From the NCBI GenBank assembly GCA_965153455.1, contig OZ234494.1:2170001-2234000 (forward strand): a stretch of 64,000 bases of DNA, given 5' to 3'. The stretch is from Sphagnum compactum. Its lineage: Eukaryota. The position numbers were made by a program, and so were the translations under genes. A model generated the notes under the pieces. It had not been told where the DNA came from. It did not search any database and worked only from the letters and a program-made list of their open reading frames with translations. Shown one piece after another: positions 1-64,000 of this stretch (positions are counted from its first letter, which is position 1; the number at the start of each line of letters is the position of its first letter).

Positions 1-3000
1 CTTCCCTCTTTGGGTAGTCCCAAGTCACATCATCATGATTCAAAACCAACAAGAATTCAAAATTCAAAACTACAATGCTCCATGAGCAGTCCCTGTCCTA
101 AATGACCCATTCATCCAAATCATGTAATCATCCTACCCCCTTAACAATTGGAAGTTTGGCCTATATCATCCATGGGATAAATGAAAGAAAATGAAAAAAG
201 TTAAGGAAGGCACTACACCATAACTACTAGTAGGACATGCATAGTAAGAATAACTTCTTTGGATGATGCCTGCAACAAAGTGGAAAGTAAATAGGAAGAA
301 GGCAGAACATCAAAAAAAAGGAGAAAAAAGAATGAATGTATGGAAATAGACCAAAAGATAGATAGAAGGTTAGTAAACATAAATAGAGTGGATGCAGCCA
401 TAGCCTTGGAGATTGTGAGAGGACTACGACATGTTTCGGCCATGAAACAAATGAACAAAATGAAGAATTGGTTAGTGGAGGAAGATGAGGCATGGGCCAG
501 GAAGTGAAAAACTTATGTGAATATGTTGGGGGAATACATTGGGGGTAGATTAAAGTGGACTTCGTGGTGGATTTTTTGCATGGCCTGCTAATGAAATATG
601 CTAATGAAAGATGCTAGATGGGTGGTAGCCATGAGGGGCAAGGAAGTTTACATCAACAAGGAGTGACGATGGAAACCATGAAGCTTCCCCACATTGTAAG
701 AAACATGTCATTCCTAGATGTCACAATTATTGTCCGTTAAAAAATTAGGCACATGGTGTCACTACTAGCAAAATTTGTCACAAGTGGGTCAACCATGCAC
801 CAAATGTTGGGACAATATTCACTTTGTGTTGTGCATTGTTGCAAGTTATTCAACTCAAGAATGATTAATCTTATTGTTCCTTTACTATGGTGTTATTTCT
901 TCAAATGGCAGAAGAGGGAGGCATCATCAATTGGGCTGGGTTGGTTATGTTGGGTTTGCAATAGGATATGTGTAAATGGCTAGAGGGAGCTTAGCCTAAG
1001 GAGTTGGAAATTGCCCAAGTCATGGATGTATTGTTGAGGTGGTGGTTTCCAATGGAGAATGAAGCATTTAGAGGGGAAGGGGACAACATCAAGGAACCAC
1101 AAACTAGCACAAGGGGGGGTTCACTCCTTCACCAAATGTTATAAGCATGAGGAGGGACATGGTACTAGAGCAACTACCATTTCCCCCCAAACACAATGAC
1201 CACATGTGGAATAGTTGACGAAAAAGAAGGCAAGGAAGGAAGGTAAAAAGGTAGCCAACTTTCAACCTAAAACTAGATGATGTTGGTTTACAAGGAAGGG
1301 CAAACGATACTTCCATCTTTTTAAGGGAAAAAGTTCTAGAAAAATGTGAACCTTACGATCCCTACATTACTACAAAATGTGGGTGTAGTTCACTAGTCCT
1401 TTTTCACTAGGCTAATGAATTCATTGCATCCCCATTAGGTCCAGTTCATTACGACTAATGAATTCACTCAAAATCTTGTGAAATCATTTGATGTACAGAG
1501 TCACCTTTAATCCAAGTGAAATCACTTGACATACAAAGACATCTTTAATCCATTGGCCAACATAAGAAACAGTAGTTCCCAACTACTTACCATCACCTTC
1601 CCCCTTTCTGAATCCTTCAATTACTTTTAGGGGGAGATGGATCTAGTTTAAATTGAGGTGGTACTTTTGGACCCCTATGATTACCTTTAAAACCAAGACA
1701 TGGAGAAAGCAACACAAGTAAGGGGGTAATGCTAGCCACTATTGCCCTTCCCTAAACAATAATGGAAGTATGATTTCCATCAAAGCCACCTATCATGCAT
1801 TTTAGACTATTTTAGAAAAGGTGGTAATGGCGAAGATGGTATTCCCAACCCCCACTATCGTCCCCCAAGGAATAGGTGGCCCTTTTAATACAAAAGGCAC
1901 CTCATCAAAGGAGACCAGGGCCTGGGTAATAGAGATGGCCAACTTGCAAGCTACCTTCAACCAAAAATGGGTAATTTTGGGCATGGTGATAGGGTAGATG
2001 GAAATTATGAGGATGGATAAGGCAATAATGGTGTAAAGTTAAAAACAAATTGAAGAATTGGCCCAGGAACTCAAGTTTCAAGTAACAATCCTAAAGGAGA
2101 ATTTCAACCAAGGACGACAATGGGAGGAAAAACATTTTATCTTCTTAAAGGAACTCAAAGTTACACAATTGTTATTTTTTTAGATTTGATGTTTTTTAGA
2201 GATGTGCAACCATCACAAATCTATGCACATATGCATTAGTGGAAAGAGATATTTGCACTTTTCAAGGTAATCTCACTTTGCAAAATCTTGATATTCTTGG
2301 CAATGGAGATATGTCATATGTATTATACTACGTAAAATGTATCACATGTATGTGCATCATAGGTAGATGGGATTGTAGGTTTCTACATTTTGTGTTCTAG
2401 GTACAAATAACATTTGAGAGGAAATTTATTTTTGTTGTTTTAGAACATTTTGTATAGTTCTTTCTTTTGTTGGGTGTGGACTAATGTTGTTTAGTTTTTG
2501 ATTTCAAAAGGAACCTTTGGTCCCAATTCAAACTTTTTTATAAAAAAAACCCTCTAGTTCAAGAGGTTCTAATTTTGAGATTGGTTTTTTGAATAATTAA
2601 AAATTTTGGTTTTTGTCATTTTCACAAAGAATTTAAAGCTAATCCAATTTAAGACCAAGTCTAATTTCATTTCCATTTCAACCAAATACATTTTTTTGGG
2701 TGTAATATTAGTTTGGTTGTACATAATTAATTATGTAAAATCAATTAAATGTAATAAACTTAAAATGTAGGGCCAAACATATACCTTATAAAGTTGTACT
2801 TATCTACCTAGAAAACGTAAACTTGTTTAAAATGAAGTAGCACCCCCGATTAAGGTTCTAATTCAATTTTGAAAAAAAACCAATTGCCCAATTAAGTTCC
2901 AATGGTAGATCCAACAAAATTAGAAACCCTAGAACTTGACCTATAACATGGACCTAAACTTGTTTAAATCTTAGAACCTAACAACATTGGTTTGGATCAT

Positions 3001-3260
3001 CATTGAAGTCATGAGATGTAAAAATAAGTTAGATTGTTTGTGGGGCCATTGTTGGTTCTTGTGGGAATATGTTTAGATCTTTCACATAATTTATAGTTTT
3101 GTATTAATGTTTCCACCAATGACATTTGGTTTTATGAAATTGGTGAGAAATGGTTGGCTTGCAAATAAGTCTTACAAATGACATTTAGTTTTATTGAAAC
3201 TACTGAGATATGGTTGGTTTGCAAAATAAGTCTTACATTGTGGCCACTTATGTTCAAGTG

Positions 3261-4081
3261 TGTCGCAACCCTACTTTGAAGAGAGTGTGAGGATGAGACT
3301 CACACTCCTGAAATGGGGACTTGGGAGTCCTCTTGGACTCTTGAAACTTCAGAGTTCGATTGCAGGGGTCAAAACACCTTGCATTGAAGAGTTCTTTATA
3401 TCATTGGAAAGCTATTGAAGTGTAAATGTCGAAAATGGGCTCGCATGAGTCATTTGGACATCTGTAGCACAAGTTATGACCAAAAGAAAGGCCGGGAGTC
3501 AAACTGGCAATTTGACTCCTGACCACTAAAAGTTGGGAATCGACCCGACCCCGGTGCGTGCAGGTGAAGTGCGACACACGTTGAAAAGCTCTCAACGAGA
3601 GCTACAACTTTGCTTCAGACCTCGTCCCAATCGGAGGTCTGAGTAAAGAGCTATAGCCTCACAAAGTTGTGGGAGTCCAAACCGGGACAGTTTTGGGACT
3701 CCTCCTTGGGAGTCCCGGGACAAAAAGCCATTCGGATGTAGGCTCTGCGGAGAGACGCAGAGAATACTATATGGGGGAAGGTGGCAGCTTCCCCCGAGTT
3801 CGGGCCGTGGTGAGTCTTGTGAGTCCAGAGTTGCCCGTGGCTTGTCCTATCACTAAAGGTGATCCAGAAAGTGATCTAACCAACTTGTTGGTTGGTTTGA
3901 TGCAGATTCGAGTGAGTAATTAAAGCTTGTCACTCTTCCTAATCCCATCTCGGAGCCTCAGCATGCCCCTCTACCCCTTTTAGTGCTGAGAGCTGGGAGC
4001 GTGCCCCGAGTTCTTCACAATTCCGCTGTTTAAGTAACTTGGACCCATCTTGGGTCTAACTAGAAACTTGGGAGCGCGTCA
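3261..4081. mobile_element. Solo LTR (821 bp) of an LTR retrotransposon
   Basis: Begins TGTCGC and ends GCGTCA (TG...CA). Flanked by identical 5-bp AAGTG at 3256-3260 and 4082-4086 (TSD). GC-richer than flanks, no internal coding region. Confidence 0.85.
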
Positions 4082-6474
4082 AAGTGTCACATTTGCAAGT
4101 TCCAATCTTCACTTGCAACAAAGGATTCCTTTCCACATGGGCCTAATTTGGGCATAGTTTAAGCTTTCTATACTAAATGGTGTTGTAAAAGCACCTCAAA
4201 AGCACATTAATCCTAAGGTTACATGATTAGTTTTTGGCATCTAAGACTTCTTGCAACTAGTTGGATCCACATTATGTTACAAGGAATAATGTGACATGGG
4301 TTGCTTTCATGCAGAATCACGGTGTTTCTATTAGGTATATTACACAACATCGATACTCCATACATCAACCACTTGAAGCTACCTTTCGGGGAGGTAAAGA
4401 CACTTCCAATGCAAATTTGTTGCCTTGCTCTTGCATCCTCTAGAAGATGCTTCAACATTTTAGGAATTTTAACTAACTTGACTTGGGCGATTCACACAAA
4501 ATTTATATGAGTGCTATTTGTCATGTTCGATGTGCTAAATTTGTTGGTGGGTTCTTTTGCAACACCATGGATTTGTTTTTTGCACCTTGGAAAATAACAT
4601 AATTTCTTTGTTTGCTAATACACATTTGTGAATCCAATAAGCAAATGCCACATTACATTGCAAAATTGGACATGTGGTTGTGTGTACTAATATTCCTTGT
4701 CATTCACATATAGTCTTAATTACCATGTGTCCATGAATCAATTTGTGGGTGATTCACAAAGTATGCAAATAAATTGTACTTGTTGGCCACCATTGCTTGT
4801 TACACATAGCACAAGTCAACAACACAAGTATGATTCATACGAACTTATTTTGTGTTTTAAAGAGGTGGCTTGAGTCACAATTGGTTTCTATGTGGAGAAT
4901 GGCATAGTTTGACACTTATTCCTCTTACTATTCAATAGCCACAAAAGCTACTATGTTTGTGCTTTTGTTGTCATCTCTTCTACCATACCTTGTGTTTAGT
5001 AGCCCCTAGTACTTAAGGGTGAAAAAAAACCCAGCCACTTGAACCTAAGACTAAAACCCATGGCTAGGGATTAATCAAAGGTTATATAGTATCAATTTAA
5101 AAATTATATAATTAAATATAATTCATACTAGAGCTAAATAATTTCTACATAGCCAATTGGAATCACCATCCAAAAACAAAATTTATGCCACCTTGGCATA
5201 CCACCAAAAGCACATTTTAGCCATTCACCCTACCTGGAGAATTTGAATAACAAAAACCTTGATCATAACTAACTAGATATATCCTTCCTATCCAATAAGG
5301 GTAATCATTAATTTAAGCATTAAGCATTTTGTTACCATTTGTTAGGTCATGAAAAACCTCTCCACATTGATATTTCTTTAAGACCCCTATGACTGGCATC
5401 CAATATGAACCCCTTTCACTGGCATATGGTAAAACCCTTCCTTGGTATTGAAGAGGTTTTAAGAAATCTCCTTCCCCAACTGACCTTTTCTTTGCAAATG
5501 GTTGTGCACAAAAACCAATACAAACCAACTTTACGTTCAATCTTGTGCCTGGCCTCAGATTGTCACCAGTAATTCTATGTGAATTTTCATGTGGTGCTCA
5601 TGCAAATTCTAACACACCAGAGGAGCAACTTCTATTTAGTAGAATCTATTTGTCAATTGTCATCCATGTGTACACAAGGATCATCTCACTCACACTTGTT
5701 TTCTTTTTACAATTAAGACATCAGCAAGATGTATCACAAGCCTTAGAACTTCAGTGCTCATTGCAACAACAAAATGGACACACCAACCATGAAAACGAAA
5801 CTAAAGTTACATAGTGATCCAAGGTTGATCAACAATGACAAAAGTGCTAACCCTTCTGCATAGGAACCTGGTTAATCACTTGTGCACTGTTTCGTTGGCA
5901 CAGAAACCAAACACTGTGATTTTCTTACCAACAAACTTTTGGCCAAGCCATTTGTGCTATCTAGTTGAACTCCTGCCATCAACTTAGTGATGTCCATAGT
6001 TATGCCCTTCAACACAAAAGGTTACAGAGAGGTGATTTGTTGAAGGCATATATCTCATTACATCACCAGAAGGTGAAAATGCAACAAAGGGCATCCATCT
6101 TAATCAGGGGTTACTTGAATTTTAAAAGACTGGTGGGGACAACAACAGGGATTGCAAGGGCAAAATGAAAGTGAAAGTGCAATAACCCCAACTAACGGAC
6201 CTCTGCAAATCACGTTGGACATATGCAAGAACCTGAAGTAATTGTAAATACTTACTGGACATAGACTCCCAAAGTTCAAAAAAACTGCAAAGAATGGAGT
6301 ACAAGTTATAACTTGGCATGTCACTCACATGCTCGTCATGATATATATATATATATATATATGCTATGTACAATCATGCCAGACAGTAATGATGCAGTTA
6401 TTAGGTCAAATTGTCTTTACCACAAGAGATGTGCCTCTAAACCAGTCCAGACTGTCCTAATGAGGTTCCAGACA

Positions 6475-9257
6475 TCAAAGAAATGAGTCATATGCTGGTG
6501 GGGGTTTTGAAATTGGTGGATAGGTAGATGTAAGGGGAGCATACTGGTCATAGCCAAGGTTAGGGTATCTTGCATCAACTGCATGTTCTGATGTAGGATG
6601 TGTAGCTGGAGGGTCGTTACTGCCACCAAAAGTGGACTGGTATTCGTTATCTGCAAATCCTGCAGTCTGCCCTCTCCTGCCCTCCTGCTTGTCCAACATG
6701 GCTGCCTTCTCCTTTGTTTTCTGGCTCACATCTGCAGCAGCCTTTGAAACCCTGGCAAAAGCCCCTGTAACCCAAGTTGCACTTGTTAAGACATACCTAT
6801 TTTTCATGAGAACAGATCCTGCTGTATTCACTTTCTGCTCAGCTGCAGCAAATGCCGATCGTGTCTTTTCAGAAACTGAGAACTTCTGGTCCACTGACTT
6901 CAGCTGTTGATTCACAGCTTGAGTACCTGCACTCAACTTCTCAGTAATACCCGTCTTTCTATCGAAGTTGGATACTGTGGCTGTTGCACTTGCTGTCAAC
7001 TGGTGCTTCTCATCAAATGCTCTTGCCTTACCCATCACATCCTTCCCCAAAATAAAACCTCTTGCCAGCATGGTTGCAATCACATCCTGTGCACTATTTT
7101 GACTGTGCCCAGAGCTCAAACCTGTGTGCTCAGACTGCACCAAATTCCAGACGATATCAAAAGTAAGTGTTTAACATTAACCAATTTAACTGACACAAGA
7201 AGAAACCTCTGCAAAAAGCCTCCAGTTGACAAATTGCAACACAATGGCAAGATGAACCATCATCAAAGAGGCGCCACATGAAATTGCAGAAATATATGCA
7301 ACTGAGGACCAAAGCATTGAGCCTTGATATCCTGAAGTTGAATGTTGAACATTCATAAAATATGGCACTACTATCTTACCTATTTTCATCAGTCTGTCTT
7401 TCAGCAATGAAACTTAGACACACCCTAGGCAAATGATGGATTAGGGATTCCTTCCCACACATTCATGGTTAGGGCTGTGATGCCACACATCATAGTCCTT
7501 TCCACTTCAATTTCAATTCTCTTCACAGGAACTTAGTGGAACTCTGACATTGAAATTTCTGCTCAAAACTTCTTGAGTTATGGTTTGAGAAGAACAGAAG
7601 ATACATATAGGAAGGTAATCCTGGAATTGTAACATTCACATCTCCTTTTCCTGTCTACTTCCCTTCCCAAGACCATCAAATCTATTACTGCACTGCTGCA
7701 TAATTGCTTAACTGTGTAAAGAGTGATGTAAAGTTAAGGAGCAAACCCTGGACTCTGTATACTTGATCTCTGATGGCATAGAAGTAGTTGTGCTGGCAGT
7801 TTGCAATTCATCTTCCAGTGGAAATATATTCACTGCTTGATCCACAATTACTGCACCCTGAAAATTAAGTTCAAAATTGATCAGGCAGACTCAATCATTC
7901 TGTGCTAAGAATGTGAAAATGTTGTAAGCAAATGTATAATAGGTTAACAAATACTTATAGGGTTATAAAACTACTGGCAGATTGTGTCACAATGTTGTCT
8001 AAATCAAAGCTGCCATGTCTGTGGACTGACCTATTGTGAAAGCTTTTGAATACAGCTGAGGTGGTATGCATATTAGAAAATTCCTCTTGGCAAGGTGATA
8101 CAAACTCACCGAGAGAAGAAGAGCAGTATCTAGAGCCTGGGCCTCCTTGAAGGTTACATATGCAACCTGTGAACCCCCTCCATCTCTGGAGAGCTTACCA
8201 CACACTGATCAGTAGATGGGGTACCCAGATTACAATCTTTAGAGGCAACAGCTGCATACAGATTGCCTGTAAGAGATAACTGTAAATTGTTTTTGGAGAA
8301 ATGAAAAACTGACCTTTCAAGCTCAATATTCTGGATCTCACCAGAGAAGGAGAAAAAATCCATTATGTCATGTTGTGTGGCTTTCGGTGAGACATTGGTG
8401 ACTTTAACAGTCTGTATTTCAGGTCAACACAACCTAAATCATCAGTTGCTGAACAAAACTGAGCTTCAAAATTTGTAAGGTTATTCCTCCTACGAAAACT
8501 GTACTGAAAATTCTCCTTGACCTCAAAAACATCATAAGAGCATAATGAGAAGCCCACCATTGTGTATCACAAGAACAATAAAGGCAAAACCAGGACCTTG
8601 TAGTCAAATAAACCCTAAGTTTCTTGACAAACTCAACATCGGCATCAAAAAGGGCAAGGTGAGAAATAAGGTTAGGGACATCCCATGAACTGAGAGATCA
8701 GAATACGGTCTATCCATGGCAAAGCATGAGGAGACATGTGACAGGATAAAAGACAATGCACATGATGTCCAATCGGTACAGTAGACGCTAACAGATATTC
8801 TCCGCAGAATCCAAAAGTGCTGTAAAAACCTAAAATAGGTACATCGGCAAGGCCATTCCTAGAACGAAAGAGAGCACAGGATGCAAACTCTCCAGTACAA
8901 GACCCGATGGCTTTGGACAACGGCTTCAGAAAAAAATAAGCGAGTCAATCGTGGAGATAGACACACATATACACACAGAAATACCGCCAGAAGAATGTCC
9001 AAAACGGGTTAACCGCTCACAGAACGTAGCCAACACTTCCGTTACAGCATGTGCAAAAACATAGGACCGATCATAAAGGGCAAGAAAACACACAGAGACA
9101 AAACTGTAGGAACAAAAAAAAATTTCAAAAAGACTTGCGAACAAACAAACCTCGTTGTCTACAAGACTTACTGATACTAAAAACTGAGATCTGTGAAAGA
9201 AAAATTTAGATGAAGCTCGGAAAGAATACGAGACAAAGGAGGGCTTCATACCGCCAT
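6475..9257 (-). CDS. RRM-domain protein of the plant BPA1 (binding partner of ACD11)-like family, 5 coding exons
   Basis: Exons approx. 9252-9257 (ATG GCG|GT), 8314-8411 (TVKVTNVSPKATQHDIMDFFSFSGEIQNIELE), 8110-8188 (SQVAYVTFKEAQALDTALLLS), 7748-7858 (GAVIVDQAVNI), 6475-7134 (AQDVIATMLARGFILGKDVMGKARAFDEKH...NRYVLTSATWVTGAFARV). RNP motifs and the BPA1-type C-terminal block recognised. Confidence 0.88.
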
Positions 9258-11767
9258 GAGAACGCTGGCTCCACGTTGATTAGGAAGTCGAGAAACACAG
9301 GGAAACGCAGGCTCCCGAAGACGATTTTTGTTGCCGGAACGCTCCACACACAGAGAGGGAGAAGGAAGGAAGAAAGAACGTAAATGTGACGGGCATTTTG
9401 AAAAATGAAATGCTGTTTTTTTTTTTCCCAATCGCCCGATTTTTATATATAAGTTCCAGTAGGTAGCCAAGAATATAGAATGATTTTTTTGGTTCCTATT
9501 TCCATAGAATCTAGTATGTTGGCTAAATTATTTTCTGAACGATCGCCACTTTGGCATCATCACAAAATCCTTAAAAGAAACCCTGCCCTACACTTAAAGC
9601 TTATGAGGATCACAAGGCCACAGGAAGGGGACGATTCTTACACCTACTCCTAAAGAGTGGGAGAGATTTGATACCTGAAAGGTAAGCATAATGTTTCCCT
9701 ACCACTCTTGAGGAATAGGCCCTAAGATCTCTCTCCTCTTGCATAGGAGGATGGGATATTCATGTGTAAACTAAGGCCATAGGTGGCCTAGGGTGAGAGC
9801 ATTTTGGAAATGAGGGCCTTAGGACCAGTAACCCAGCTGGTGATCGAACACTTAAGCACTCAGGGCAGGCCGGATCCAAGGGGAGGGCTCAGTTGTTTCT
9901 GGTGTCCAACAAAACTTGAACCTTTTCTATTCTGACACATTGAAAATGATCGAAAATGGAATAGAGTTGAAAAAGTTATTGCCTCTCAAACTAGAGAAGG
10001 TTGAATTTTTTTTAAAAACACCCATTGAACGTTACAAAAGCCAGTTCTCAAACACCCATTTTTTTTTTTTGTGTACGTTATTCTGTTGTTATTAGAGTTC
10101 AAAGATGATTTGTAAAACTTTAGGTAACACTCCTATAGCACTTTAAATTGTTTAAAATGAATAAAAAATAATATTATAAGATTTGAAAATAGGAAGGGTC
10201 CAAAGAAAGAAAAAAACAAAAAACTGCGTTTTGTAAGTTGAAAACCATTTTTTTTTTCTTTTTTCTTTTTCATTTCTCCTTTTTCTTTGCACTTCAAAGA
10301 TGATTTCTAGAGCTTGAGGTAGCACTCTTCGTAACATTTTAAATCACTCAAAATGAAACACATATGATAAAAATATAAATAAGGGTTTGGCACAAAATAA
10401 AAAGAATGGTGATGACTTCACCCCTGACAACTCTCTAGACTAGAATCCTAGTATGCCCAGCTTCTACAAGCTGTAGCATATCTTGTGAACTGGACCAGAA
10501 GTCCATAGTTTACTTGGGAGAAGATTTTTACAAGATTGGAATACCAAGAAAAGAGTACATTATAAGTGGGACACCAAACTGCCTGAGTGTAATATTTTTC
10601 AGCCAGATATGGAGGGCTGATGACACCCATCAAGAACTGGGAACTAAGGATTGTAATGAACCCCCCACATCACTGCATAAATGCTCCAGTTTTTTCTTTC
10701 TTCTTTACTTTCTTACATGTAGCATCAGAGCAGAACTGAAATTCTATTTCCACATGATACCACTGCCACAAATCTCAGCACAACACCAACAAGGTAGTTT
10801 GGGAGTGCCATGGATCAAAATGACAGATGAGTTCTCATCATTCCATGGATCAAACTCATCATGTTCCATCATTCACTTCCTTGGATCAAACTGTCAACTA
10901 TGTCTGGAATAGGAATTGAATGTAAGTAGGGCTTTCTTACTAGGACTGAATATGAGTTAGCTTTTCAGACCTGTATGTGGCACACCTTCATCATGATCTG
11001 AAACACCACTAAGCTGTCTCACATGATAGTCCACTTGATCAATTCCTATGTTCACTTGATTGTTGGAGCTGATTTCCTTGTGCCAGCCTGCTTACAGTTG
11101 ACACCTTCTGAGAAGCGAATGCCAGTCAAATTAGTAACCCTTGCTCATGGCTATGCAAAGGTCATACATTCTGCCATGAAAATAGTTCTACAAAGATACC
11201 CCCAGCACATTGCATCACAATTGACCCCCAGTGACAAACTTCATTCAAGCTTGATAGAGTTTGACAGTGTCTCAAATATTGTAAGCTGCAACCTCTGTCC
11301 TTTTCACTAGTCCTATTCTCCAAAAAGTTAGTTCTGATCCCTTGAAACCCCTCAATATGCCTGCCAAATCTGCAAGAGATCAAACTGTCTTCAGGTCATG
11401 ATTTGTGCCTCTGGCTGGGAACTCAACAGCCATTATCACAAGTAATCACCATCTGCACAAGTTGAACCATCAATTGAACTGATTGGATGCTGAAAAGGCA
11501 TGGTTTATTAGGTGCCAGTGTGGTGTTGCTACTCCATCAGTACTTGCCATGGCCAAATGTTTAGCTTTCTGTACCCAGCCATGGCTGCAGAAAGCTAGCA
11601 TGGCAAGCTACAAACTGACTATTTTTGTGACACTGCACTGTAATGCCTACAAGAACATGAAATCTTCTACCCTGGCATTATGAAGTGCACAAAGACATCT
11701 GAGTTTGCTTTGAGTCCGAAAATGTCTGGTACAAGTCATCCACTTTGCTAGGAGAATGTCATGAGCA

Positions 11768-12966
11768 CTATGTTGGAACTTGGGATGGATCCACTGTTCC
11801 TCCTGTAGTTTCATGAGCTGATGCAGAGTTTGAATCTGGCATGTTGGACAGGGCATCAAAGAAATGTGTGCCACTGACTCTTGTGCTACCATTTGTTTCA
11901 ATTTCAATGGCCCTCTCCAAACCCTCCACCACTTGCTGCATAGTTGGCCTAGCTGCTTCAGAATCTTCAATGCTCCTGAGTGCTATTTCTGCTACCTTCC
12001 ATATGCTCTCAATATTGTTGAAATTGTTTTCCAATGCTTTGTCAATTAGGCCATCAATCCTCCCATGTTGTTGCATATGTAACTTTGCCTGAAAATTGCA
12101 TACTGGTTGGCATTGAAATGGAGCTCTTTATCCAAGTTTCAGAAAGTTGACAAAGTTGATTGAAAAAACTTTGAGGTTGTCTAGTTTCTATGGAAAAAGT
12201 AAGGAAACTTGAGAATAGTGTGGGTTGATTTGTTTGAAAATTTACTCTAGAACTTGTTGACAACAACAGGAGTGATTGTAACCAACAACCAAATCCTTGA
12301 ATTTTGTTGAGGCGACGAAAATCTTGGCCTGAAATTTTGTGACAAATCTTGTTGATTTCTAGATCATGACCACATGTTTACTGAAATCAATTTTTTTCAA
12401 TCTTCACAAGTAAGCTTGAAAGGAATTGGAGTTTTTAGAGAAATCGAAGTTGTTTTTAGAGTTGTTACTCACCTTTTCTCGAATGTGCACATAATCTTTA
12501 CTGAGATATGAACAACCACATATCAATTCCAGCAAAACAATCCCGAAGCTATAGACATCACTCTTTTTTGTTAATTGGCCTGTGCTGACAAAACTGAACA
12601 ATAACAAGATCAAAATTAGCCTAATTTTTGTAATATGAAGAAATTTCCAAGGCAAAAGACTGTAAATGAAGAAAATTGTTGGACATGACACAAGATGAAT
12701 GTAATAAGTGTTGCACAGCATGACAATGTGAGTAAATTTTGTTTTGACAGATACTGTAATCCTCCTAAAATGGTTCTCAATTGCATCTCATAAGATAAAG
12801 TTGACTCACAAACTTGTAGATTTAAAGTAAACCTCGAATTGAAAGAGGATGTAAATCTTGTTTGGAAACATACATTGGGTCGATATAACCGTAAGTGCCC
12901 TTGACGCGTGTGAAAACATGGGAGGCATCTGGTTCCAGTATCAACTTCGACACACCAAAATCAGCT
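11768..12966 (-). pseudogene. C-terminal half of a receptor-like kinase domain (subdomains VII-XI), 5'-truncated
   Basis: Exons 12874-~12966 (ADFGVSKLILEPDASHVFTRVKGTYGYIDP), 12473-12593 (GQLTKKSDVYSFGIVLLELICG), 11768-12088 (SIWKVAEIALRSIEDSEAARPTMQQVVEGLERAIEIE). No subdomain I-VI exons seen upstream on this strand. Confidence 0.85.
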
Positions 12967-13617
12967 TTTGGGTTTGCAACAAAATTTTGTCACAACTACT
13001 CTTCTCTTGGAATTGGAAAAATTAAGAACATAGATGGAAACAAAATCTACTTTCCTCGGTTCCTCTCTCGAAATCAAAAATAATCTATGGAATTGTTTGC
13101 TTCCAGTGCATAATTATCTACTGTGCTCCTCTCCCTCACACAAACATTCTCTCAAATCTCAGACACAACTCCAAAATGCAAAGAATTTTGAAAACCCTTG
13201 ATAAACCTCATTTGTCGCTTACTTGTTGCTCATTTCAAAACTCTCAAAGCTCCATCCAAAAACTGTCAACAGCCTCACTTGCTACACATGCACACACGAT
13301 TTCAACTCTTTGCAACAATCTGGAGCCCTCCAACCTATCTCAATTCACAACAAAGACTGCTCCAATCAGTTACACAAAAAAGATGACAAGAATCATTTTC
13401 CCAAATCTCACACATGAAGAAAAAAGTACACACATTGCCCATGCATGCTAAAACATAAGATACAAGATCAAACTCCGATGATCACCAATTTTGATGGTCA
13501 CCAAAATTTGACATGCTATTATTTTGCTATGTCGTGCATTAGTCACATATCCTACCTCTCACCAATGTTTTCTTTTCAACTTTTTGCAAGTGCTAAACTA
13601 GTAATGTATAATAGTGT

Positions 13618-13752
13618 ATAGGGAAAGTCCTCACACCGTGTGACTTCTTGGAATGCAGTTACGCCTACCAGGCCGGGTGGGCTACCACCCTAGCCCGCAC
13701 TTGTAGGCATGACCATATTGCAGGAAGTCTGCCTAACAAGGACTTCCCCTAT
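13618..13752. mobile_element. Small MITE-like element
   Basis: Terminal inverted repeats ATAGGGAAAGTCCT ... AGGACTTCCCCTAT (1 mismatch in 14) bracket a ~135-bp GC-richer segment. Confidence 0.55.
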
Positions 13753-15242
13753 GGTTCTAATCAGTGGTGCAATAGATCATTTTAGTGGAAGTGGAGAGAA
13801 ATTAAGTGCTTGTTCACTGCTGAAATAAATCAAAAGAAGCATAAAGGAATTCTTGTAGGTTAAAAGAAAAATATTATGTCATTGAAAGATATCGACTAAG
13901 CTCAGGGATCTTACTGCAATTCCCAGTAACCTCATGGCACTCACAAAGGTGTAGCGCAGAACACATGGTGGACCCTGTCTGCATGAGAACACAACCTAAA
14001 AATACACTTGAAATTTTTTCTAAGGTTTTTAGATATGAGTGAGGTCCCCCTTACTGACATTTGTTAGTCCGGTGAGTATCTCGAGATCTGGGCAGTAGGG
14101 GGGTGGAGCACTCACCAGAATAGCGGGAAATCTGCTAAATAGTGGGCCTGTATCTCAACTCTCAACATTTTACATAAAAACCCCAACTATTTCTGTGGGA
14201 CCAAGTACAAATAAGGGGTGAGTTGGGGGGGGGGGATCATGGAAACATCAGCAGGTGTACCTAGTCGGCTCAGAAGTCAGAACCCACCCTTGAAAATACA
14301 CTATAGAATTTGTAAAGGTGTTTATGTACTAAGCAACTGGCCAGGTAGTGGCCATTCCACCTAGAAATGTGACAAGCCGCTGTTACATTAGGTGATAATA
14401 GGTTCTACCAAGGCCTGTTCCAAAGCATAACTAATTTTCCAAACCTTTCATTCACATCTCAAGTTTGTTCTACTAGTTCACCAATTCACATTACAAATGA
14501 AACTGACTGTACCAAAAGTGGAACAAGCAGATGTGGATGCCGGTCCCAATCTAGGAAAAAGCCTAAAAATTTTAGAACCCCTGGCACACTTTTAGAACCC
14601 TGGGCTATGGGGAGATTAGCCGGGGAACAAGAATCCCATGAAAAAAAAATTCCTGTCCACTTACCATCCATCCATGGTGGTGCGTTCCTGGGTGCTGGTT
14701 TACTCTGGCCACACTTGAAGTGCTAGTAAAATTTTAGATCTGCTGTTCCCTTATGAGAAGCTGTGCACGAGAAGCGTACTTTGAAGCTTCGCCGGCAGTG
14801 CACAGCACATGCATTGCACTTTTGCCTTCGACGCTTAACCGCGTGGGTCTAACTTGGTCATCTGGTACGTTGTATCATATGTAACTACTCGTCACCTGCG
14901 CGCACAGCAATTCTTGCACATGACGTTTGGGGAATTGTCTAAACGTCTGTCCCATCGACAGTTTACATAACACTACCGCTAGCTTTCTCTTCGAATGTCG
15001 TTTTTGCTGTTTCGAACTCATGTGGCGTGACTAGTTTAGTACGTGTAGAATATTGAATCGGACTGCAAAATCCTTCACCTACAGCTGGAGGGAGGGAGAG
15101 TAACGAGAAACTGTTGAAGGAAGGAACACCGGGGAGAGAGTAAGGAGAAGCTCTTGCTCAAGGAAATCATTCACAGGCACCAGCTGCCAGGATCAGTAGA
15201 CTACTAGGAGACATTCGTTGCAGTTCCCAGCTGGCAGGGAGG

Positions 15243-18200
15243 ATGTCGCCATGTCAGCAGATCAGTGTGGCAATGATTATGCCGCTAGTGCTGTGCGTTT
15301 GTATTCCCCTGACACGGGCCCAACCAGGTGCGTTAGTCGTAATGCGTGAATGATCCCACGTGCAGCAGGCCTTCCCCTTCTTAATCAATGCGTTGGGGTT
15401 AGATACACACTTTGTTTTATACTTGCAACACTGGACATAGACAACCATGTTAAAGTGCGACACACGCTGGTTGTCTAGCTTAATATCTGGTGTTAAAGTG
15501 CAGCGACATATATGTACTTCTTCTAATCTTGGGTCGAAGAAAATGGTCTAGATCTAATATAGATCGGAAAAAACTTCACAACTATATATATATATTTATA
15601 TGTGAGAAAATAAGTATGTTTCTCGTTTTGACCAATTTTGCAGGCTTTGTGAGCATCGACTGTGGAAGTTCTACCACTTACAACGACACGAATGGCATCA
15701 CTTGGGTACCAGACACTGGCTACACTTTCACAGGGAGAAACTACGTTACTAATTCTACGACAACTAATCCTCTTCACAATTTGAGGTATTTCCCCGAGAA
15801 CAGGGATAAGAACTGTTACGTCTTACCTGCAACTCCAAACAACTTCTATATGGTCCGCGTGAGTTTCTTGTATCCTGACTTTCTCAATTCAAGCTTCCGC
15901 CTCGAAATGGAGGCGCAGTTGGCAGCTACTATTACTTTCCAAGCGAATTCAAGGACTATTCCACAAGTCTACGAGGCCTACTTATCCACGACCAGAGACA
16001 CTATTTATGTTTGTTTGGCGCGCTCTACCACAGCGGACGTCCCTTTCATGTCTTCCCTGGAGTTGAGGCCGCTTGATACCAACAATATGTATAAGATTTT
16101 GGCTCAAGGGAACTACTTGTACAACGACTTTCATGCCAATTTTGGGAGCCCTACGCCGATCATAAGGTTCTTCCAATCTGTCTTAAACCCATGTATTCTC
16201 TTCTCATCCTCGACCTCTAAACTCCAAGCCCCTAATACACTGCAAGTGAAAGGATTGACCACGCAAAACCCATTGTCTTCGCCCGAAGGAGGAGTATAGC
16301 TGATCCAAGGAGCCGGTAGCTTGATAAGAGTGATAGCAAGTAGTGAAGGATCATCCAGGTGCTTTCGCATGGTCAGCTTGATATAGTTGAAAACCAACTA
16401 GGCGTGTAAAAGAAACAAAACACAGATCAGGCTGCAAATCTATCTTCGAACATTTCATGGGTGGTCAAGCTGTAGGACCATCCACAGTCCGTTTAATGAG
16501 AAGATTTGTGCAGACACATTTGGGTGCTAAACTTCTCTATGAGCTCTAACCATGTATGGCACGGGACGCGCAGGTACCCTGATGACCCATTTGATCGTCA
16601 ATGGAAGAACAATATACCTGGTGTCAATCCAATCTCCACCCAGCTGGCGATCAACACGACAAGTGTCTTTGTAGATTTCAATCATTGGAACAAGGTTCCA
16701 GAGATAGTGATGCAGACTGCGGACTCGAGGCCCAAAGGTCAATCTGTCACCATCACAACCTCATTCCTCCCGGACAACAACAATAACTACTATATTGCGT
16801 TTGACTTCGCGGAAATCTCTCCAGAAGCGGAGAACCAGTCGCGGAGTTTTAGCCTAGCTCTGAACGGCGAAACAGTTACGAATAATATCTTTGTTGCGAA
16901 CCTTGCTGGTGGGATGTATGTGGCGTTTGAACTCTACTACTACGACGTCCTGCTCAACAGCACAGGAACTATGAAATTGATTCCTGATCCGACTTCGCAG
17001 CTCGGACCCATTTTGAATGCTCTTGAGCTATTCGTGTTGACTGATCCTGCACCAAATCGAACTTTCCTCGCAGATGGTAAGCCAAGTCCACCATATCTAC
17101 AATGCTGATCGTTCGTGGAGATTGAACTTGGATGAAGTGTAGTAATGCAATCAAGGGGAATTGAGACACTTCTTGTCAGTAGGGTTCAACAACTCCACAT
17201 GTGTCTCTAACATTTGTGAATCTCTAGAACTCTTGTAATCAAGGCAAATTCGAGCAACCATTGTCTTTGCAGCAAAATATGGGTTTTCCTTTCAGGTAGC
17301 ACACCTTGGCTCATGACATGTGTCTGTGTGACCTAAACTTTGTGGATTCATTTAGTGAAATGCCAAATATACAATGGTGTTTGTTGTGGCGCATATAATT
17401 GCACTAGTAATAATATTGAAAAACTTGACATATTAGAGTTATCCGTAAAGTCATGCCCTGTTGGGCCTGAGGTGCACCCCTCATTCGATGCTTCATCCCC
17501 TCCTGGCTGTTGTCGGCAAAGTCATGAAATTTTATTAAAGAAGGGTATGAAATACTGAAACTCAGGATTAAATGCACCAGGCTCAAGAACATTTAGAGCT
17601 ACAGTACACATAGCAGCAGTGATTGGTTGAACCCGTTCACCAAAAGAAAGGACAGGGCAAACTCAGTTTAGCACCAAATTTGCTGCTAAACTGAGTTTTC
17701 ATGCCCAGTTGAAGCCCAGTGTACTTTTTTTCCTGTTTTTTGAAATCTCATCCCCTATGTGACCAAACAGGGGTTCCAGTGCCGTCTTTGCCTAATAACT
17801 TTATTATACTAATGTCAAATTGTAATATTAATGTATAATATGTGCCACAATACGCATCACATAATTTACATTGCAACTGATCAAACCACAAAGTTTATGA
17901 TGAGCCATGGGCCATGGCCTACTACTGCTGGAGGAACGACCATGTTGTGTTGTAGTGGTAGATTATGACCTTCATTCTTCTTGCTTTATTCTTGGACCTA
18001 GCTAACACAAATGTTTGCCTTCAATGTGTAATTTTACTAATATGAATTTATTGTGCAATTGATATCATGTTATAGAATTGTTCTAATTTTGTTGTAAATT
18101 TTATATGCCAAGTAGAAAACTCTTATCTCTTTCAAGTTTCTTAAGTGTCTCCTAGTATATTGTTAGGATTTGATCAAAGAATTACTTGAACATTTTAGGA

Positions 18201-19028
18201 GTCATAGCTGTAGGAAACTAATAAATCGTTGGTTTGTGGTTGATTGTGGTTGTGTAGCTCTTGCCATTGAGAGTGTAAAAGAATCTCTTAATCTCACTTC
18301 CTGGACTGGAGATCCATGTGTGCATACTCCATACGATTGGATCAAATGCAACAATGACATCATTCCTAGGGTTATTACTGTGTAAGTAAAAATATTCTCA
18401 TAAACCAAGAATATGTTGTGTGAGTCTGCACATGTTGTTGGGGATATCCAACCATTATTGGACATCGCCTTGACCATAAGGCTTTTCACCAGACTCAGAA
18501 CCTCTGTTTAAACTTGTGTTAAGGGTAGAGAAAATTTCAAGATCATAGTTTGAAGCTAATGAATCATATCTAGGAACTAATGTTATGGGATGTTTTCACA
18601 CCAAGGTGATGAACATTGAACAGATATCAAGACACAGAAATGTTATGTTTTAAGCTGCATTGATGGTTAACAACTAGACAGACTTGATTAGTTTGACCAT
18701 ATTAAATTTATTCCAAAAATGTCAATTGACTGTGCAACCAATCTAAAAATCATGTGCAATGAGCTTGATATTGAACATAAAGAAAAATAGAAAAAATAAA
18801 TTGTAATCAGGTCATGTCATTATTTATTACGGTGGTAATTGTAATCCTTTTGGAATTTTGAAGAAAGGCATCTGAAAGGGGGTACTATCCCTGAAACGGA
18901 CAGATACTCCTTATAGCCTGAGGTTTAATGCTTTTTGAAATTTCCATTGTTGGCAGGGATCTTTCCAACTACAATTTGACGGGTATTTTACCAGAAGCCT
19001 TAAACAATCTGACGGCACTTACTAAATT
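15243..19028 (+). pseudogene. N-terminal part of a malectin-like domain LRR receptor-like kinase (signal peptide, malectin-like domain, first LRR), truncated
   Basis: Exons approx. 15243-15327 (signal peptide MSPCQQISVAMIMPLVLCVCIPLTRAQP), 15644-16166 (GFVSIDCG...LRYFP...NCY...PFMSSLELRPL), 16574-17076 (RYPDDPFDRQW...LGPILNALE), 18258-18381 (SWTGDPCVHTPYDWIKC), 18957-19028 (DLSNYNLTGILPEALNNLTALTKL). No further LRR, transmembrane or kinase exons before the Helitron region. Confidence 0.85.
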
Positions 19029-19469
19029 GTAAGCAGTGTATGTACATTGTTCACCCTTTTTCTTCTGGGCATATATGCAAATTTGCCAATAGAGTTCAGG
19101 CTTTGAATCAAATTCTAGATCATTTACAATGATCCTTGCAGGAGAGGGCTCTCTACTATGATTGAAATCTATGCATGCATCAATATATATATATCCCTTC
19201 AAAGGTGGCAAGTTCCACACTCGATCTTGACTAGTTTGAACTTTGAAAGGAACACATTTGTAAGTGATATTAGATTGACACAAGAGTTTATGGTGCAAGT
19301 ACTAGAACTGGAGAACACACATCAATTAGATCCCATTAAATGTTGAGTAACCAAAGACCTAATTTTGAACTTCACTGTACCTAGCACTCTTTCTTTTTGA
19401 CAACAATGATTACAGCATTAACCACCTTGCTAACAACATTGCAAATGATGTGTAATAGGTGGCTAAACC

Positions 19470-20050
19470 ACCGACTCATCAACTTTGGCACCGAGCGAAG
19501 TGAATGCCAACACCGAATTGTACATGCGAATCTGATCTCGAAATTTGACACACTACTTTCTTTGCTGGTTAAAAGAACTTCCAGCTCTTGCGGTGTTGCA
19601 GGAAGATTCGGCAACATAACTTTGCCATTCTCGCAACACAGAAAAAATTGTGGGTTGTTGTTCGTCGAGTTTGCTGATCGTTCTTTGATCCACATTTTCG
19701 CGCTGTAGAATCCACATATTGTGTCCATTTCTCCACAATCCCATCGTCCCGGGGCTGACGCATCTCCGTCTCCAAACAATTGTAATGCGTCATTGCGAAG
19801 AGAAGGTTGTTCACGTTGCTTAACACGCCGTTCTCTCTGTAGGCGATTGCGACGTTCATGTGCAGATTCTGACGTGCCTTGAGCTGACGCATCTCCGTCT
19901 CCAAACAATTGTAATGCGTCATTGCGAAAAGAAGGTTGTTCACGTTGGTTAGCATGCCGTTCTCTCTGTAGGCGATTGCGACGTTCATGTGCAGATTCTG
20001 ACGTGCCTTGAGCTGACGCATTTCCATCTCCAAACAATTCGAGCATCTTG
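19470..20050 (-). mobile_element. Fragment of the Helitron RepHel N-terminal coding region, frameshifted
   Basis: Translation GEMDTICGFYSAKMWIKER...PQFFLCCENGKVMLPNLPATPQEL..., then after a 1-nt frameshift near 19548 VKFRDQIRMYNSVLAFTSLGAKVDES. These motifs are characteristic of the plant Helitron RepHel N-terminus. Confidence 0.85.
19754..20040. repeat. 129-bp (43-codon) tandem repeat in the Helitron ORF, ~2.2 copies
   Basis: GCTGACGCA... recurs at 19754, 19883 and 20012. Encodes LFGDG(N/D)ASAQGTSESAHERRNRLQRERR. Confidence 0.9.
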
Positions 20051-22268
20051 GGGTGAGGGGTTTCTCCTGCACTCTTCGAGGAAGGTCAAGGTTACACACA
20101 AATTAATTTGTAAATCCCTATCAAATCCAGATGATTTAAGATTAATGGAAAGTTCGCAAAGCTCTCAATGATCTAAAGCTAAACTAAAAGTCATCCTTCA
20201 GTTAGGTACAACATTTTCAACAGACTATGTGTTAAAGCTGACCATGTACTATAGGGGACCCATTTTGCAGCATGGCAGACGATTGATTGAACAACCAACT
20301 AACTAACTAAACTGCTAAAGGTGCCTACAAAGGCGCAGACAAGAATTCGTTGCCCATCTGGACGTGTTAGGATCCAGATGGGCAGTGATTCCAACTATGG
20401 AAGGTTACAGCTGAAGGTCAACAGAGGAATCACAACTGCCCATGCACCCAGTACCCGCTAAAGCAGAGCCGCTGAAGCCAATGACGTGCAAAAAGAATAG
20501 ATTATGGTGAAGTACATGACCACCAGAACAGGCACCCAATACTCGCTGAAGCAGAGCCGCTGAAGCCAATGTAAAGTGTAAGTGCAGGGTTGCATCATCA
20601 AGTGCACCATCCCACCACACTTGTACACACTGCTGCTAGCCCTATCAGACGTGTGCCACAGATGCAGTAGACGACAACCTCTCACGACCTTTTCAATCTA
20701 TGTTTACGTGTGTGTGTGTGTGTGCGTGCATGCACGTATGTCTGTTTTCTTTGAGAATCTAAATAGTCGGAATTGCCATCCTTACTGTCTCGCTCGCCGT
20801 CTTTTTTGATCATCTGCTCTCTTGCGTGCGCGCCTACACGTGTGTCTGTTCTCTTTGTGAATAGAATAGTAAGAAATGCCTAATGCACACGTGTGTGTTT
20901 AAAATAAATCAAACATGCACCTAAAACTGGTGGGTCTTTGCCGGTCCTAACCCACCCCATCCGGCTTAAACAGACATCCATCCCCGTCTGGTTTAAATAG
21001 ACGGCTGATGGGATGGATGAATTAAAAAATTAAAACTTTATATATATATATAAGATTATTTTTCATTTTTCTATTTTATTATTATTATTATAAACCAAAA
21101 AAAAAACACCGAAAACAGAGAACGAAAAAGAAAATGAAAAGAAGAAGACCACGTCCTCTGTATAGTAAATCTTGGGGGTGCCCCCCCTGGGGCCGAGAAA
21201 GTTTGTGCCCCGTGCCTAATGCATAGGTGTGTTTTAAAATAAATCAAACATGCACCTAAAACTGCTGGGGGCGGGGGGGGGGGGGTTATTTATTTCTGCT
21301 AGGGTTTTCTTCCTTGTATGATGCCATCCATGGATGGATGACGGGACGAATGAATGGACGGGTCGGACGGATGGAGGAAATGTCCGTCCGGTTGGATGAC
21401 GGGACGGATGACGGACATGGGAAAGCCACGCCCTTGCTATATTTAGGTGTGTGTGTATTTGACGGTACATATTACAAAATTACAACTACAAACTATAGTT
21501 CCAAAATAACGGCGTCCGCACAGTTTCACATAGCCAAACAAAACGGCCGCTCTCAAGGATTAAATGAGATAAAGAGGGACTGGATAGGTGTTGGACTATA
21601 TAGTGGGTGAAGGGCATTTCCAAAAGTAAGGGACCTAGAACGACACAATAGCCAAGTTTGGGCTCACATTTTGCAAATGTTCTCAACTCATGTGCTCTAC
21701 CCATAGTTAAAGCATGAGGAAAGCATTATCGGGAACTTGAACATATATATCATAGTCCCTGAACGGATTCAGCAAATGTTTGCCAAATAATTAATATATT
21801 TAGAATCTTAAACGTTGGCTCTGGATTTTTGAAAATTTTAGTATAGATAATATCATTAGCAAGAGACAACAAACTGTAACGACTATATAGCAATCCTGGT
21901 TTGTCTAAACTGTGTGTGATGGGTGTTTGGCCCCCATAGACCTGAGTTCTCAAATCTCAAATCTGACCCCCATAAACTTTTTTTTGTTGATTTTGGCATT
22001 CTTGGTAATTTTTTTTTTCAAATTTTAATTAATTTGAAAATTATATAATTAATGCTGAATTTGTTAAAGAGTATGATAAATCAGGAGAAGTAAATTAGGA
22101 GGGGGAAGGGTTCTTTACACCTTAAGTGTAACATCGTCACCCCCTTCCCTCTCGAGGAGTCCAATCTCACCAAAGACACCAACTTGAATGTTACTTGGAT
22201 CCAGCAGGACCTTGTGTTGCTGCAATGCAAATGACAACTTACCATGATTATTTAAATACTTGTGAATA

Positions 22269-22506
22269 TCAAAGTTTTGACTTGGAGAAGAGTTTAGAAG
22301 TTGTGGAAGCATGTGGACCCAATGATCTGCAATCGAGCCTAGCGCGCCAGCCACAAAGAAGATCAGCAACAATGTTCAGCCGATCTTGGCCCCATAAAAT
22401 GGAAACAGATTTGCCTTCAGGATCAAGAACTTGAAATGTTGGTGCTCCAATGCCACCAAGTTCCTGCACCTACCATCCCTCCCAAATCAGTTCCAGGCAC
22501 CATTAT
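22269..22506 (-). pseudogene. Captured exon of a DsbA-family protein (2-hydroxychromene-2-carboxylate isomerase / GST-kappa-like), copy 1
   Basis: VQELGGIGAPTFQVLDPEGKSVSILWGQDRLNIVADLL matches the G.FG.PTF...WGQDRL C-terminal signature. Preceded by an AG acceptor. Near-identical to ~36382-36616. Confidence 0.65.
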
Positions 22507-23281
22507 CGAGAAGTACAGTTTTAAAGGAGGAGCAAGAAAGTGAATTCTCACATGTTGCTCAGCTCTGCTTAAAGTCCAATTGCAAGGTACTCACCACAGG
22601 GTGGAAAATGTTAAATCGGCCAAGGATCGCAGCAATACTTTTGGGATTGACTACATTTAAGACCCTTGATCGATTCAACATATTCCACCTCAAGATCTGA
22701 GGCAGGATCTGGCCCCTCCGAAATCAACAACTATTTAAATAATTACTCATGTCTGGATCCTTCGCAGCTCACTCACAACTCAGGAAGAAGGTTCATACAG
22801 AGTGCAAAAGAAAAACCTACCTTCAAATATCACCCCAGGTCCTTGATGATTATATCAATTGAATAATAACATCAGCAGCAGCAGGGCGGCGGGACCCCCA
22901 ACCCCCTTCTCCTCGCTTTGCTTCACTTCAGAAGGCAGCGCGGACGGATCGAACGAAGACCAAATTCCGAAAAACAGAAAATGACGGAGAGCGGCCATGT
23001 GGATGCGAGAGCATGGAATCCGTCCGTCAAGGACGGATGGGAGGAGGCGGCCTGAAATTTTTTAAAAAATTCTTGGCCGGCAGACAACAGGCAAGCAGAT
23101 CATTGGGTTCCTTGATTCTCATTCGCACTCCGACATGGCAGCTCGATCGCATCACATAATCACTTCGTTGGAGATTAGAAAGCCTAAGATCAACTCCTAA
23201 TGAGATGTGATGCGCGGGAGCTCGCGAGGGTGGTTGAGAGGCCATCCCGCACCCGCGTGCACGCGGACACGTGTCTCACCC

Positions 23282-23560
23282 ACGCCCTCGGTATACTTAG
23301 CTACTGTCGGTGGCTACATGTCCGTCCGTCCGGTTGGATGACGGGACGGATGACGGACATGGAAAAGCCACGCCCACGGTATACTTAGCTACTGTCGGTG
23401 GCTACATGTCCGTCCGTCCGGTTGGATGACAGGACGGATGACGGACATGGGAAAGCCACGCCCTCGATATACTTAGCTACTGTCGGTGGCTACATGTCCG
23501 TCTGTCCGGTTGGATGACGGGACGGATAACGGACATGGGAAAGCCACGCCCTCGCTATAT
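23282..23560. repeat. 88-bp tandem repeat, ~3.2 copies, inside a Helitron unit
   Basis: ACGCCC(T/A)CG(G/A)TATACTTAGCTACTGTCGGTGGCTACATGTCCGTC...GAAAGCC starting at 23282, 23370, 23458 and 23546. Confidence 0.9.
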
Positions 23561-23683
23561 TTAGCGCCGGACGGATTTAGGGGAAGCTTCATTCGCACGG
23601 CTTCAGGGGAAGCTTCATTGTTCCTTTACTATAGATAACTAGTTTGAGCCCCGTGCATAATGCACAGGTGTGTGTATTTGATG

Positions 23684-23718
<35 letters not shown>

Positions 23719-23903
23719 ATAATTTTTCATTTTTCTATTTTATTATTATTATTATAAACAAAAACAAACACCGAAAAGAGAGAACGAAAAAGAAAATGAA
23801 AAGAAAAACACCCCGTCCTCTGTACAGTAAATCTTGGGGTGCCCCCCTTGGGGCCGGGCAAGTTTGTGCCCCGTGCATACTGCACAGGTGTGTGTATTTG
23901 ACG

Positions 23904-23952
<49 letters not shown>

Positions 23953-25332
23953 CATACATATATATATAAGATAATTTGTCATTTTTCTATTTTATAATTA
24001 TTATTATAAACAAAAAGAAACACCGAAAAGAGAGAACGAAAAAGAAAATGAAAAGAAAAACACCCCGTCCTCTGTACAGTAAATCTTGGGGGTGCCCCAC
24101 CTGGGGCCGGGCAAGTTTGTGCCCTGTGCCTAATGCACAGGTGTGTGTTTAAAATAAATCAAACATGCACCTAAAACTGCTGGGTCTTTGCCGGTCCTAA
24201 CCCACCCCATCCGGCTTAAATAAACATCCATCCCCGTCCAGCTTAAATAGACGGTTGATGGGATGGATGAATTCAAAAATTAAAACTTTATATATATATA
24301 TATATAAGATTATTTTTCATTTTGCTATTTCATTATTATTATTATAAACCAAAAAAAAACACCGAAAACAGAGAACGAAAAAGAAAATGAAAAGAAAAAC
24401 ACCCTGTCCTCTGTACAGTAAATCTTGGGGGTGCCCCCCCTGGGGCCGGGCATGAAGGGGCGGGGGGGGGTTATTTATTTCTCCCAGGGTTTTCTTCCCT
24501 GTACGATGCCATCTTCCCTGTATGACGAGATGGATGGATGGACGGGTCAGACGGATGGAGGAAATGTCCGTCCGAATGTCCGTCTGATCCGGACGAATTT
24601 AGGGGAAGCTTCATTCGTCCCGTGCCTAATGCACAGGTGTGTGTATTTGACGGTACATATATATATATATATATATATAAGATAATTTTTCATTTTTCTA
24701 TTTTATTATTATTATTATAAACAAAAAGAAACACCGAAAACAGAGAACAAAAAAGAAAATGAAAAGAAAAACACCCCGTCCTCTGTACCCTAAATCTTAG
24801 GGGTGTCCCCCCTGGGGCCGGGCAAGTTTGTGCCCCGTGCCTAATGCACAGGTGTGTGTTTAAAATAAATCAAACATGCACCTAAAACTGCTGGGTCTTT
24901 GCCGGTTTTAACCCACCCCATCCGGCTTAAATAGACATCCATCCCCGTCCGGCTTAAATAGACGGCTGATGGGATGGATGAATTAAAAAATTAAAACTTA
25001 TATATATATATATATATGAGATTATTTTTCATTTTTCTATTTTATCATTATTATTATAAACCAAAAAAAAAACACCGAAAGCAGAGAACGAAAAAGAAAA
25101 TGAAAAGAAAAAGACCACGTCCTCTGTATAGTAAATCTTGGGGGTGCCCCCCCTGGGGCCGGGCATGAGGGGGCGGGGGGGGGGGGTTATTTATTTCTGC
25201 CAGGGTTTTCTTCCCTGTATGATGCCATCTTCCCTGTATGACGGGACGGATGGATGGACGGGTCGGACGGATGGAGGAAATGTTCGTCCGATTGGATGAC
25301 GGGACGGATGACGGACATGGGAAAGCCACGGC

Positions 25333-25599
25333 TGTCATGGCCTAGGATATTTTTGGATACTTTTGGCAATGTCATGTCCTAGGATATTTTGGGATACTTT
25401 TGGCAATATCATGGCCTAGGATATTTTGGGATACTTTTGGCAATATCATGGCCTAGGATATTTTGGGACTAGTATGGCTCAGGGTTATAAAAGGAGATAG
25501 TCTGGGGAACAACCCTTTAGCAGATCAACACCAGTTGATGGATTAATAAAGCTTGTCTTGTCTTGTAATTCTCCACTTGTTTGTAGTCGGTCCATAACA
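25333..25599 (+). repeat. 5' LTR with 37-bp tandem repeats in U3, TATA box and poly(A) signal
   Basis: TCATGGCCTAGGATATTTTGGGATACTTTTGGCAAT units at 25335, 25372, 25409, 25446. TATAAAA at 25486. AATAAA at 25545. Confidence 0.95.
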
Positions 25600-25740
25600 G
25601 TTTGATCTGCTCCTTCTTCTTGTTTGTTTGTTTTGTTGTTTCAGTAAGTAGCTAGAGGTATATTGGAGTGAAACTTGGAAAGGTTATAGAAGACTATAGG
25701 ACGCTTCTACTCTCAAAGTTTCAAAAGAAAAGGATATGTT

Positions 25741-26240
25741 TTGAGAGAGATCCAAGCATCTGAAGTTTCAAGTGCAGATCTGGTTTTTTGGTTATATCTC
25801 CTTTGTGTAAGCTTTTTTGGGTCTGTAACTTTGTGATCTTATAGATCATATAGGAATATATGTGTGAGAGAAATTTCATGTCATTTGGACTTGTATTGAG
25901 AGAGATCCAAGCATCTGAAGTTTCAAGTGCAGATCTGGTTTTTTGGTCATATCTCCTTTGTGTAAGCTTTTTTGGGTCTGTAACTTTGTGATCTTATAGA
26001 TCATATAGGAATATATGTGTGAGAGAAATTTCATGTCATTTGGACTTGTATTGAGAGAGAGATTCAAGCATCTGAAGTTTCAAGTGCAGATCTGGTTTTT
26101 TGGTCATATCTCCTTTGTTTAAGTTTTTTTCGGTCTGTAACTTTGTGATCTTATAGATCATATAGGAATATATGTGTGAGAGAAATTTCATGTCATTTGG
26201 ACTTGTATTGAGAGAGATCCAAGCATCTGAAGTTTCAAGT
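25741..26240 (+). repeat. ~155-bp tandem repeat (3 copies plus a partial) in the retrotransposon 5' leader
   Basis: TTGAGAGAGATCCAAGCATCTGAAGTTTCAAGTGCAGATCTGG... recurs at ~25741, 25897, 26051 and 26208. Confidence 0.92.
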
Positions 26241-26278
26241 TTGAAGATTGAAAGCGCAAAAGTGTGAGAACTACCACC

Positions 26279-27253
26279 ATGGACAACTCAGAATCCAACA
26301 TCGATCTCACTCAAATCCTCGCCGCCCTTCAACACCTTCAACAAGAAAATGCCGTGCTTAGAGACTCGGTGACCCGCCTACAAAATCAGCCACCACCTCC
26401 TGCCCCAGTACTTCCTGCTCTTGCAATGGCCGCCTAAGAACCCAAGATCAGTCTGCCAGAAAAGTTTGATGGAACGCGCCTCAAATTTCGAGGCTTTGTC
26501 AGCCAGGTACGCCTGATCATGCAACTACACCCCCGTCGTTATTTTGATGACACCACTCGTGTAGGATTCGTTGGAACCCTACTCACTGGGACAGCTGCAG
26601 CATGGTTTGCTCCCATCCTGGAAACATCATCCCCTCTTCTACAAGATTTCAACGCCTTTATGGCGGAATTTGAAGCAGTATTTGGGGACAGTGATAAGGC
26701 CAGGACTTCAGCCAACAAGCTGCGTCGCCTCCAGCAAGGGACACGTTCGGCCATCGTCTACGCTTCAGAATTCAGGCAGCTTGCCTGTGACGTCAATTGG
26801 GGAGAAGTTGCCTTGATTGATCAGTTTCGCTGTGGGCTTCGTGATGATGTTCAAGATCTTTTGTTGACACTCGCAGACCCTTCTTCCTTCAGTGAAGCCA
26901 TCACCTAGGCAATTCGGTGCGATAATCGTCTGTTCGAACGTCGCTAGGAAAAGAAAGTCACCTCCAACGCCCAGCTTTGGAACAGTCGGCCTATTACGCT
27001 CCCCTTAGTTCCCCAAACAACACCAGTTGCCCGACCTGCCTCTTTTGGACCTGCTCCGATGCAGATCGACACAACTAAGTTTAAATCTTTGACAGAAGCC
27101 GAGAAACTTCGCCGAAGGACAAACAATCTATGTCTTTACTGTGACAACCCAGGGCATATAGCTCGTCAATGCCCTCAAAAGCTTGTCAAACTTCAGGTAC
27201 AAGCTGTGGAAACTCCCCAGGAGTTGGAAAACAAGAACATCCAGTCACAGTAG
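26279..27253 (+). pseudogene. gag: Retrotransposon gag with zinc knuckle, three in-frame stops
   Basis: ATG at 26279, EPKISLPEKFDG, LRRLQQG...[28 protein letters not shown] (CCHC). Premature TAA at ~26434 and TAG at ~26906 and ~26945. Confidence 0.92.
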
Positions 27254-30200
27254 GAGCCGTGCGACTGGATCTCACCCAACACCACCTTTGCAAAGGCTCC
27301 TGTTCCGCTGTTGGTCCCAGTCCCAGTTTCACTCAGTATGTGGACATCATTCGTATTCCAGAAGACATACCACAAGTGTCAGCTTTGGTGGACTCCGGCG
27401 CCACCTCTTCTTTCATCGACCAAACATTTGTCGTCCAACACAACATCCCTGTGGTCAAGAAGTCAACCCCTGTTCCGGTAGAGGTTATTGATGGGAGAAC
27501 CATTGCTTCTGGTGCAATCACACACGAGACAACCCCTCTAGAACTCTGTATCGGTAAGCACACGGAGAAGATTGTTTTCAACATCATTTCCACCCCTTAC
27601 CATCCCATCATCCTTGGTCTGCCTTGGCTAGAAGCACACAACCCTATCATTGATTGGCGATCTAGAACCCTCACCTTTAGCGCACAACGATGCACCTCTC
27701 AAGAACCCCACGCTCAGAAAAACACTTTGTCCAGTCCTGCCAAGAACCCTGTGGTCGAGAACCCAAAGAGGGTCGGAACCAATTCCAGTTTTATCAAGTC
27801 TGTTATGTCAAATCCTGCAGTCAAGAACCTCCGATTGGTCAGAACGAAACCTTGTCCTGTCAAGAATCTTGTCAAGAATTCTGCCCAGAAAACCAACCCT
27901 GTCCAGATCTTCGTTGATAGAGCTGTCCCTTTCTATCGGGCTGCTAAGAATCTTCAAGTCTTTGCCATCCATGTCAACCCAGCCAACACCACAAACCCCC
28001 AATCGGAACCAACACCTGTCAAACTTCCCAAGAAGTACAAGGACTTTGTTGATGTTTTTGAAAAGATTAATGCTGATCAGCTCCCCGCCCATAGTCCATA
28101 TGACTGCCCGATTGATCTAGAAGAAGGACACTCACCACCCTTTGGTCCTATCTATGGCCTATCAGAACCGGAACTCCAAGCCCTGCGTGATTACCTTACT
28201 GAAAATCTTGTCAAGGGGTTCATTCAGCATTCCAAGTCTCCAGCCGGCGCCCCAATTTTGTTTGTCAAGAAGAAGGATGGCTCCCTTCGACTTTGTGTGG
28301 ATTATCGTGGACTCAACAAGATAACCAAAAAGAATCGATATCCTTTGCCCTTGATTTCAGGTCTCCTAGATCGACTACGTACCGGGAAGATCTTCACCAA
28401 GCTTGACCTCCGTGGAGCCTACAACTTACTCAGGATTCGCCCTGGTGATGAATGGAAGACAGCTTTCCGCACACGCTATGGCCACTTCGAATACACGGTC
28501 ATGCCCTTCGGCCTCACCAATGCACCCGCAGTCTTTCAACATCTGATGAATGATATCTTCCGGGATTACATGGACGAATTTGTCGTGGTCTATTTGGATG
28601 ACATTTTAATCTTTTCCAAGGACCAGGAAACCCACGACAAACATGTACGATTGGTGCTTGCGACGCTGCGGGAGCATGGCTTATACGCCAAGTTGGAAAA
28701 ATGTGAATTCGACAAATCTTCAGTGGCGTTCCTCGGCTACGTGATCTCTCCAGATGGCATTTTCATGGACAAGTCAAAGGTCGAGACCATCCAGTGTTGG
28801 GCTACTCCATCCTCGGTCAAGGACGTTCAACGCTTCCTAGGGTTTGCCAACTTCTATCGTCGGTTTATCAAAGGCTACTCCAAGATCACAACACCGTTAA
28901 TAACCCTGACTTGCAAAGACAAGCCCTTCTCGTGGAATCCAACGGCCCAGGCTGCTTTTGATACTCTCAAGATGGCAATCACCTCTGCACCCATCCTGAT
29001 ACATCCCGATCCTGCCAAGCCATTCATTGTGGAAACGGACGCTTCAGATTTTGCCTTGGGAGCTATTCTATCTCAATTTGGAATAGATGGGTTGCTGCAT
29101 CCAGTTGCTTTCTATTCACGGAAGTTAACCAGTGCCGAAATCAACTACCAGGTCTACGATAAGGAACTCCTGGCAATCATCACGGCATTCGAGCAGTGGA
29201 GACCGTATCTTGCCGGAGCTCAACATCGAGTCCAAGTTCTGACAGATCACAAGAATCTCCTTTATTTCACAACTACTCAGACCTTAAATCGTCGCCAGGC
29301 ACGCTGGTCTATCTTCCTAGCTGATTTCAACTTTGAGATTCAGTATCAACCCGGCACCCAGCAAGGGAAAGCTGACGCGCTATCTCGTCGTTCAGAATAT
29401 GAACTTCGAGCGGGGGATGAGGCCTACGGCCAGCAGAACTAGACTTTATTCAACCCTAAGCAATTTCGAGTTGCAGCAACAATCAGCACCCTCCCAGACT
29501 CATACCTTGTTAGGGACATCAAGATAGCAACTGAGGAAGACACTTGGGCTACCAACATCAAGAAGGAACTCCAAGAACGACCAAGGAACCCAAATCGTGA
29601 TGACTTGGATCAATTTGAGCAACAAGACGGACTTCTCCTTCGAAATAACCTGATTTATGTACCCGAAGGACCTATACGCCTAAAAATCCTGAGGGAATGC
29701 CACGACAACACCCTGGCAGGTCACTTTGGAATGGCACGGACTCACGAACTAGTGTTAAGGACTTACTGGTGGCCCAAAATGAACAAGATGCTACGGGAGT
29801 ATGTCAAGTCTTGTGATACATGTGCTCGATCCAAGGCTCCCAGGCATCGCCCGTTTGGACTCCTACAGCCTCTATCGATTCCTAGCCGACCTTGGGGATC
29901 TATTGCAATGGACTTCATCATGGACCTCCCTATTGTCAGAACCAAGAATTCAATACTGGTTGTGGTCGATCGACTCACCAAAATGGCCCATTTCACCCCT
30001 TGTTCCAAGTCAATCACGGCAGAAGAGACAGCTCAGTTAATTCTAGACGGGATCGTCCGACTGCATGGACTCCCCGAGGAAATTGTGTCCGACAGAGGTC
30101 CTCAGTTTGCATCCAAGTTCTGGCATTGTCTATTCGAGCTTCTTGGAGTTGACATTCGGCTATCTTCAGCTTTCCACCCTAAGACAGATGGACAAACCGA

Positions 30201-30984
30201 ACGGACAAACCAGACACTCGAGCAATACCTTCGCTGCACTGTGAACTACCAACAAGACGACTGGCTGGACCTACTATCTCAAGCAGAGTTTGCTTATAAT
30301 AACACAACACATGCATCGACCGGGATCAGTCCATTCTTTGCCAATTACGGTTTTCATCCCAGGTTCAGCCTTGAAATTCCTGGAGACTCCGTAAACCCCT
30401 CGGCTGAAGAAAGGGCCACGAGGCTTGGACAGGTTCAACAGAACCTTATGGCAGAACTCAAGCTAACACAGGAGTGGCAAAAGAAGCAAGCAGACCGCTG
30501 ACGCAAGGACCATCCAAACTTCAAGGTTGGAGACAAGGTCTGGCTTCTCAGAAAGAACATTGCTACCACTCGCCCATGTGCCAAGTTGGATTACAAGCGC
30601 CTCGGACCTTTCAAAATCGCCAAATTGGTTGGTCTAGTGGCTTGCCAGTTGGAGCTTCCACCCCAGTTCAAAATCCACAATGTTTTCCATGTCTCCCTGC
30701 TTGAGCCCTATCATGAAAACCCGATCCCAGAACGTCATCAAGAACCCCCAGCTCCAGTCGAAATTGAAGGCCAAGAAGAGTTTGAAGTTCAGGAGGTCTT
30801 GGACTCCAAGAAGATTCGTGGAAAGCTCCTGTACCTTGTCTTTTGGCGAGGTTATCCTCCTTCTGAAGCTACTTGGGAGCCTGCTGGAAACCTAGTTCAT
30901 GCCCAAGACTTAGTTAATCGATTTCACCAACGATATCCTAACAAACCGGCTCCATCTAGAAGATGTCGCTTGAGGAGAGGATAA
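27226..30984 (+). pseudogene. pol: Retrotransposon pol (protease, RT, RNase H, integrase, chromodomain), two in-frame stops
   Basis: ALVDSGAT (PR), YLDDILIFS (RT), ETDASDFALG/DKELLAI (RNase H), HDNTLAGH...CDTC, MDFI, SDRGPQF, GQTERTNQ (IN), GPF motif, EEFEVQEVLDSK...YLVFWRGYPPSEATWEP (chromodomain). Stops TAG at 29440 and TGA at 30499. Confidence 0.95.
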
Positions 30985-31251
30985 TGTCATGGCCTAGGAT
31001 ATTTTGGGATACTTTTGGCAATGTCATGTCCTAGGATATTTTGGGATACTTTTGGCAATATCATGGCCTAGGATATTTTGGGATACTTTTGGCAATATCA
31101 TGGCCTAGGATATTTTGGGACTAGTATGGCTCAGGGTTATAAAAGGAGATAGTCTGGGGAACAACCCTTTAGCAGATCAACACCAGTTGATGGATCAATA
31201 AAGCTTGTCTTGTCTTGTAATTCTCCACTTGTTTGTAGTCGGTCCATAACA
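30985..31251 (+). repeat. 3' LTR
   Basis: Same length as the 5' LTR; about 2 substitutions by eye. Confidence 0.95.
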
Positions 31252-33967
31252 ACGGCCTCGCTATATTTAGGTACTGTCAGTGGCTACTGTCCGTCCGGAT
31301 GTGCCCCATGCCTAATGCACAGGTGTGTGTTTAAAATAAATCAAACATGCACCTAAAACTGCTGGGTCTTTGCTGGTCCTAACCCACCAAAAAAGAAAAA
31401 AGAAAAAGAAAAAATGGCAACTCTCGTGACCCTTCTCTCTCTCTCTCCTTACCCCCCCCTCCGCGCCCACCTTTGGTGGCAACTTCACTATTGAATAATT
31501 ATTTTATTTTTGAATATTCAATGCTTAAAATGGACATTGCACAAATATTATTCTAAAATATTTTATATTATTTTCCCTTTTGTGTTTTCGGGGGGGGGGG
31601 GGAGGATTGGGGAAAATTTCAACATTTCTGAAAATAATATAATTAGTTCTGAAAATGCAGACAGGAAAACGTCCTGAAGAATTTACCAAAAACAAAAAAA
31701 AACAGAATTCCAGTACAGAGAGAACTTCATATTTAAAACGGCCTCCTGTCATGCTTCAAGGACCCCCTCTTTCTCTGTGTGTCTCTCTAGCTCTCTCTTC
31801 TGCGTAACTCTCTGTTGTTTGCTGCTTTTTAGAAGAACAGAGGTCAGAGATACCCTAATTGGCATGCTTCTATTTTTAAACAGACGGATAACAGGATGCA
31901 TGAAATGTCCGTCCGACTATTTCGTCCGTCTGGTTGGATGACAGACCGGACGGATTTAGGGGATCCGGGTTCTTATATAGTTTGAGCCCCGTGCATAATG
32001 CACAGGTGTGTGTATTTGACGGTACATATATATATATAAGATAATTTTTCATTTTTCTATTTTATTATTATTATTATAAACAAAAAGAAACACCGAAAAC
32101 AGAGAACGAAAAAAAAATGAAAAGAAAAACACCCCGTCCTTTGTACAGTAAATCTTGGGGGTGCCCCCCCTGGGGCCGGGCAAGTTTGTGCCCCGTGCCT
32201 AATGCACAGGTGTGTGTTTAAAATAAATCAAACATGCACCTAAAACTGCTGGGTCTTTGCCGGTCCTAACCCACCCCATCCGGCTTAAATAGACATCCAT
32301 CCCCGTCCGGCTTAAATAGACGGCTGATAGGATGGATGAATTAAAAAATTAAAACTTTATAGATATATATATATTATACTTTATTTTTCATTTTTCTATC
32401 TTATTATTATTCTTATAAAGAAAAAAAAAACACCGAAAACAGAGAACGAAAAAAAAAATGAAAAGAAAAAGACCACGTCCTCTATACAGTAAATCTTGGG
32501 GGTGCCCCCCCTGGGGCCGGGCATGAGGGGGGGGGGTTATTTATTTCTGCCAGGGTTTTCTTCCCTGTATGATGCCATCTTCCCTGTATGAAGGGACGGA
32601 TGGATGGACGGGTCGGACGGATGGAGGAAATGTCCGTCCGATCTAGACAGATTTGTGCGTGCATGCACGTCTGTCTGTTTTCTTTGAGAATCTAAATAGC
32701 CAGAATTGCCATCCTTACTATCTCGCTCGCTGTCTTTCTTGATCATCTGCTCTCTTGCGTGCGCGCCTGCACGTGTGTCGGTTCTCTTTGTGAATAGAAT
32801 AGTAAGAAAGGCCTAATGCACACGTGTGTCTTTAAAATAAATCAAACATGCACCTAAAATTGCTTGGTCTTTGCCGGTCCTAACCCACCCCATCCGGCTT
32901 AAATAGACATCCATCCCCGTCCGGCTTAAATAGACGGCTGACGGGATGGATGAATTAAGAAATTAAAATCTTATATATATATAAGATAATTTTTCATTTT
33001 TCTATTTTATTATTTTTATTATAAACAAAAAGAAACACCGAAAACAGAGAACGAAAAAGTTAATGAAAAGAAAAACACCCCGTCCTCTATACAGTAAATC
33101 TTGGGGGTGCCCCCCCTTGGGCTGGGCAAGTTTGTGCCCCATGCCTAATGCACAGGTGTGTGTTTAAAATAAATCAAACATGCACCTAAAACTGCTGGGT
33201 CTTTGCCGGTCCTAACCCACCCCATCGGGCTTCAATAGACATCCATCCCCGTCCGGCTTAAATAGACGGCTGATGGGATGGATGAATTAAGAAATTAAAA
33301 CTTTATATATATATATATAAGATTTTTTATTATTTTATTATTTTATTATTATTATTATAAACCAAAAAAAACACCGAAAACAAAGAATGAAAAAGAAAAT
33401 GAAAAGAAAAAAACCACGTCTTCTGTACAGTAAATCTTGGGGGTGCCCCCCCTGGGCCGGGCATGAGGGGGCGGGGGGGGGTTATTTATTTCTGCCAGGG
33501 TTTTCTTCCTTGTATGATGCCATCTTCCCTGCCATCTTCCCTGTATGACGGGACGGATGGATGGACGGGTCGAATGGATGGAGGAAATGTCTGTCCGGTC
33601 CTGCGGAGTCTAATTTGCGGGTAGCTGGGAGCTCCTCTAGCGCTAGTCAGCGCCACGTCGTGAGAAGCTGGTGATGTGTTGCTCTTTGCGGCTAGCTAGC
33701 ATGCAACTGCTGATCATATGCTGATTTCAATTTAGAAACATGGGTTGTAATGATTAAATCCACAAAGGGTTGCAAGCTGCAGATGAAGAGCAGCTGAGCA
33801 CATAATTTCTATAATTTACCCATCATAATTGCGACCGGACAGATGGACAGACGGATTTTAAACTGATTTTGCTGTATTTTAGAGGTCGGTAGAATAAGAA
33901 GGAAAACAATCTTCAAACAATCTGCTTCGATGATGCGGGTGTGAAATTTAAAATCATTTCTTCTTAC

Positions 33968-34090
33968 TCTGATCTTGAAGGACCCTTGTACACCCATCTT
34001 GACTCGATTGAAGTCTAAGTTCACTGCTCGAAGAAAATGGTCTGCAGGATTCTTGAGCTTTGGACATGGGAAGCCTGAAGCTGCAAAATG
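33968..34090 (-). pseudogene. Captured single exon of an ABCG (WBC/ABCG11-like) half transporter
   Basis: HFAASGFPCPKLKNPADHFLRAVNLDFNRVK matches the ABCG GFPCP..NP.DHFL motif. Intact AG and GT splice sites. No other ABCG exons in the window. Confidence 0.8.
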
Positions 34091-34199
34091 CTGCAACCAA
34101 AAGAAGAAGACACACAGATACATAGAAATCATAAAAAGAAAACCATAAGGAAGGAAAAAATCATCCTCTAACTACTGCGGAAAAAGAAAAAAAGCAAAT

Positions 34200-34722
34200 C
34201 CCAGAAATCTCAGAAAGTCTCTTGCTACTGCAAAGTGTTCTTTTGCTGCTGCAAAGAAGGTCTCTTATTGTTGCAAAGAATTATCTGGGTGCTGCAAAGA
34301 ATTCTCTTATTGCAGCAAAGCAAGTCTCTTGCTGCTGCAAAGAAATCTTAGAAATCTCTTGCTATTGCAAAGAAAGCCTCTTGTTGCTGTAAAGAATTTT
34401 CTTGTTAGTGCAAACAAAATTTCTTGCTGCTGCAAACAAAGTCTCTTGCTGTTGCAAACAAAGCCCCTTGCTGCTGCAAAGAAATCTCAGAAATCTCTTG
34501 CTGCTGCAAAGGAAGTCTCTTGTTGCTGCAAACAAAATTTCTTGCTGCTGTAAACAAAGTCTCTTGCTGTTGCAAACAAATTCTTTTGCAGCTGCAAAGA
34601 ATGCATCTACCTGCTGCAAAGAATTCTCTGGGTGCTGCAAAAAAATTATCTTGTTGCTGAAAAGAAATCTCGAAAACTTCTTGCCGAAGCAATGACAGCG
34701 TCTCTTGTTGCTGCTGCAAAGA
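34200..34722. repeat. Degenerate ~21-bp minisatellite (CTCTTGCTGCTGCAAAGAAAT-like)
   Basis: Roughly 20 variably spaced copies of TCTTG(C/T)TGCTGCAAA. Confidence 0.85.
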
Positions 34723-36364
34723 GATTATTATAAACAAAAAGAAACACCGAAAACAGAGAACGAAAAAAAAAATGAAAAGAAAACCCCGTCCTCTGTACAG
34801 TAAATCTTGGGGCCGGACGGATTTAGGGGAAGCTTCATTCGCACGGCTTCAGGGGAAGCTTCATTGTTCCTTTACTATAGATAATTAGTTTGAGCCCCGT
34901 GCATAATGCACAGGTGTGTGTATGGTTAGCCGAGTGCTTAGAGGGGGTTCCAAAAGTTTTATATTTTTCTCTCTGACCTGTAACCAAATGTGGCTAAAGT
35001 CCTCTTGTGGATGACTCGCAAGTCCACTTACCTCACAAAATTGAAATTAACCACAGGTTATTGGTAAAATCAGGCGATTAGGGGGCAAGAACAGCCACTT
35101 TTGGAATGTGTAACAGGGAATGAAATTTTACAAAACCAAATAATTGTGTTCAGAGAGTTCAAGCCAGCACTATCTCATGTTGGGTAGCAGGAGAGGCTTC
35201 TTCTAGGCTTGGTGTCTTTCAATCTGGTAGAAAATTTATTCATACTTGCAAGTTCACTAAATTTTGCCTTTGTGAACTCTGAGGGCATTCTTACTGTTTT
35301 CATGGCTACCTGTTTAGGTTATGGATTTCACATGTTACAACTTGGTAGATGGGCATGTTCGGACCAATAATCTGACTAAGAGCTTCTTGGATTGGTGGTG
35401 CAGATTCATGAGCTCCTGGAATTTGTATTTGAAGATTTGAATGTAGAAATGGGTTTGCGTTTCTCCAGTAGTTTGCTTTGCAAGGGCTAATCCTGTGCAG
35501 TGATTGCAGAAAATATTCTCTCAAGTATATAGTCTTTCAATGTTGTGAGATGCAACTTCTCAAATTCATGTTTCAAAATTCTACAGTTTGTTCTTTCTCT
35601 TTTCCCCCAGAAATGGAAACACTACAATCTTCACTTTCACCTTAGATGTGTAAGGTATGTCATGTCATCTGATTTGAATCACTTTTGAATCACAAAAGTT
35701 GGGCAGCCCTCAGAGTCATAAGGTAACAATGCAAAGCATGCACAACCCCAATGCAATGCAACAATCATACTTTAACATTATAGACTTGTTGAACAAATAC
35801 AGATAAATCGGGATCCAGTAGACACTTAATGTGGTTCCCTTCCTTTTTGCACAGAGTTACAGCTTTGCTCTACCACTAAAACAACTCGTTTGCTTCTATA
35901 GGTCCAAGATACATTGAGAAAGAAATGGACTGGTATGTGATTGATCAATACGTGAATGTATTTTCACTCTTACCCCAATTGCTCCACTGACTCAGATGCA
36001 GGGATTCTATTTGTCTCATCCTGTTCTGCAAGTTCAGTTGTTTTCACGTTTTGACCTTCCTCAACATGTTGGATCTTGTATGCTGCAAGCTCCTTCTTCT
36101 GGTTGATTGCAGTGTCATACGCTCGCTTGAGGTGTGGTTGATTCGAAATCCAGGTGTGGCGATGGGATCCGTGGATTGTAGGAGATGGATATCTGCAAAA
36201 ACACAGCAGGATCAACCTGGATTTCTCCAAGCACTCGGATCCGAGAGAAGAAGAAGAAGCACAGCCACCACCACTCCTTCCATCTCTCTTCACCTGGCTG
36301 GCTGTGAGATCCACCAAACCACAACTGTTGCTCCATTCCCTTCAAGAGCGCGCCTGCTCTTTTG

Positions 36365-36616
36365 CTACACCCACGCCTTTTCAAGTTTTGACTTGGAGAA
36401 GAGTTTAGAAGTTGTGGAAGCATGTGGACCCAGTGATCTACAACCGAGCCTAGGGCGCCAGCCACAAAGAAGATCAGCAACAATGTTCAGCCGATCTTGG
36501 CCCCATAAAATGGCAACAGATTTGCCTTCAGGATCAAGAACTTGAAATGTTGGTGCTCCAATGCCACCAAGTTCCTGCACCTGCCATCCCTCCCAAATCA
36601 GTTCCAGGCACCATTA
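36365..36616 (-). pseudogene. Captured DsbA/HCCA-isomerase-like exon, copy 2
   Basis: CAG|GTG CAG GAA acceptor at 36581. VQELGGIGAPTFQVLDPEGKSVAILWGQDRLNIVADLL...EKAWV*. Confidence 0.65.
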
Positions 36617-36763
36617 TTTTAGACTCAATGCCCAAATAAAATGCCAGACTCTAGGACCTCTTCATATGGTTCCATTTCTTTGTGAGTGAATCTGCTGGTT
36701 CTGGATGAGGATAATTGCATAGCCTGCTTTCTGACAGATGCAGTAATCTGACAAAGAAATCTC

Positions 36764-37014
36764 ATGGCAGCAAGTGTCTCTTTGATTGAAATTTTTGAAA
36801 ATATGCACAAAGTGCGAGTTGATGAGCTTCCTCTGCTCCCTCAAAGCCCTCATTTAACAGGCACAGATGATGAAGAGAGACTGGTTAAACAGGAGAGGCT
36901 TGAACAGCTGCCGGATACTACAGGCGCCAGTGTTGGAAGTTCAGTGTTCAATCTGGCAACCACTGTCATTGGGGCAGGGATTATGGCACTTCCGGCCACC
37001 ATGCGCGTTTTGGG
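36764..37014 (+). pseudogene. Captured 5' fragment of an amino acid transporter (AVT6/SNAT-like, Aa_trans family)
   Basis: ELPLLP...GASVGSSVFNLATTVIGAGIMALPATMRVLG. Homology stops abruptly at a segment shared with another Helitron unit. Confidence 0.85.
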
Positions 37015-37419
37015 TTCTTGGCCGGCAGACAACAGGCAGGCAGATCATTGGGTTCCTTGATTCTCATCCGCACTGCGACATGGCAGATCGATCGCATCAC
37101 ATCGCATAATCACTTCGTTGGAGATTAGAAAGCCTAAGATCAACTGCTAATGAGATGTGATGCACGGGAGCTCGCAAAGGCGGTTGAGAGGCCATCCCGC
37201 ACCCGCATGCACGCCGACATGTGTCCCACCCTTCGACTTGACGTCCTCGCTAATAGTAGCTACTGTCCGTCCGGAGTCAGGGCAAGGCAAAATCGTGAAA
37301 TTTCTGTTGGGAATTTGGCCTGAAAATGTGTCCCAAACAAAGCTCATAATTAGTGTCAGCTTTTGACTCCCTGTTGCTGAAGAAAAAGGAAAACAGTAGT
37401 GTGCAGAACAGAAGTTTAC

Positions 37420-38272
37420 CTGTGAGATTACCTGAGCTTCAGATGCTTTAACTGCCTCCACTTCCATGAGAGCTGCTTTCAGTTGACTTTGTAACATAGC
37501 TGTGTGTGCCTGGACTTCCTCCAATTCATGTTTCGCTGCGGCTGCTTCTTTTCTTCCCTTCAATGCCATTGCCTTTTCCTCATCTGCTTCCATTGTCACC
37601 TGTCATCACACACCCCCCCCACCCCATCTTCTATTCTCAGATCGGCTATTTATACTTGAAGACCTGGGTACTGCTGTACCTGTTTGAATATGTAAAAGTG
37701 AATAGCCTCTTACCCATCACTGGCATCAGACCTTAGAGAAGGAAAAAGCCTCTCAACTGACCTGATGCAAGGCATCATTTAAGCCAGATATGGACTCTTT
37801 TGCTTTGCTCTCTGCCTGTATGCCAGCTTCTAAGAGAGACTTAGCTTTGGAGAGCTCCAACTCCATCTCTGTAGTAACATCAGCAACAGTCACCTCATAC
37901 TCCTCCTTCACAGCTGCAAGCTCTGTCATGGTGTTTTTCAGCTCTGCCTTCAGGGATGCCAGAGATGCAAACATCCTTTGCTCCTGCTCTATTGCCTTCT
38001 TCACTTTTGCGTTTGACTCCTCCAACTACATTGCATATGACCTTGCCTTCCAACACTTGAAAATCAGTTTTTAATCTCTTGTCCTCTTTGGGTTTTGTTA
38101 CAAATCAGCAGCATAACAATTAACATCAGCCTCAAAGAGACAATGACAAATATTACAGAACTCAATTGATTGAACTGAGTACCTTTTCTGCAGTTTTTGT
38201 TGCATCCTCAAGGTCTATCCTCGATCCTCGCAATTTCAATCTGTAATCCCCAACAGCACCTTTCAATTTCAT
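37420..38272 (-). pseudogene. Captured multi-exon fragment of a WEB-family (WEB1/PMI2-like) coiled-coil gene
   Basis: Exons 38183-38272, 37762-38025 (SLASLKAELKNTMTELAAVKEE...LNDALHQ) and 37432/37420-37599 (VTMEADEEK...LKAALMEVEAVKASEAQ), with GT-AG introns retained. Confidence 0.7.
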
Positions 38273-41200
38273 CTTGGGGCCGGACGGATTTAGGGGAAGC
38301 TTCATTCGCACGGCTTTAGCGGAGGCTTCATTGTTCCTTTACTATAGACTAGTTTGAGCCCCGTGCATAATGCACAGGTGTGTGTATTTGACGGTACATA
38401 TTACAAAATGATGCTCAATGATATTGGTGTCGTAATTACTTTGTTTATTTTAAATAAAAAATCTAGTATGAATCCATTTTTGCTTGTGCATTTGACGATA
38501 CATATTACAAAATGATACCTACCAACTACATTTCCAAAACCTCTTTATATACCACATTCCGCATGTATCTATCGGGAGCCTGGCCGTTGAAAATCTTGAT
38601 GTTTGCACTACTTGTGACCCGTGAAATAACAACATAGAGCTGACCATGGGAATAGACCGGAGATGGCAAATATACCCCAACGTTGTTGAATGTTTGACCT
38701 TGACAGCTTAGTAGGGTTTCCAGAAATTACATGAATAAAATGAAGATTTTTGCCCTCAGCCCCCTAATAGCTTGGAAGCATTCCAGGAGGCTCATGTCCT
38801 TGGCCATAATGAATAGCTTGGACTTATTTCCAGGCTTACAATGATTGGAGAGGAAACTGATAATTTGTGATCTCTGTAGAAAAAAGCTGCATGCAAAGGA
38901 ATGCAAAGACAAATGATAAAAGTTCAAGGGGGGAATTCCTATCCAGTACATTAAGGCGAAGGAGCAAAAGAGCACAACCAAGAATATTTAGCTACTGGTT
39001 TACGGTAATTGTTCCAAAATTTCTATTACCTCACTATTCATCTTCCACCTTGATAAAGATTGTTGTGCAGAAATATGAGCTTTTGCTGCAAGCTCAAGGA
39101 TGACATTTGTAGAGTGAAGCTTTCCAATGTGGTTAAGGAAGAATAATATGAAATCACCTGCAATTATACCCATATGACAACAGAGGTGAACTAACTGTAG
39201 AAGCAAAGTCCTGCAAAAACAAAAAGACCACCCTGAACCTGTATGAATATAAGAACATAACTCAAGAATCGATGCAGAAATTTCCAACATATTCATATGC
39301 AAAAACCCCCCAACATATGTTGAACTTGGAAAGCTCAGAGCAACTGGCAGCTATGAACAATACGGAGCACCACGTCAAGTCGAATATAAAAATCAGCGCT
39401 GGTGCTGCATCCAAACACAACGATCAGGTAAGTATTTGAATGAGACTTTTCATTACCACAGAATATTGTATAAAGTCTAACTGCTACGGGTCATGATGTA
39501 CGTGCGATCAACTACCGATGGTGCAGGATGAAGCAGTGCAGAAGAGCTTATACCCACAACATCGTTAAGCTGTTGTTGTTGTTGCTGCTGCTGTTGCCGG
39601 ATTGCCACTGACGTGAATCTGCACCAGATCAGGAGATTGTCGACATTGAAAGCTCATGCGACAGCAAGTAGCTCTGGTGATGAGGAGGAGGAGATTCTGA
39701 TGGAGATAATTCTCTACAACTTTGACCATGCAGACTATGTGGATCCTGTGCCCGCTGAAGCAGAGCCGCATCGTAATGGAAAATAATGAGTTGCGAAAGC
39801 CATGTGCAAGTTCCTCTTAATATAGCTTCTACAAAGTGTAAGTGCAGGGTTGCATCATCAAATGCACCATCCCACCACACTTGTACACACTGCTGCTAGC
39901 CCTATTAGACGTGTGCCACAGATGCAGCAGACGACAACTTCTCGCGACCTTTTCAATCTATGTTTGTGTGTGTGTGTGTGTGTGTGCATGCACGTCTGTC
40001 TGTTTTCTTTGAGAATCTAAATAGCCAGAATTACCATCCTTACTATCTCGCTCGCCGTCTTTCTTGATCATCTGCTCTCTTGCGTGCGCGCCTGCACGTG
40101 TGTCTGTTCTCTTTGTGAATAGAATAGTAAGAAATGCCTAATGCACACGTGTGTGTTTAAAATAAATCAAACATGCACCTAAAACTGGTGGGTCTTTGCC
40201 GGTCCTAACCCACCCCATCCGGCTTAAACAGACATCCATCCCCGTCCGGCTTAAATAGACGGCTGACGGGATGGATGAATTAAAAAATAAAAACTTTATA
40301 TATATATATATAAGATTATTTTTCATTTTTCTATTTTATTATTATTATAAACAAAAAAAAACACCAAAAACAGAGAACGAAAAAAAAAATGAAAAGAAAA
40401 AGACCACGTCCTCTGTATAGTAAATCTTGGGGGTGCCCCCCTTGGGGCCGGGCATGAGGGGGCGGATTAAGGGGAAGCTTCATTCGTCCGGCTTCAGGGG
40501 AAGCTTCATTGTTCTCCGATCACAGCAACGTCATGGAAGGAGACCCTTATTAGTACTCCTTATAAGAAGAAGAAGAAGTTAAGCTTAGAATCGTCCTCAT
40601 AAATACGTAGACCTTTAGAATGGGTTGTTATCAATATGTACTCAACGATATTCTTAAGTAATTTTGGTGGCATATATAAGAAGCTTAAGCTCTTTGAATA
40701 TTTTCCATAAAAGGAAGAAAAACTTGATTTGTAATTGTCTTTTGCATCACCAACAACAGATTAATATGACATTAATAGCGAGTGCCATCATCAGTTTGAG
40801 CCCCGTGCATAATGCACAGGTGTGTGTATTTGACGGTACATATATATATATTTATAAGATAATTTTTCATTTTTCTATTTTATTATTATTATTATAAACA
40901 AAAAGAAACACCGAAAATAGAGAACGAAAAAGAAAATGAAAAGAAAAACACCCTGTCCTCTATACAGTAAATCTTGGGGGTGCCCCCCCTGGGACCGGGC
41001 AAGTTTGTGCCCCGTGCCTAATGCACAGGTGTGTGTTTAAAATAAATCAAACATGCACCTAAAACTGCTGGGTCTTTGCCGATCCTAACCCACCCCATCC
41101 GGCTTAAATAGACGGCTGATGGGATGGATGAATTAAAAAATTAAAACTTTACATATATATATATATAAGATTATTTTTCATTTTTCTATTTTATTATTAC

Positions 41201-41734
41201 TATTATAAACCAAAAAAAAACACCGAAAACAGAGAACGAAAAAGAAAATGAAAAGAAAAACACCCCGTCCTCTGTACAGTAAATCTTGGGGGTGCCCCCC
41301 CGGGGCCGGGCAAGTTTGTGCCCCATGCCTAATGCACAGGTGCGTGTTTAAAATAAATCAAACATGCACCTAAAATTGCTGGGTCTTTGCCGGTCCTAAT
41401 TCACCCCATCCGGCTTAAATAGACATCCATCCCCATCCGGCTTAAATAGACGGCTGATGGGATGGATGAATTAAAAAATTAAAACTTATATATAAGATTA
41501 TTTTTCATTTTCTATTTTATTATTATTATTATAAACCAAAAAAAAACCACCGAAAACAGAGAACGAAAAAAAAATGAAAAGAAAAAGCCCACGTCCTCTG
41601 TACAGTAAATCTTGGGGGTGCCCCCCCTCGGGCCGGGCATGAGGGGGCGGGGGGGGGGTTATTTATTTCTGCCAGGGTTTTCTTCCTTGTATGATGCCAT
41701 CTTCCTTGTATGACGAGACGGATGGATGGACTGG

Positions 41735-43790
41735 GGCCGGGTACCCCCAAGATTTACTATACAGAGGACGGGGTGTTTTTCTTTTCATTTTCTTTTTTGT
41801 TCTTTGTTTTCGGTGTTTCTTTTTGTTAATAATAATAATAATAAAATAGAAAAATGAAAAATTATCTTATATATATATATGTACCGTCAAATACACACAC
41901 CTGTGCATTATGCACGGGGCTCAGACTATATTGTTAAGGAAGAAAGTTCCTTCCCCTGAAGTTGTCCCGTACGAACATTTCATCCATCCCGTCAAGTAGC
42001 CTCCCCTGAATCCGCCCGAACCGTCATCCGTCCCGTCATCCATCCGGATGGATGAAATCCGTCTATTTACAGCAACAAGAGCCGCAATAGCAGGAATAGC
42101 AACAGCAGGAGCGATGGCGACGGCTGTGAATGAAGCCTCCCCTGAAGCCGGACGGACAGTGGCCACGGACAGTAGCTAAAAAAAAGGTAGTTTTGGTGCA
42201 TAGTTATGGGCCTCAAAATAAGGACAAAGTCAAAGAACTGGCAGTTCTTCCACGAAAACCATGAGCTCGGCAAGGTTGTTGAAATGAAAGGAACCGACGG
42301 TTCTTTCGTTCCTGTTGGGTTCTCAAGAACCGGAACCGAAAGGTTAAAGAACTGGAGTGGGAAATGCGAAGGACCGGGCCGGGGGGGATCGACGGGTTAA
42401 AGACCCGGAGTGGGAAATGCGAAGGACCGGGCGAGGGGGCTCGACGGGTTAAAGAACCGAAGTGGGAAATGCGAAGGACCGGGCGGGGGGGGGGTCGACG
42501 GGGTTGAACCAAACATTGTTGAAATAACACACCTGTGCATTATGCACGGGGCACACACTAGTATATAGTAAAGGAACAATGAAGCGTCCCCTGAAGCCGT
42601 GCGAATGAAGCTTCCCCTAAAGCCGTGCGAATGAAGCTTCCCCTGAATCCGTCCAGATTTGCATGCATGTGATTAGAATCAGTAAAAGCCTTTGTGGAAC
42701 TGGCAGTGACGAAACTTCCAAGGGGATCGTTGGTGTTTCCAGGGGTGGCCAAGCCATGGAACACGAAGTCGCTTGCCTTCTGACGGGATGGATGACAGAC
42801 GGACGGTTGGAAAGCTTCATTTCATCCCGACAGAAAGCTTCATTTCATCCCGAGATGGATGACGGACGGATGGATGACGAAATGACAGGACAGGATGGAT
42901 GACGGATGACAGGATGGATGAAAGACTTCTGTGTCGCCGATCCATCCCATCATCCGTCCCGTCATCTAACCAAAAGGACATTTCATCCATCCCGTCATCC
43001 GTCTATTAAAGTCGGATGGGGTGGGTTAGGACCGGCAAAAACCCAGCAGTTTTAGGTGCATGTTTGATTTATTTTAAACACACACCTGTGCATTAGGCAC
43101 GGGGCACAAACTTGCCCGGCCCCGGCCCCAGGGGGGGCACCCCCAAGATTTACTGTACAGAGGACGGGGTGTTTTTCTTTTCATTTTCTTTTTCGTTCTC
43201 TGTTTTCGGTGTTTCTTTTTGTTTATAATAATAATAATAAAATTAAAAAATGAAAAAATTATCTTATATATATATATATGTACCGTCAAATACACACACC
43301 TGTGCATTATGCACGGGGCTCAAACTTGCCCGGCCCCTAGGGGGGCACCCCCAAGATTTACTGTACAGAGGACGGGGTGTTTTTCTTTTCATTTTCTTTT
43401 TTGTTCTCTGTTTTCGGTGTTTCTTTTTGTTAATAATAATAATAATAAAATAGAAAAATGAAAAATTATCTTATATATAAATTTTAATTTTTTAATTCAT
43501 CCATCCCATCAGCCATCTATTTAAGCCGGACGGGGATGGATGTCTATTTAAGCCGGATGGGGTGAATTAGGACCGGCAAAGACCCAGCAGTTTTAGGTGC
43601 ATGTTTGATTTATTTTAAACACACACCTGTGCATTAGGCACGGGCACAAACTTGCCCGGCCCCAGGGGGGCACCCCCAAGATTTACTATACAGAGGACGG
43701 GGTGTTTTTCTTTTCATTTTTTTTTTCGTTCTCTGTTTTCGGTGTTTCTTTTTGTTTATTATAATAATAATAAAATAGAAAAATGAAAAA
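41735..43790 (+). mobile_element. Inverted (plus-strand) block of the same Helitron family, including a CTAG|TATATAGTAAAGG head-to-tail junction at 42561/42562
   Basis: Reverse complements of the cluster modules. CACCTGTGCATTATGCACGGGGCACACACTAG is immediately followed by TATATAGTAAAGGAACAATGAAGC. Confidence 0.8.
42352..42507. repeat. ~52-bp tandem repeat, 3 copies
   Basis: G(G/A)AGTGGGAAATGCGAAGGACCGGGC...TCGACGGGTT repeated three times. Confidence 0.85.
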
Positions 43791-44422
43791 TTGTGCCCCG
43801 TGCCTAATGCACAGGTGTGTGTTTAAAATAAATCAAACATGCACCTAAAATTGCTAGTTTGAGCCCCGTGCATAATGCACAGGTGTGTGTATTTGACGGT
43901 ACATATATATATATAAGATAATTTTTCATTTTTTTATTCTATTATTATTATTATAAACAAAAAGAAACACCGAAAACAGAGAAGGAAAAAGAAAATGAAA
44001 AGAAAAACACCCCGTCCTTTGTACAGTAAATCTTGGAGGTGCCCCCCCTGGGGCCGGGCAAGTTTGTGCCCCGTGGGTAATGCACAGGTGTGTGTTTAAA
44101 ATAAATCAAACATGCACCTAAAACTGCTGGGTCTTTGCCGGTCCTAACCCACCGTATCCAGCTTAAATTGACATCCATCCCCGTCCGGCTTAAATAGACG
44201 GCTGATGGGATGGATGAATTAAAAAATTAAAACTTTATATATATATATATAATTTTTCATTTTTCTATTTTATTATTATTATTATAAACCAAAAAAAAAA
44301 CACCGAAAACAGAGAACGAAAAAGAAAATGAAAAGAAAAAGACCACGTCCGGTTCGGACGAATTTAGGGGAAGCTTCATTCGCACGGCTTCAGGGGAAGC
44401 TTCATTGTTCCTTTACTATATA

Positions 44423-44466
44423 CTAGTTTGAGCCCCGTGCATAATGCACAGGTGTGTGTATTTGAC

Positions 44467-44501
<35 letters not shown>

Positions 44502-45099
44502 ATATAAGATAATTTTTCATTTTTCTATTTTATTATTATTATTATAAACAAAAAGAAACACCAAAAACAGAGAACGAAAAAAAAAATGAAAAGAAAAACA
44601 CCCCGTCCTCTGTACAGTAAATCTTGGGGGTGCCCCCCCTAGGGCCAGGCAAGTTTGTGCCCCATGCATAATGCACAGGTGTGTGTATTTGACAGTACAT
44701 ATATATATATATATATATATAAGATAAGTTTTCATTTTTCTATTTTATTATTATTATTAGAAACAAAAAGAAACATCGAAAAAAAAGAACGAAAAAGAAA
44801 ATGAAAAGAAAACACCCCGTCCTCTGTACAGTAAATCTTGGGGGTGCCCCCCCCGGGACCGGGCAAGTTTGTGCCCCGTGCCTAATGCACAGGTGTGTGT
44901 ATTTGACGGTACATATATATATAAGATTATTTTTCATTTTTTTATTTTTTTATTATTATTATAAACAAAAAGAAACACCGAAAATAGAGAACGAAAAAGA
45001 AAACACCCCGTCCTCTGTACAGTAAATCTTGGGGGTGCCCCCCCTGGGGCCAGGCAAGTTTGTGCCCCGTGCATAATGCACAGGTGTGTGTATTTGACG

Positions 45100-45134
<35 letters not shown>

Positions 45135-46330
45135 ATAATTTTTCATTTTTCTATTTTCTATTTTATTATTATTATTATAAACAAAAAGAAACACCGAAAA
45201 TAGAGAACGAAAAAGAAAATGAAAAGAAAAACACCCCGTCCTCTGTACAGTAAATCTTGGGGGTGGCCCCCCCTGGGACCGGGCAAGTTTGTGCCCCGTG
45301 CCTAATGCACAGGTGTGTGTATTTGACGGTACATATATATATAAGATTATTTTTCATTTTTTTATTTTATTATTATTATTATAAAAAAAAGAAACACCGA
45401 AAATAGAGAACGAAAAAAAAAATGAAAAGAAAAACACCCCGTCCTCTGTATAGTAAATCTTAGGGGTGCCCCCCCTGGGGCCAGGCAAGTTTGTGCCCCG
45501 TGCATAATGCACATGTGTGTATTTGACGGTATATATATATATATATATATAAGATAATTTTTCATTTTTCTATTTTATTATTATTATTATAAACAAAAAG
45601 AAACACCGAAAATAGAGAACGAAAAAAAAAATGAAAAGAAAAACACCCCATCCTCTGTACAGTAAATCTTAAGGGTGCCCCCCCTGGGGCCGGGCAAGTT
45701 TGTGCCCCGTGCCTAATGCACAGGTGTGTGTTTAAAATAAATCAAACATGCACCTAAAACTGCTGGGTCTTTGCCGGTCCTAACCCACCCCATCCGGCTT
45801 AAATAAACATCCATCCCCGTCCGGCTTAAATAGACGGCTGATGGGATGGATGAATTAAAAAATTAAAACTTGTATATAAGATTATTTTTCATTTTTTTAT
45901 TTTATTATTCTTATTATAAACAAAAAAAAACACCGAAAACAGAGAACAAAAAAAAAATGAAAAGAAAAACACCCTGTCCTCTGTACAGTAAATCTTGAGG
46001 GTGCCCCCCCTGGGGCCGGGCAAGTTTGTGCCCCGTGCCTAATGCACAGGTGTGTGTTTAAAATAAATCAAACATGCACTTAAAACTGCTGGGTCTTTGC
46101 CGCTCCTAACCCACCCCATTCGGCTTAAATAGACGGCTGATGGGATGGATGAATTAAAAAATTAAAACTTTATATATATATATATAAGATTATTTTTCAT
46201 TTTTCTATTTTATTGTTATTATTATAAACCAAGAAAAAAACACCAAAAACAGAGAACGAAAAAGAAAATGAAAAGAAAAAGATCACGTCCTCTGTACAGT
46301 AAATCTTGGGGGTGCCCCCCAGGGCCGGGC
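44423..46330 (-). repeat. Tandem array of the ~200-230 bp Helitron subterminal module (hairpin, (AT)n, poly-purine tract, GGGGGTGCCCCCC)
   Basis: About 8 consecutive copies of CCCC(G/A)TGC(A/C)TAATGCACA...CAGTAAATCTTGGGGGTGCCCCCC...GGCAAGTTTG. Confidence 0.9.
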
Positions 46331-49147
46331 ATGAGGGGGCGGGGGGGGGAGGGTTATTTATTTCTGCCAGGGTTTTCTTCCCTGTATGATGTCATCTTCC
46401 CTATATGACGGGACGGATGGATGGACGGGTCGGACGGATGGAGGAAATGTCCGTCCGGTCCGGACGGATTTAGGGGAAGCTTCATTCGCACGGCTTCAGG
46501 GGAGGCTTCATTGTTCCTTTACTATAGATAATGATGATGATAATAATAATAATACCTCCAGATGCAACCTGCTCTCATTGAAAGCAGGAGCTCACAGAAG
46601 TCCCTTTGGAAAGACTTCCCATTTACAGTATAGTGGGTGCCCGTGACCTTCGGACACTGTGAATATTTTCCAGCCAGCATTTCTTCTACTTGCTTTGCTT
46701 ATACCATTCTGTCTCTTTCTCTTTTTATGTTTCTGTTTTCGTTGCTTCAGCGGATTCGTACTCTCCTTGCACAAAGACTTGCAGTCATCAATTCAGCAAT
46801 TTTTTCTTTTCTACTCTGCTTTGTATCCTTCAGTTCTGCTTTTCTCAGCCTCCATTGAAGCTTGCATCTTCAGGAACGACGCGACAAGAGGCGACACCCT
46901 CGAATATTTCTCATGTGCAAACCTCTTCAGGAACGACGCGACAAGAGGCGACGCGCCTCTTGGTCCAATGGGCATCATTCATCATTGTCTGTGACGAAAA
47001 TCATCCAAAAAGAGGTCATTCGTAATTCAGTCTGTGACGAAAATCATCCAAAAAAGGTCATTCGTCATTCATCATTCATCAAAGACAGACAGACGCACAG
47101 ACACCATGTTTGTAATTATATATAACATACCTCCAAGCAAGTGCCAAGCACGGCTTGTGTGGAAAATGATTGCGGCAGAAGCTGACACACACTTGCTCAG
47201 AGGGACACAACGTCAAACGTCCCCTATTAAAAAAAACTTAAGCCACATGGGGAAAGTGCCACAGTGAACTAGCATCCACCAGTGCACCATCCACTGGATG
47301 CCCCATATTCCTCACTTGTGGATGAACCTCAACTGCGTTAATATTTGGTTTCACCTTGGTAACTGATTTTGTAGCAAATAGGTCCCCTATATAGGTAGGA
47401 AAATAGATAATTACTAGGTAGGTAGATGGTTTATACATAGGTAAAGGCTGTTTTTACCACCTACCTACAAGAAGGTTGTTAGAAAATAGCTGGTTAAAAA
47501 AAGCAACTGATCTAACCACCATGGTTAATTAGGGAACTGGAAGAGATGAGCCCTTTGAAGTGGGCCTAAAAGTTCAAATAACACATTAAAGAAGTATATT
47601 TGAAAAGAATTCCCAAAAAACTCATCAAATTTTTTTTGAAGCTTATTTAAAAGAGAGTGAAGTTTGGTAGGAAAGAAGTCAATTTACAAATATTGTACAC
47701 CAAGCAATGTATGATTCTAACATAGATCCATTCATTCTCACATCTGATTTTTTTTTTCTTGACTAATTTTGTTTGTGTTGTACATTTTTATCCATTATGG
47801 CTATTTAAAATATGTACAAAACTTCAAAAATTGCATACTAAAACTAGAAACTTTCTAAAGGAAAAATAAATAATTCTTCTAATGGTTCAAGCAGAAGGTT
47901 TTGTAAATTGTTTGAGGTCATGTTCCCAAATTTAAGAGCTTCGAGTGTTGTCAAAGATTTGGTATGAAGACTAGGTCCATGGTTCACGGGGGAATATTAT
48001 TCCCACTAGCTTTTGTGCAGAAATTTGATTTATCAAACACACCTATTTGACTTTTCATAACTACATATCTACATTCCCTAATGGTTTGGTGAAAATATTT
48101 GTTTCTTGTTTTACCGTGGGAATGTAGACTAGTTTTATTTCATCATTTTCAATTTTTTCACATAAATTAAAGTCATGTTGCAATTTATATGTTTAGTTCT
48201 AATATGTAGCATTGGGTTTTTTATTAATTTGAGAACAACAAAGTTGAGGATGAGAAATAATTGCCAAACCTTTAAGACTTTGAAATAGCGATGATGACCA
48301 TGCAACTCTACAAGAAAGATATTAATTGGTATCTTGATTTTAAACCATCTGCTCATGTCAAAAGTGAGATTGGAAAGTTCATAGATGTCAAGATTTGAGT
48401 TCACATGGTAGAGGCATCTTCAAATGTCAAATTTGTTGTTGGCCATATTCACAAGGTGCATGGCAAGGACAAGATTGCTGTTACACAACATGGTGAATAA
48501 AGATTGTTAACAATGTTCTTTATGTGTTCAGTGTGAGAAAAAATCTTCTATTCATAGGGGCTTTTACAAATATGGGATATGTTGTGATTTTTGAAAAATA
48601 CAAATGTTGGATTTTCACACCACCACACCACATATAATGCTAGTTATTAGGCATAGGGATGACAATCTGTAAGCTCATGTGAATCCTTTGAAATTGAGGA
48701 AGATAGCATAGCTGAACAATCAAGAGCTTGGGTTTGAATATCAACCTTGAGATCTTGAATAGTACCTTAGCCCTTGAACTAAGGGAAAAAACATCAAACA
48801 AAAATCTTTCTCCTCCTATCAAGCAAAATTTCTTGATTTGATTGAAGGAAAATGTTTGAAGAGCAACACCTTTTCTCTTCAAAAGACTATTTTGGTGGAG
48901 AATGGTATTTGGTATGATTTTGTCAACCATTTGTTGCCTGGTGGGTAGTGGAGACAAAGATCCTTTGTGATTGCTTGACTTTCGCATCTGAGCACCATCT
49001 GCAGAGTCTTCTTTCCTCACTTGGAGACTCAAAGAGCAACTGGCACTCCACATGGAAGATATGTGCCCATAAGGTGCAGGGCAGGATTTGGAGACATACC
49101 CAATTCAGAGAAGCAAATCTTCTTTACCATATATCAAAATTGGAACC

Positions 49148-52100
49148 TCATTCCAAGAGGCCCATGATCTCATCAGCAAGCAAGTCATCCTCTGTCCGGA
49201 CTTGTTGTGTGGGTCTGACTTCTCCTCCTACAAACCAAATACCCCAATATCAAATCCAACCTCGTCCTCAGTGTAGGAGCTTGTTATCCCAAATGCTAAG
49301 AACTTGAACAACAACGATTACAATACACAAGCTCAACCACTTTGCATTAAGACAATCAGTTTCCAAAGGCTCCTAGGAACACTCAAACCAAGGACACTTG
49401 ATTTTAAAGCTCAACAGTAACATCATCAGGAAGGACATCCAAGATCACAAGGCCTTTCAGTCACATTTGTGAAGAACTTCAACATCTGATGATAGCACTG
49501 ACGGTACTGCCACAACCTTCTAAAACAGACAAGGTGATACTCACACTCCTTTTTTTCCTGCTTACTAAATCCACAACTGCCAGCTTTTCAGCATACACAA
49601 TTCACAACAGGTTTGGAAGTCTTATAAAAAAGCTCTGGTATTGAGAACAAAATTTGTAGGATAGGATTGAGCCACCGAGAGCGAGAGAGAGAGAGCTTAC
49701 TGACCTCGCTTTTGTCTTTGTCGTTTTTGTGGAACTAGCTCCTGGCAAAAACATCAACAAAAAGGTGCAGATGGGCATCACTCCTTAAACCAAGGACAAA
49801 AATCCAATACTACCATGATAAGATACAAGAAGACAAAAATTTGGTTATTGAATCCAAGCTGTGAAACACAGGAGGACGTCCTCAATTGTGCCTCCATCTG
49901 CATCCTGATTTGTGTCCCCACCCAAAACAATCAGATTGATGATTCTGCAGTGGAGAAGGCCACAAAGTTGGTGTACCTCCTCATGGGAGTCAAGGGGCAA
50001 AGGGCAGAAGGGCTTTCGTTGACGCTCCCAATCCGAAACCATTTCCTTGAGTTCTTCTCCCAGTGTAGTGTTGCTATCTTGAAAGCTTGGCATGTCCACT
50101 ACTCTGTCATAAGTCCCAAGGCCTAGTAGCATCATGCACAAGGAGGGAGATTAGCTACTCATGCACAGATATCCCACATAGCTACACATGAAACAAGAAA
50201 GATTTCCAAGAGGTGGTGTTTTGGAAGCACCTGTGAGCACATGGTTTTTGGCTGCTTCATATTCCTGATCGATGTGCTTGAAATCATCCAGTGACAAATC
50301 CTGGGTCTACAACCACTCAAAAAAACATTTCAAGTAGTTTGGAAGGCATTGACACAAGATTATTGAAGTCCAAATATGTGGTTTGGCAATTGGGTTTGGG
50401 GTAACCCTAAACCCTAAACCCTGGACCATCAAAAACCCGATTGAGCCTCGTGGGTAATCACCTGCAAGAATGCTTATTGCAAAACCTTACTATTCAAAAG
50501 AGCTTTCATGCAATGGTTCCTGCTAGTCCTCCAACAATGCACAACATTGCTCTCTCCAACATATGGGCAACAGGAAAACATAGATCACTACTCACCAGGT
50601 CTGTGTACAAATGCTCTTGAATGGGCAGATTTGACAGCAATCTGCACAGAACCGAGACAAAAGAAACTCTACCCATATGAGGACATACACTTGGCAAGTC
50701 AAACTTTCTGTATTTCAGATTTCAATTCTCCCATTTAGCACAGCCTCAGATGCTGATCAACCACATCTAGATATTGAGATCAAAGCTAAGATGCAGACTT
50801 GAATGGCAGGTAGGATCAAATTAGAGAAGGTTTTGAGAAGCAAGCAAGGTCAAAAAAATTACCTGTTGCGGGCATGATGGAGGCGAGATGCAGCTTGAGC
50901 AGCAAGCTTATTACAGGAGTCAGCAATACTTCTCTGGTTGATGGCCACACAACCATACAGAAACACCTTTCTTTGAAGCATAAACTTGATCACCTTCAGT
51001 GCAACAACACAATCATGCTGCTTCAATTCCTTCACCAGAATACAAAGCTGCTCCAATTCCTCTGCATACACAAATCCAAACAGCAGCAGCCTGAGCCTTA
51101 AAATCTCACCTCCAGCAGGTGTCAGTTGGTTGTCCAGACCAAAAAGAGGAGGATATGTAACAGAGTAACTTATGATGAAGACTCCCTTTGAAGGAATTCC
51201 TTCACAAAGTGTAGATGAAGAAGAATTGACAAAGACTACAAACCCAAAAAAAGTCAGTGGAAAGTTTTGAGTTTTGTGTGCACCTTACCTAGTGACAGAT
51301 AAATCTTGAAGCGCTTCTCAGTCAATTGAGTCTCATACAACATGTAGAGCACATACAAGCCACCGATCTTCCATGCAATTGCTCTATCTCCAACTATAAA
51401 ACCTGTCATCCCAAAAAAAAAAAAAAACCAAACCCAAAGAAAAGCATGATGATCACAAAGGCACCAACACACCTGATCGTACATACATACATACACACTC
51501 TCGCTGACATTGTTTTCCTATTTCCTTCTCTCTCCTCCCTTGCTCCTCACAAAGCAAACACACAGCTTTCTTCCCAAATCTGTCAAACCAGAATAAAAAT
51601 GGGTGTTTTGCAGATCATCTGTGCAGATTTTATGAGCTCTTGCTCTTTGCAAAAAGTGTTTTTATCAGGGTTTTTGTTTGGAAACGATAAGCTCTGGATG
51701 TTGGTGACCTGTCCAATAAAAAAAGAAAAGAAAACCCACCACTTTTGTTGAACAGGAATTTTGCTTTACTTACCAAGTGCAGAAGAGTAGAGTGCCTGCA
51801 TGAAGAAGTCTTGTGTAACATCCTTGGGACAAGCTTCATGGATAAATGAAAATCTGCGACCTTGCCATAGCTCTTTCATATGCGACAATTCTCTTCCTTC
51901 CACCTTCTCCCCCACACAATTCACAACACCCACACACATACACACAAAAAATGGTCTCATTTCTCTCCATCTTCAGATCCCCAATTCCCCAATCCTTTGT
52001 CACTCTGCTTGCAAAACCCTTAAAAACACAACATTGCAACAAAACCACAAATCCAGAAGAAATCCCAGAATAGATGTTGATAACAACCAGGGAATTGTTT

Positions 52101-52382
52101 TTTGTTCATCACAAACCTAGAAGCAAAAAAATCCGTGGACCGACACCAGAAAGGAATTGTTGATGATCACAATAATTGGAAAGCAAGCAAGCAAAGAAAG
52201 GAATTTGTTTGTTGTTGATGACAGTTGCATGCAGAAGTGCAAGAATTGTGCAAAGAGGAAATGGGGATTTGAAGTTTTTTTGTTTTTTTAGGGTGGAATG
52301 GTGAAAGAACAACAACCAAACGCACTTGAGCAAATGCATGAACAAGCTCTTGAATGTCCTGAGCAGCTCCTGTCATGTCCAT
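49148..52382 (-). CDS. SNAPC1: snRNA-activating protein complex subunit 1 (SNAP43) family protein, multi-exon
   Basis: Exons approx. 52326-52382 (MDMTGAAQDIQELVHAFAQ), 51773-51903 (SHMKELWQGRRFSFIHEACP...FFMQALYSSAL), 51289-51403 (KIGGLYVLYMLYETQ...FKIYLSL), 50863-51063 (EELEQLCILVKELKQ), 50597-50640, 50232-50306, ~49980-50124, 49704-49741, 49148-~49228. The 3' exons are less certain. Confidence 0.78.
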
Positions 52383-53128
52383 CTTCTTGCCTTCTCCTCT
52401 GACCTTTTTCCTCAAACCCTAAAATCTGAAACTGTGTGCACCTGCTACTGCTTCCCACCAAATAATAAGTACCCACTCAATCTCTTTCTGTCTCACTGTG
52501 TGCATTTTCCAAGCTTTCAAGATGCCCTCTGTCTCTTCTGCAACAAACATGAGACAAAAACCCTTCCACAAAACCTAACGAAAACCCTAAAGAAAGAAAC
52601 AGAAGACAAAACCTTCCACAAACCCTAAAAAAACCAACCAAAATAAAACACCAACAGAAGCAAAGAAGGATAAAACGGTGCTCTACAAAAACTGTTGTTT
52701 CTTCACAAAATCATTCTTCCCACAGCGTCTTTGCAAAATCTGGGAGATGCAGAATCATTTCACAGACTAAAGAAGACTGGTCAAAGAAGAACAGGAAGCA
52801 GAATATGTATCAGACCTACCTACCCAAGGAAAAAAATTCTGATGTCTTCTGGTTCCTTCCTCAAGACCTACAAAAATCCAGAGAAGACAAGATTCAAATC
52901 CCAAGACAGGAAGAAGAAGAAGAAAGAAGGAAAGGATGCAAGAAAGAAACCGCTTCTTCTTCTTCTTCTCTTCTCTCATCGGATTCTTCTTCTTCTTGCC
53001 TCTTCTGGTAATGGGTATGGGTCAGATGATCATTACTCAGACTCTGAAGAAATCTGTGCCAAGAATCTGAAGAAAACAAAAAGAGAGAGCAAGAGGAGGA
53101 GCAAGAAGGAGAACAACCCATTGTGTGC
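52383..53128. promoter_or_regulatory. Divergent (bidirectional) promoter and 5'UTR region with telo-box motifs
   Basis: Start codons of the two genes are ~750 bp apart, head-to-head. AAACCCTAA telo-boxes near 52414, 52582 and 52621. Confidence 0.55.
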
Positions 53129-56100
53129 ATGGCAATGGAAGAGAGCAAGGGGAGTTGCTGCTGCTTCTGTGTGGGGCAGAGAGTGTTGTCTCTCACAAGC
53201 AACAGTAATGAAAGAGGAACTGTGAAGTATGTGGGAGCAGTGGAAGGATACGAGGGAGTGTGGGTGGGAGTGGAATGGGATAGTGGACAAGGTCGGCACA
53301 ATGGAAGAGTGAATGGGATTCAGTACTTCTGCACACAAGATCAGCTGCCCTCAGGCTCCCTTGTGCGACCCAACAAGCTGAGTGCTGGTGTTTCCTTGCT
53401 GGATGCTCTCTCTTCTCGCTACAAAGCAACTTTGTCACAATCTGAAGAAGGTAAGGAACAAACCCTCCTCCTCTTGTTCTTGTTCTTCTTCAGTTAGCTT
53501 CTTTTGTTTATTGATACTGGAAGAGATCAAGTAGAAGACATCTCTGTCTGCACACAAAGAGAAGCTGCACATGCAGAAGACATCTCCGTCTGCATACAAA
53601 GAGAAAATGCACATGCAGAAGACATCTATCTCTGTCTGCAAACAAAGAGAAAATTCACATGCAGACGACATTTCTGTCTGCACCCAAAGAGAAATGCACG
53701 TGTAGACGACCTCGTTGTCTGCACAGAAAGAGAAAATGCACATGCAGAAGACATCAAACAGAAGAGATTTCTCTCTCCACTCTGTCTCTGCAAATACATT
53801 TTTTTTTTTGTGTGAAATGCACATCTTCTTCTACTTCCAAAAGAAGAAAGAAGAACAAAAACAACAACAACAACAACAACAAGCATCATCATACATCTTG
53901 TGGGTGCCGGATGTGTTGGTGGGGTATGTCAGATGACATGTATGTTACAACACAGAGGCGGATGCGAGTGACAGTTGAACTCGTTGGCAAGAACCAGGTG
54001 GCAGAGCATCAAGCACATCTGGAGATGCTCACAGTTGCCACTCTTGCATATACTGGTGTATGTTCTGCAGGAGCACAAGGCGAGATCCGATCGTCTGCTC
54101 CAAGTAAAAAGAAAAACCCCATATCTCTCTCTCACCCTTCTTCTTCCTCTCATATCTCTCTCACCCCTCCTTCCTCCTCCTCTCTTTTTTATTGTTGTTG
54201 TGCAAATGAAAGATCTGATCTTTTCTCTTTGACAAAAACAAAATTGGTTTTGGGAATTTTTGTTATGATGGTATCTATGGTTTGTTGCTTGCACAAAATG
54301 CACAAAATGCTCATATATTTCCTCTTTCTTTCTGTTGAAAATTTTCTTGGAGCAATTGGGTAATACCCAAATTGTAATCTTCTACATCTAAAATGGGGTT
54401 TCTATAACTAAAATGCACAAAATGCTCATATGTTTCCTCTTTCTTTCTTTTGTTTCTTGGAGTGATTCAGTAGTACCCAAATCGTTGTAATCTTCTACAG
54501 CAAACTTAGGGTTTCTATAACTGTGAATATTATTTTGCTGCTGCTTCTACAGACATTACTGATCTGGATCTTACGGGGAATCTCATCTCGGACTGGCAGG
54601 TAAAGAGAGACAACAATTCTCACAGGAACCCACCCATCCAAGAAAGAAAGAATTCCCCAAGGACTTTGGCTGTAAACAAATGAGATATGCAAATAGAGAA
54701 AAAAACTGATACATATGTGTTTTGATCACAAGAGTGTTTGTTTGCACAAACTTCTATTGACTTATGACAGATGATGACAACAACAACTGTAGCTAGTGAA
54801 TGAAAGGATTGAACTGCAGTATATTTTTGGTGTTTGTGATTTTATTTTTTATGGCAGGAAGTTGGCCGCATTTGTGAAGAGCTACCAGCTCTAAAGCTTC
54901 TTGATCTCAGCAGCAGTCGCATTGCAATTACCACGAGAGATGGATTGCCAGTGCTCTCAAACTTGACAACACTTGTGCTCAACCACTGTGCCATGAGATG
55001 GAAACATGTATAGCACGCCCCCCCTCCATATACTAAAGTGGAAAAGTCTCAAAGATTCTCCTCGTATCTGTTGGTTTTGGGAATCTTTTGATGCTTCTTA
55101 CTGATTGTGTTTTGCTGTGAGTGCGAGTTCAATGTCTTGATTTTTTTTGCCCTTGCAGCATTAAGCTTGGTTAATTCAATGCTGAATTCTATTTGTGCAG
55201 GTAGAAGCACTTAATGGGTGTCTTCCAAAAATTGAGGAGCTATCCCTCTGTGGAAATAAGTTGCAGAGTATTGAGGTACTTGTTGGCTGCCATCATGTCA
55301 ACTGCTTATTGTTCTTCCTGGAACAATGGTAGACATTTGCTGGATATGCAGTTCTTGTTTTCTTTCGATTGAGCATCTTTTCATTTGAGTGCTGCAATTT
55401 GTCTTTTTGTCTTCATGTTCGATGTGGGAGGGTGGGGTAAGGCAGGCGGACTCCACCTGCACAGAAACAACAACCACCAGTCAGCCTTTTGTTGGAGGAT
55501 TCGAGTCACTGCGCCTTTTGAACCTGGAAGACAACTTGTTTGGCAACTGGAATGAGATTGTAAAGCTATCTCGATTGCAGAGGTTGCATTTCATCCCTTC
55601 AAAATGCATGTGGTTTGGTCTTTGTGCACTCAAAAGAATCTGATAGTTTTCTTTCTCACCTAATTAGACTTTAACCCAATAAGACTTGTGCCTTCCAAAT
55701 ACTCCTCCTTGCTGGAGTTTTGGTCATTCAAATAGAGTTCCAGTGCAAAGTTCCAGCTCTACGTAATTTTTTCAGGGCTACCCATATGTGGAGAAATCAG
55801 GTTTGTTTTAAGAGCAGCTCCACCAGTGCTCAGTACGTGGCGCTGCAAAAGAAAATTGGATGAAGAAAAGTCAAAACATGCCCAGTTTGGCTCAGCAAAA
55901 TGGTTTTGGCCCAGCATTTTTGCACAGGATGTAGAGGCTCCCAAAAGGCACATCAAAGCCTAACACCTGCTGTTGATTGGCTAGATAGTTTGATTGGTCC
56001 AGATGGGTTGCTATTAGTAGTCTCCCACTTATTTGCAATCCCAGTTTTAGTTTTATGGGCAGGGTTGGAAAAAAGTAAATAACCAGACTTGGATGTGAAA

Positions 56101-58861
56101 AGTACTTGTGTATGGTCACATACTGAGCACCATTGGAGATGCTTGAAGAGATTCATAATGGGTGGAATATGGATTCTGAAATTTGCAGTGTCACCAAACA
56201 TGAACATGAATTCGTGAGAGTGAGAGTTTGTGCTGTTTTTTGTTTGGGGGTGCAGCTTGCAGCAACTATATCTGAGTGGCAACTGCCTTCAACAGCTCTG
56301 GTATCCAGACTCTTCTAGCTCTACTGCTGATCGTCATCACAAGGATACAGAATTCAAGCCTTTTGCAGCATTACGATGCCTTCTTCTAGGTGCAGCCCCA
56401 GAACATGATCAATCATTCTAGACTTAATATTTGTTTCTTGCACTGACAATTGGCACATCAAATTTGATGCCAACAGTCCATATGAACGGTCATGTTTGTT
56501 GCCATATTAAGGTTTCATGATGGCATGATGGCAGCTGGGAACAAAATCTCGGAGTGGTCTTCTGTGGATGCACTTGATCAATTTCCTGCTCTTGAGGTGC
56601 TGTAAAATATACCCTTCTTCTTCATGCCCGTAAACAGCAGTTTGACAGCACTGGGCTCGTCACAGTGTCAAGTCTTGGAGGGAAGCTTGCTGCCTGTCTG
56701 TCTTTCCTCACTTGGGATTTCTTTTGTCTGGAGAATGAATCTCTCCTTTTTTTCTGTGCAGGAAGTCCGGCTTTCTCAGAATCCACTAACAGATTCTGGA
56801 AATGGTGTTGCACCCCGCTACATGCTGATTGCACACTTGGGGAAAGTCACCAGCCTCAATGGCAGCCAAGTAAGTAAACAAGTGTTTTGCATGTTCAACC
56901 TCTGCTTGTTCTGATTTCTATGTGGAGGAGCCCTATGGGTCTCATAGCTGTAAACAAGATTAGTGTAAGAATTGGGCAGAAGTATCAGCCTCCTTGGTGT
57001 TTGGATGCAAACCTCTATAGCCATGAGAGTAGCATCATGCATTTTCTCACATGCTTTTTCTGTTCAGCTTATGTGAGTGGGGATCTTGTGCAGGTCAAAC
57101 CAAGAGAGAGAAGAGATGCAGAAATCAGGTCTATCCGTTAACCCATTTATCTTTCTTTTGCTTTTCCATCTTGATGCAGTCAGGAATCTTTCGCGTGTGG
57201 GTTTGTCTTGAATATTTTGCTCCTCCAGTCATTCAGGATTTCTCCATCAAATGCAGTCACAGATTTTTGTCTTTATGAAAATGATTTTTTTATATGATAA
57301 TGCACAGATATGTGCGCCATGTACTGAGCACCATGCAGAGAAAAGACATGGAAGAGATCATGAAATCTCACCCCAGGTGCTTTTCTCTTCTTGAACTTGC
57401 CATTTTTATTGGAAAGAAGGGTACCCATCATTTGCTTCAGGTGGGACTGTTGCATATGCAGGTTTAGGGTTCAGGGTTTACCCTAAGCCCTAAACCCTGG
57501 GACCATGAAAATGTCACCTGGCAAGTTCCAAAGAGCATGCAGCTTGCTTTGAAAACAGACTTGACAAAAAGGCTATCAAAAACTGGCCTCTGTTGTAAGG
57601 GATGGATCTCATTTCAGTAGAAATTGTGTGGGACACAGGTTTGAACATCTCCGACTGTTGCATGATGTGCCTATGGACTTGGGCGGTGGATCAACTGGAA
57701 AAACTTCCACAATGGCCTCTTCCTTGATTTGTACACACCCTCCCAAAATACCAACAGACTTAGAATCAGTGCCATTGTTCACATGTAGAAAAGTAAGAGA
57801 GATGTTCTGATCAGTGAATCAAAGAGCTGTAAAGTTTCTCCATTTCCCATGTTTGAATCCAAGGATTTGTCCAATGCTTGAGTTTTTTCCCAGCAAAAAA
57901 CATGTGAATGCAATTGGGAGGATAAGAGCAATTTTGTGATGTTATGCACATTGGATTGCACTTGTGGGTTTATGTGTGGGTTGAAGCAGCTGTAAGCATT
58001 GTTTGCGTGGCTGCAACGATTGGAGAGAGAGCACCTATTACCAAGAAACTCCCAAGCTCTACCACTGTCAGTTTGCCACTTCACTTACAAAATGTTCTTT
58101 CTTCTTGGAAAGCTTATATTGGGGTTTTTCTATTTTGCAATTTATACATGTCCAAATTCAAGCATTGATTTCGGATGCTGTGGGTGTTTGTCAAATCTGA
58201 TTGGAGTTCAAGTCAGAGTCTTCTTTGTGTTATTTTAATGCAATTAAATTCATGTTCTACAGACACTTGGCAGTGACACACAATGGAGAAATCAACAGTC
58301 TGCTAGTAGTTTCCCATAACCAGAAAAATTATCAAGAGTAAAGGAATGGGTGTTCACCCTACTGCTTGGGAAAATATTTGGGGCATAAATGGTGTAAATT
58401 GGGCTTACAGATTGGCAGGTTGAAGGTTGTTTGTGAGGCCCTCTTCAAGCTGAGGGCAGCTCGACAGCAACTTTTCATCAAAGATCAGGTACCAAAAAAA
58501 AATTCCTGCAACAATAGATCCCATTCTAGTCATAGCAACAGCAAGGCTTTCTCCTTGTTTCATAAATTAATCTTGCAGTATTGAATAGCGTCAGTCTCTG
58601 TTCCCACTCTATTTGGTGCCTATTGCAGCATGTGACGCCTGATACCCAAGATGAAGCCCTAGTAATATAAGTTGGGTTAGCCAATGGTCATAATGCATTG
58701 CTTTTCATGCAATGAGGTAAAGATTGTTGGGTGTTGATATGTGAGTGATTTCTTTGTAGGATGCACCCCTACCCATTGCGTTGGTGGATGACATGGAGAG
58801 TTTGGCAGACCTTGGGTTTGTGGCAAATACAACAATAATTGTTGATGAGGTGCATGACTAG
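53129..58861 (+). CDS. TBCE: Tubulin-folding cofactor E (CAP-Gly, LRR, C-terminal ubiquitin-like domain), ~15 exons
   Basis: Exon 1 53129-53450 is CAP-Gly (VGQRV...RGTVKYVGAVEGYEGVWVGVEWDSGQGRHNGRVNGIQYF). LRR exons ITDLDLTGNLISDWQ, LRLLNLEDN, LQQLYLSGN, EVRLSQNP, RERRDAEIR. UBL exons KKLPSSTT, IGRLKVVCEALFKL. Last exon ends TAG at 58859-58861. Confidence 0.92.
53534..53830. repeat. ~44-bp intronic tandem repeat in TBCE intron 1
   Basis: GAAGACATCTCTGTCTGCACACAAAGAGAAAATGCACATGCA-like unit, about 5-6 degenerate copies. Confidence 0.8.
55812..56144. mobile_element. PIF/Harbinger (Tourist)-like MITE in a TBCE intron
   Basis: Imperfect ~23-bp TIRs GAGCAGCTCCACCAGTGCTCAGTA ... TACTGAGCACCATTGGAGATGCT (GAGCATCTCCA-type terminus). 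Left flank TAA. Confidence 0.65.
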
Positions 58862-61800
58862 TAATCCCTCTCATTTGAAGGTTTCTCTACAATTCCCTGC
58901 ATATTCGGAAGTAAGAGATTCAGCATTGTTCATGAACTTCAATTGGGAATTTGATCATGTCTCACAACTTTATCACCAAAAATTTTGCGAATAATAAAAT
59001 TGTAGCAGCTTTCACCAGAACCCAATGAAATAACTAGATGTACCTTTGTCTTCTCTTTAGACCAAAAATCATTAACTTAAAAAACTAATGGTCACAGAAG
59101 GAGGACTCATCCTTATCCCCTTTTGTACCAATTATTTTATATCATGAAATTAACAATTTATTCATAAAAATAGCCCATGACGATTTAAGTCGATTCACAT
59201 TTAATCAAGTGACTATGTAGATATGTGACTGCCATAAAAACAAGCAAGAAACATAGTAACATGTATGGTTGATTGCAATTGATCTTACAAATTTGTAAGG
59301 GGAATAACCAATGAGTGAAATTAATTGTGTGATGAACATTGCATATGAACATATGTACCAAATATTGGTTATGTGAATTAGCAACACACATGTCATTTGT
59401 TAATGCTTTCCACATTTGTTCAATTTCACAATTTGATCATGAGTTTGATTTTCTAGAAAGTAAAGTTTAATCAATATGTAAATCGCTCAATTTTTTAATT
59501 AATTATCAAAGAAAGGAATTCAAATCTTCAATTAATTTTCCTATATTTTCCATAATAAACATGTAGATTAATAGCTTCTTCTTTTTTTACATTAGAGTTT
59601 TAGATGTTTAGAAATTTAACTTGTGTATTTTTTTCATCCTCACTTTTGGTCACACTAGGGTTCATGAATTGTAATTTCTTGTATTATATGGGTCATTTAT
59701 TATCCTTAAGAATTCCAATTAATTTTGAAACTTTTATACATTCATTTTATAACATGATTTTGAATCTAAATAAATGTTATTGAAAAGAGGAAACCAATTA
59801 AGATAAAGAATGATTATAGGTTACATAACTCATTTGAATTATCATGACAAATAAATGATTATTATTTTATATAATGTATTTCATAGTACTTTTAGTTTTT
59901 TTTGAAAAATTAATTTAGTGAAACTTTCAACATTTTTGGTTTAAATTAGTTTATCTTATCAATTTGTAATTGTTCACATAGATTTTTTGAAATTGATAGT
60001 AATTAGAGAATAATGGTATATGTTTTTTTGGTATGTCGTGGTTTTCCCATATGATGTTTGAAATTGTGTGCATTTGAGTCATTGAATTGTTTAATGAGTT
60101 AATTAAACTTAAGTTTATGCTCATATACAAATATGAATAAAGATATTTAATAAATTTAAGAACATTTTGAAGATAAGTTTGAATCATAACATGAATCATA
60201 ATGATATTTCATACAGTGTAAAAACACTTCATATTATTGTTGAAAAGATTAAATGAAATAAAGAAATATTTTTATTTACCATTTAACTTTTGCTTATGAA
60301 TTGTTATTTTAGTAATGACCTTTTAAGGTTAATTTTTCTTTATTATTTGATTAATGAACATAACATATGCATATGAAGATTGAATTATTGAATCCACCCA
60401 ATGCAAATGTTGATGATGTGAAATTTTCAATTATTCATTAATTTTTATTTGATAAGCTTACTGATTCATATGTGATTTGTTTTGTATTGGATAACTAAAT
60501 GCTAAATTATTTTCCACCATAGATATTTATGAAAATGAAATGATTTGCAACATATTTTTATTGAAATGAAATCAATGTGAATTTAATAAAGCTAATAATA
60601 CGTGAACAATATGGAAATTGATGTTTGTTTTTAAACTATATAATTTAATACTAAGGATGTTATTTAACAAATGTGTGAACATAAATGAATGTGTAGACCT
60701 TATTGTTTAATTAAATGAATAATGGATAAATGATCATGGTACATGAATGAAAAAAAAGGATGAATGGTGAGAGAAAGAAAAATGAGTAAACTTTAAACTT
60801 TTAAACTTACCCACCCTCCTTACTTACATACACAGACATTATAATCGAACGTGCATATACCTAACATGAGTTGCATTTAAATTCTCATTCTTGGCAAAAA
60901 TGAGCAAACCACTACATCCAAGGAAGAATGACGACTCATTTTCAACTTTTGAGCTACCATCTCAGCACTCTCGCCTATTCTTTTCTCCAAAGCAAGCAAC
61001 TCATGCACTCATGCAAAAAACCCAAAAAATTTGTAACAATACGTCAACGGGCCGTGATAAATGAAAATAGATTCCTCCCTAGCTATAATTATCAACTCGA
61101 ATCACTCCTCTTCACATTGTTCGATGCCAGCAACGGAAAATTTGATGCGTAATACATTGTCAAGATGTCTTTTGCCTTTCATCCATGACCGAGCATTTTT
61201 TACATCATTTGGAACACGAGCATCAATCTCCCGTCGACGTACCACATTCACCTGACGCATCGCAAAATTCTTACATATCACCCATATGCTCTATGAGATC
61301 TTGCCTTCTCACATAAGTCGTGTGAGTGGTCTTCACAGATACAGGGAGCACCCATATTGGTGATGCCCAAGATTTTGGACGATCGCTATGTAATGATTCA
61401 ACCAGGAAGACTTCAAAAGAAGCATAGTCCCCAATCGAGGTCGAAAAAATAGGCTAAAACTAGGGAAAACAAAGTGCCCTCCATGTGCTACGTCCCTTGT
61501 AGAAATTCACACATACACAATTTAAACTTAAAAAACATTCGAAAATGGCAAAAGAAGGAAATAAATCGAAAATAAAAAATACCTTTGATAAACCAAGAAA
61601 TCACAGAATGCAACACATCTTATTTAGTATGTGCCACAGACAAATAATTTTTTATGACCAAGGTCTTCACCTTTATTTCCCTAAAAATTAGAATAACCAT
61701 GTTGATTTTATTTTCATTTTTCCTAAAAAATTAAAAAACACATTAGTTTTTTTCAACGATTATCACTTAACTTTGATAGTCTCTTTTCATGAATCAGAAA

Positions 61801-63718
61801 ATTCTCAATGGCTCAAATTGCATTTGTAATAAAAATTTCTCCATCCTTTTCATGTAACTTTTCAAAAGGACCAGACATTTCCAACCCTACAATTATCCTA
61901 TTTAAATGTTTAGATTGAAAAACAACATTTACAAGATCACAGCCATCACGAGTATGAATGACACCTCCACTTCACATGACATGCAAATTATTGTTTCGAA
62001 CATAATTTGAGGTTGCATCTTTTTTCTTAAGCCAGATAAGTAAATGTTGTTTTGGTGTGATCACCTTTTAACGTTATCTCGCAGGTTCAAGATCAAATTA
62101 AAGCCTAGATTTTTCTCATTGTTTACGTAGTTGTCACACTAACGCACTAAGTTCACCTATAGTTTTAAGCTTTTCAATAGGTCTCTCAACAAGTCTTTAG
62201 CATGTGAACTTGGCCTAACAACTCCTAATGTTAGTGATGTGGTTTATTGCCTATCTTTTGAAAATTGTGTGTCAAGGGAATTAAAAGCCTCTCCTAACGT
62301 TAACATTAATGTTTTATTTAAAACACTAGTCCTAAAAATAAAACATATATTTATTTATTTATTTATTTTTCAAAAACTTAGAACATTTTTTACATCAGAA
62401 ACAAAAAAGTCTCAAGGTTTTAACAAGGTCTAACAAACATGAATTTATTCATGAATGTCTACTATTATTTGTAGACTTTTTATTTACATTCTTTCATATG
62501 GTTTAACACATGCCTTTTTTTTCCCTTTCTTGCTTGTTTTTCTTTACGAAACTTTTCAAACTCTCACAAATTCAACTCTAGTTCGTGCCTAGGATTACAT
62601 GTAAAATCCAAAAACAAACTTGGGGTCAAACAAAATGACTCGTGTTTATGGTCTTCATGAAGTTATTTTATGTGTTCATTTGTGCACCAAATTCGGTTTG
62701 GTTTGCCTTTCATAATTTTCATTACCATAGGATTTAGGTTAGGTGGATGAGGTCGACGACGGAGATACATAATGTACATCGATCGGACAGTCCAATGTGT
62801 GAGAGAGATGGAAGCTGAGAGAATGGAATAGGGCTGCAATCAACAGTCTCTGCCTCTTTGACGGGCCTTCTCATGCACTCTGGATCTTTCGCTCTGTGAT
62901 TCTTGGAGCAGCAGCGGCCTCATCGAGGCAGCACCATGGTAAGCATTCGCTCCATCTATTCTTTGCCCTACCTCAATGCTCATGCTCTGTTTTCGCGGAA
63001 AAATTAGAAGAAAAGCAAGTAGAAGAAGAGTGAGAATAAGGAAGAGGAGGCGGGGAGGAAGAAAAGGGAAGGTAAGAGTCCTTTTTCTTGGTGACAAGCG
63101 TGTTAAGCCGAATTTCCTCCACCCACATTATCACTTCTATGCATGATTTAAGGATAAACAAATCACCTTGCATCTCACGTTTCAAAACAAACCAAATAGT
63201 TTTTTCTTTATAATCGAACTTTCAATAACAAAATTAAGTTCCACAACACAAAAAACATAGACTCGAGTCTCGGTTATGGAACCAAAAGATATAGATCACA
63301 TGCGGATTTAAAACTAAAACTCTGTATGTTTATTATATAGCTATGTTTTTATTTACACAAATTTTTTTTCATCTTTCTATTGTTTTTGTGTGATTAATAT
63401 GCCACACTATTCTTCTACCATGGACTTTACACACATAAACTATGTTAAAACCTTTTAAAACAAAAATCTCAATTCCTTTCACAATTTTATTCCATGAAAA
63501 TTTACACTTATACAATAACTCATTTCCATCAAGTGAAGGTCTCCCCAAAGCTTACAAACATTCACTTATATACTAAACACAAAGAAACTAAACAAAAAAA
63601 TTTCTAAAGTCTTAAAGTTCACACATCACATGGCTCCTTATGACTTCCCATGTGATTCCACATGCACATTAAAATGACAAAAACTTTACACATGAATTAT
63701 CATGTGCGAGTCAATTCA

Positions 63719-64000
63719 TGTCACGACCCTAGCCTTGAGTTTACAACCAAGGCAAGGGCTTGTAAAGGTGTGGGCCAACAATGAAGCCCAAAAATCACAT
63801 TTCATGCTCCTTAGAATGTAGGAGAATGTGAGCGAATGAACCCACAAATTCCCAAATGGACTCTGTCATGACCATATGTGTGTTAGCTATAACATATAGT
63901 GTGCAATGGTAGCGAGTAATGCCTACTTAGGGTTTCTAGGTTTATTGTTAGAGGAGAGTGGCTCTTCTGGTAGGACCCACCTTCATGTTGTCAGTGGGGG
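63719..64000. mobile_element. Start of an LTR-like element (TGTCACGACCCTA..., resembling the start of the 3261 solo LTR), apparently interrupted by a second TGTCA-starting element at 63864
   Basis: 5' end resembles TGTCGCAACCCTA of the solo LTR; runs off the window end. Confidence 0.4.

Follow-up and report, generated by a model that had tools for sequence, protein, structure and literature searches.

The Sphagnum compactum locus analysed here is a pile-up of at least 12 members, some complete and some truncated, of a single canonical Helitron family. We are highly confident that all Helitron units of the pile-up are non-autonomous elements or deletion derivatives, and that they form two chains, each of one orientation on the minus strand (46528 to 40791 and 40514 to about 20443), in which the 3' terminus of each unit (8-bp hairpin, 11 nt, CTAG) is precisely joined to the 5' terminus of the next. 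With equal confidence, the chains were later changed by the inversion of 41739-43791, by small deletions over some joints and by the insertion of a younger LTR retrotransposon. Throughout the window, i.e., the whole analysed stretch of 64,000 nucleotides, the termini of the family are constant over about 70 nt (5') and 35-40 nt (3') while the interiors vary; unit lengths are 569, 632, 979, 2106, 2166, 2905 and 3464 bp, contents differ, and modules common to several units are 86-95% identical in a self-comparison of the window. The terminal motifs and junctions thus bear out the sequence-only reading, which had proposed same-family Helitrons stacked head-to-tail with constant termini and variable interiors.

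The locus sits among genes, as judged from matches to a malectin-like kinase, SNAPC1 and CAP-Gly, with no obvious centromere, and the host DNA is probably moss. Apart from the chaining, it is an old transposon nest of an ordinary kind, decaying within gene-bearing DNA.

Architecture of the two chains

The first chain with its flank and the spacer behind it (46554 to 40515) consists of the following parts:

46529..46554, no strand: (ATT)n/(ATC)n microsatellite of the host bordering the outermost 5' end, its last bases ...CATTA lying beside TCTATAG; the A before TC fits insertion between A and T
44423..46528, minus: unit E1, 2106 bp, with intact 5' TCTATAG and 3' hairpin plus CTAG, no cargo
43854..44422, minus: unit E2, 569 bp, whose 5' variant TATATAG lies directly on the CTAG of E1; ends CTAG, then C
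43792..43853, minus: 62-bp end fragment of a 311-bp unit, right breakpoint of the inverted block (31300-31363 vs 43792-43855, 96.9%)
41739..43791, plus: inverted block of three head-to-tail units
ending CTAT at 41929, plus: repeat unit, first of the three in the inverted block
41930..42561, plus: E4, 632 bp, diverged 5' end, 52-bp repeats, CTAG
42562 to about 43791, plus: E3, TATATAG 5' end with a tripled 26-bp repeat, no clean 3' end
40791..41735, minus: 5'-truncated unit with part of P, two long units and one short unit; hairpin ending CTGA, then T and single-copy DNA
40515..40790, no strand: non-family spacer of 276 bp separating the two chains

The interior of E1 comprises the P module, two 311-bp units and about six 209-bp units (period 209, 5.9 copies), and the inverted block matches itself at 41889-41961 vs 42522-42596 (82.9%). 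The spacer is probably original host DNA: it gave no self-matches in the window, and raw-read depth in the bin 40616-40800 was 6.8, like the lowest bins.

The second chain (40514 to 20443) reads as follows:

38349..40514, minus: unit E6, deletion derivative of an autonomous element, 3' end CTAG
34885..38348, minus: unit E7, 3464 bp, 72-nt 5' end and 39-nt 3' end (CTAA)
34882-34884, TTA, then 34881-31977, minus: unit E8, 2905 bp, 3' end CTAT
31252..31976, minus: degenerate 5' end and other sequence directly after the 3' end of E8; 13 nt, then the distal part of a 5' end
25333..31251, plus: nested Ty3/chromovirus-type LTR retrotransposon, LTRs of 267 bp with 99.25% identity
24619..25332, minus: family body with part of the 88-bp repeat, P, a long unit and a short unit
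23639..24617, minus: unit whose 5' end lacks its first 40 nt; P, long unit, two short units, 3' CTAG
23636-23638, TTA, then 23635 to about 21449, minus: unit E9, 88-bp repeats (3.2 copies), blocks X and Y
20443..21448, minus: truncated unit E10 with part of the 88-bp repeat, P, a long unit and piece U, no 3' terminus

In E6, the first 12 nt of the 5' end are missing, and the interior comprises one long unit, the unique piece U and a decayed coding region. Within the latter, 38529-38726 encodes the last ~55 RepHel codons (match to Helraiser 7lcc_A, residues 1424-1477 of 1496, E 2.8e-10), some 180 bp before the 3' terminus at 38349. No Rep/helicase domain was found among the 224 ORFs scanned in the window. 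Five distinct metagenome sites match 38348-38704 at 93-96%. E8 starts with its 5' end, a 21/22-bp minisatellite (34215-34671) and an ABCG-like exon (about 33975-34100), and the rest consists of two bodies of family modules connected through piece U. Behind it, the segment 31252..31976 goes on with the end of a long unit and a partial 88-bp repeat cut by the retrotransposon; the hairpin of the body at 24619..25332 is cut after GCACGG and fused to the next unit. The 5' end of E9 is identical to that of E8 over 70 nt and its 3' region stops just before the hairpin, while family homology fades near 20443-20573, with no 3' terminus there. The nested Ty3 element, flanked by a target duplication (ACGGC, 25328-25332 and 31252-31256), lies outside the Helitron system and is younger, the stack being older. 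The extent of about 26 kb proposed earlier for the Helitron locus includes this 5.9-kb retrotransposon, the 276-bp single-copy spacer and the inverted 2.1-kb block.

Nine joints are recognisable in the locus, five with an intact 5' end and four more degraded. The five former lie exactly where the sequence-only reading had placed them and with the same strings: CTAG-TTA-TCTATAG at 23639/23635, CTAA-TTA-TCTATAG at 34885/34881, and, directly joined, CTAG/TCTATAG at 38349/38348 and CTAG/TATATAG at 44423/44422 (all minus) as well as CTAG/TATATAG at 42561/42562 (plus). Two further joints carry a degenerate 5' end (41929/41930, plus, and 31977), and in two both ends are truncated (about 24619 and about 21449). 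Seven of ten terminal-type 3' ends examined run straight into an intact or degenerate 5' end. Conversely, five of the six intact 5' ends in the window adjoin a 3' end, an adjacency far beyond that of random insertion (1.6e-15 under random placement, an analytic estimate).

Spacers of 0-3 bp had been suggested between the units. Three of the joints are indeed direct (0 bp), but the TTA of the other two is doubtful as a spacer. TTA stands before three of the six intact 5' ends, including the outermost one at 46528, and in 58 raw reads derived from other copies the match extends through ATTA ahead of TC; TTA thus probably belongs to the 5' end of one subfamily or to an (ATT)n target. Counted as part of the 5' end, it leaves all five joints precise, with no host base between. 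The junction modules 23566-23677 and 34812-34923 are 99.1% identical over exactly 112 bp, and this homology stops at the termini on both sides, so that the units are distinct elements rather than copies of one monomer.

Termini, cargo and copies elsewhere

The 24-nt 5' motif occurs six times in the window (23635-, 34881-, 38348-, 42562+, 44422-, 46528-) and the 27-nt 3' hairpin motif gives 22 matches at up to three mismatches, compared with none in 100 shuffles; all matches are confined to 23612-46528. Twelve of the 22 hairpin matches are internal copies in the 209/311-bp subterminal tandem repeat, each of whose units closes with a 3' hairpin copy in which CTTG replaces CTAG. Intact 5' ends start with TC in four of six cases and with TA in two, and 3' ends in the window read CTAG, CTAA, CTAT or CTGA. 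The hairpin (dG -6.8 kcal/mol, z -3.2) has a stem of 8 bp and stops 11 nt short of the 3' end. Three different sequences precede the last ~35 nt at the 3' end, and isolated copies on metagenome contigs show these subtypes too.

The outer flanks of the first chain are canonical (...CATTA/TC at 46528, CTGA/T at 40791/40790), a host A preceding the outermost 5' end at position 46529. A T follows the 3' end in all 21 metagenome loci (14 distinct sites) as well as at 40790; the 21 ends read CTAG (16), CTAA (2) or CTAT (3), and the 5' flanks of dispersed copies are known indirectly, from raw reads. A search for terminal inverted repeats found none (9/40 ungapped matches), and no target duplication was detected, the flanks CATTA and TGATG not being duplicated.

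That each unit carries different cargo holds in so far as the interiors differ, but the units at 38348-34885 and 23635-21449 (E7 and E9) have two cargo blocks in common, 37015-37231 vs 23070-23281 (91.7%) and 36383-36617 vs 22272-22506 (97.4%). In E7, WEMBL-like (minus), Aa_trans-like (plus) and DsbA-like (minus) fragments accompany these shared blocks, X and Y. The cargo names given earlier fared unevenly: WEB and AVT6 correspond to matches to WEMBL (E 2e-4 and 6e-3) and Aa_trans (E 9e-5), all below the Pfam cut-offs, whereas the DsbA-like piece is a language-model lead (26 of 30 matches DSBA, score 0.92) with no Pfam or PDB match and the ABCG-like exon a weak one (0.83). The cargo is ordinary Helitron gene-fragment capture, brought in by individual units and not built up in place. 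In raw reads, E7 cargo has a depth of 19-37 and the E7-type 3' region one of 26-31, against 3.7-9.7 in the lowest bins; an E7-type cargo unit present in many copies indicates that the units are separately mobile elements.

On metagenome contigs, all copies elsewhere are isolated: none of the 21 3' ends (14 distinct sites) abuts a 5' end, which makes the stacked locus exceptional and, as assemblies under-represent repeat-to-repeat joints, counts only weakly against end-targeting. At 38348, 282 loose raw reads with an agreement of 0.40 show that most 3' ends run into heterogeneous AT-rich DNA. End-targeting is thus probably not frequent genome-wide.

An assembly artefact, in which reads of dispersed copies were chained through common termini, could be suspected from the same data: contigs of four runs break at the termini, none spans a joint, and read depth at the termini is about 15-40 times that of the lowest bins. 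It is nevertheless very improbable. Depth is continuous over the 6.1 kb examined (each of the four runs has reads in 30 of 30 bins), and a contig of the independent run X3 carries the 31977-type joint with the same 14-nt linker, one substitution apart; degenerate and truncated joints, a clean nested retrotransposon with its target duplication and single-copy cargo within units are likewise unlike collapsed repeats.

Possible origin of the chains

The stack most likely arose, at about even odds, by serial insertion directed at the ends of resident copies. Where the 5' end of such a copy meets host DNA (host A, element T), the canonical A/T target would be recreated, and this boundary would at the same time be the site recognised and nicked by the family's own transposase. 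A new copy would then land in the same orientation immediately upstream, giving a CTAG/TC joint with no host base between, and each arrival would add one more donor and one more target at the same place; with a tendency to local reinsertion, the chain would be self-reinforcing at one locus while most copies elsewhere stayed isolated. Two observations speak against this: the gradient of decay along the chains that it predicts, with younger units upstream, was not seen, and E6, which under serial insertion would be a later arrival than E7, is the unit whose 5' end is 12 nt short.

A concatemer made of identical units was ruled out, given units of 569-3464 bp with different content and common modules of 86-95% identity. 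Rather unlikely, yet the nearest competitor of serial insertion, is the deposition of units that were joined beforehand: the freed 3' end of one element would be joined to the nicked 5' end of another member, or failed termination would be followed by a template switch, and a few integrations of such hetero-multimeric circles or concatemers would deposit several units at once. With TTA counted in the 5' end, the precision of all intact joints is the circle-junction signature described for Helraiser (PMC5876387); the first chain has a single host A at its start and a single T at its end, all units share one orientation after the inverted block is turned back, and reports exist of tandem arrays from bat, rice and maize ascribed to rolling-circle replication (as cited in PMC5148889; PMC12001565). 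Those arrays, however, are described as consisting of like monomers, the parts of these sources at hand containing no precedent for the joining of different elements, and the moss units differ greatly, with common modules only 86-95% identical. Moreover, the single-copy spacer implies at least two separate insertion sites, and the presence/absence differences between maize lines favour consecutive insertion (PMC2267711).

Local duplication and recombination, starting from one or two pairs and proceeding by unequal crossing-over, segmental or inverted duplication and deletions among the internal repeats, appears less probable still. It would account well for several repetitions within the locus, namely a long unit cut at the same base and followed by piece U three times (20877, 32811, 40135), blocks X and Y twice and the P-long-short body at least six times, and also for the one inverted block, for neighbouring 5' ends on opposite strands with a common TA variant and for the deletions at several joints. 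The TA start common to two units is unusual and could reflect local copying. Divergence of termini and interiors is not very different either: the termini surpass the P module in conservation by a modest margin only, with mean pairwise identities of 94.2% and 95-96.6% vs 91.8% and variable columns of 9/70 vs 28/118, and neutral decay after local duplication may be compatible with this. Segmental duplication should, however, carry flanks along, whereas the homology of the junction modules ends exactly at the minimal termini. TTA stands once before and once after an X-Y unit with no consistent higher-order period, the two X-Y units continue with unrelated sequences behind block Y, and the unit types are also found as isolated copies elsewhere.

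Relation to known systems and significance

Head-to-tail, non-identical Helitrons with G/T joints have been known from maize since 2008, and the moss chain is a large and clear example. Du et al. (2008, BMC Genomics 9:51, PMC2267711) described adjacent non-identical maize Helitrons with a G/T joint, lines carrying both, one or neither, and argued for consecutive insertions. As in the r1 type reported there, CTAG abuts the next TC directly (G/T, not A/T) and neighbours differ in sequence and gene fragments; the maize pair, however, comprises two units in a grass, with PCR presence/absence among lines, while the moss locus has at least 12 units and nine joints, and its family has a long subterminal tandem repeat carrying hairpin copies. 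Tandem junctions of bat HeliBat elements (Pritham and Feschotte 2007, as cited in PMC2267711) and centromeric CentHel arrays of rice and maize (Xiong, Dooner and Du 2016, as cited in PMC5148889 and PMC12001565) share with the moss locus perfect head-to-tail joints without a host A, one orientation and truncated units inside. Unlike their like monomers, the moss units differ in length, cargo and 3' subtype and lie in a gene-bearing location. Their minimal conserved termini and the mosaic interior of mixed orientation in E7 resemble gene-fragment Helitrons under the end-bypass capture model (PMC5148889); compared with these, single units are nothing unusual, only the chaining is. In Heli2Xen of Xenopus, a member of the Helitron2 group (PMC12001565), tandem repeats of 100-300 bp and varying number likewise make up most of the non-autonomous copies, but the moss repeats end in a hairpin copy with CTTG for CTAG.

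Nothing here shows a host function of the stack. In bacteria, IS91 and ISCR elements use HUH-type rolling-circle transposition without target duplication, and read-through of the terminator yields composite arrays with constant ends and variable payload. By analogy, the moss family may work alike, although those elements belong to another superfamily in another domain of life and no membership is claimed; a comparison with IS91 is found in PMC5876387.

Since the bat and maize reports, it has been open how Helitrons choose their targets and whether rolling-circle multimers or insertions beside a resident copy produce the joints. With nine joints between units that can be told apart, the moss locus provides far more ordered events than the two-unit maize case. 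Tentatively, and with less confidence than in serial insertion itself, the family might home to its own ends, its transposase preferring the boundary of a resident copy for integration and reinserting locally. One locus would then build up into a self-reinforcing stack that offers numerous usable starts and stops, and new chimeric elements combining different cargo, among them the X-Y units and the two-bodied E8, would be launched from it. If this is true, homing would be the eukaryotic counterpart of rolling-circle insertion sequences whose target equals their end, and a homing stack would be a natural record of the order of integration.

Helitron ends and head-to-tail joints

The elements of the locus are Helitrons. 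Their 3' end carries an 8-bp stem ending 11 nt before CTAG (dG -6.8 kcal/mol, z -3.2 in a fold calculation), no inverted repeats were found between the element ends (9/40 matches) and no target duplication was seen in the outer flanks. Scanning public metagenome contigs for exact matches to the last 25 nt of the family 3' end revealed 21 loci, which collapsed to 14 distinct sites by flanking sequence; the base after the 3' end was T in 21/21 loci, with ends reading CTAG (16), CTAA (2) or CTAT (3). An open frame at 38529-38726 (minus strand), which lies some 180 bp upstream of the 3' terminus at 38349, matched residues 1424-1477 of the 1496 of Helraiser transposase (E 2.8e-10) and, more weakly, Pif1 helicases. 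The transposase (RepHel) gene of an autonomous Helitron ends at that position, shortly upstream of the 3' end.

The family 5' end covers about 70 nt, namely 16 nt and then a 26-nt repeat in two copies (three in the unit at 42562), while the minimal 3' end comprises 35-40 nt, with 20 nt around the hairpin invariant across ten aligned terminal-type copies. The interior of cargo-free members consists of a 120-nt module, P, and of units of 311 bp and 209 bp repeated in tandem (period 209, 5.9 copies, at 44490-45731; period 311 at 40842-41639). The 24-nt 5' motif has 6 matches in the window and the 27-nt 3' hairpin motif, at up to three mismatches, 22, with 0 expected for either from 100 shuffles. 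Since each repeat unit closes with a copy of the hairpin in which CTTG replaces CTAG, only ten of the 22 are terminal-type. An 88-bp repeat was also observed at 23280-23565 (3.2 copies in unit E9), with partial single copies at 21382-21446, 25282-25330 and 37235-37290; these adjoin the P module in other units and also lie inside unit E7. This repeat is apparently a module of the family that comes after the 5' end in one sub-lineage.

Intact joints, read from the sequence (a slash marks direct contact)
23639/23635, minus: CTAG-TTA-TCTATAG
34885/34881, minus: CTAA-TTA-TCTATAG
38349/38348, minus: CTAG/TCTATAG
44423/44422, minus: CTAG/TATATAG
42561/42562, plus: CTAG/TATATAG

Both motifs proposed from the sequence alone proved real and restricted to the interval claimed for them, every match lying between 23612 and 46528, and all five junctions read exactly as had been described. 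Five of the six intact 5' ends adjoin a 3' end, the sixth (46528) being preceded by host DNA ending in A. Under a simple analytic model of random placement, with 6 starts and 10 ends in 26 kb, five such adjacencies have an estimated probability of 1.6e-15, so that adjacency is far above the chance level named beforehand as the alternative. Altogether, nine head-to-tail joints are recognisable. Of these, five are intact, two have a degenerate 5' end, and in the other two both sides are truncated; 7/10 terminal-type 3' ends have some form of 5' end directly after them.

TTA stands ahead of 3/6 5' ends, including the outermost one beside host DNA, whose match to other copies extends through ATTA (34810-34885 versus 46457-46532). 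In raw reads, the best-supported 5' loose-end position lies four bases outside TC, with 58 reads at 34885 that differ from one another farther out. In a contig of organism B, (AAT)4 adjoins a 5' end, and E8 and E9, the units preceded by TTA within the chain, have 5' ends identical over 70 nt. Judged by these sequences, TTA is probably either part of the 5' end of one subfamily (host A/TTATC...) or a remnant of an (ATT)n target; if the former, all five joints would be precise.

Composition of the two chains

The units form chain A (46528 to 40791) and chain B (40514 to about 20443), both on the minus strand.

Features in order along the minus strand
Outer flank of chain A: host (ATT)n/(ATC)n microsatellite ending CATTA
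46528-44423, minus: E1, 2106 bp, chain A
44422-43854, minus: E2, 569 bp, chain A, starts TA
After E2, minus: 62-bp unit fragment, chain A
41739-43791, plus: inverted block of chain A, holding a unit ending CTAT at 41929, then E4, then E3
41930-42561, plus: E4, diverged 5' end, 82.9% to the joint at 42562
42562 onward, plus: E3, starts TA
Ending CTGA at 40791, then T, minus: 5'-truncated unit, end of chain A
Between the chains: 276-bp spacer without family similarity, single-copy read depth 6.8
40514-38349, minus: E6, chain B, 5' end short by 12 nt, carries the RepHel remnant
38348-34885, minus: E7, 3464 bp, chain B, cargo-rich, ends CTAA
TTA, then 34881-31977, minus: E8, chain B, ends CTAT
31976, minus: degenerate 5' end, chain B
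Between 31976 and the joint at ~24619, minus: body split by an LTR retrotransposon, chain B
25333-31251, plus: Ty3/chromovirus-type LTR retrotransposon, nearly intact, nested in an 88-bp family repeat
~24619, minus: joint with both ends truncated, chain B
23639, minus: end of a unit closing with CTAG, chain B
TTA, then 23635 to ~21449, minus: E9, 3' region interrupted just short of the hairpin, with E10 following directly
Family similarity lost between 20573 and 20443, minus: E10, without 3' end, end of chain B

The breakpoints of the inverted block lie within a part of the repeat unit that is G/C-rich and near-palindromic, and re-inverting 41739-43791 would give a single orientation throughout.

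That each unit carries different host cargo, as the sequence-only reading had it, does not fully hold: E7 and E9 have cargo blocks X (91.7%) and Y (97.4%) in common and in the same order, three units contain a piece U, and cargo is missing from several units. The names given to the cargo fared unevenly. WEB and AVT6 find a counterpart in E7 in matches that all fall under the Pfam cut-offs, namely two WEMBL-like pieces (minus; E 2e-4 and 6e-3) and an Aa_trans-like piece (plus; E 9e-5). The DsbA-like piece of E7 and the ABCG-like exon of E8 were identified neither by Pfam (E up to 10) nor by a PDB sequence search, and are language-model leads: for the former, 26/30 of the nearest clusters were DSBA (score 0.92), and for the latter, which we take to resemble ABCG linkers, the lead is weak (0.83, in a cluster with ABC2_membrane_7 in 31% of members). 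Between this exon and the 5' end of E8 lies a minisatellite (34215-34671; 21/22-bp, about 14-20 copies, 67-74% identity).

The nested retrotransposon displays matches to gag, zinc-knuckle, protease, RT, RNase H, integrase and chromodomain, and is flanked by a 5-bp target duplication, ACGGC. Its three same-frame ORF segments are each closed by a stop, the first two of which (29440-29442 and 30499-30501) interrupt pol. With 267-bp LTRs that are 99.25% identical, against 86-95% for shared Helitron modules, it is clearly younger than the Helitrons. It also contains 37-bp repeats within each LTR and a 155-bp tandem repeat (3.2 copies, 25737-26240).

Outside the chains, malectin-like domain ORFs were found at 15484-17105 (plus; E 5e-32) and 12407-12787 (minus; E 9e-26), with a kinase-domain fragment on the other strand. 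These domain matches suggest a malectin-like receptor kinase gene region, some 3 kb away from the chain's left end. An open frame of 234 codons (19384-20085, minus), without a Pfam match and with a 129-bp tandem repeat (2.2 copies, 19754-20039, 96% identity), lies a little to the left of the limit of Helitron similarity. SNAPC1-like (51257-51517, minus; E 1e-9) and CAP-Gly (53048-53494, plus; E 1e-20) coding pieces place the chain in a gene-bearing neighbourhood rather than in obvious heterochromatin.

The family in reads and metagenomes

Raw Hi-C reads from a run labelled as the same species (a sample of about 2%, at least 90% likeness) gave a summed depth of 3.7-9.7 in the lowest bins (35516-36331), 19-37 on the 5' cargo of E7, 26-31 on its 3' region and 99-149 in bins with termini or the RepHel end. 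Termini therefore reach about 15-40 times the lowest bins, and the E7 type itself is multicopy. At 38348, 282 reads that carry the 3' end depart from the window sequence into a heterogeneous, AT-rich continuation (agreement 0.40), while at 38383, 298 reads change to one conserved upstream sequence (agreement 0.93), which is that of the E4 3' end and of four metagenome sites and thus marks the dominant subfamily. The coding-end-type 3' region occurs in isolation at five distinct metagenome sites, where stretches of 357-375 bp align with 38348-38704 at 93-96%. In all the isolated coding-type copies (metagenome loci L005, L006, L016, L018, L019 and L020), similarity to E6 ends exactly at 38704, where raw reads likewise diverge (64 loose reads); this position is probably an internal deletion breakpoint of E6 or a RepHel intron boundary.

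The comparison of end-to-end with isolated copies could be made for the 21 metagenome 3' ends, all of which were isolated in assemblies prone to break at joints. The 5' motif, with up to 4 substitutions, had 0 matches in the 21 loci, which, together with the heterogeneous read ends, argues that isolated copies are the rule and this locus an exception. Joint counts are limited there, as assemblies from short reads or metagenomes are interrupted where one repeat meets the next, and no Logan contig was found to span a joint, contigs stopping at the repeated termini. At L014 and L020, host DNA 3' of the isolated end resembles the first 13-25 nt of the family 5' end, with a TATATAGTAA-like string 6 nt after CTAG at L020; the resemblance may have arisen by chance in AT-rich sequence or reflect remnants of a diverged neighbour. 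Apparent skip joints from ~34839-34879 to 38364-38381 were rejected as evidence for absence of E7, the contigs coming from other joint-like places and having been aligned in two halves; one degenerate joint among them is absent from the window.

Several runs containing part of the window are labelled moss metagenome; the host is a plant, probably a moss. The best-matching runs, coded as organisms A and B, contain about half of the sampled window words, and none is clearly from the source individual. Across 34700-40800, the four runs X21, X3, X6 and X8 agree with one another in alternative bases at numerous positions and differ from the window by about 1-2%, which suggests that the window comes from a genotype or close species distinct from all four.

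Origin and significance of the chain

Precise, same-orientation joints between distinguishable elements require a joint made by the transposase. Our preferred route, to which we give a probability of about one half, is serial end-directed insertion, in line with the repeated targeting proposed from the sequence alone. A new copy would insert at the boundary of a resident element, where the host A and the 5' T of the resident form a canonical A/T target, as pointed out in an excerpt of Du et al. 2008 (PMC2267711), which also describes two such neighbours in maize, of which some lines have both, some one and some neither. The same boundary would be the site nicked by the transposase in the donor, and its preferential use as a target could follow from this; such a preference is plausible by analogy with IS608 and IS91, a comparison found in part of PMC5876387. 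Against serial insertion count the lack of any age gradient seen along the chains and the 0/21 metagenome 3' ends joined to a 5' end.

The canonical outer flanks of chain A are compatible with insertion at the boundary and fit as well a joining before integration, as hetero-multimeric circles or concatemers, which we consider possible though rather unlikely. Growth mainly by local duplication and recombination is more doubtful still, as homology at the joints stops exactly at the minimal termini: 23566-23677 and 34812-34923 are 99.1% identical over 112 bp, with nothing beyond. The degree of conservation of termini relative to interiors is compatible with independent insertion and with in-place duplication alike. 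A misassembly is very improbable, given that a contig of an independent run contains the joint at 31977 with its 14-nt linker and one substitution. Two further arrangements were rejected, namely, for the entire chain, a concatemer of identical units, self-comparison having revealed unlike units, and a higher-order repeat of the X-Y unit plus the next unit, occurring twice, as TTA and the sequences after Y do not correspond.

Excerpts of the literature describe head-to-tail Helitron joints or tandem arrays in bat, Drosophila, rice and maize (PMC5148889, PMC5876387), truncated centromeric arrays (Xiong et al. 2016, as cited in PMC5148889 and PMC12001565) and, in a fungus, three copies in tandem for which the same two explanations were offered (PMC5148889). 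Non-identical neighbouring Helitrons with different gene fragments, as in this chain, are described for maize in part of PMC2267711, and Xenopus Helitrons made largely of minisatellite arrays, like the repeat-rich units of this family, in part of PMC12001565. The Helitron2 family reported from a Sphagnum genome in an excerpt of PMC11417382 belongs to a different group. We found no description of a long chain of unlike Helitron units, or of this family, in the main texts of the Helitron literature. The locus is a genuine and clearly delimited Helitron chain, heterogeneous and of unusual length; while its kind is already known and unsurprising to a specialist, it provides a test case for Helitron target choice.

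Follow-up and report, generated by a model that had tools for sequence, protein, structure and literature searches.

The locus lies in nuclear DNA of Sphagnum (peat moss), in a window (the whole stretch of DNA analysed, 64,000 nt) with a GC content of about 40%, which also contains a Ty3-type retrotransposon at 26.4–31 kb, a malectin-like receptor kinase gene and a CAP-Gly gene. It is occupied by a Helitron unit that reads on the minus strand and comprises, from 5′ to 3′, a conserved Helitron leader, a fragment of a WEB-family gene, a module internal to the Helitron family, an exon of an amino-acid transporter in antisense orientation, the end of a double-DSBA gene, a further captured gene fragment and the remaining sequence up to the 3′ end (Table 1). 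The initial annotation had described here a spliceable ORF of four exons that joins a WEB coiled coil to a DsbA-like C-terminus, and had interpreted it as exon shuffling in progress. RNA was surveyed over 34950–38450, as individual reads of the polyA run X22 (about 12% of the run, 464 reads) and as contigs of the runs X1, X2 and X18; the Helitron/WEB joint is present in none of these four runs, and the sampled plants may lack this insertion.

Table 1. Coordinates of the Helitron unit, its neighbours, its cargo and the exons of the proposed ORF within the window.
Feature	Position	Strand	Basis or remarks
Upstream Helitron unit, 3′ end	38349..38378	minus	Hairpin 38378–38358, spacer, CTAG 38352–38349
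Non-autonomous Helitron unit	34885..38348	minus	TC at 38348–38347 (5′), CTAA at 34888–34885 (3′)
Conserved Helitron 5′ leader	38275..38348	minus	Out-of-frame ATG 38331, in-frame ATG 38305
Capture joint	38271..38274	minus	Start of AGATGAAA; AGAT, a 4-nt microhomology between the donor WEB gene and the Helitron (sister unit)
Captured WEB-family fragment	37301..38274	minus	Alignments to Sphagnum proteins, L001 and RNA
WEB fragment, long-exon piece	38274–38183	minus	
WEB fragment, native intron 1	38182–38047	minus	
WEB fragment, native exon 2	38046–37762	minus	
WEB fragment, intron 2	37761–37600	minus	
WEB fragment, exon 3	37599–37420	minus	
WEB fragment, native intron 3	37419–37320	minus	100 nt
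WEB fragment, stub of next exon	37319–37301	minus	19 nt
Helitron-family internal module	37016..37300		Non-host-coding; 86.7% identity to unit at 23070–23311
N-terminal exon of Aa_trans (AVT6-like) amino-acid transporter	36668..37015	plus	Pfam E 9e-5
Double-DSBA gene end	36383..36672	minus	92 nt of intron and last exon 36580–36383 without its own stop
Captured fragment of an expressed parent gene	36158..36382	minus	RNA depth ~14; loose ends 36158 and 36382
Sister unit, 5′ end	34804..34881	minus	Continues with canonical family sequence; family D4, 18 copies
Second DsbA last-exon copy	22272..22506	minus	In another Helitron unit, 5′ end ~23635
Proposed ORF, exon 1	38272–38183	minus	90 nt
Proposed ORF, exon 2	38025–37762	minus	264 nt
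Proposed ORF, exon 3	37599–37432	minus	168 nt; 180 nt to 37420
Proposed ORF, exon 4	36580–36365	minus	216 nt with stop

Both ends of the unit have the form of a canonical Helitron. The 5′ TC recurs in the sister unit and in the unit near 23635, and the copy near 44420 has TA. Helitron 3′ termini are defined as CTRR (Lynch et al., 2015; PMC4528327), a form taken both by the CTAA of the unit itself and by the CTAG of its upstream neighbour. The 3′ end of the upstream neighbour is preceded, as in canonical Helitrons, by a subterminal hairpin with an 8-bp stem and a 3-nt loop (−6.8 kcal/mol, z −3.0; 3 of 200 shuffled sequences fold equally well), whose motif occurs in 31 copies within the window when up to three mismatches are allowed; a 22-nt motif of the 5′ end occurs there in six copies. 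On the minus strand, TCTATAGTAAAGG... starts at 38348 and is directly preceded by ...hairpin-GCTCAAACTAG, so that the CTAG of the upstream unit is fused without a gap to the TC of this one at 38349/38348. In the four units aligned, as in the unit near 23635, a 5′ end comes after a 3′ end; these are therefore head-to-tail Helitron junctions, two of the others in the window being imprecise. Both termini adjoin other Helitron units, the sister unit beginning right after CTAA, and no host target site is visible in these flanks. In the X18 contigs, those that match the 3′-end side depart from the window at 38348; the contigs with the 3′ terminus ending at 38349 retain the T at 38348 and then diverge. 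This departure marks a true terminus. Alignment bore out the earlier comparison with the sister unit: the two units share their 5′ sequence up to ...CCCCAAGAT and then diverge. The leader carries an ATG at 38305 that had been overlooked; it is in frame, lies 11 codons upstream of the proposed start at 38272 and is also found in the sister unit. A Pfam scan of 49 of the 50 stop-to-stop ORFs of at least 110 aa in the window (46 and a further 3, that is, all except 35991–36542 on the plus strand) found no Rep/helicase ORF (Helitron Rep, PIF1), and the unit is therefore non-autonomous.

The cargo derives from unlinked host genes with parents elsewhere, among them WEB, Aa_trans and DSBA. None of these three parent genes is located in the window, and their contexts are seen in the metagenome contig L001 and at the loose ends of the RNA reads. 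Within the transporter piece, an ORF on the plus strand (36767–37015) is 93% identical to residues 64–146 of a 535-aa Sphagnum Aa_trans protein, and the mRNA of the parent transporter maps to the plus strand. This exon, which the initial annotation had passed over, is antisense to the proposed ORF and lies inside its 'intron 3'. The DsbA frame continues for five codons past the cargo exon to a TAG at 36367–36365. The second copy of the DsbA last exon has other breakpoints and retains the TGA and the 3′ UTR of the parent, and two database proteins, P0005 and P0006, contain the exon in further foreign contexts, so that it is known with three sets of breakpoints (36383–36672, 22272–22506 and that of P0006). 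Neither the adjoining fragment at 36158–36382 nor the cargo at 34950–36157 yielded a Pfam match.

At the joint between the transporter and the DsbA piece the two sources overlap by 5 nt (36672–36668). Together with the AGAT at the capture joint, this overlap may be read as a trace of microhomology joining. A 98-nt contig of X18 (36617–36714) bridges the transporter/DsbA joint with four differences, and no X18 contig covers 38275–38342; the WEB piece therefore seems to have been captured after the transporter and DsbA pieces were joined, and seems to be absent from the X18 organism.

The four exons of the proposed ORF are present as described, with an ATG at 38272–38270 on the minus strand, AG/GT borders and lengths that are multiples of 3. 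The distance from the ATG to the TC at the Helitron 5′ end (38348) is 76 nt, and the joined exons encode 245 or 249 residues without an internal stop. The attribution of both halves also holds. Exons 2 and 3 are of the WEB/WEMBL type, matching profile positions 302–387 and 391–442 (of 562) of PF05701 with 15.2 and 19.6 bits, below the gathering cut-off of 35. The WEB part is related to this family by descent (97% identity of exon 2 to P0001) and is a fragment, not a PF05701 member protein. Among 571 candidates, the protein search with exon 2 gave only two matches, P0001 (a 434-aa S. compactum WEMBL-family protein, 97% identity) and P0002 (a full-length WEMBL-family protein of 1018 aa, 73% identity). 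Exon 4 comes from a Sphagnum double-DSBA protein, of which it forms the last exon: 16 of 28 candidates matched, and 93% of the exon aligns at 97% identity to the C-terminus of P0003 and P0004 (DSBA proteins of 407–435 aa from S. troendelagicum and S. compactum). It corresponds to residues 369–435 of P0004, in which the DSBA match consists of two full stretches. Exon 4 alone gave no Pfam match at E ≤ 10 and no relative among solved structures, so that its identity comes from the Sphagnum proteins only, and it does not contain a complete DSBA domain (PF01323). A product of the ORF would hold 174–178 residues of WEB coiled coil and the last 35–40 or so DSBA residues, without the N-terminal part of DSBA.

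The length of such a frame was compared with chance by allowing any ATG, phase-0 GT/AG borders, up to three introns of at least 60 nt each and exons of at least 30 nt in 126 stretches of 1908 nt, taken from the same window on both strands at a step of 1000 and in some cases containing real genes or the retrotransposon. Frames of at least 738 nt were found in 42 of the 126 stretches, with a median of 672 nt, and the stretch of the ORF itself allows 966 nt. The open frame as such is therefore no evidence for a gene; each exon is open because it was copied from a real exon.

The start codon was held by the initial annotation to have been created at the Helitron/cargo junction, with AT contributed by the Helitron and G by the cargo. 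L001, a metagenome contig with a donor-type WEB gene whose coding sequence extends about 2 kb further upstream, tells otherwise. It is 96.8% identical to the window from exactly 38274 to 37626, and P0002 aligns to it over residues 4–750. Across the joint L001 reads GAATCTGAGATGAAATTGAAAGG, translated ...AVTKESEMKLKGAVGDYRLKLQG..., and at the ATG its frame is ...KESE-M-KLKGAVGDY..., with the methionine internal. The donor-type gene therefore has the whole ATG, within ...CTGAGATGAAATTG..., and the donor mRNA in X22, X1 and X2 carries the same ATG with the same flanks; 40 X22 reads and contigs of X1 and X2 depart from the window at 38274 into the same upstream sequence as L001. L001 came from a metagenome scan that yielded at least four loci from 593 pattern matches; among the loci listed it is the only donor-type one, L002–L004 being more distant WEB paralogues (45–58% identity), which were set aside. 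Since AGAT is common to the Helitron and the donor, the AT can be assigned to neither and nothing was created. That the donor WEB gene already has this ATG is the very observation that had been set as a test of the proposal, and it refutes a created start codon, for which the ATG would have to be absent from both donor and element before the joint. ATG 38272 is an inherited internal methionine codon of a donor WEB paralogue.

The splicing of the parent transcripts differs from that of the proposed ORF. At the first intron, X22 has the joints 38183>38041 (21 reads) and 38183>38046 (12 reads), and at the second 37762>37618 (30 reads) and the canonical 37762>37599 (3 reads); the X22 joints listed include none that leads to 38025 or 36580. 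As a side observation, the main joint 37762>37618 adds 19 nt and would, on the letters of the window, correspond to a GT..GG intron. Acceptor 38046 is ancestral, since P0002 has ARSFAMQ-LEES at this position. It brings in a TAG at 38028–38026 that stands in frame in native exon 2 and that the initial annotation did not notice. The codon is a former Q codon, being TAG in the window and in X22 and CAG in L001, X1, X2 and X18, and in the vicinity of the exon 2 acceptor X22 agrees with the window (none of 56 reads differs at the TAG at 38028). Use of 38046 thus leads to the in-frame TAG and a 36-residue peptide from 38272, and use of 38041 to a frameshift and a 78-residue peptide. The acceptor that the proposed ORF needs at 38025 is the AG of this inherited stop codon. 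It may be usable, since P0001, an automatic S. compactum gene model, has an exon start at the equivalent position. In L001 the reading frame is interrupted by stops in the long exon as well as exon 2, and the donor WEB lineage is a transcribed pseudogene.

A second obstacle lies downstream of exon 3. In P0001 donor exon 3 ends at 37420 (VISQ) and the protein continues AKFPTE...; the window keeps the native intron 3, with its acceptor before 37319 and 19 nt of the next exon, a feature likewise missed at first. Splicing of this intron leads to a stop after 19 codons, AKFPTEISRFCLALTPDGQ being the last encoded stretch. With the native acceptor intact, the WEB–DsbA join requires that it be skipped. 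The stub exon has no donor site, and skipping to the DsbA acceptor is conceivable; the end of WEB exon 3 and the start of the DsbA last exon are both in phase 0 in their parents. The claim of a spliceable chimeric ORF accordingly stands as far as exons, borders and frame are concerned, but the frame depends on splice choices that are absent from the listed donor joints.

The RNA on the locus derives from the parent genes and not from the Helitron copy. Reads that reach the borders of the cargo pieces run on into parental sequence: 38 reads at 37301 continue with SIGTNAEGKE, the residues that follow in the WEB-type protein P0001; 37 reads at 36580 lead into ...KEELRRRTNE, the preceding exon of the DsbA gene, matching P0003; 52 reads at 36383 continue into the TGA and 3′ UTR of the parent; and 22 reads of the opposite strand at 37015 enter the next part of the amino-acid transporter. 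At 11 well-covered sites in the WEB and DsbA exons, all or nearly all reads differ from the window (for example 75/75, 53/54 and 66/68). The letter of the window appears at three of these sites, in 1/54, 3/57 and 2/68 reads, and at none of the others; these few reads could reflect sequencing error or faint expression. Depth is nil past 38274, in the Helitron leader, where the value of the bin is the coverage of the parent up to 38274, and over the copy-specific module it is 0 at 37056–37172 and about 0.6 at 37173–37289. The Helitron ends at 38343–38450 are covered by a few reads (depth about 2 + 1). RNA shares of 0.16–0.21 in metatranscriptome runs were considered as expression of the copy and rejected, as they reflect the exons of the parents. 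The splice from 37432 or 37420 to 36580 and the leader reads for which the initial annotation had called did not appear: among the joints listed for the 464 X22 reads and the contig pieces listed for X1, X2 and X18, from plants that may lack this insertion, there is no WEB–DsbA joint, and no transcript among them joins exons of different captured genes.

The comparison with the donor, also proposed earlier as a check for constraint, gave no sign of purifying selection on the captured WEB exons. Relative to L001 there are 15 changes among 377 exon sites (6 synonymous, 7 replacement and 2 that involve stops) and 6 among 272 intron sites, and the exons are not more conserved than the introns.

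We regard the locus, with a probability of roughly 0.85, as a non-autonomous Helitron with a captured gene mosaic, in which the 'chimeric gene' is a reading on paper and not a functional gene. The cargo would have been assembled step by step; at least four host genes contributed pieces to it, along with sequence internal to the Helitron family, and the pieces were apparently joined at short microhomologies. The frame would survive only if the AG of the inherited TAG served as an acceptor and the native intron 3 acceptor were skipped. We infer that in its own genotype the copy is very probably silent, with weak transcription at most, and it would encode no working protein. Of the proposed exon shuffling in progress, the part that stands is that a Helitron has placed a WEB-family and a DsbA-like fragment, from unrelated host genes, next to each other in one orientation, which is raw material of exon shuffling; the fusion itself is not supported, with the ATG inherited, no joint to 38025 among those listed for the parents, native intron 3 intact and no WEB–DsbA joint in the RNA surveyed.

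An unlikely alternative is that the unit gives rise to low-level or read-through non-coding RNA that feeds small-RNA silencing of the element and perhaps of the parents. The presence of sense and antisense gene pieces in one unit would suit such a role, the few reads at the Helitron ends could be its product, and a passage in a 2026 review describes maize Helitrons and Pack-MULEs with captured sequences as siRNA reservoirs (PMC13317346), but no polyA RNA was found over the copy-specific joints.

It is very unlikely that the locus is a young chimeric gene, transcribed from the Helitron 5′ end, with a start codon created by the joint and a WEB–DsbA fusion protein as its product. A frame with GT/AG sites does exist, both of the joined exon borders are in phase 0 in their parents, P0001 uses an acceptor of the 38025 type and chimeric transcripts are described for maize Helitrons (PMC4528327). 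Against these points, the ATG is already in the donor, the parent transcripts use acceptors at which the frame would end or shift, native intron 3 still has an intact acceptor and X22, X1, X2 and X18 show neither leader RNA reads nor a WEB–DsbA joint; moreover, the exons are no more conserved than the introns, only fragments of both domains are present and chance often yields an ORF as long as this. A variant would place leader-driven transcription, in the genotype of the window itself, in an unsampled tissue or condition, with translation starting at 38305 and the stub skipped to give a fusion of WEB with the DsbA tail. Given its three sets of breakpoints, the DsbA terminal exon may on this view be retained by the Helitron family as a ready module that supplies a 3′ acceptor and end processing; we would give this little credence. 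Finally, that the mosaic is an assembly artefact joining reads of different genes has a negligible probability: none of the four runs bridges 38274/38275, 37300/37301 or 36382/36383, but the 98-nt X18 contig spans the transporter/DsbA joint, the DsbA exon recurs in different foreign surroundings in the second unit as well as in P0005 and P0006, and the joints fall at microhomologies within a well-formed Helitron.

As a non-autonomous Helitron with a captured mosaic, the unit closely resembles known elements of maize, where Helitron transcripts are stated to 'intertwine exons of disparate genes' (Lynch et al., 2015; PMC4528327) and gene-fragment Helitrons have been reported (Du et al., 2009, as cited in PMC13317346); the same review gives the scale of Helitron gene capture. 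Like the maize elements, the unit is non-autonomous, with TC...CTRR ends and a 3′ hairpin, and carries pieces of several unlinked host genes in which exons and introns are kept and which can be spliced across genes on paper. It differs from them in its bryophyte host, in that no transcript of the element was seen and one donor is a pseudogene, and in its position in a head-to-tail array. Rice Pack-MULEs are likewise DNA transposons that multiply fragments of host genes, some of them expressed chimeras and most of them non-functional according to the section on these elements in the review (PMC13317346), but they belong to another superfamily, one marked by target-site duplications and terminal inverted repeats, features that are not apparent in this Helitron. 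Plant and bat genomes are already known to contain head-to-tail junctions and tandem arrays of Helitrons (Grabundzija et al., 2018; PMC5876387). The circle junction described there for Helraiser is, as at 38349/38348 with its CTAG/TC, a precise joint of 3′ to 5′ end; in contrast to Helraiser, the present case consists of genomic sequence alone, with no circle or transposition shown. From the same moss genus, HelenSM92 is a Helentron (HLE2) family of Sphagnum magellanicum in the HELIANO report (PMC11417382). It is a rolling-circle element too, but is described there as inserting at TT and as having short terminal inverted repeats, whereas the unit studied here has TC/CTAG ends and no RepHel in the window. 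A full-text literature search, with subscription papers outside its scope, showed among the papers listed no report of multi-gene capture by a canonical Helitron in a moss.

The biology is not new, as Helitron capture and 'chimeric genes' that exist on paper have long been known in maize and other plants; what is documented here is this known form of gene capture for a canonical Helitron family in peat moss. The case shows how misleading an ORF can be when its open frame, its ATG and even its 'acceptor' are all inherited from a decaying donor. It also serves as a warning for the annotation of Sphagnum genomes, in which the automatic models P0001, P0005 and P0006 are likely to be transposon cargo or pseudogenes.

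The captured DsbA last exon is found a second time in the window, in another Helitron unit (see table), and this copy is 97.4% identical to 36383-36617. Its breakpoints differ from those of the copy at 36383, it includes less of the intron, and it retains the TGA stop codon and 3' UTR of the parent. The same exon is also carried, in further foreign contexts, by the database proteins P0005 and P0006. The DsbA terminal exon has repeatedly undergone capture or rearrangement.

The captured transporter piece ends at 37015, the exact 3' border of an exon. The adjoining module (37015-37107) is present in contigs from the RNA runs X1 and X18 and recurs at 23070 with an identical end point. The agreement of the transporter end with the exon border may be fortuitous; alternatively, the source may have been already spliced when captured, or the position may mark the edge of a module. 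For the fifth captured fragment, five reads of the parent RNA contain a 33-nt backward joint at 36263-36295, indicating that a segment present once in the captured copy is tandemly duplicated in the parent.

The donor WEB paralogue (positions 2082-4737 of the metagenome contig L001) looks like a transcribed pseudogene. In-frame stops occur in both its long exon and exon 2, and the TAG at 38028-38026 is common to the window and to the parent-derived transcripts of run X22, the WEB splice joints of which are mostly frame-shifting. The annotated S. compactum protein P0001 (434 amino acids) leaves out the entire central part.

These units lie in a Helitron cluster of approximately 25 kb (21200-46530) with six 5' ends. 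The 3' hairpin motif occurs there 31 times, in many cases within tandem units of about 200-330 bp each at 31.9-33.5 and 40.1-46.0 kb; some copies, at 41.9-43.6 kb, are inverted. At the junction 38349/38348, the 3' CTAG abuts the 5' TC exactly, a precise end-to-end join like a Helitron circle junction. Just within the sister unit, a tandem-repeat array with a period of about 22 bp (34238-34720) is open for more than 100 codons on each strand; these frames match no Pfam family on either strand. Also within the cluster, a Ty3-type retrotransposon retains long open frames for gag, protease-RT-RNase H (765 amino acids), integrase and chromodomain, and is therefore possibly young. Host genes are found near the cluster, at 12407-17105 and 53048-53494.

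Features in and around the Helitron cluster (window positions)
Feature	Position	Strand	Setting
Protein-kinase fragment	12407-12787	-	
Malectin-like domain exons	15484-17105	+	
Second DsbA last-exon copy	22272-22506		Helitron unit with 5' end near 23635
Ty3-type chromodomain retrotransposon	26438-30981	+	Within Helitron cluster
CAP-Gly domain exon	53048-53494	+	

The conserved Helitron leader contains an in-frame ATG at 38305-38303, 11 codons upstream of the ATG at 38272 that the initial annotation had taken as the start of the WEB-DsbA frame, and this leader ATG is found in the sister unit too. If a transcript began at the end of the element, it would provide the earliest in-frame start.
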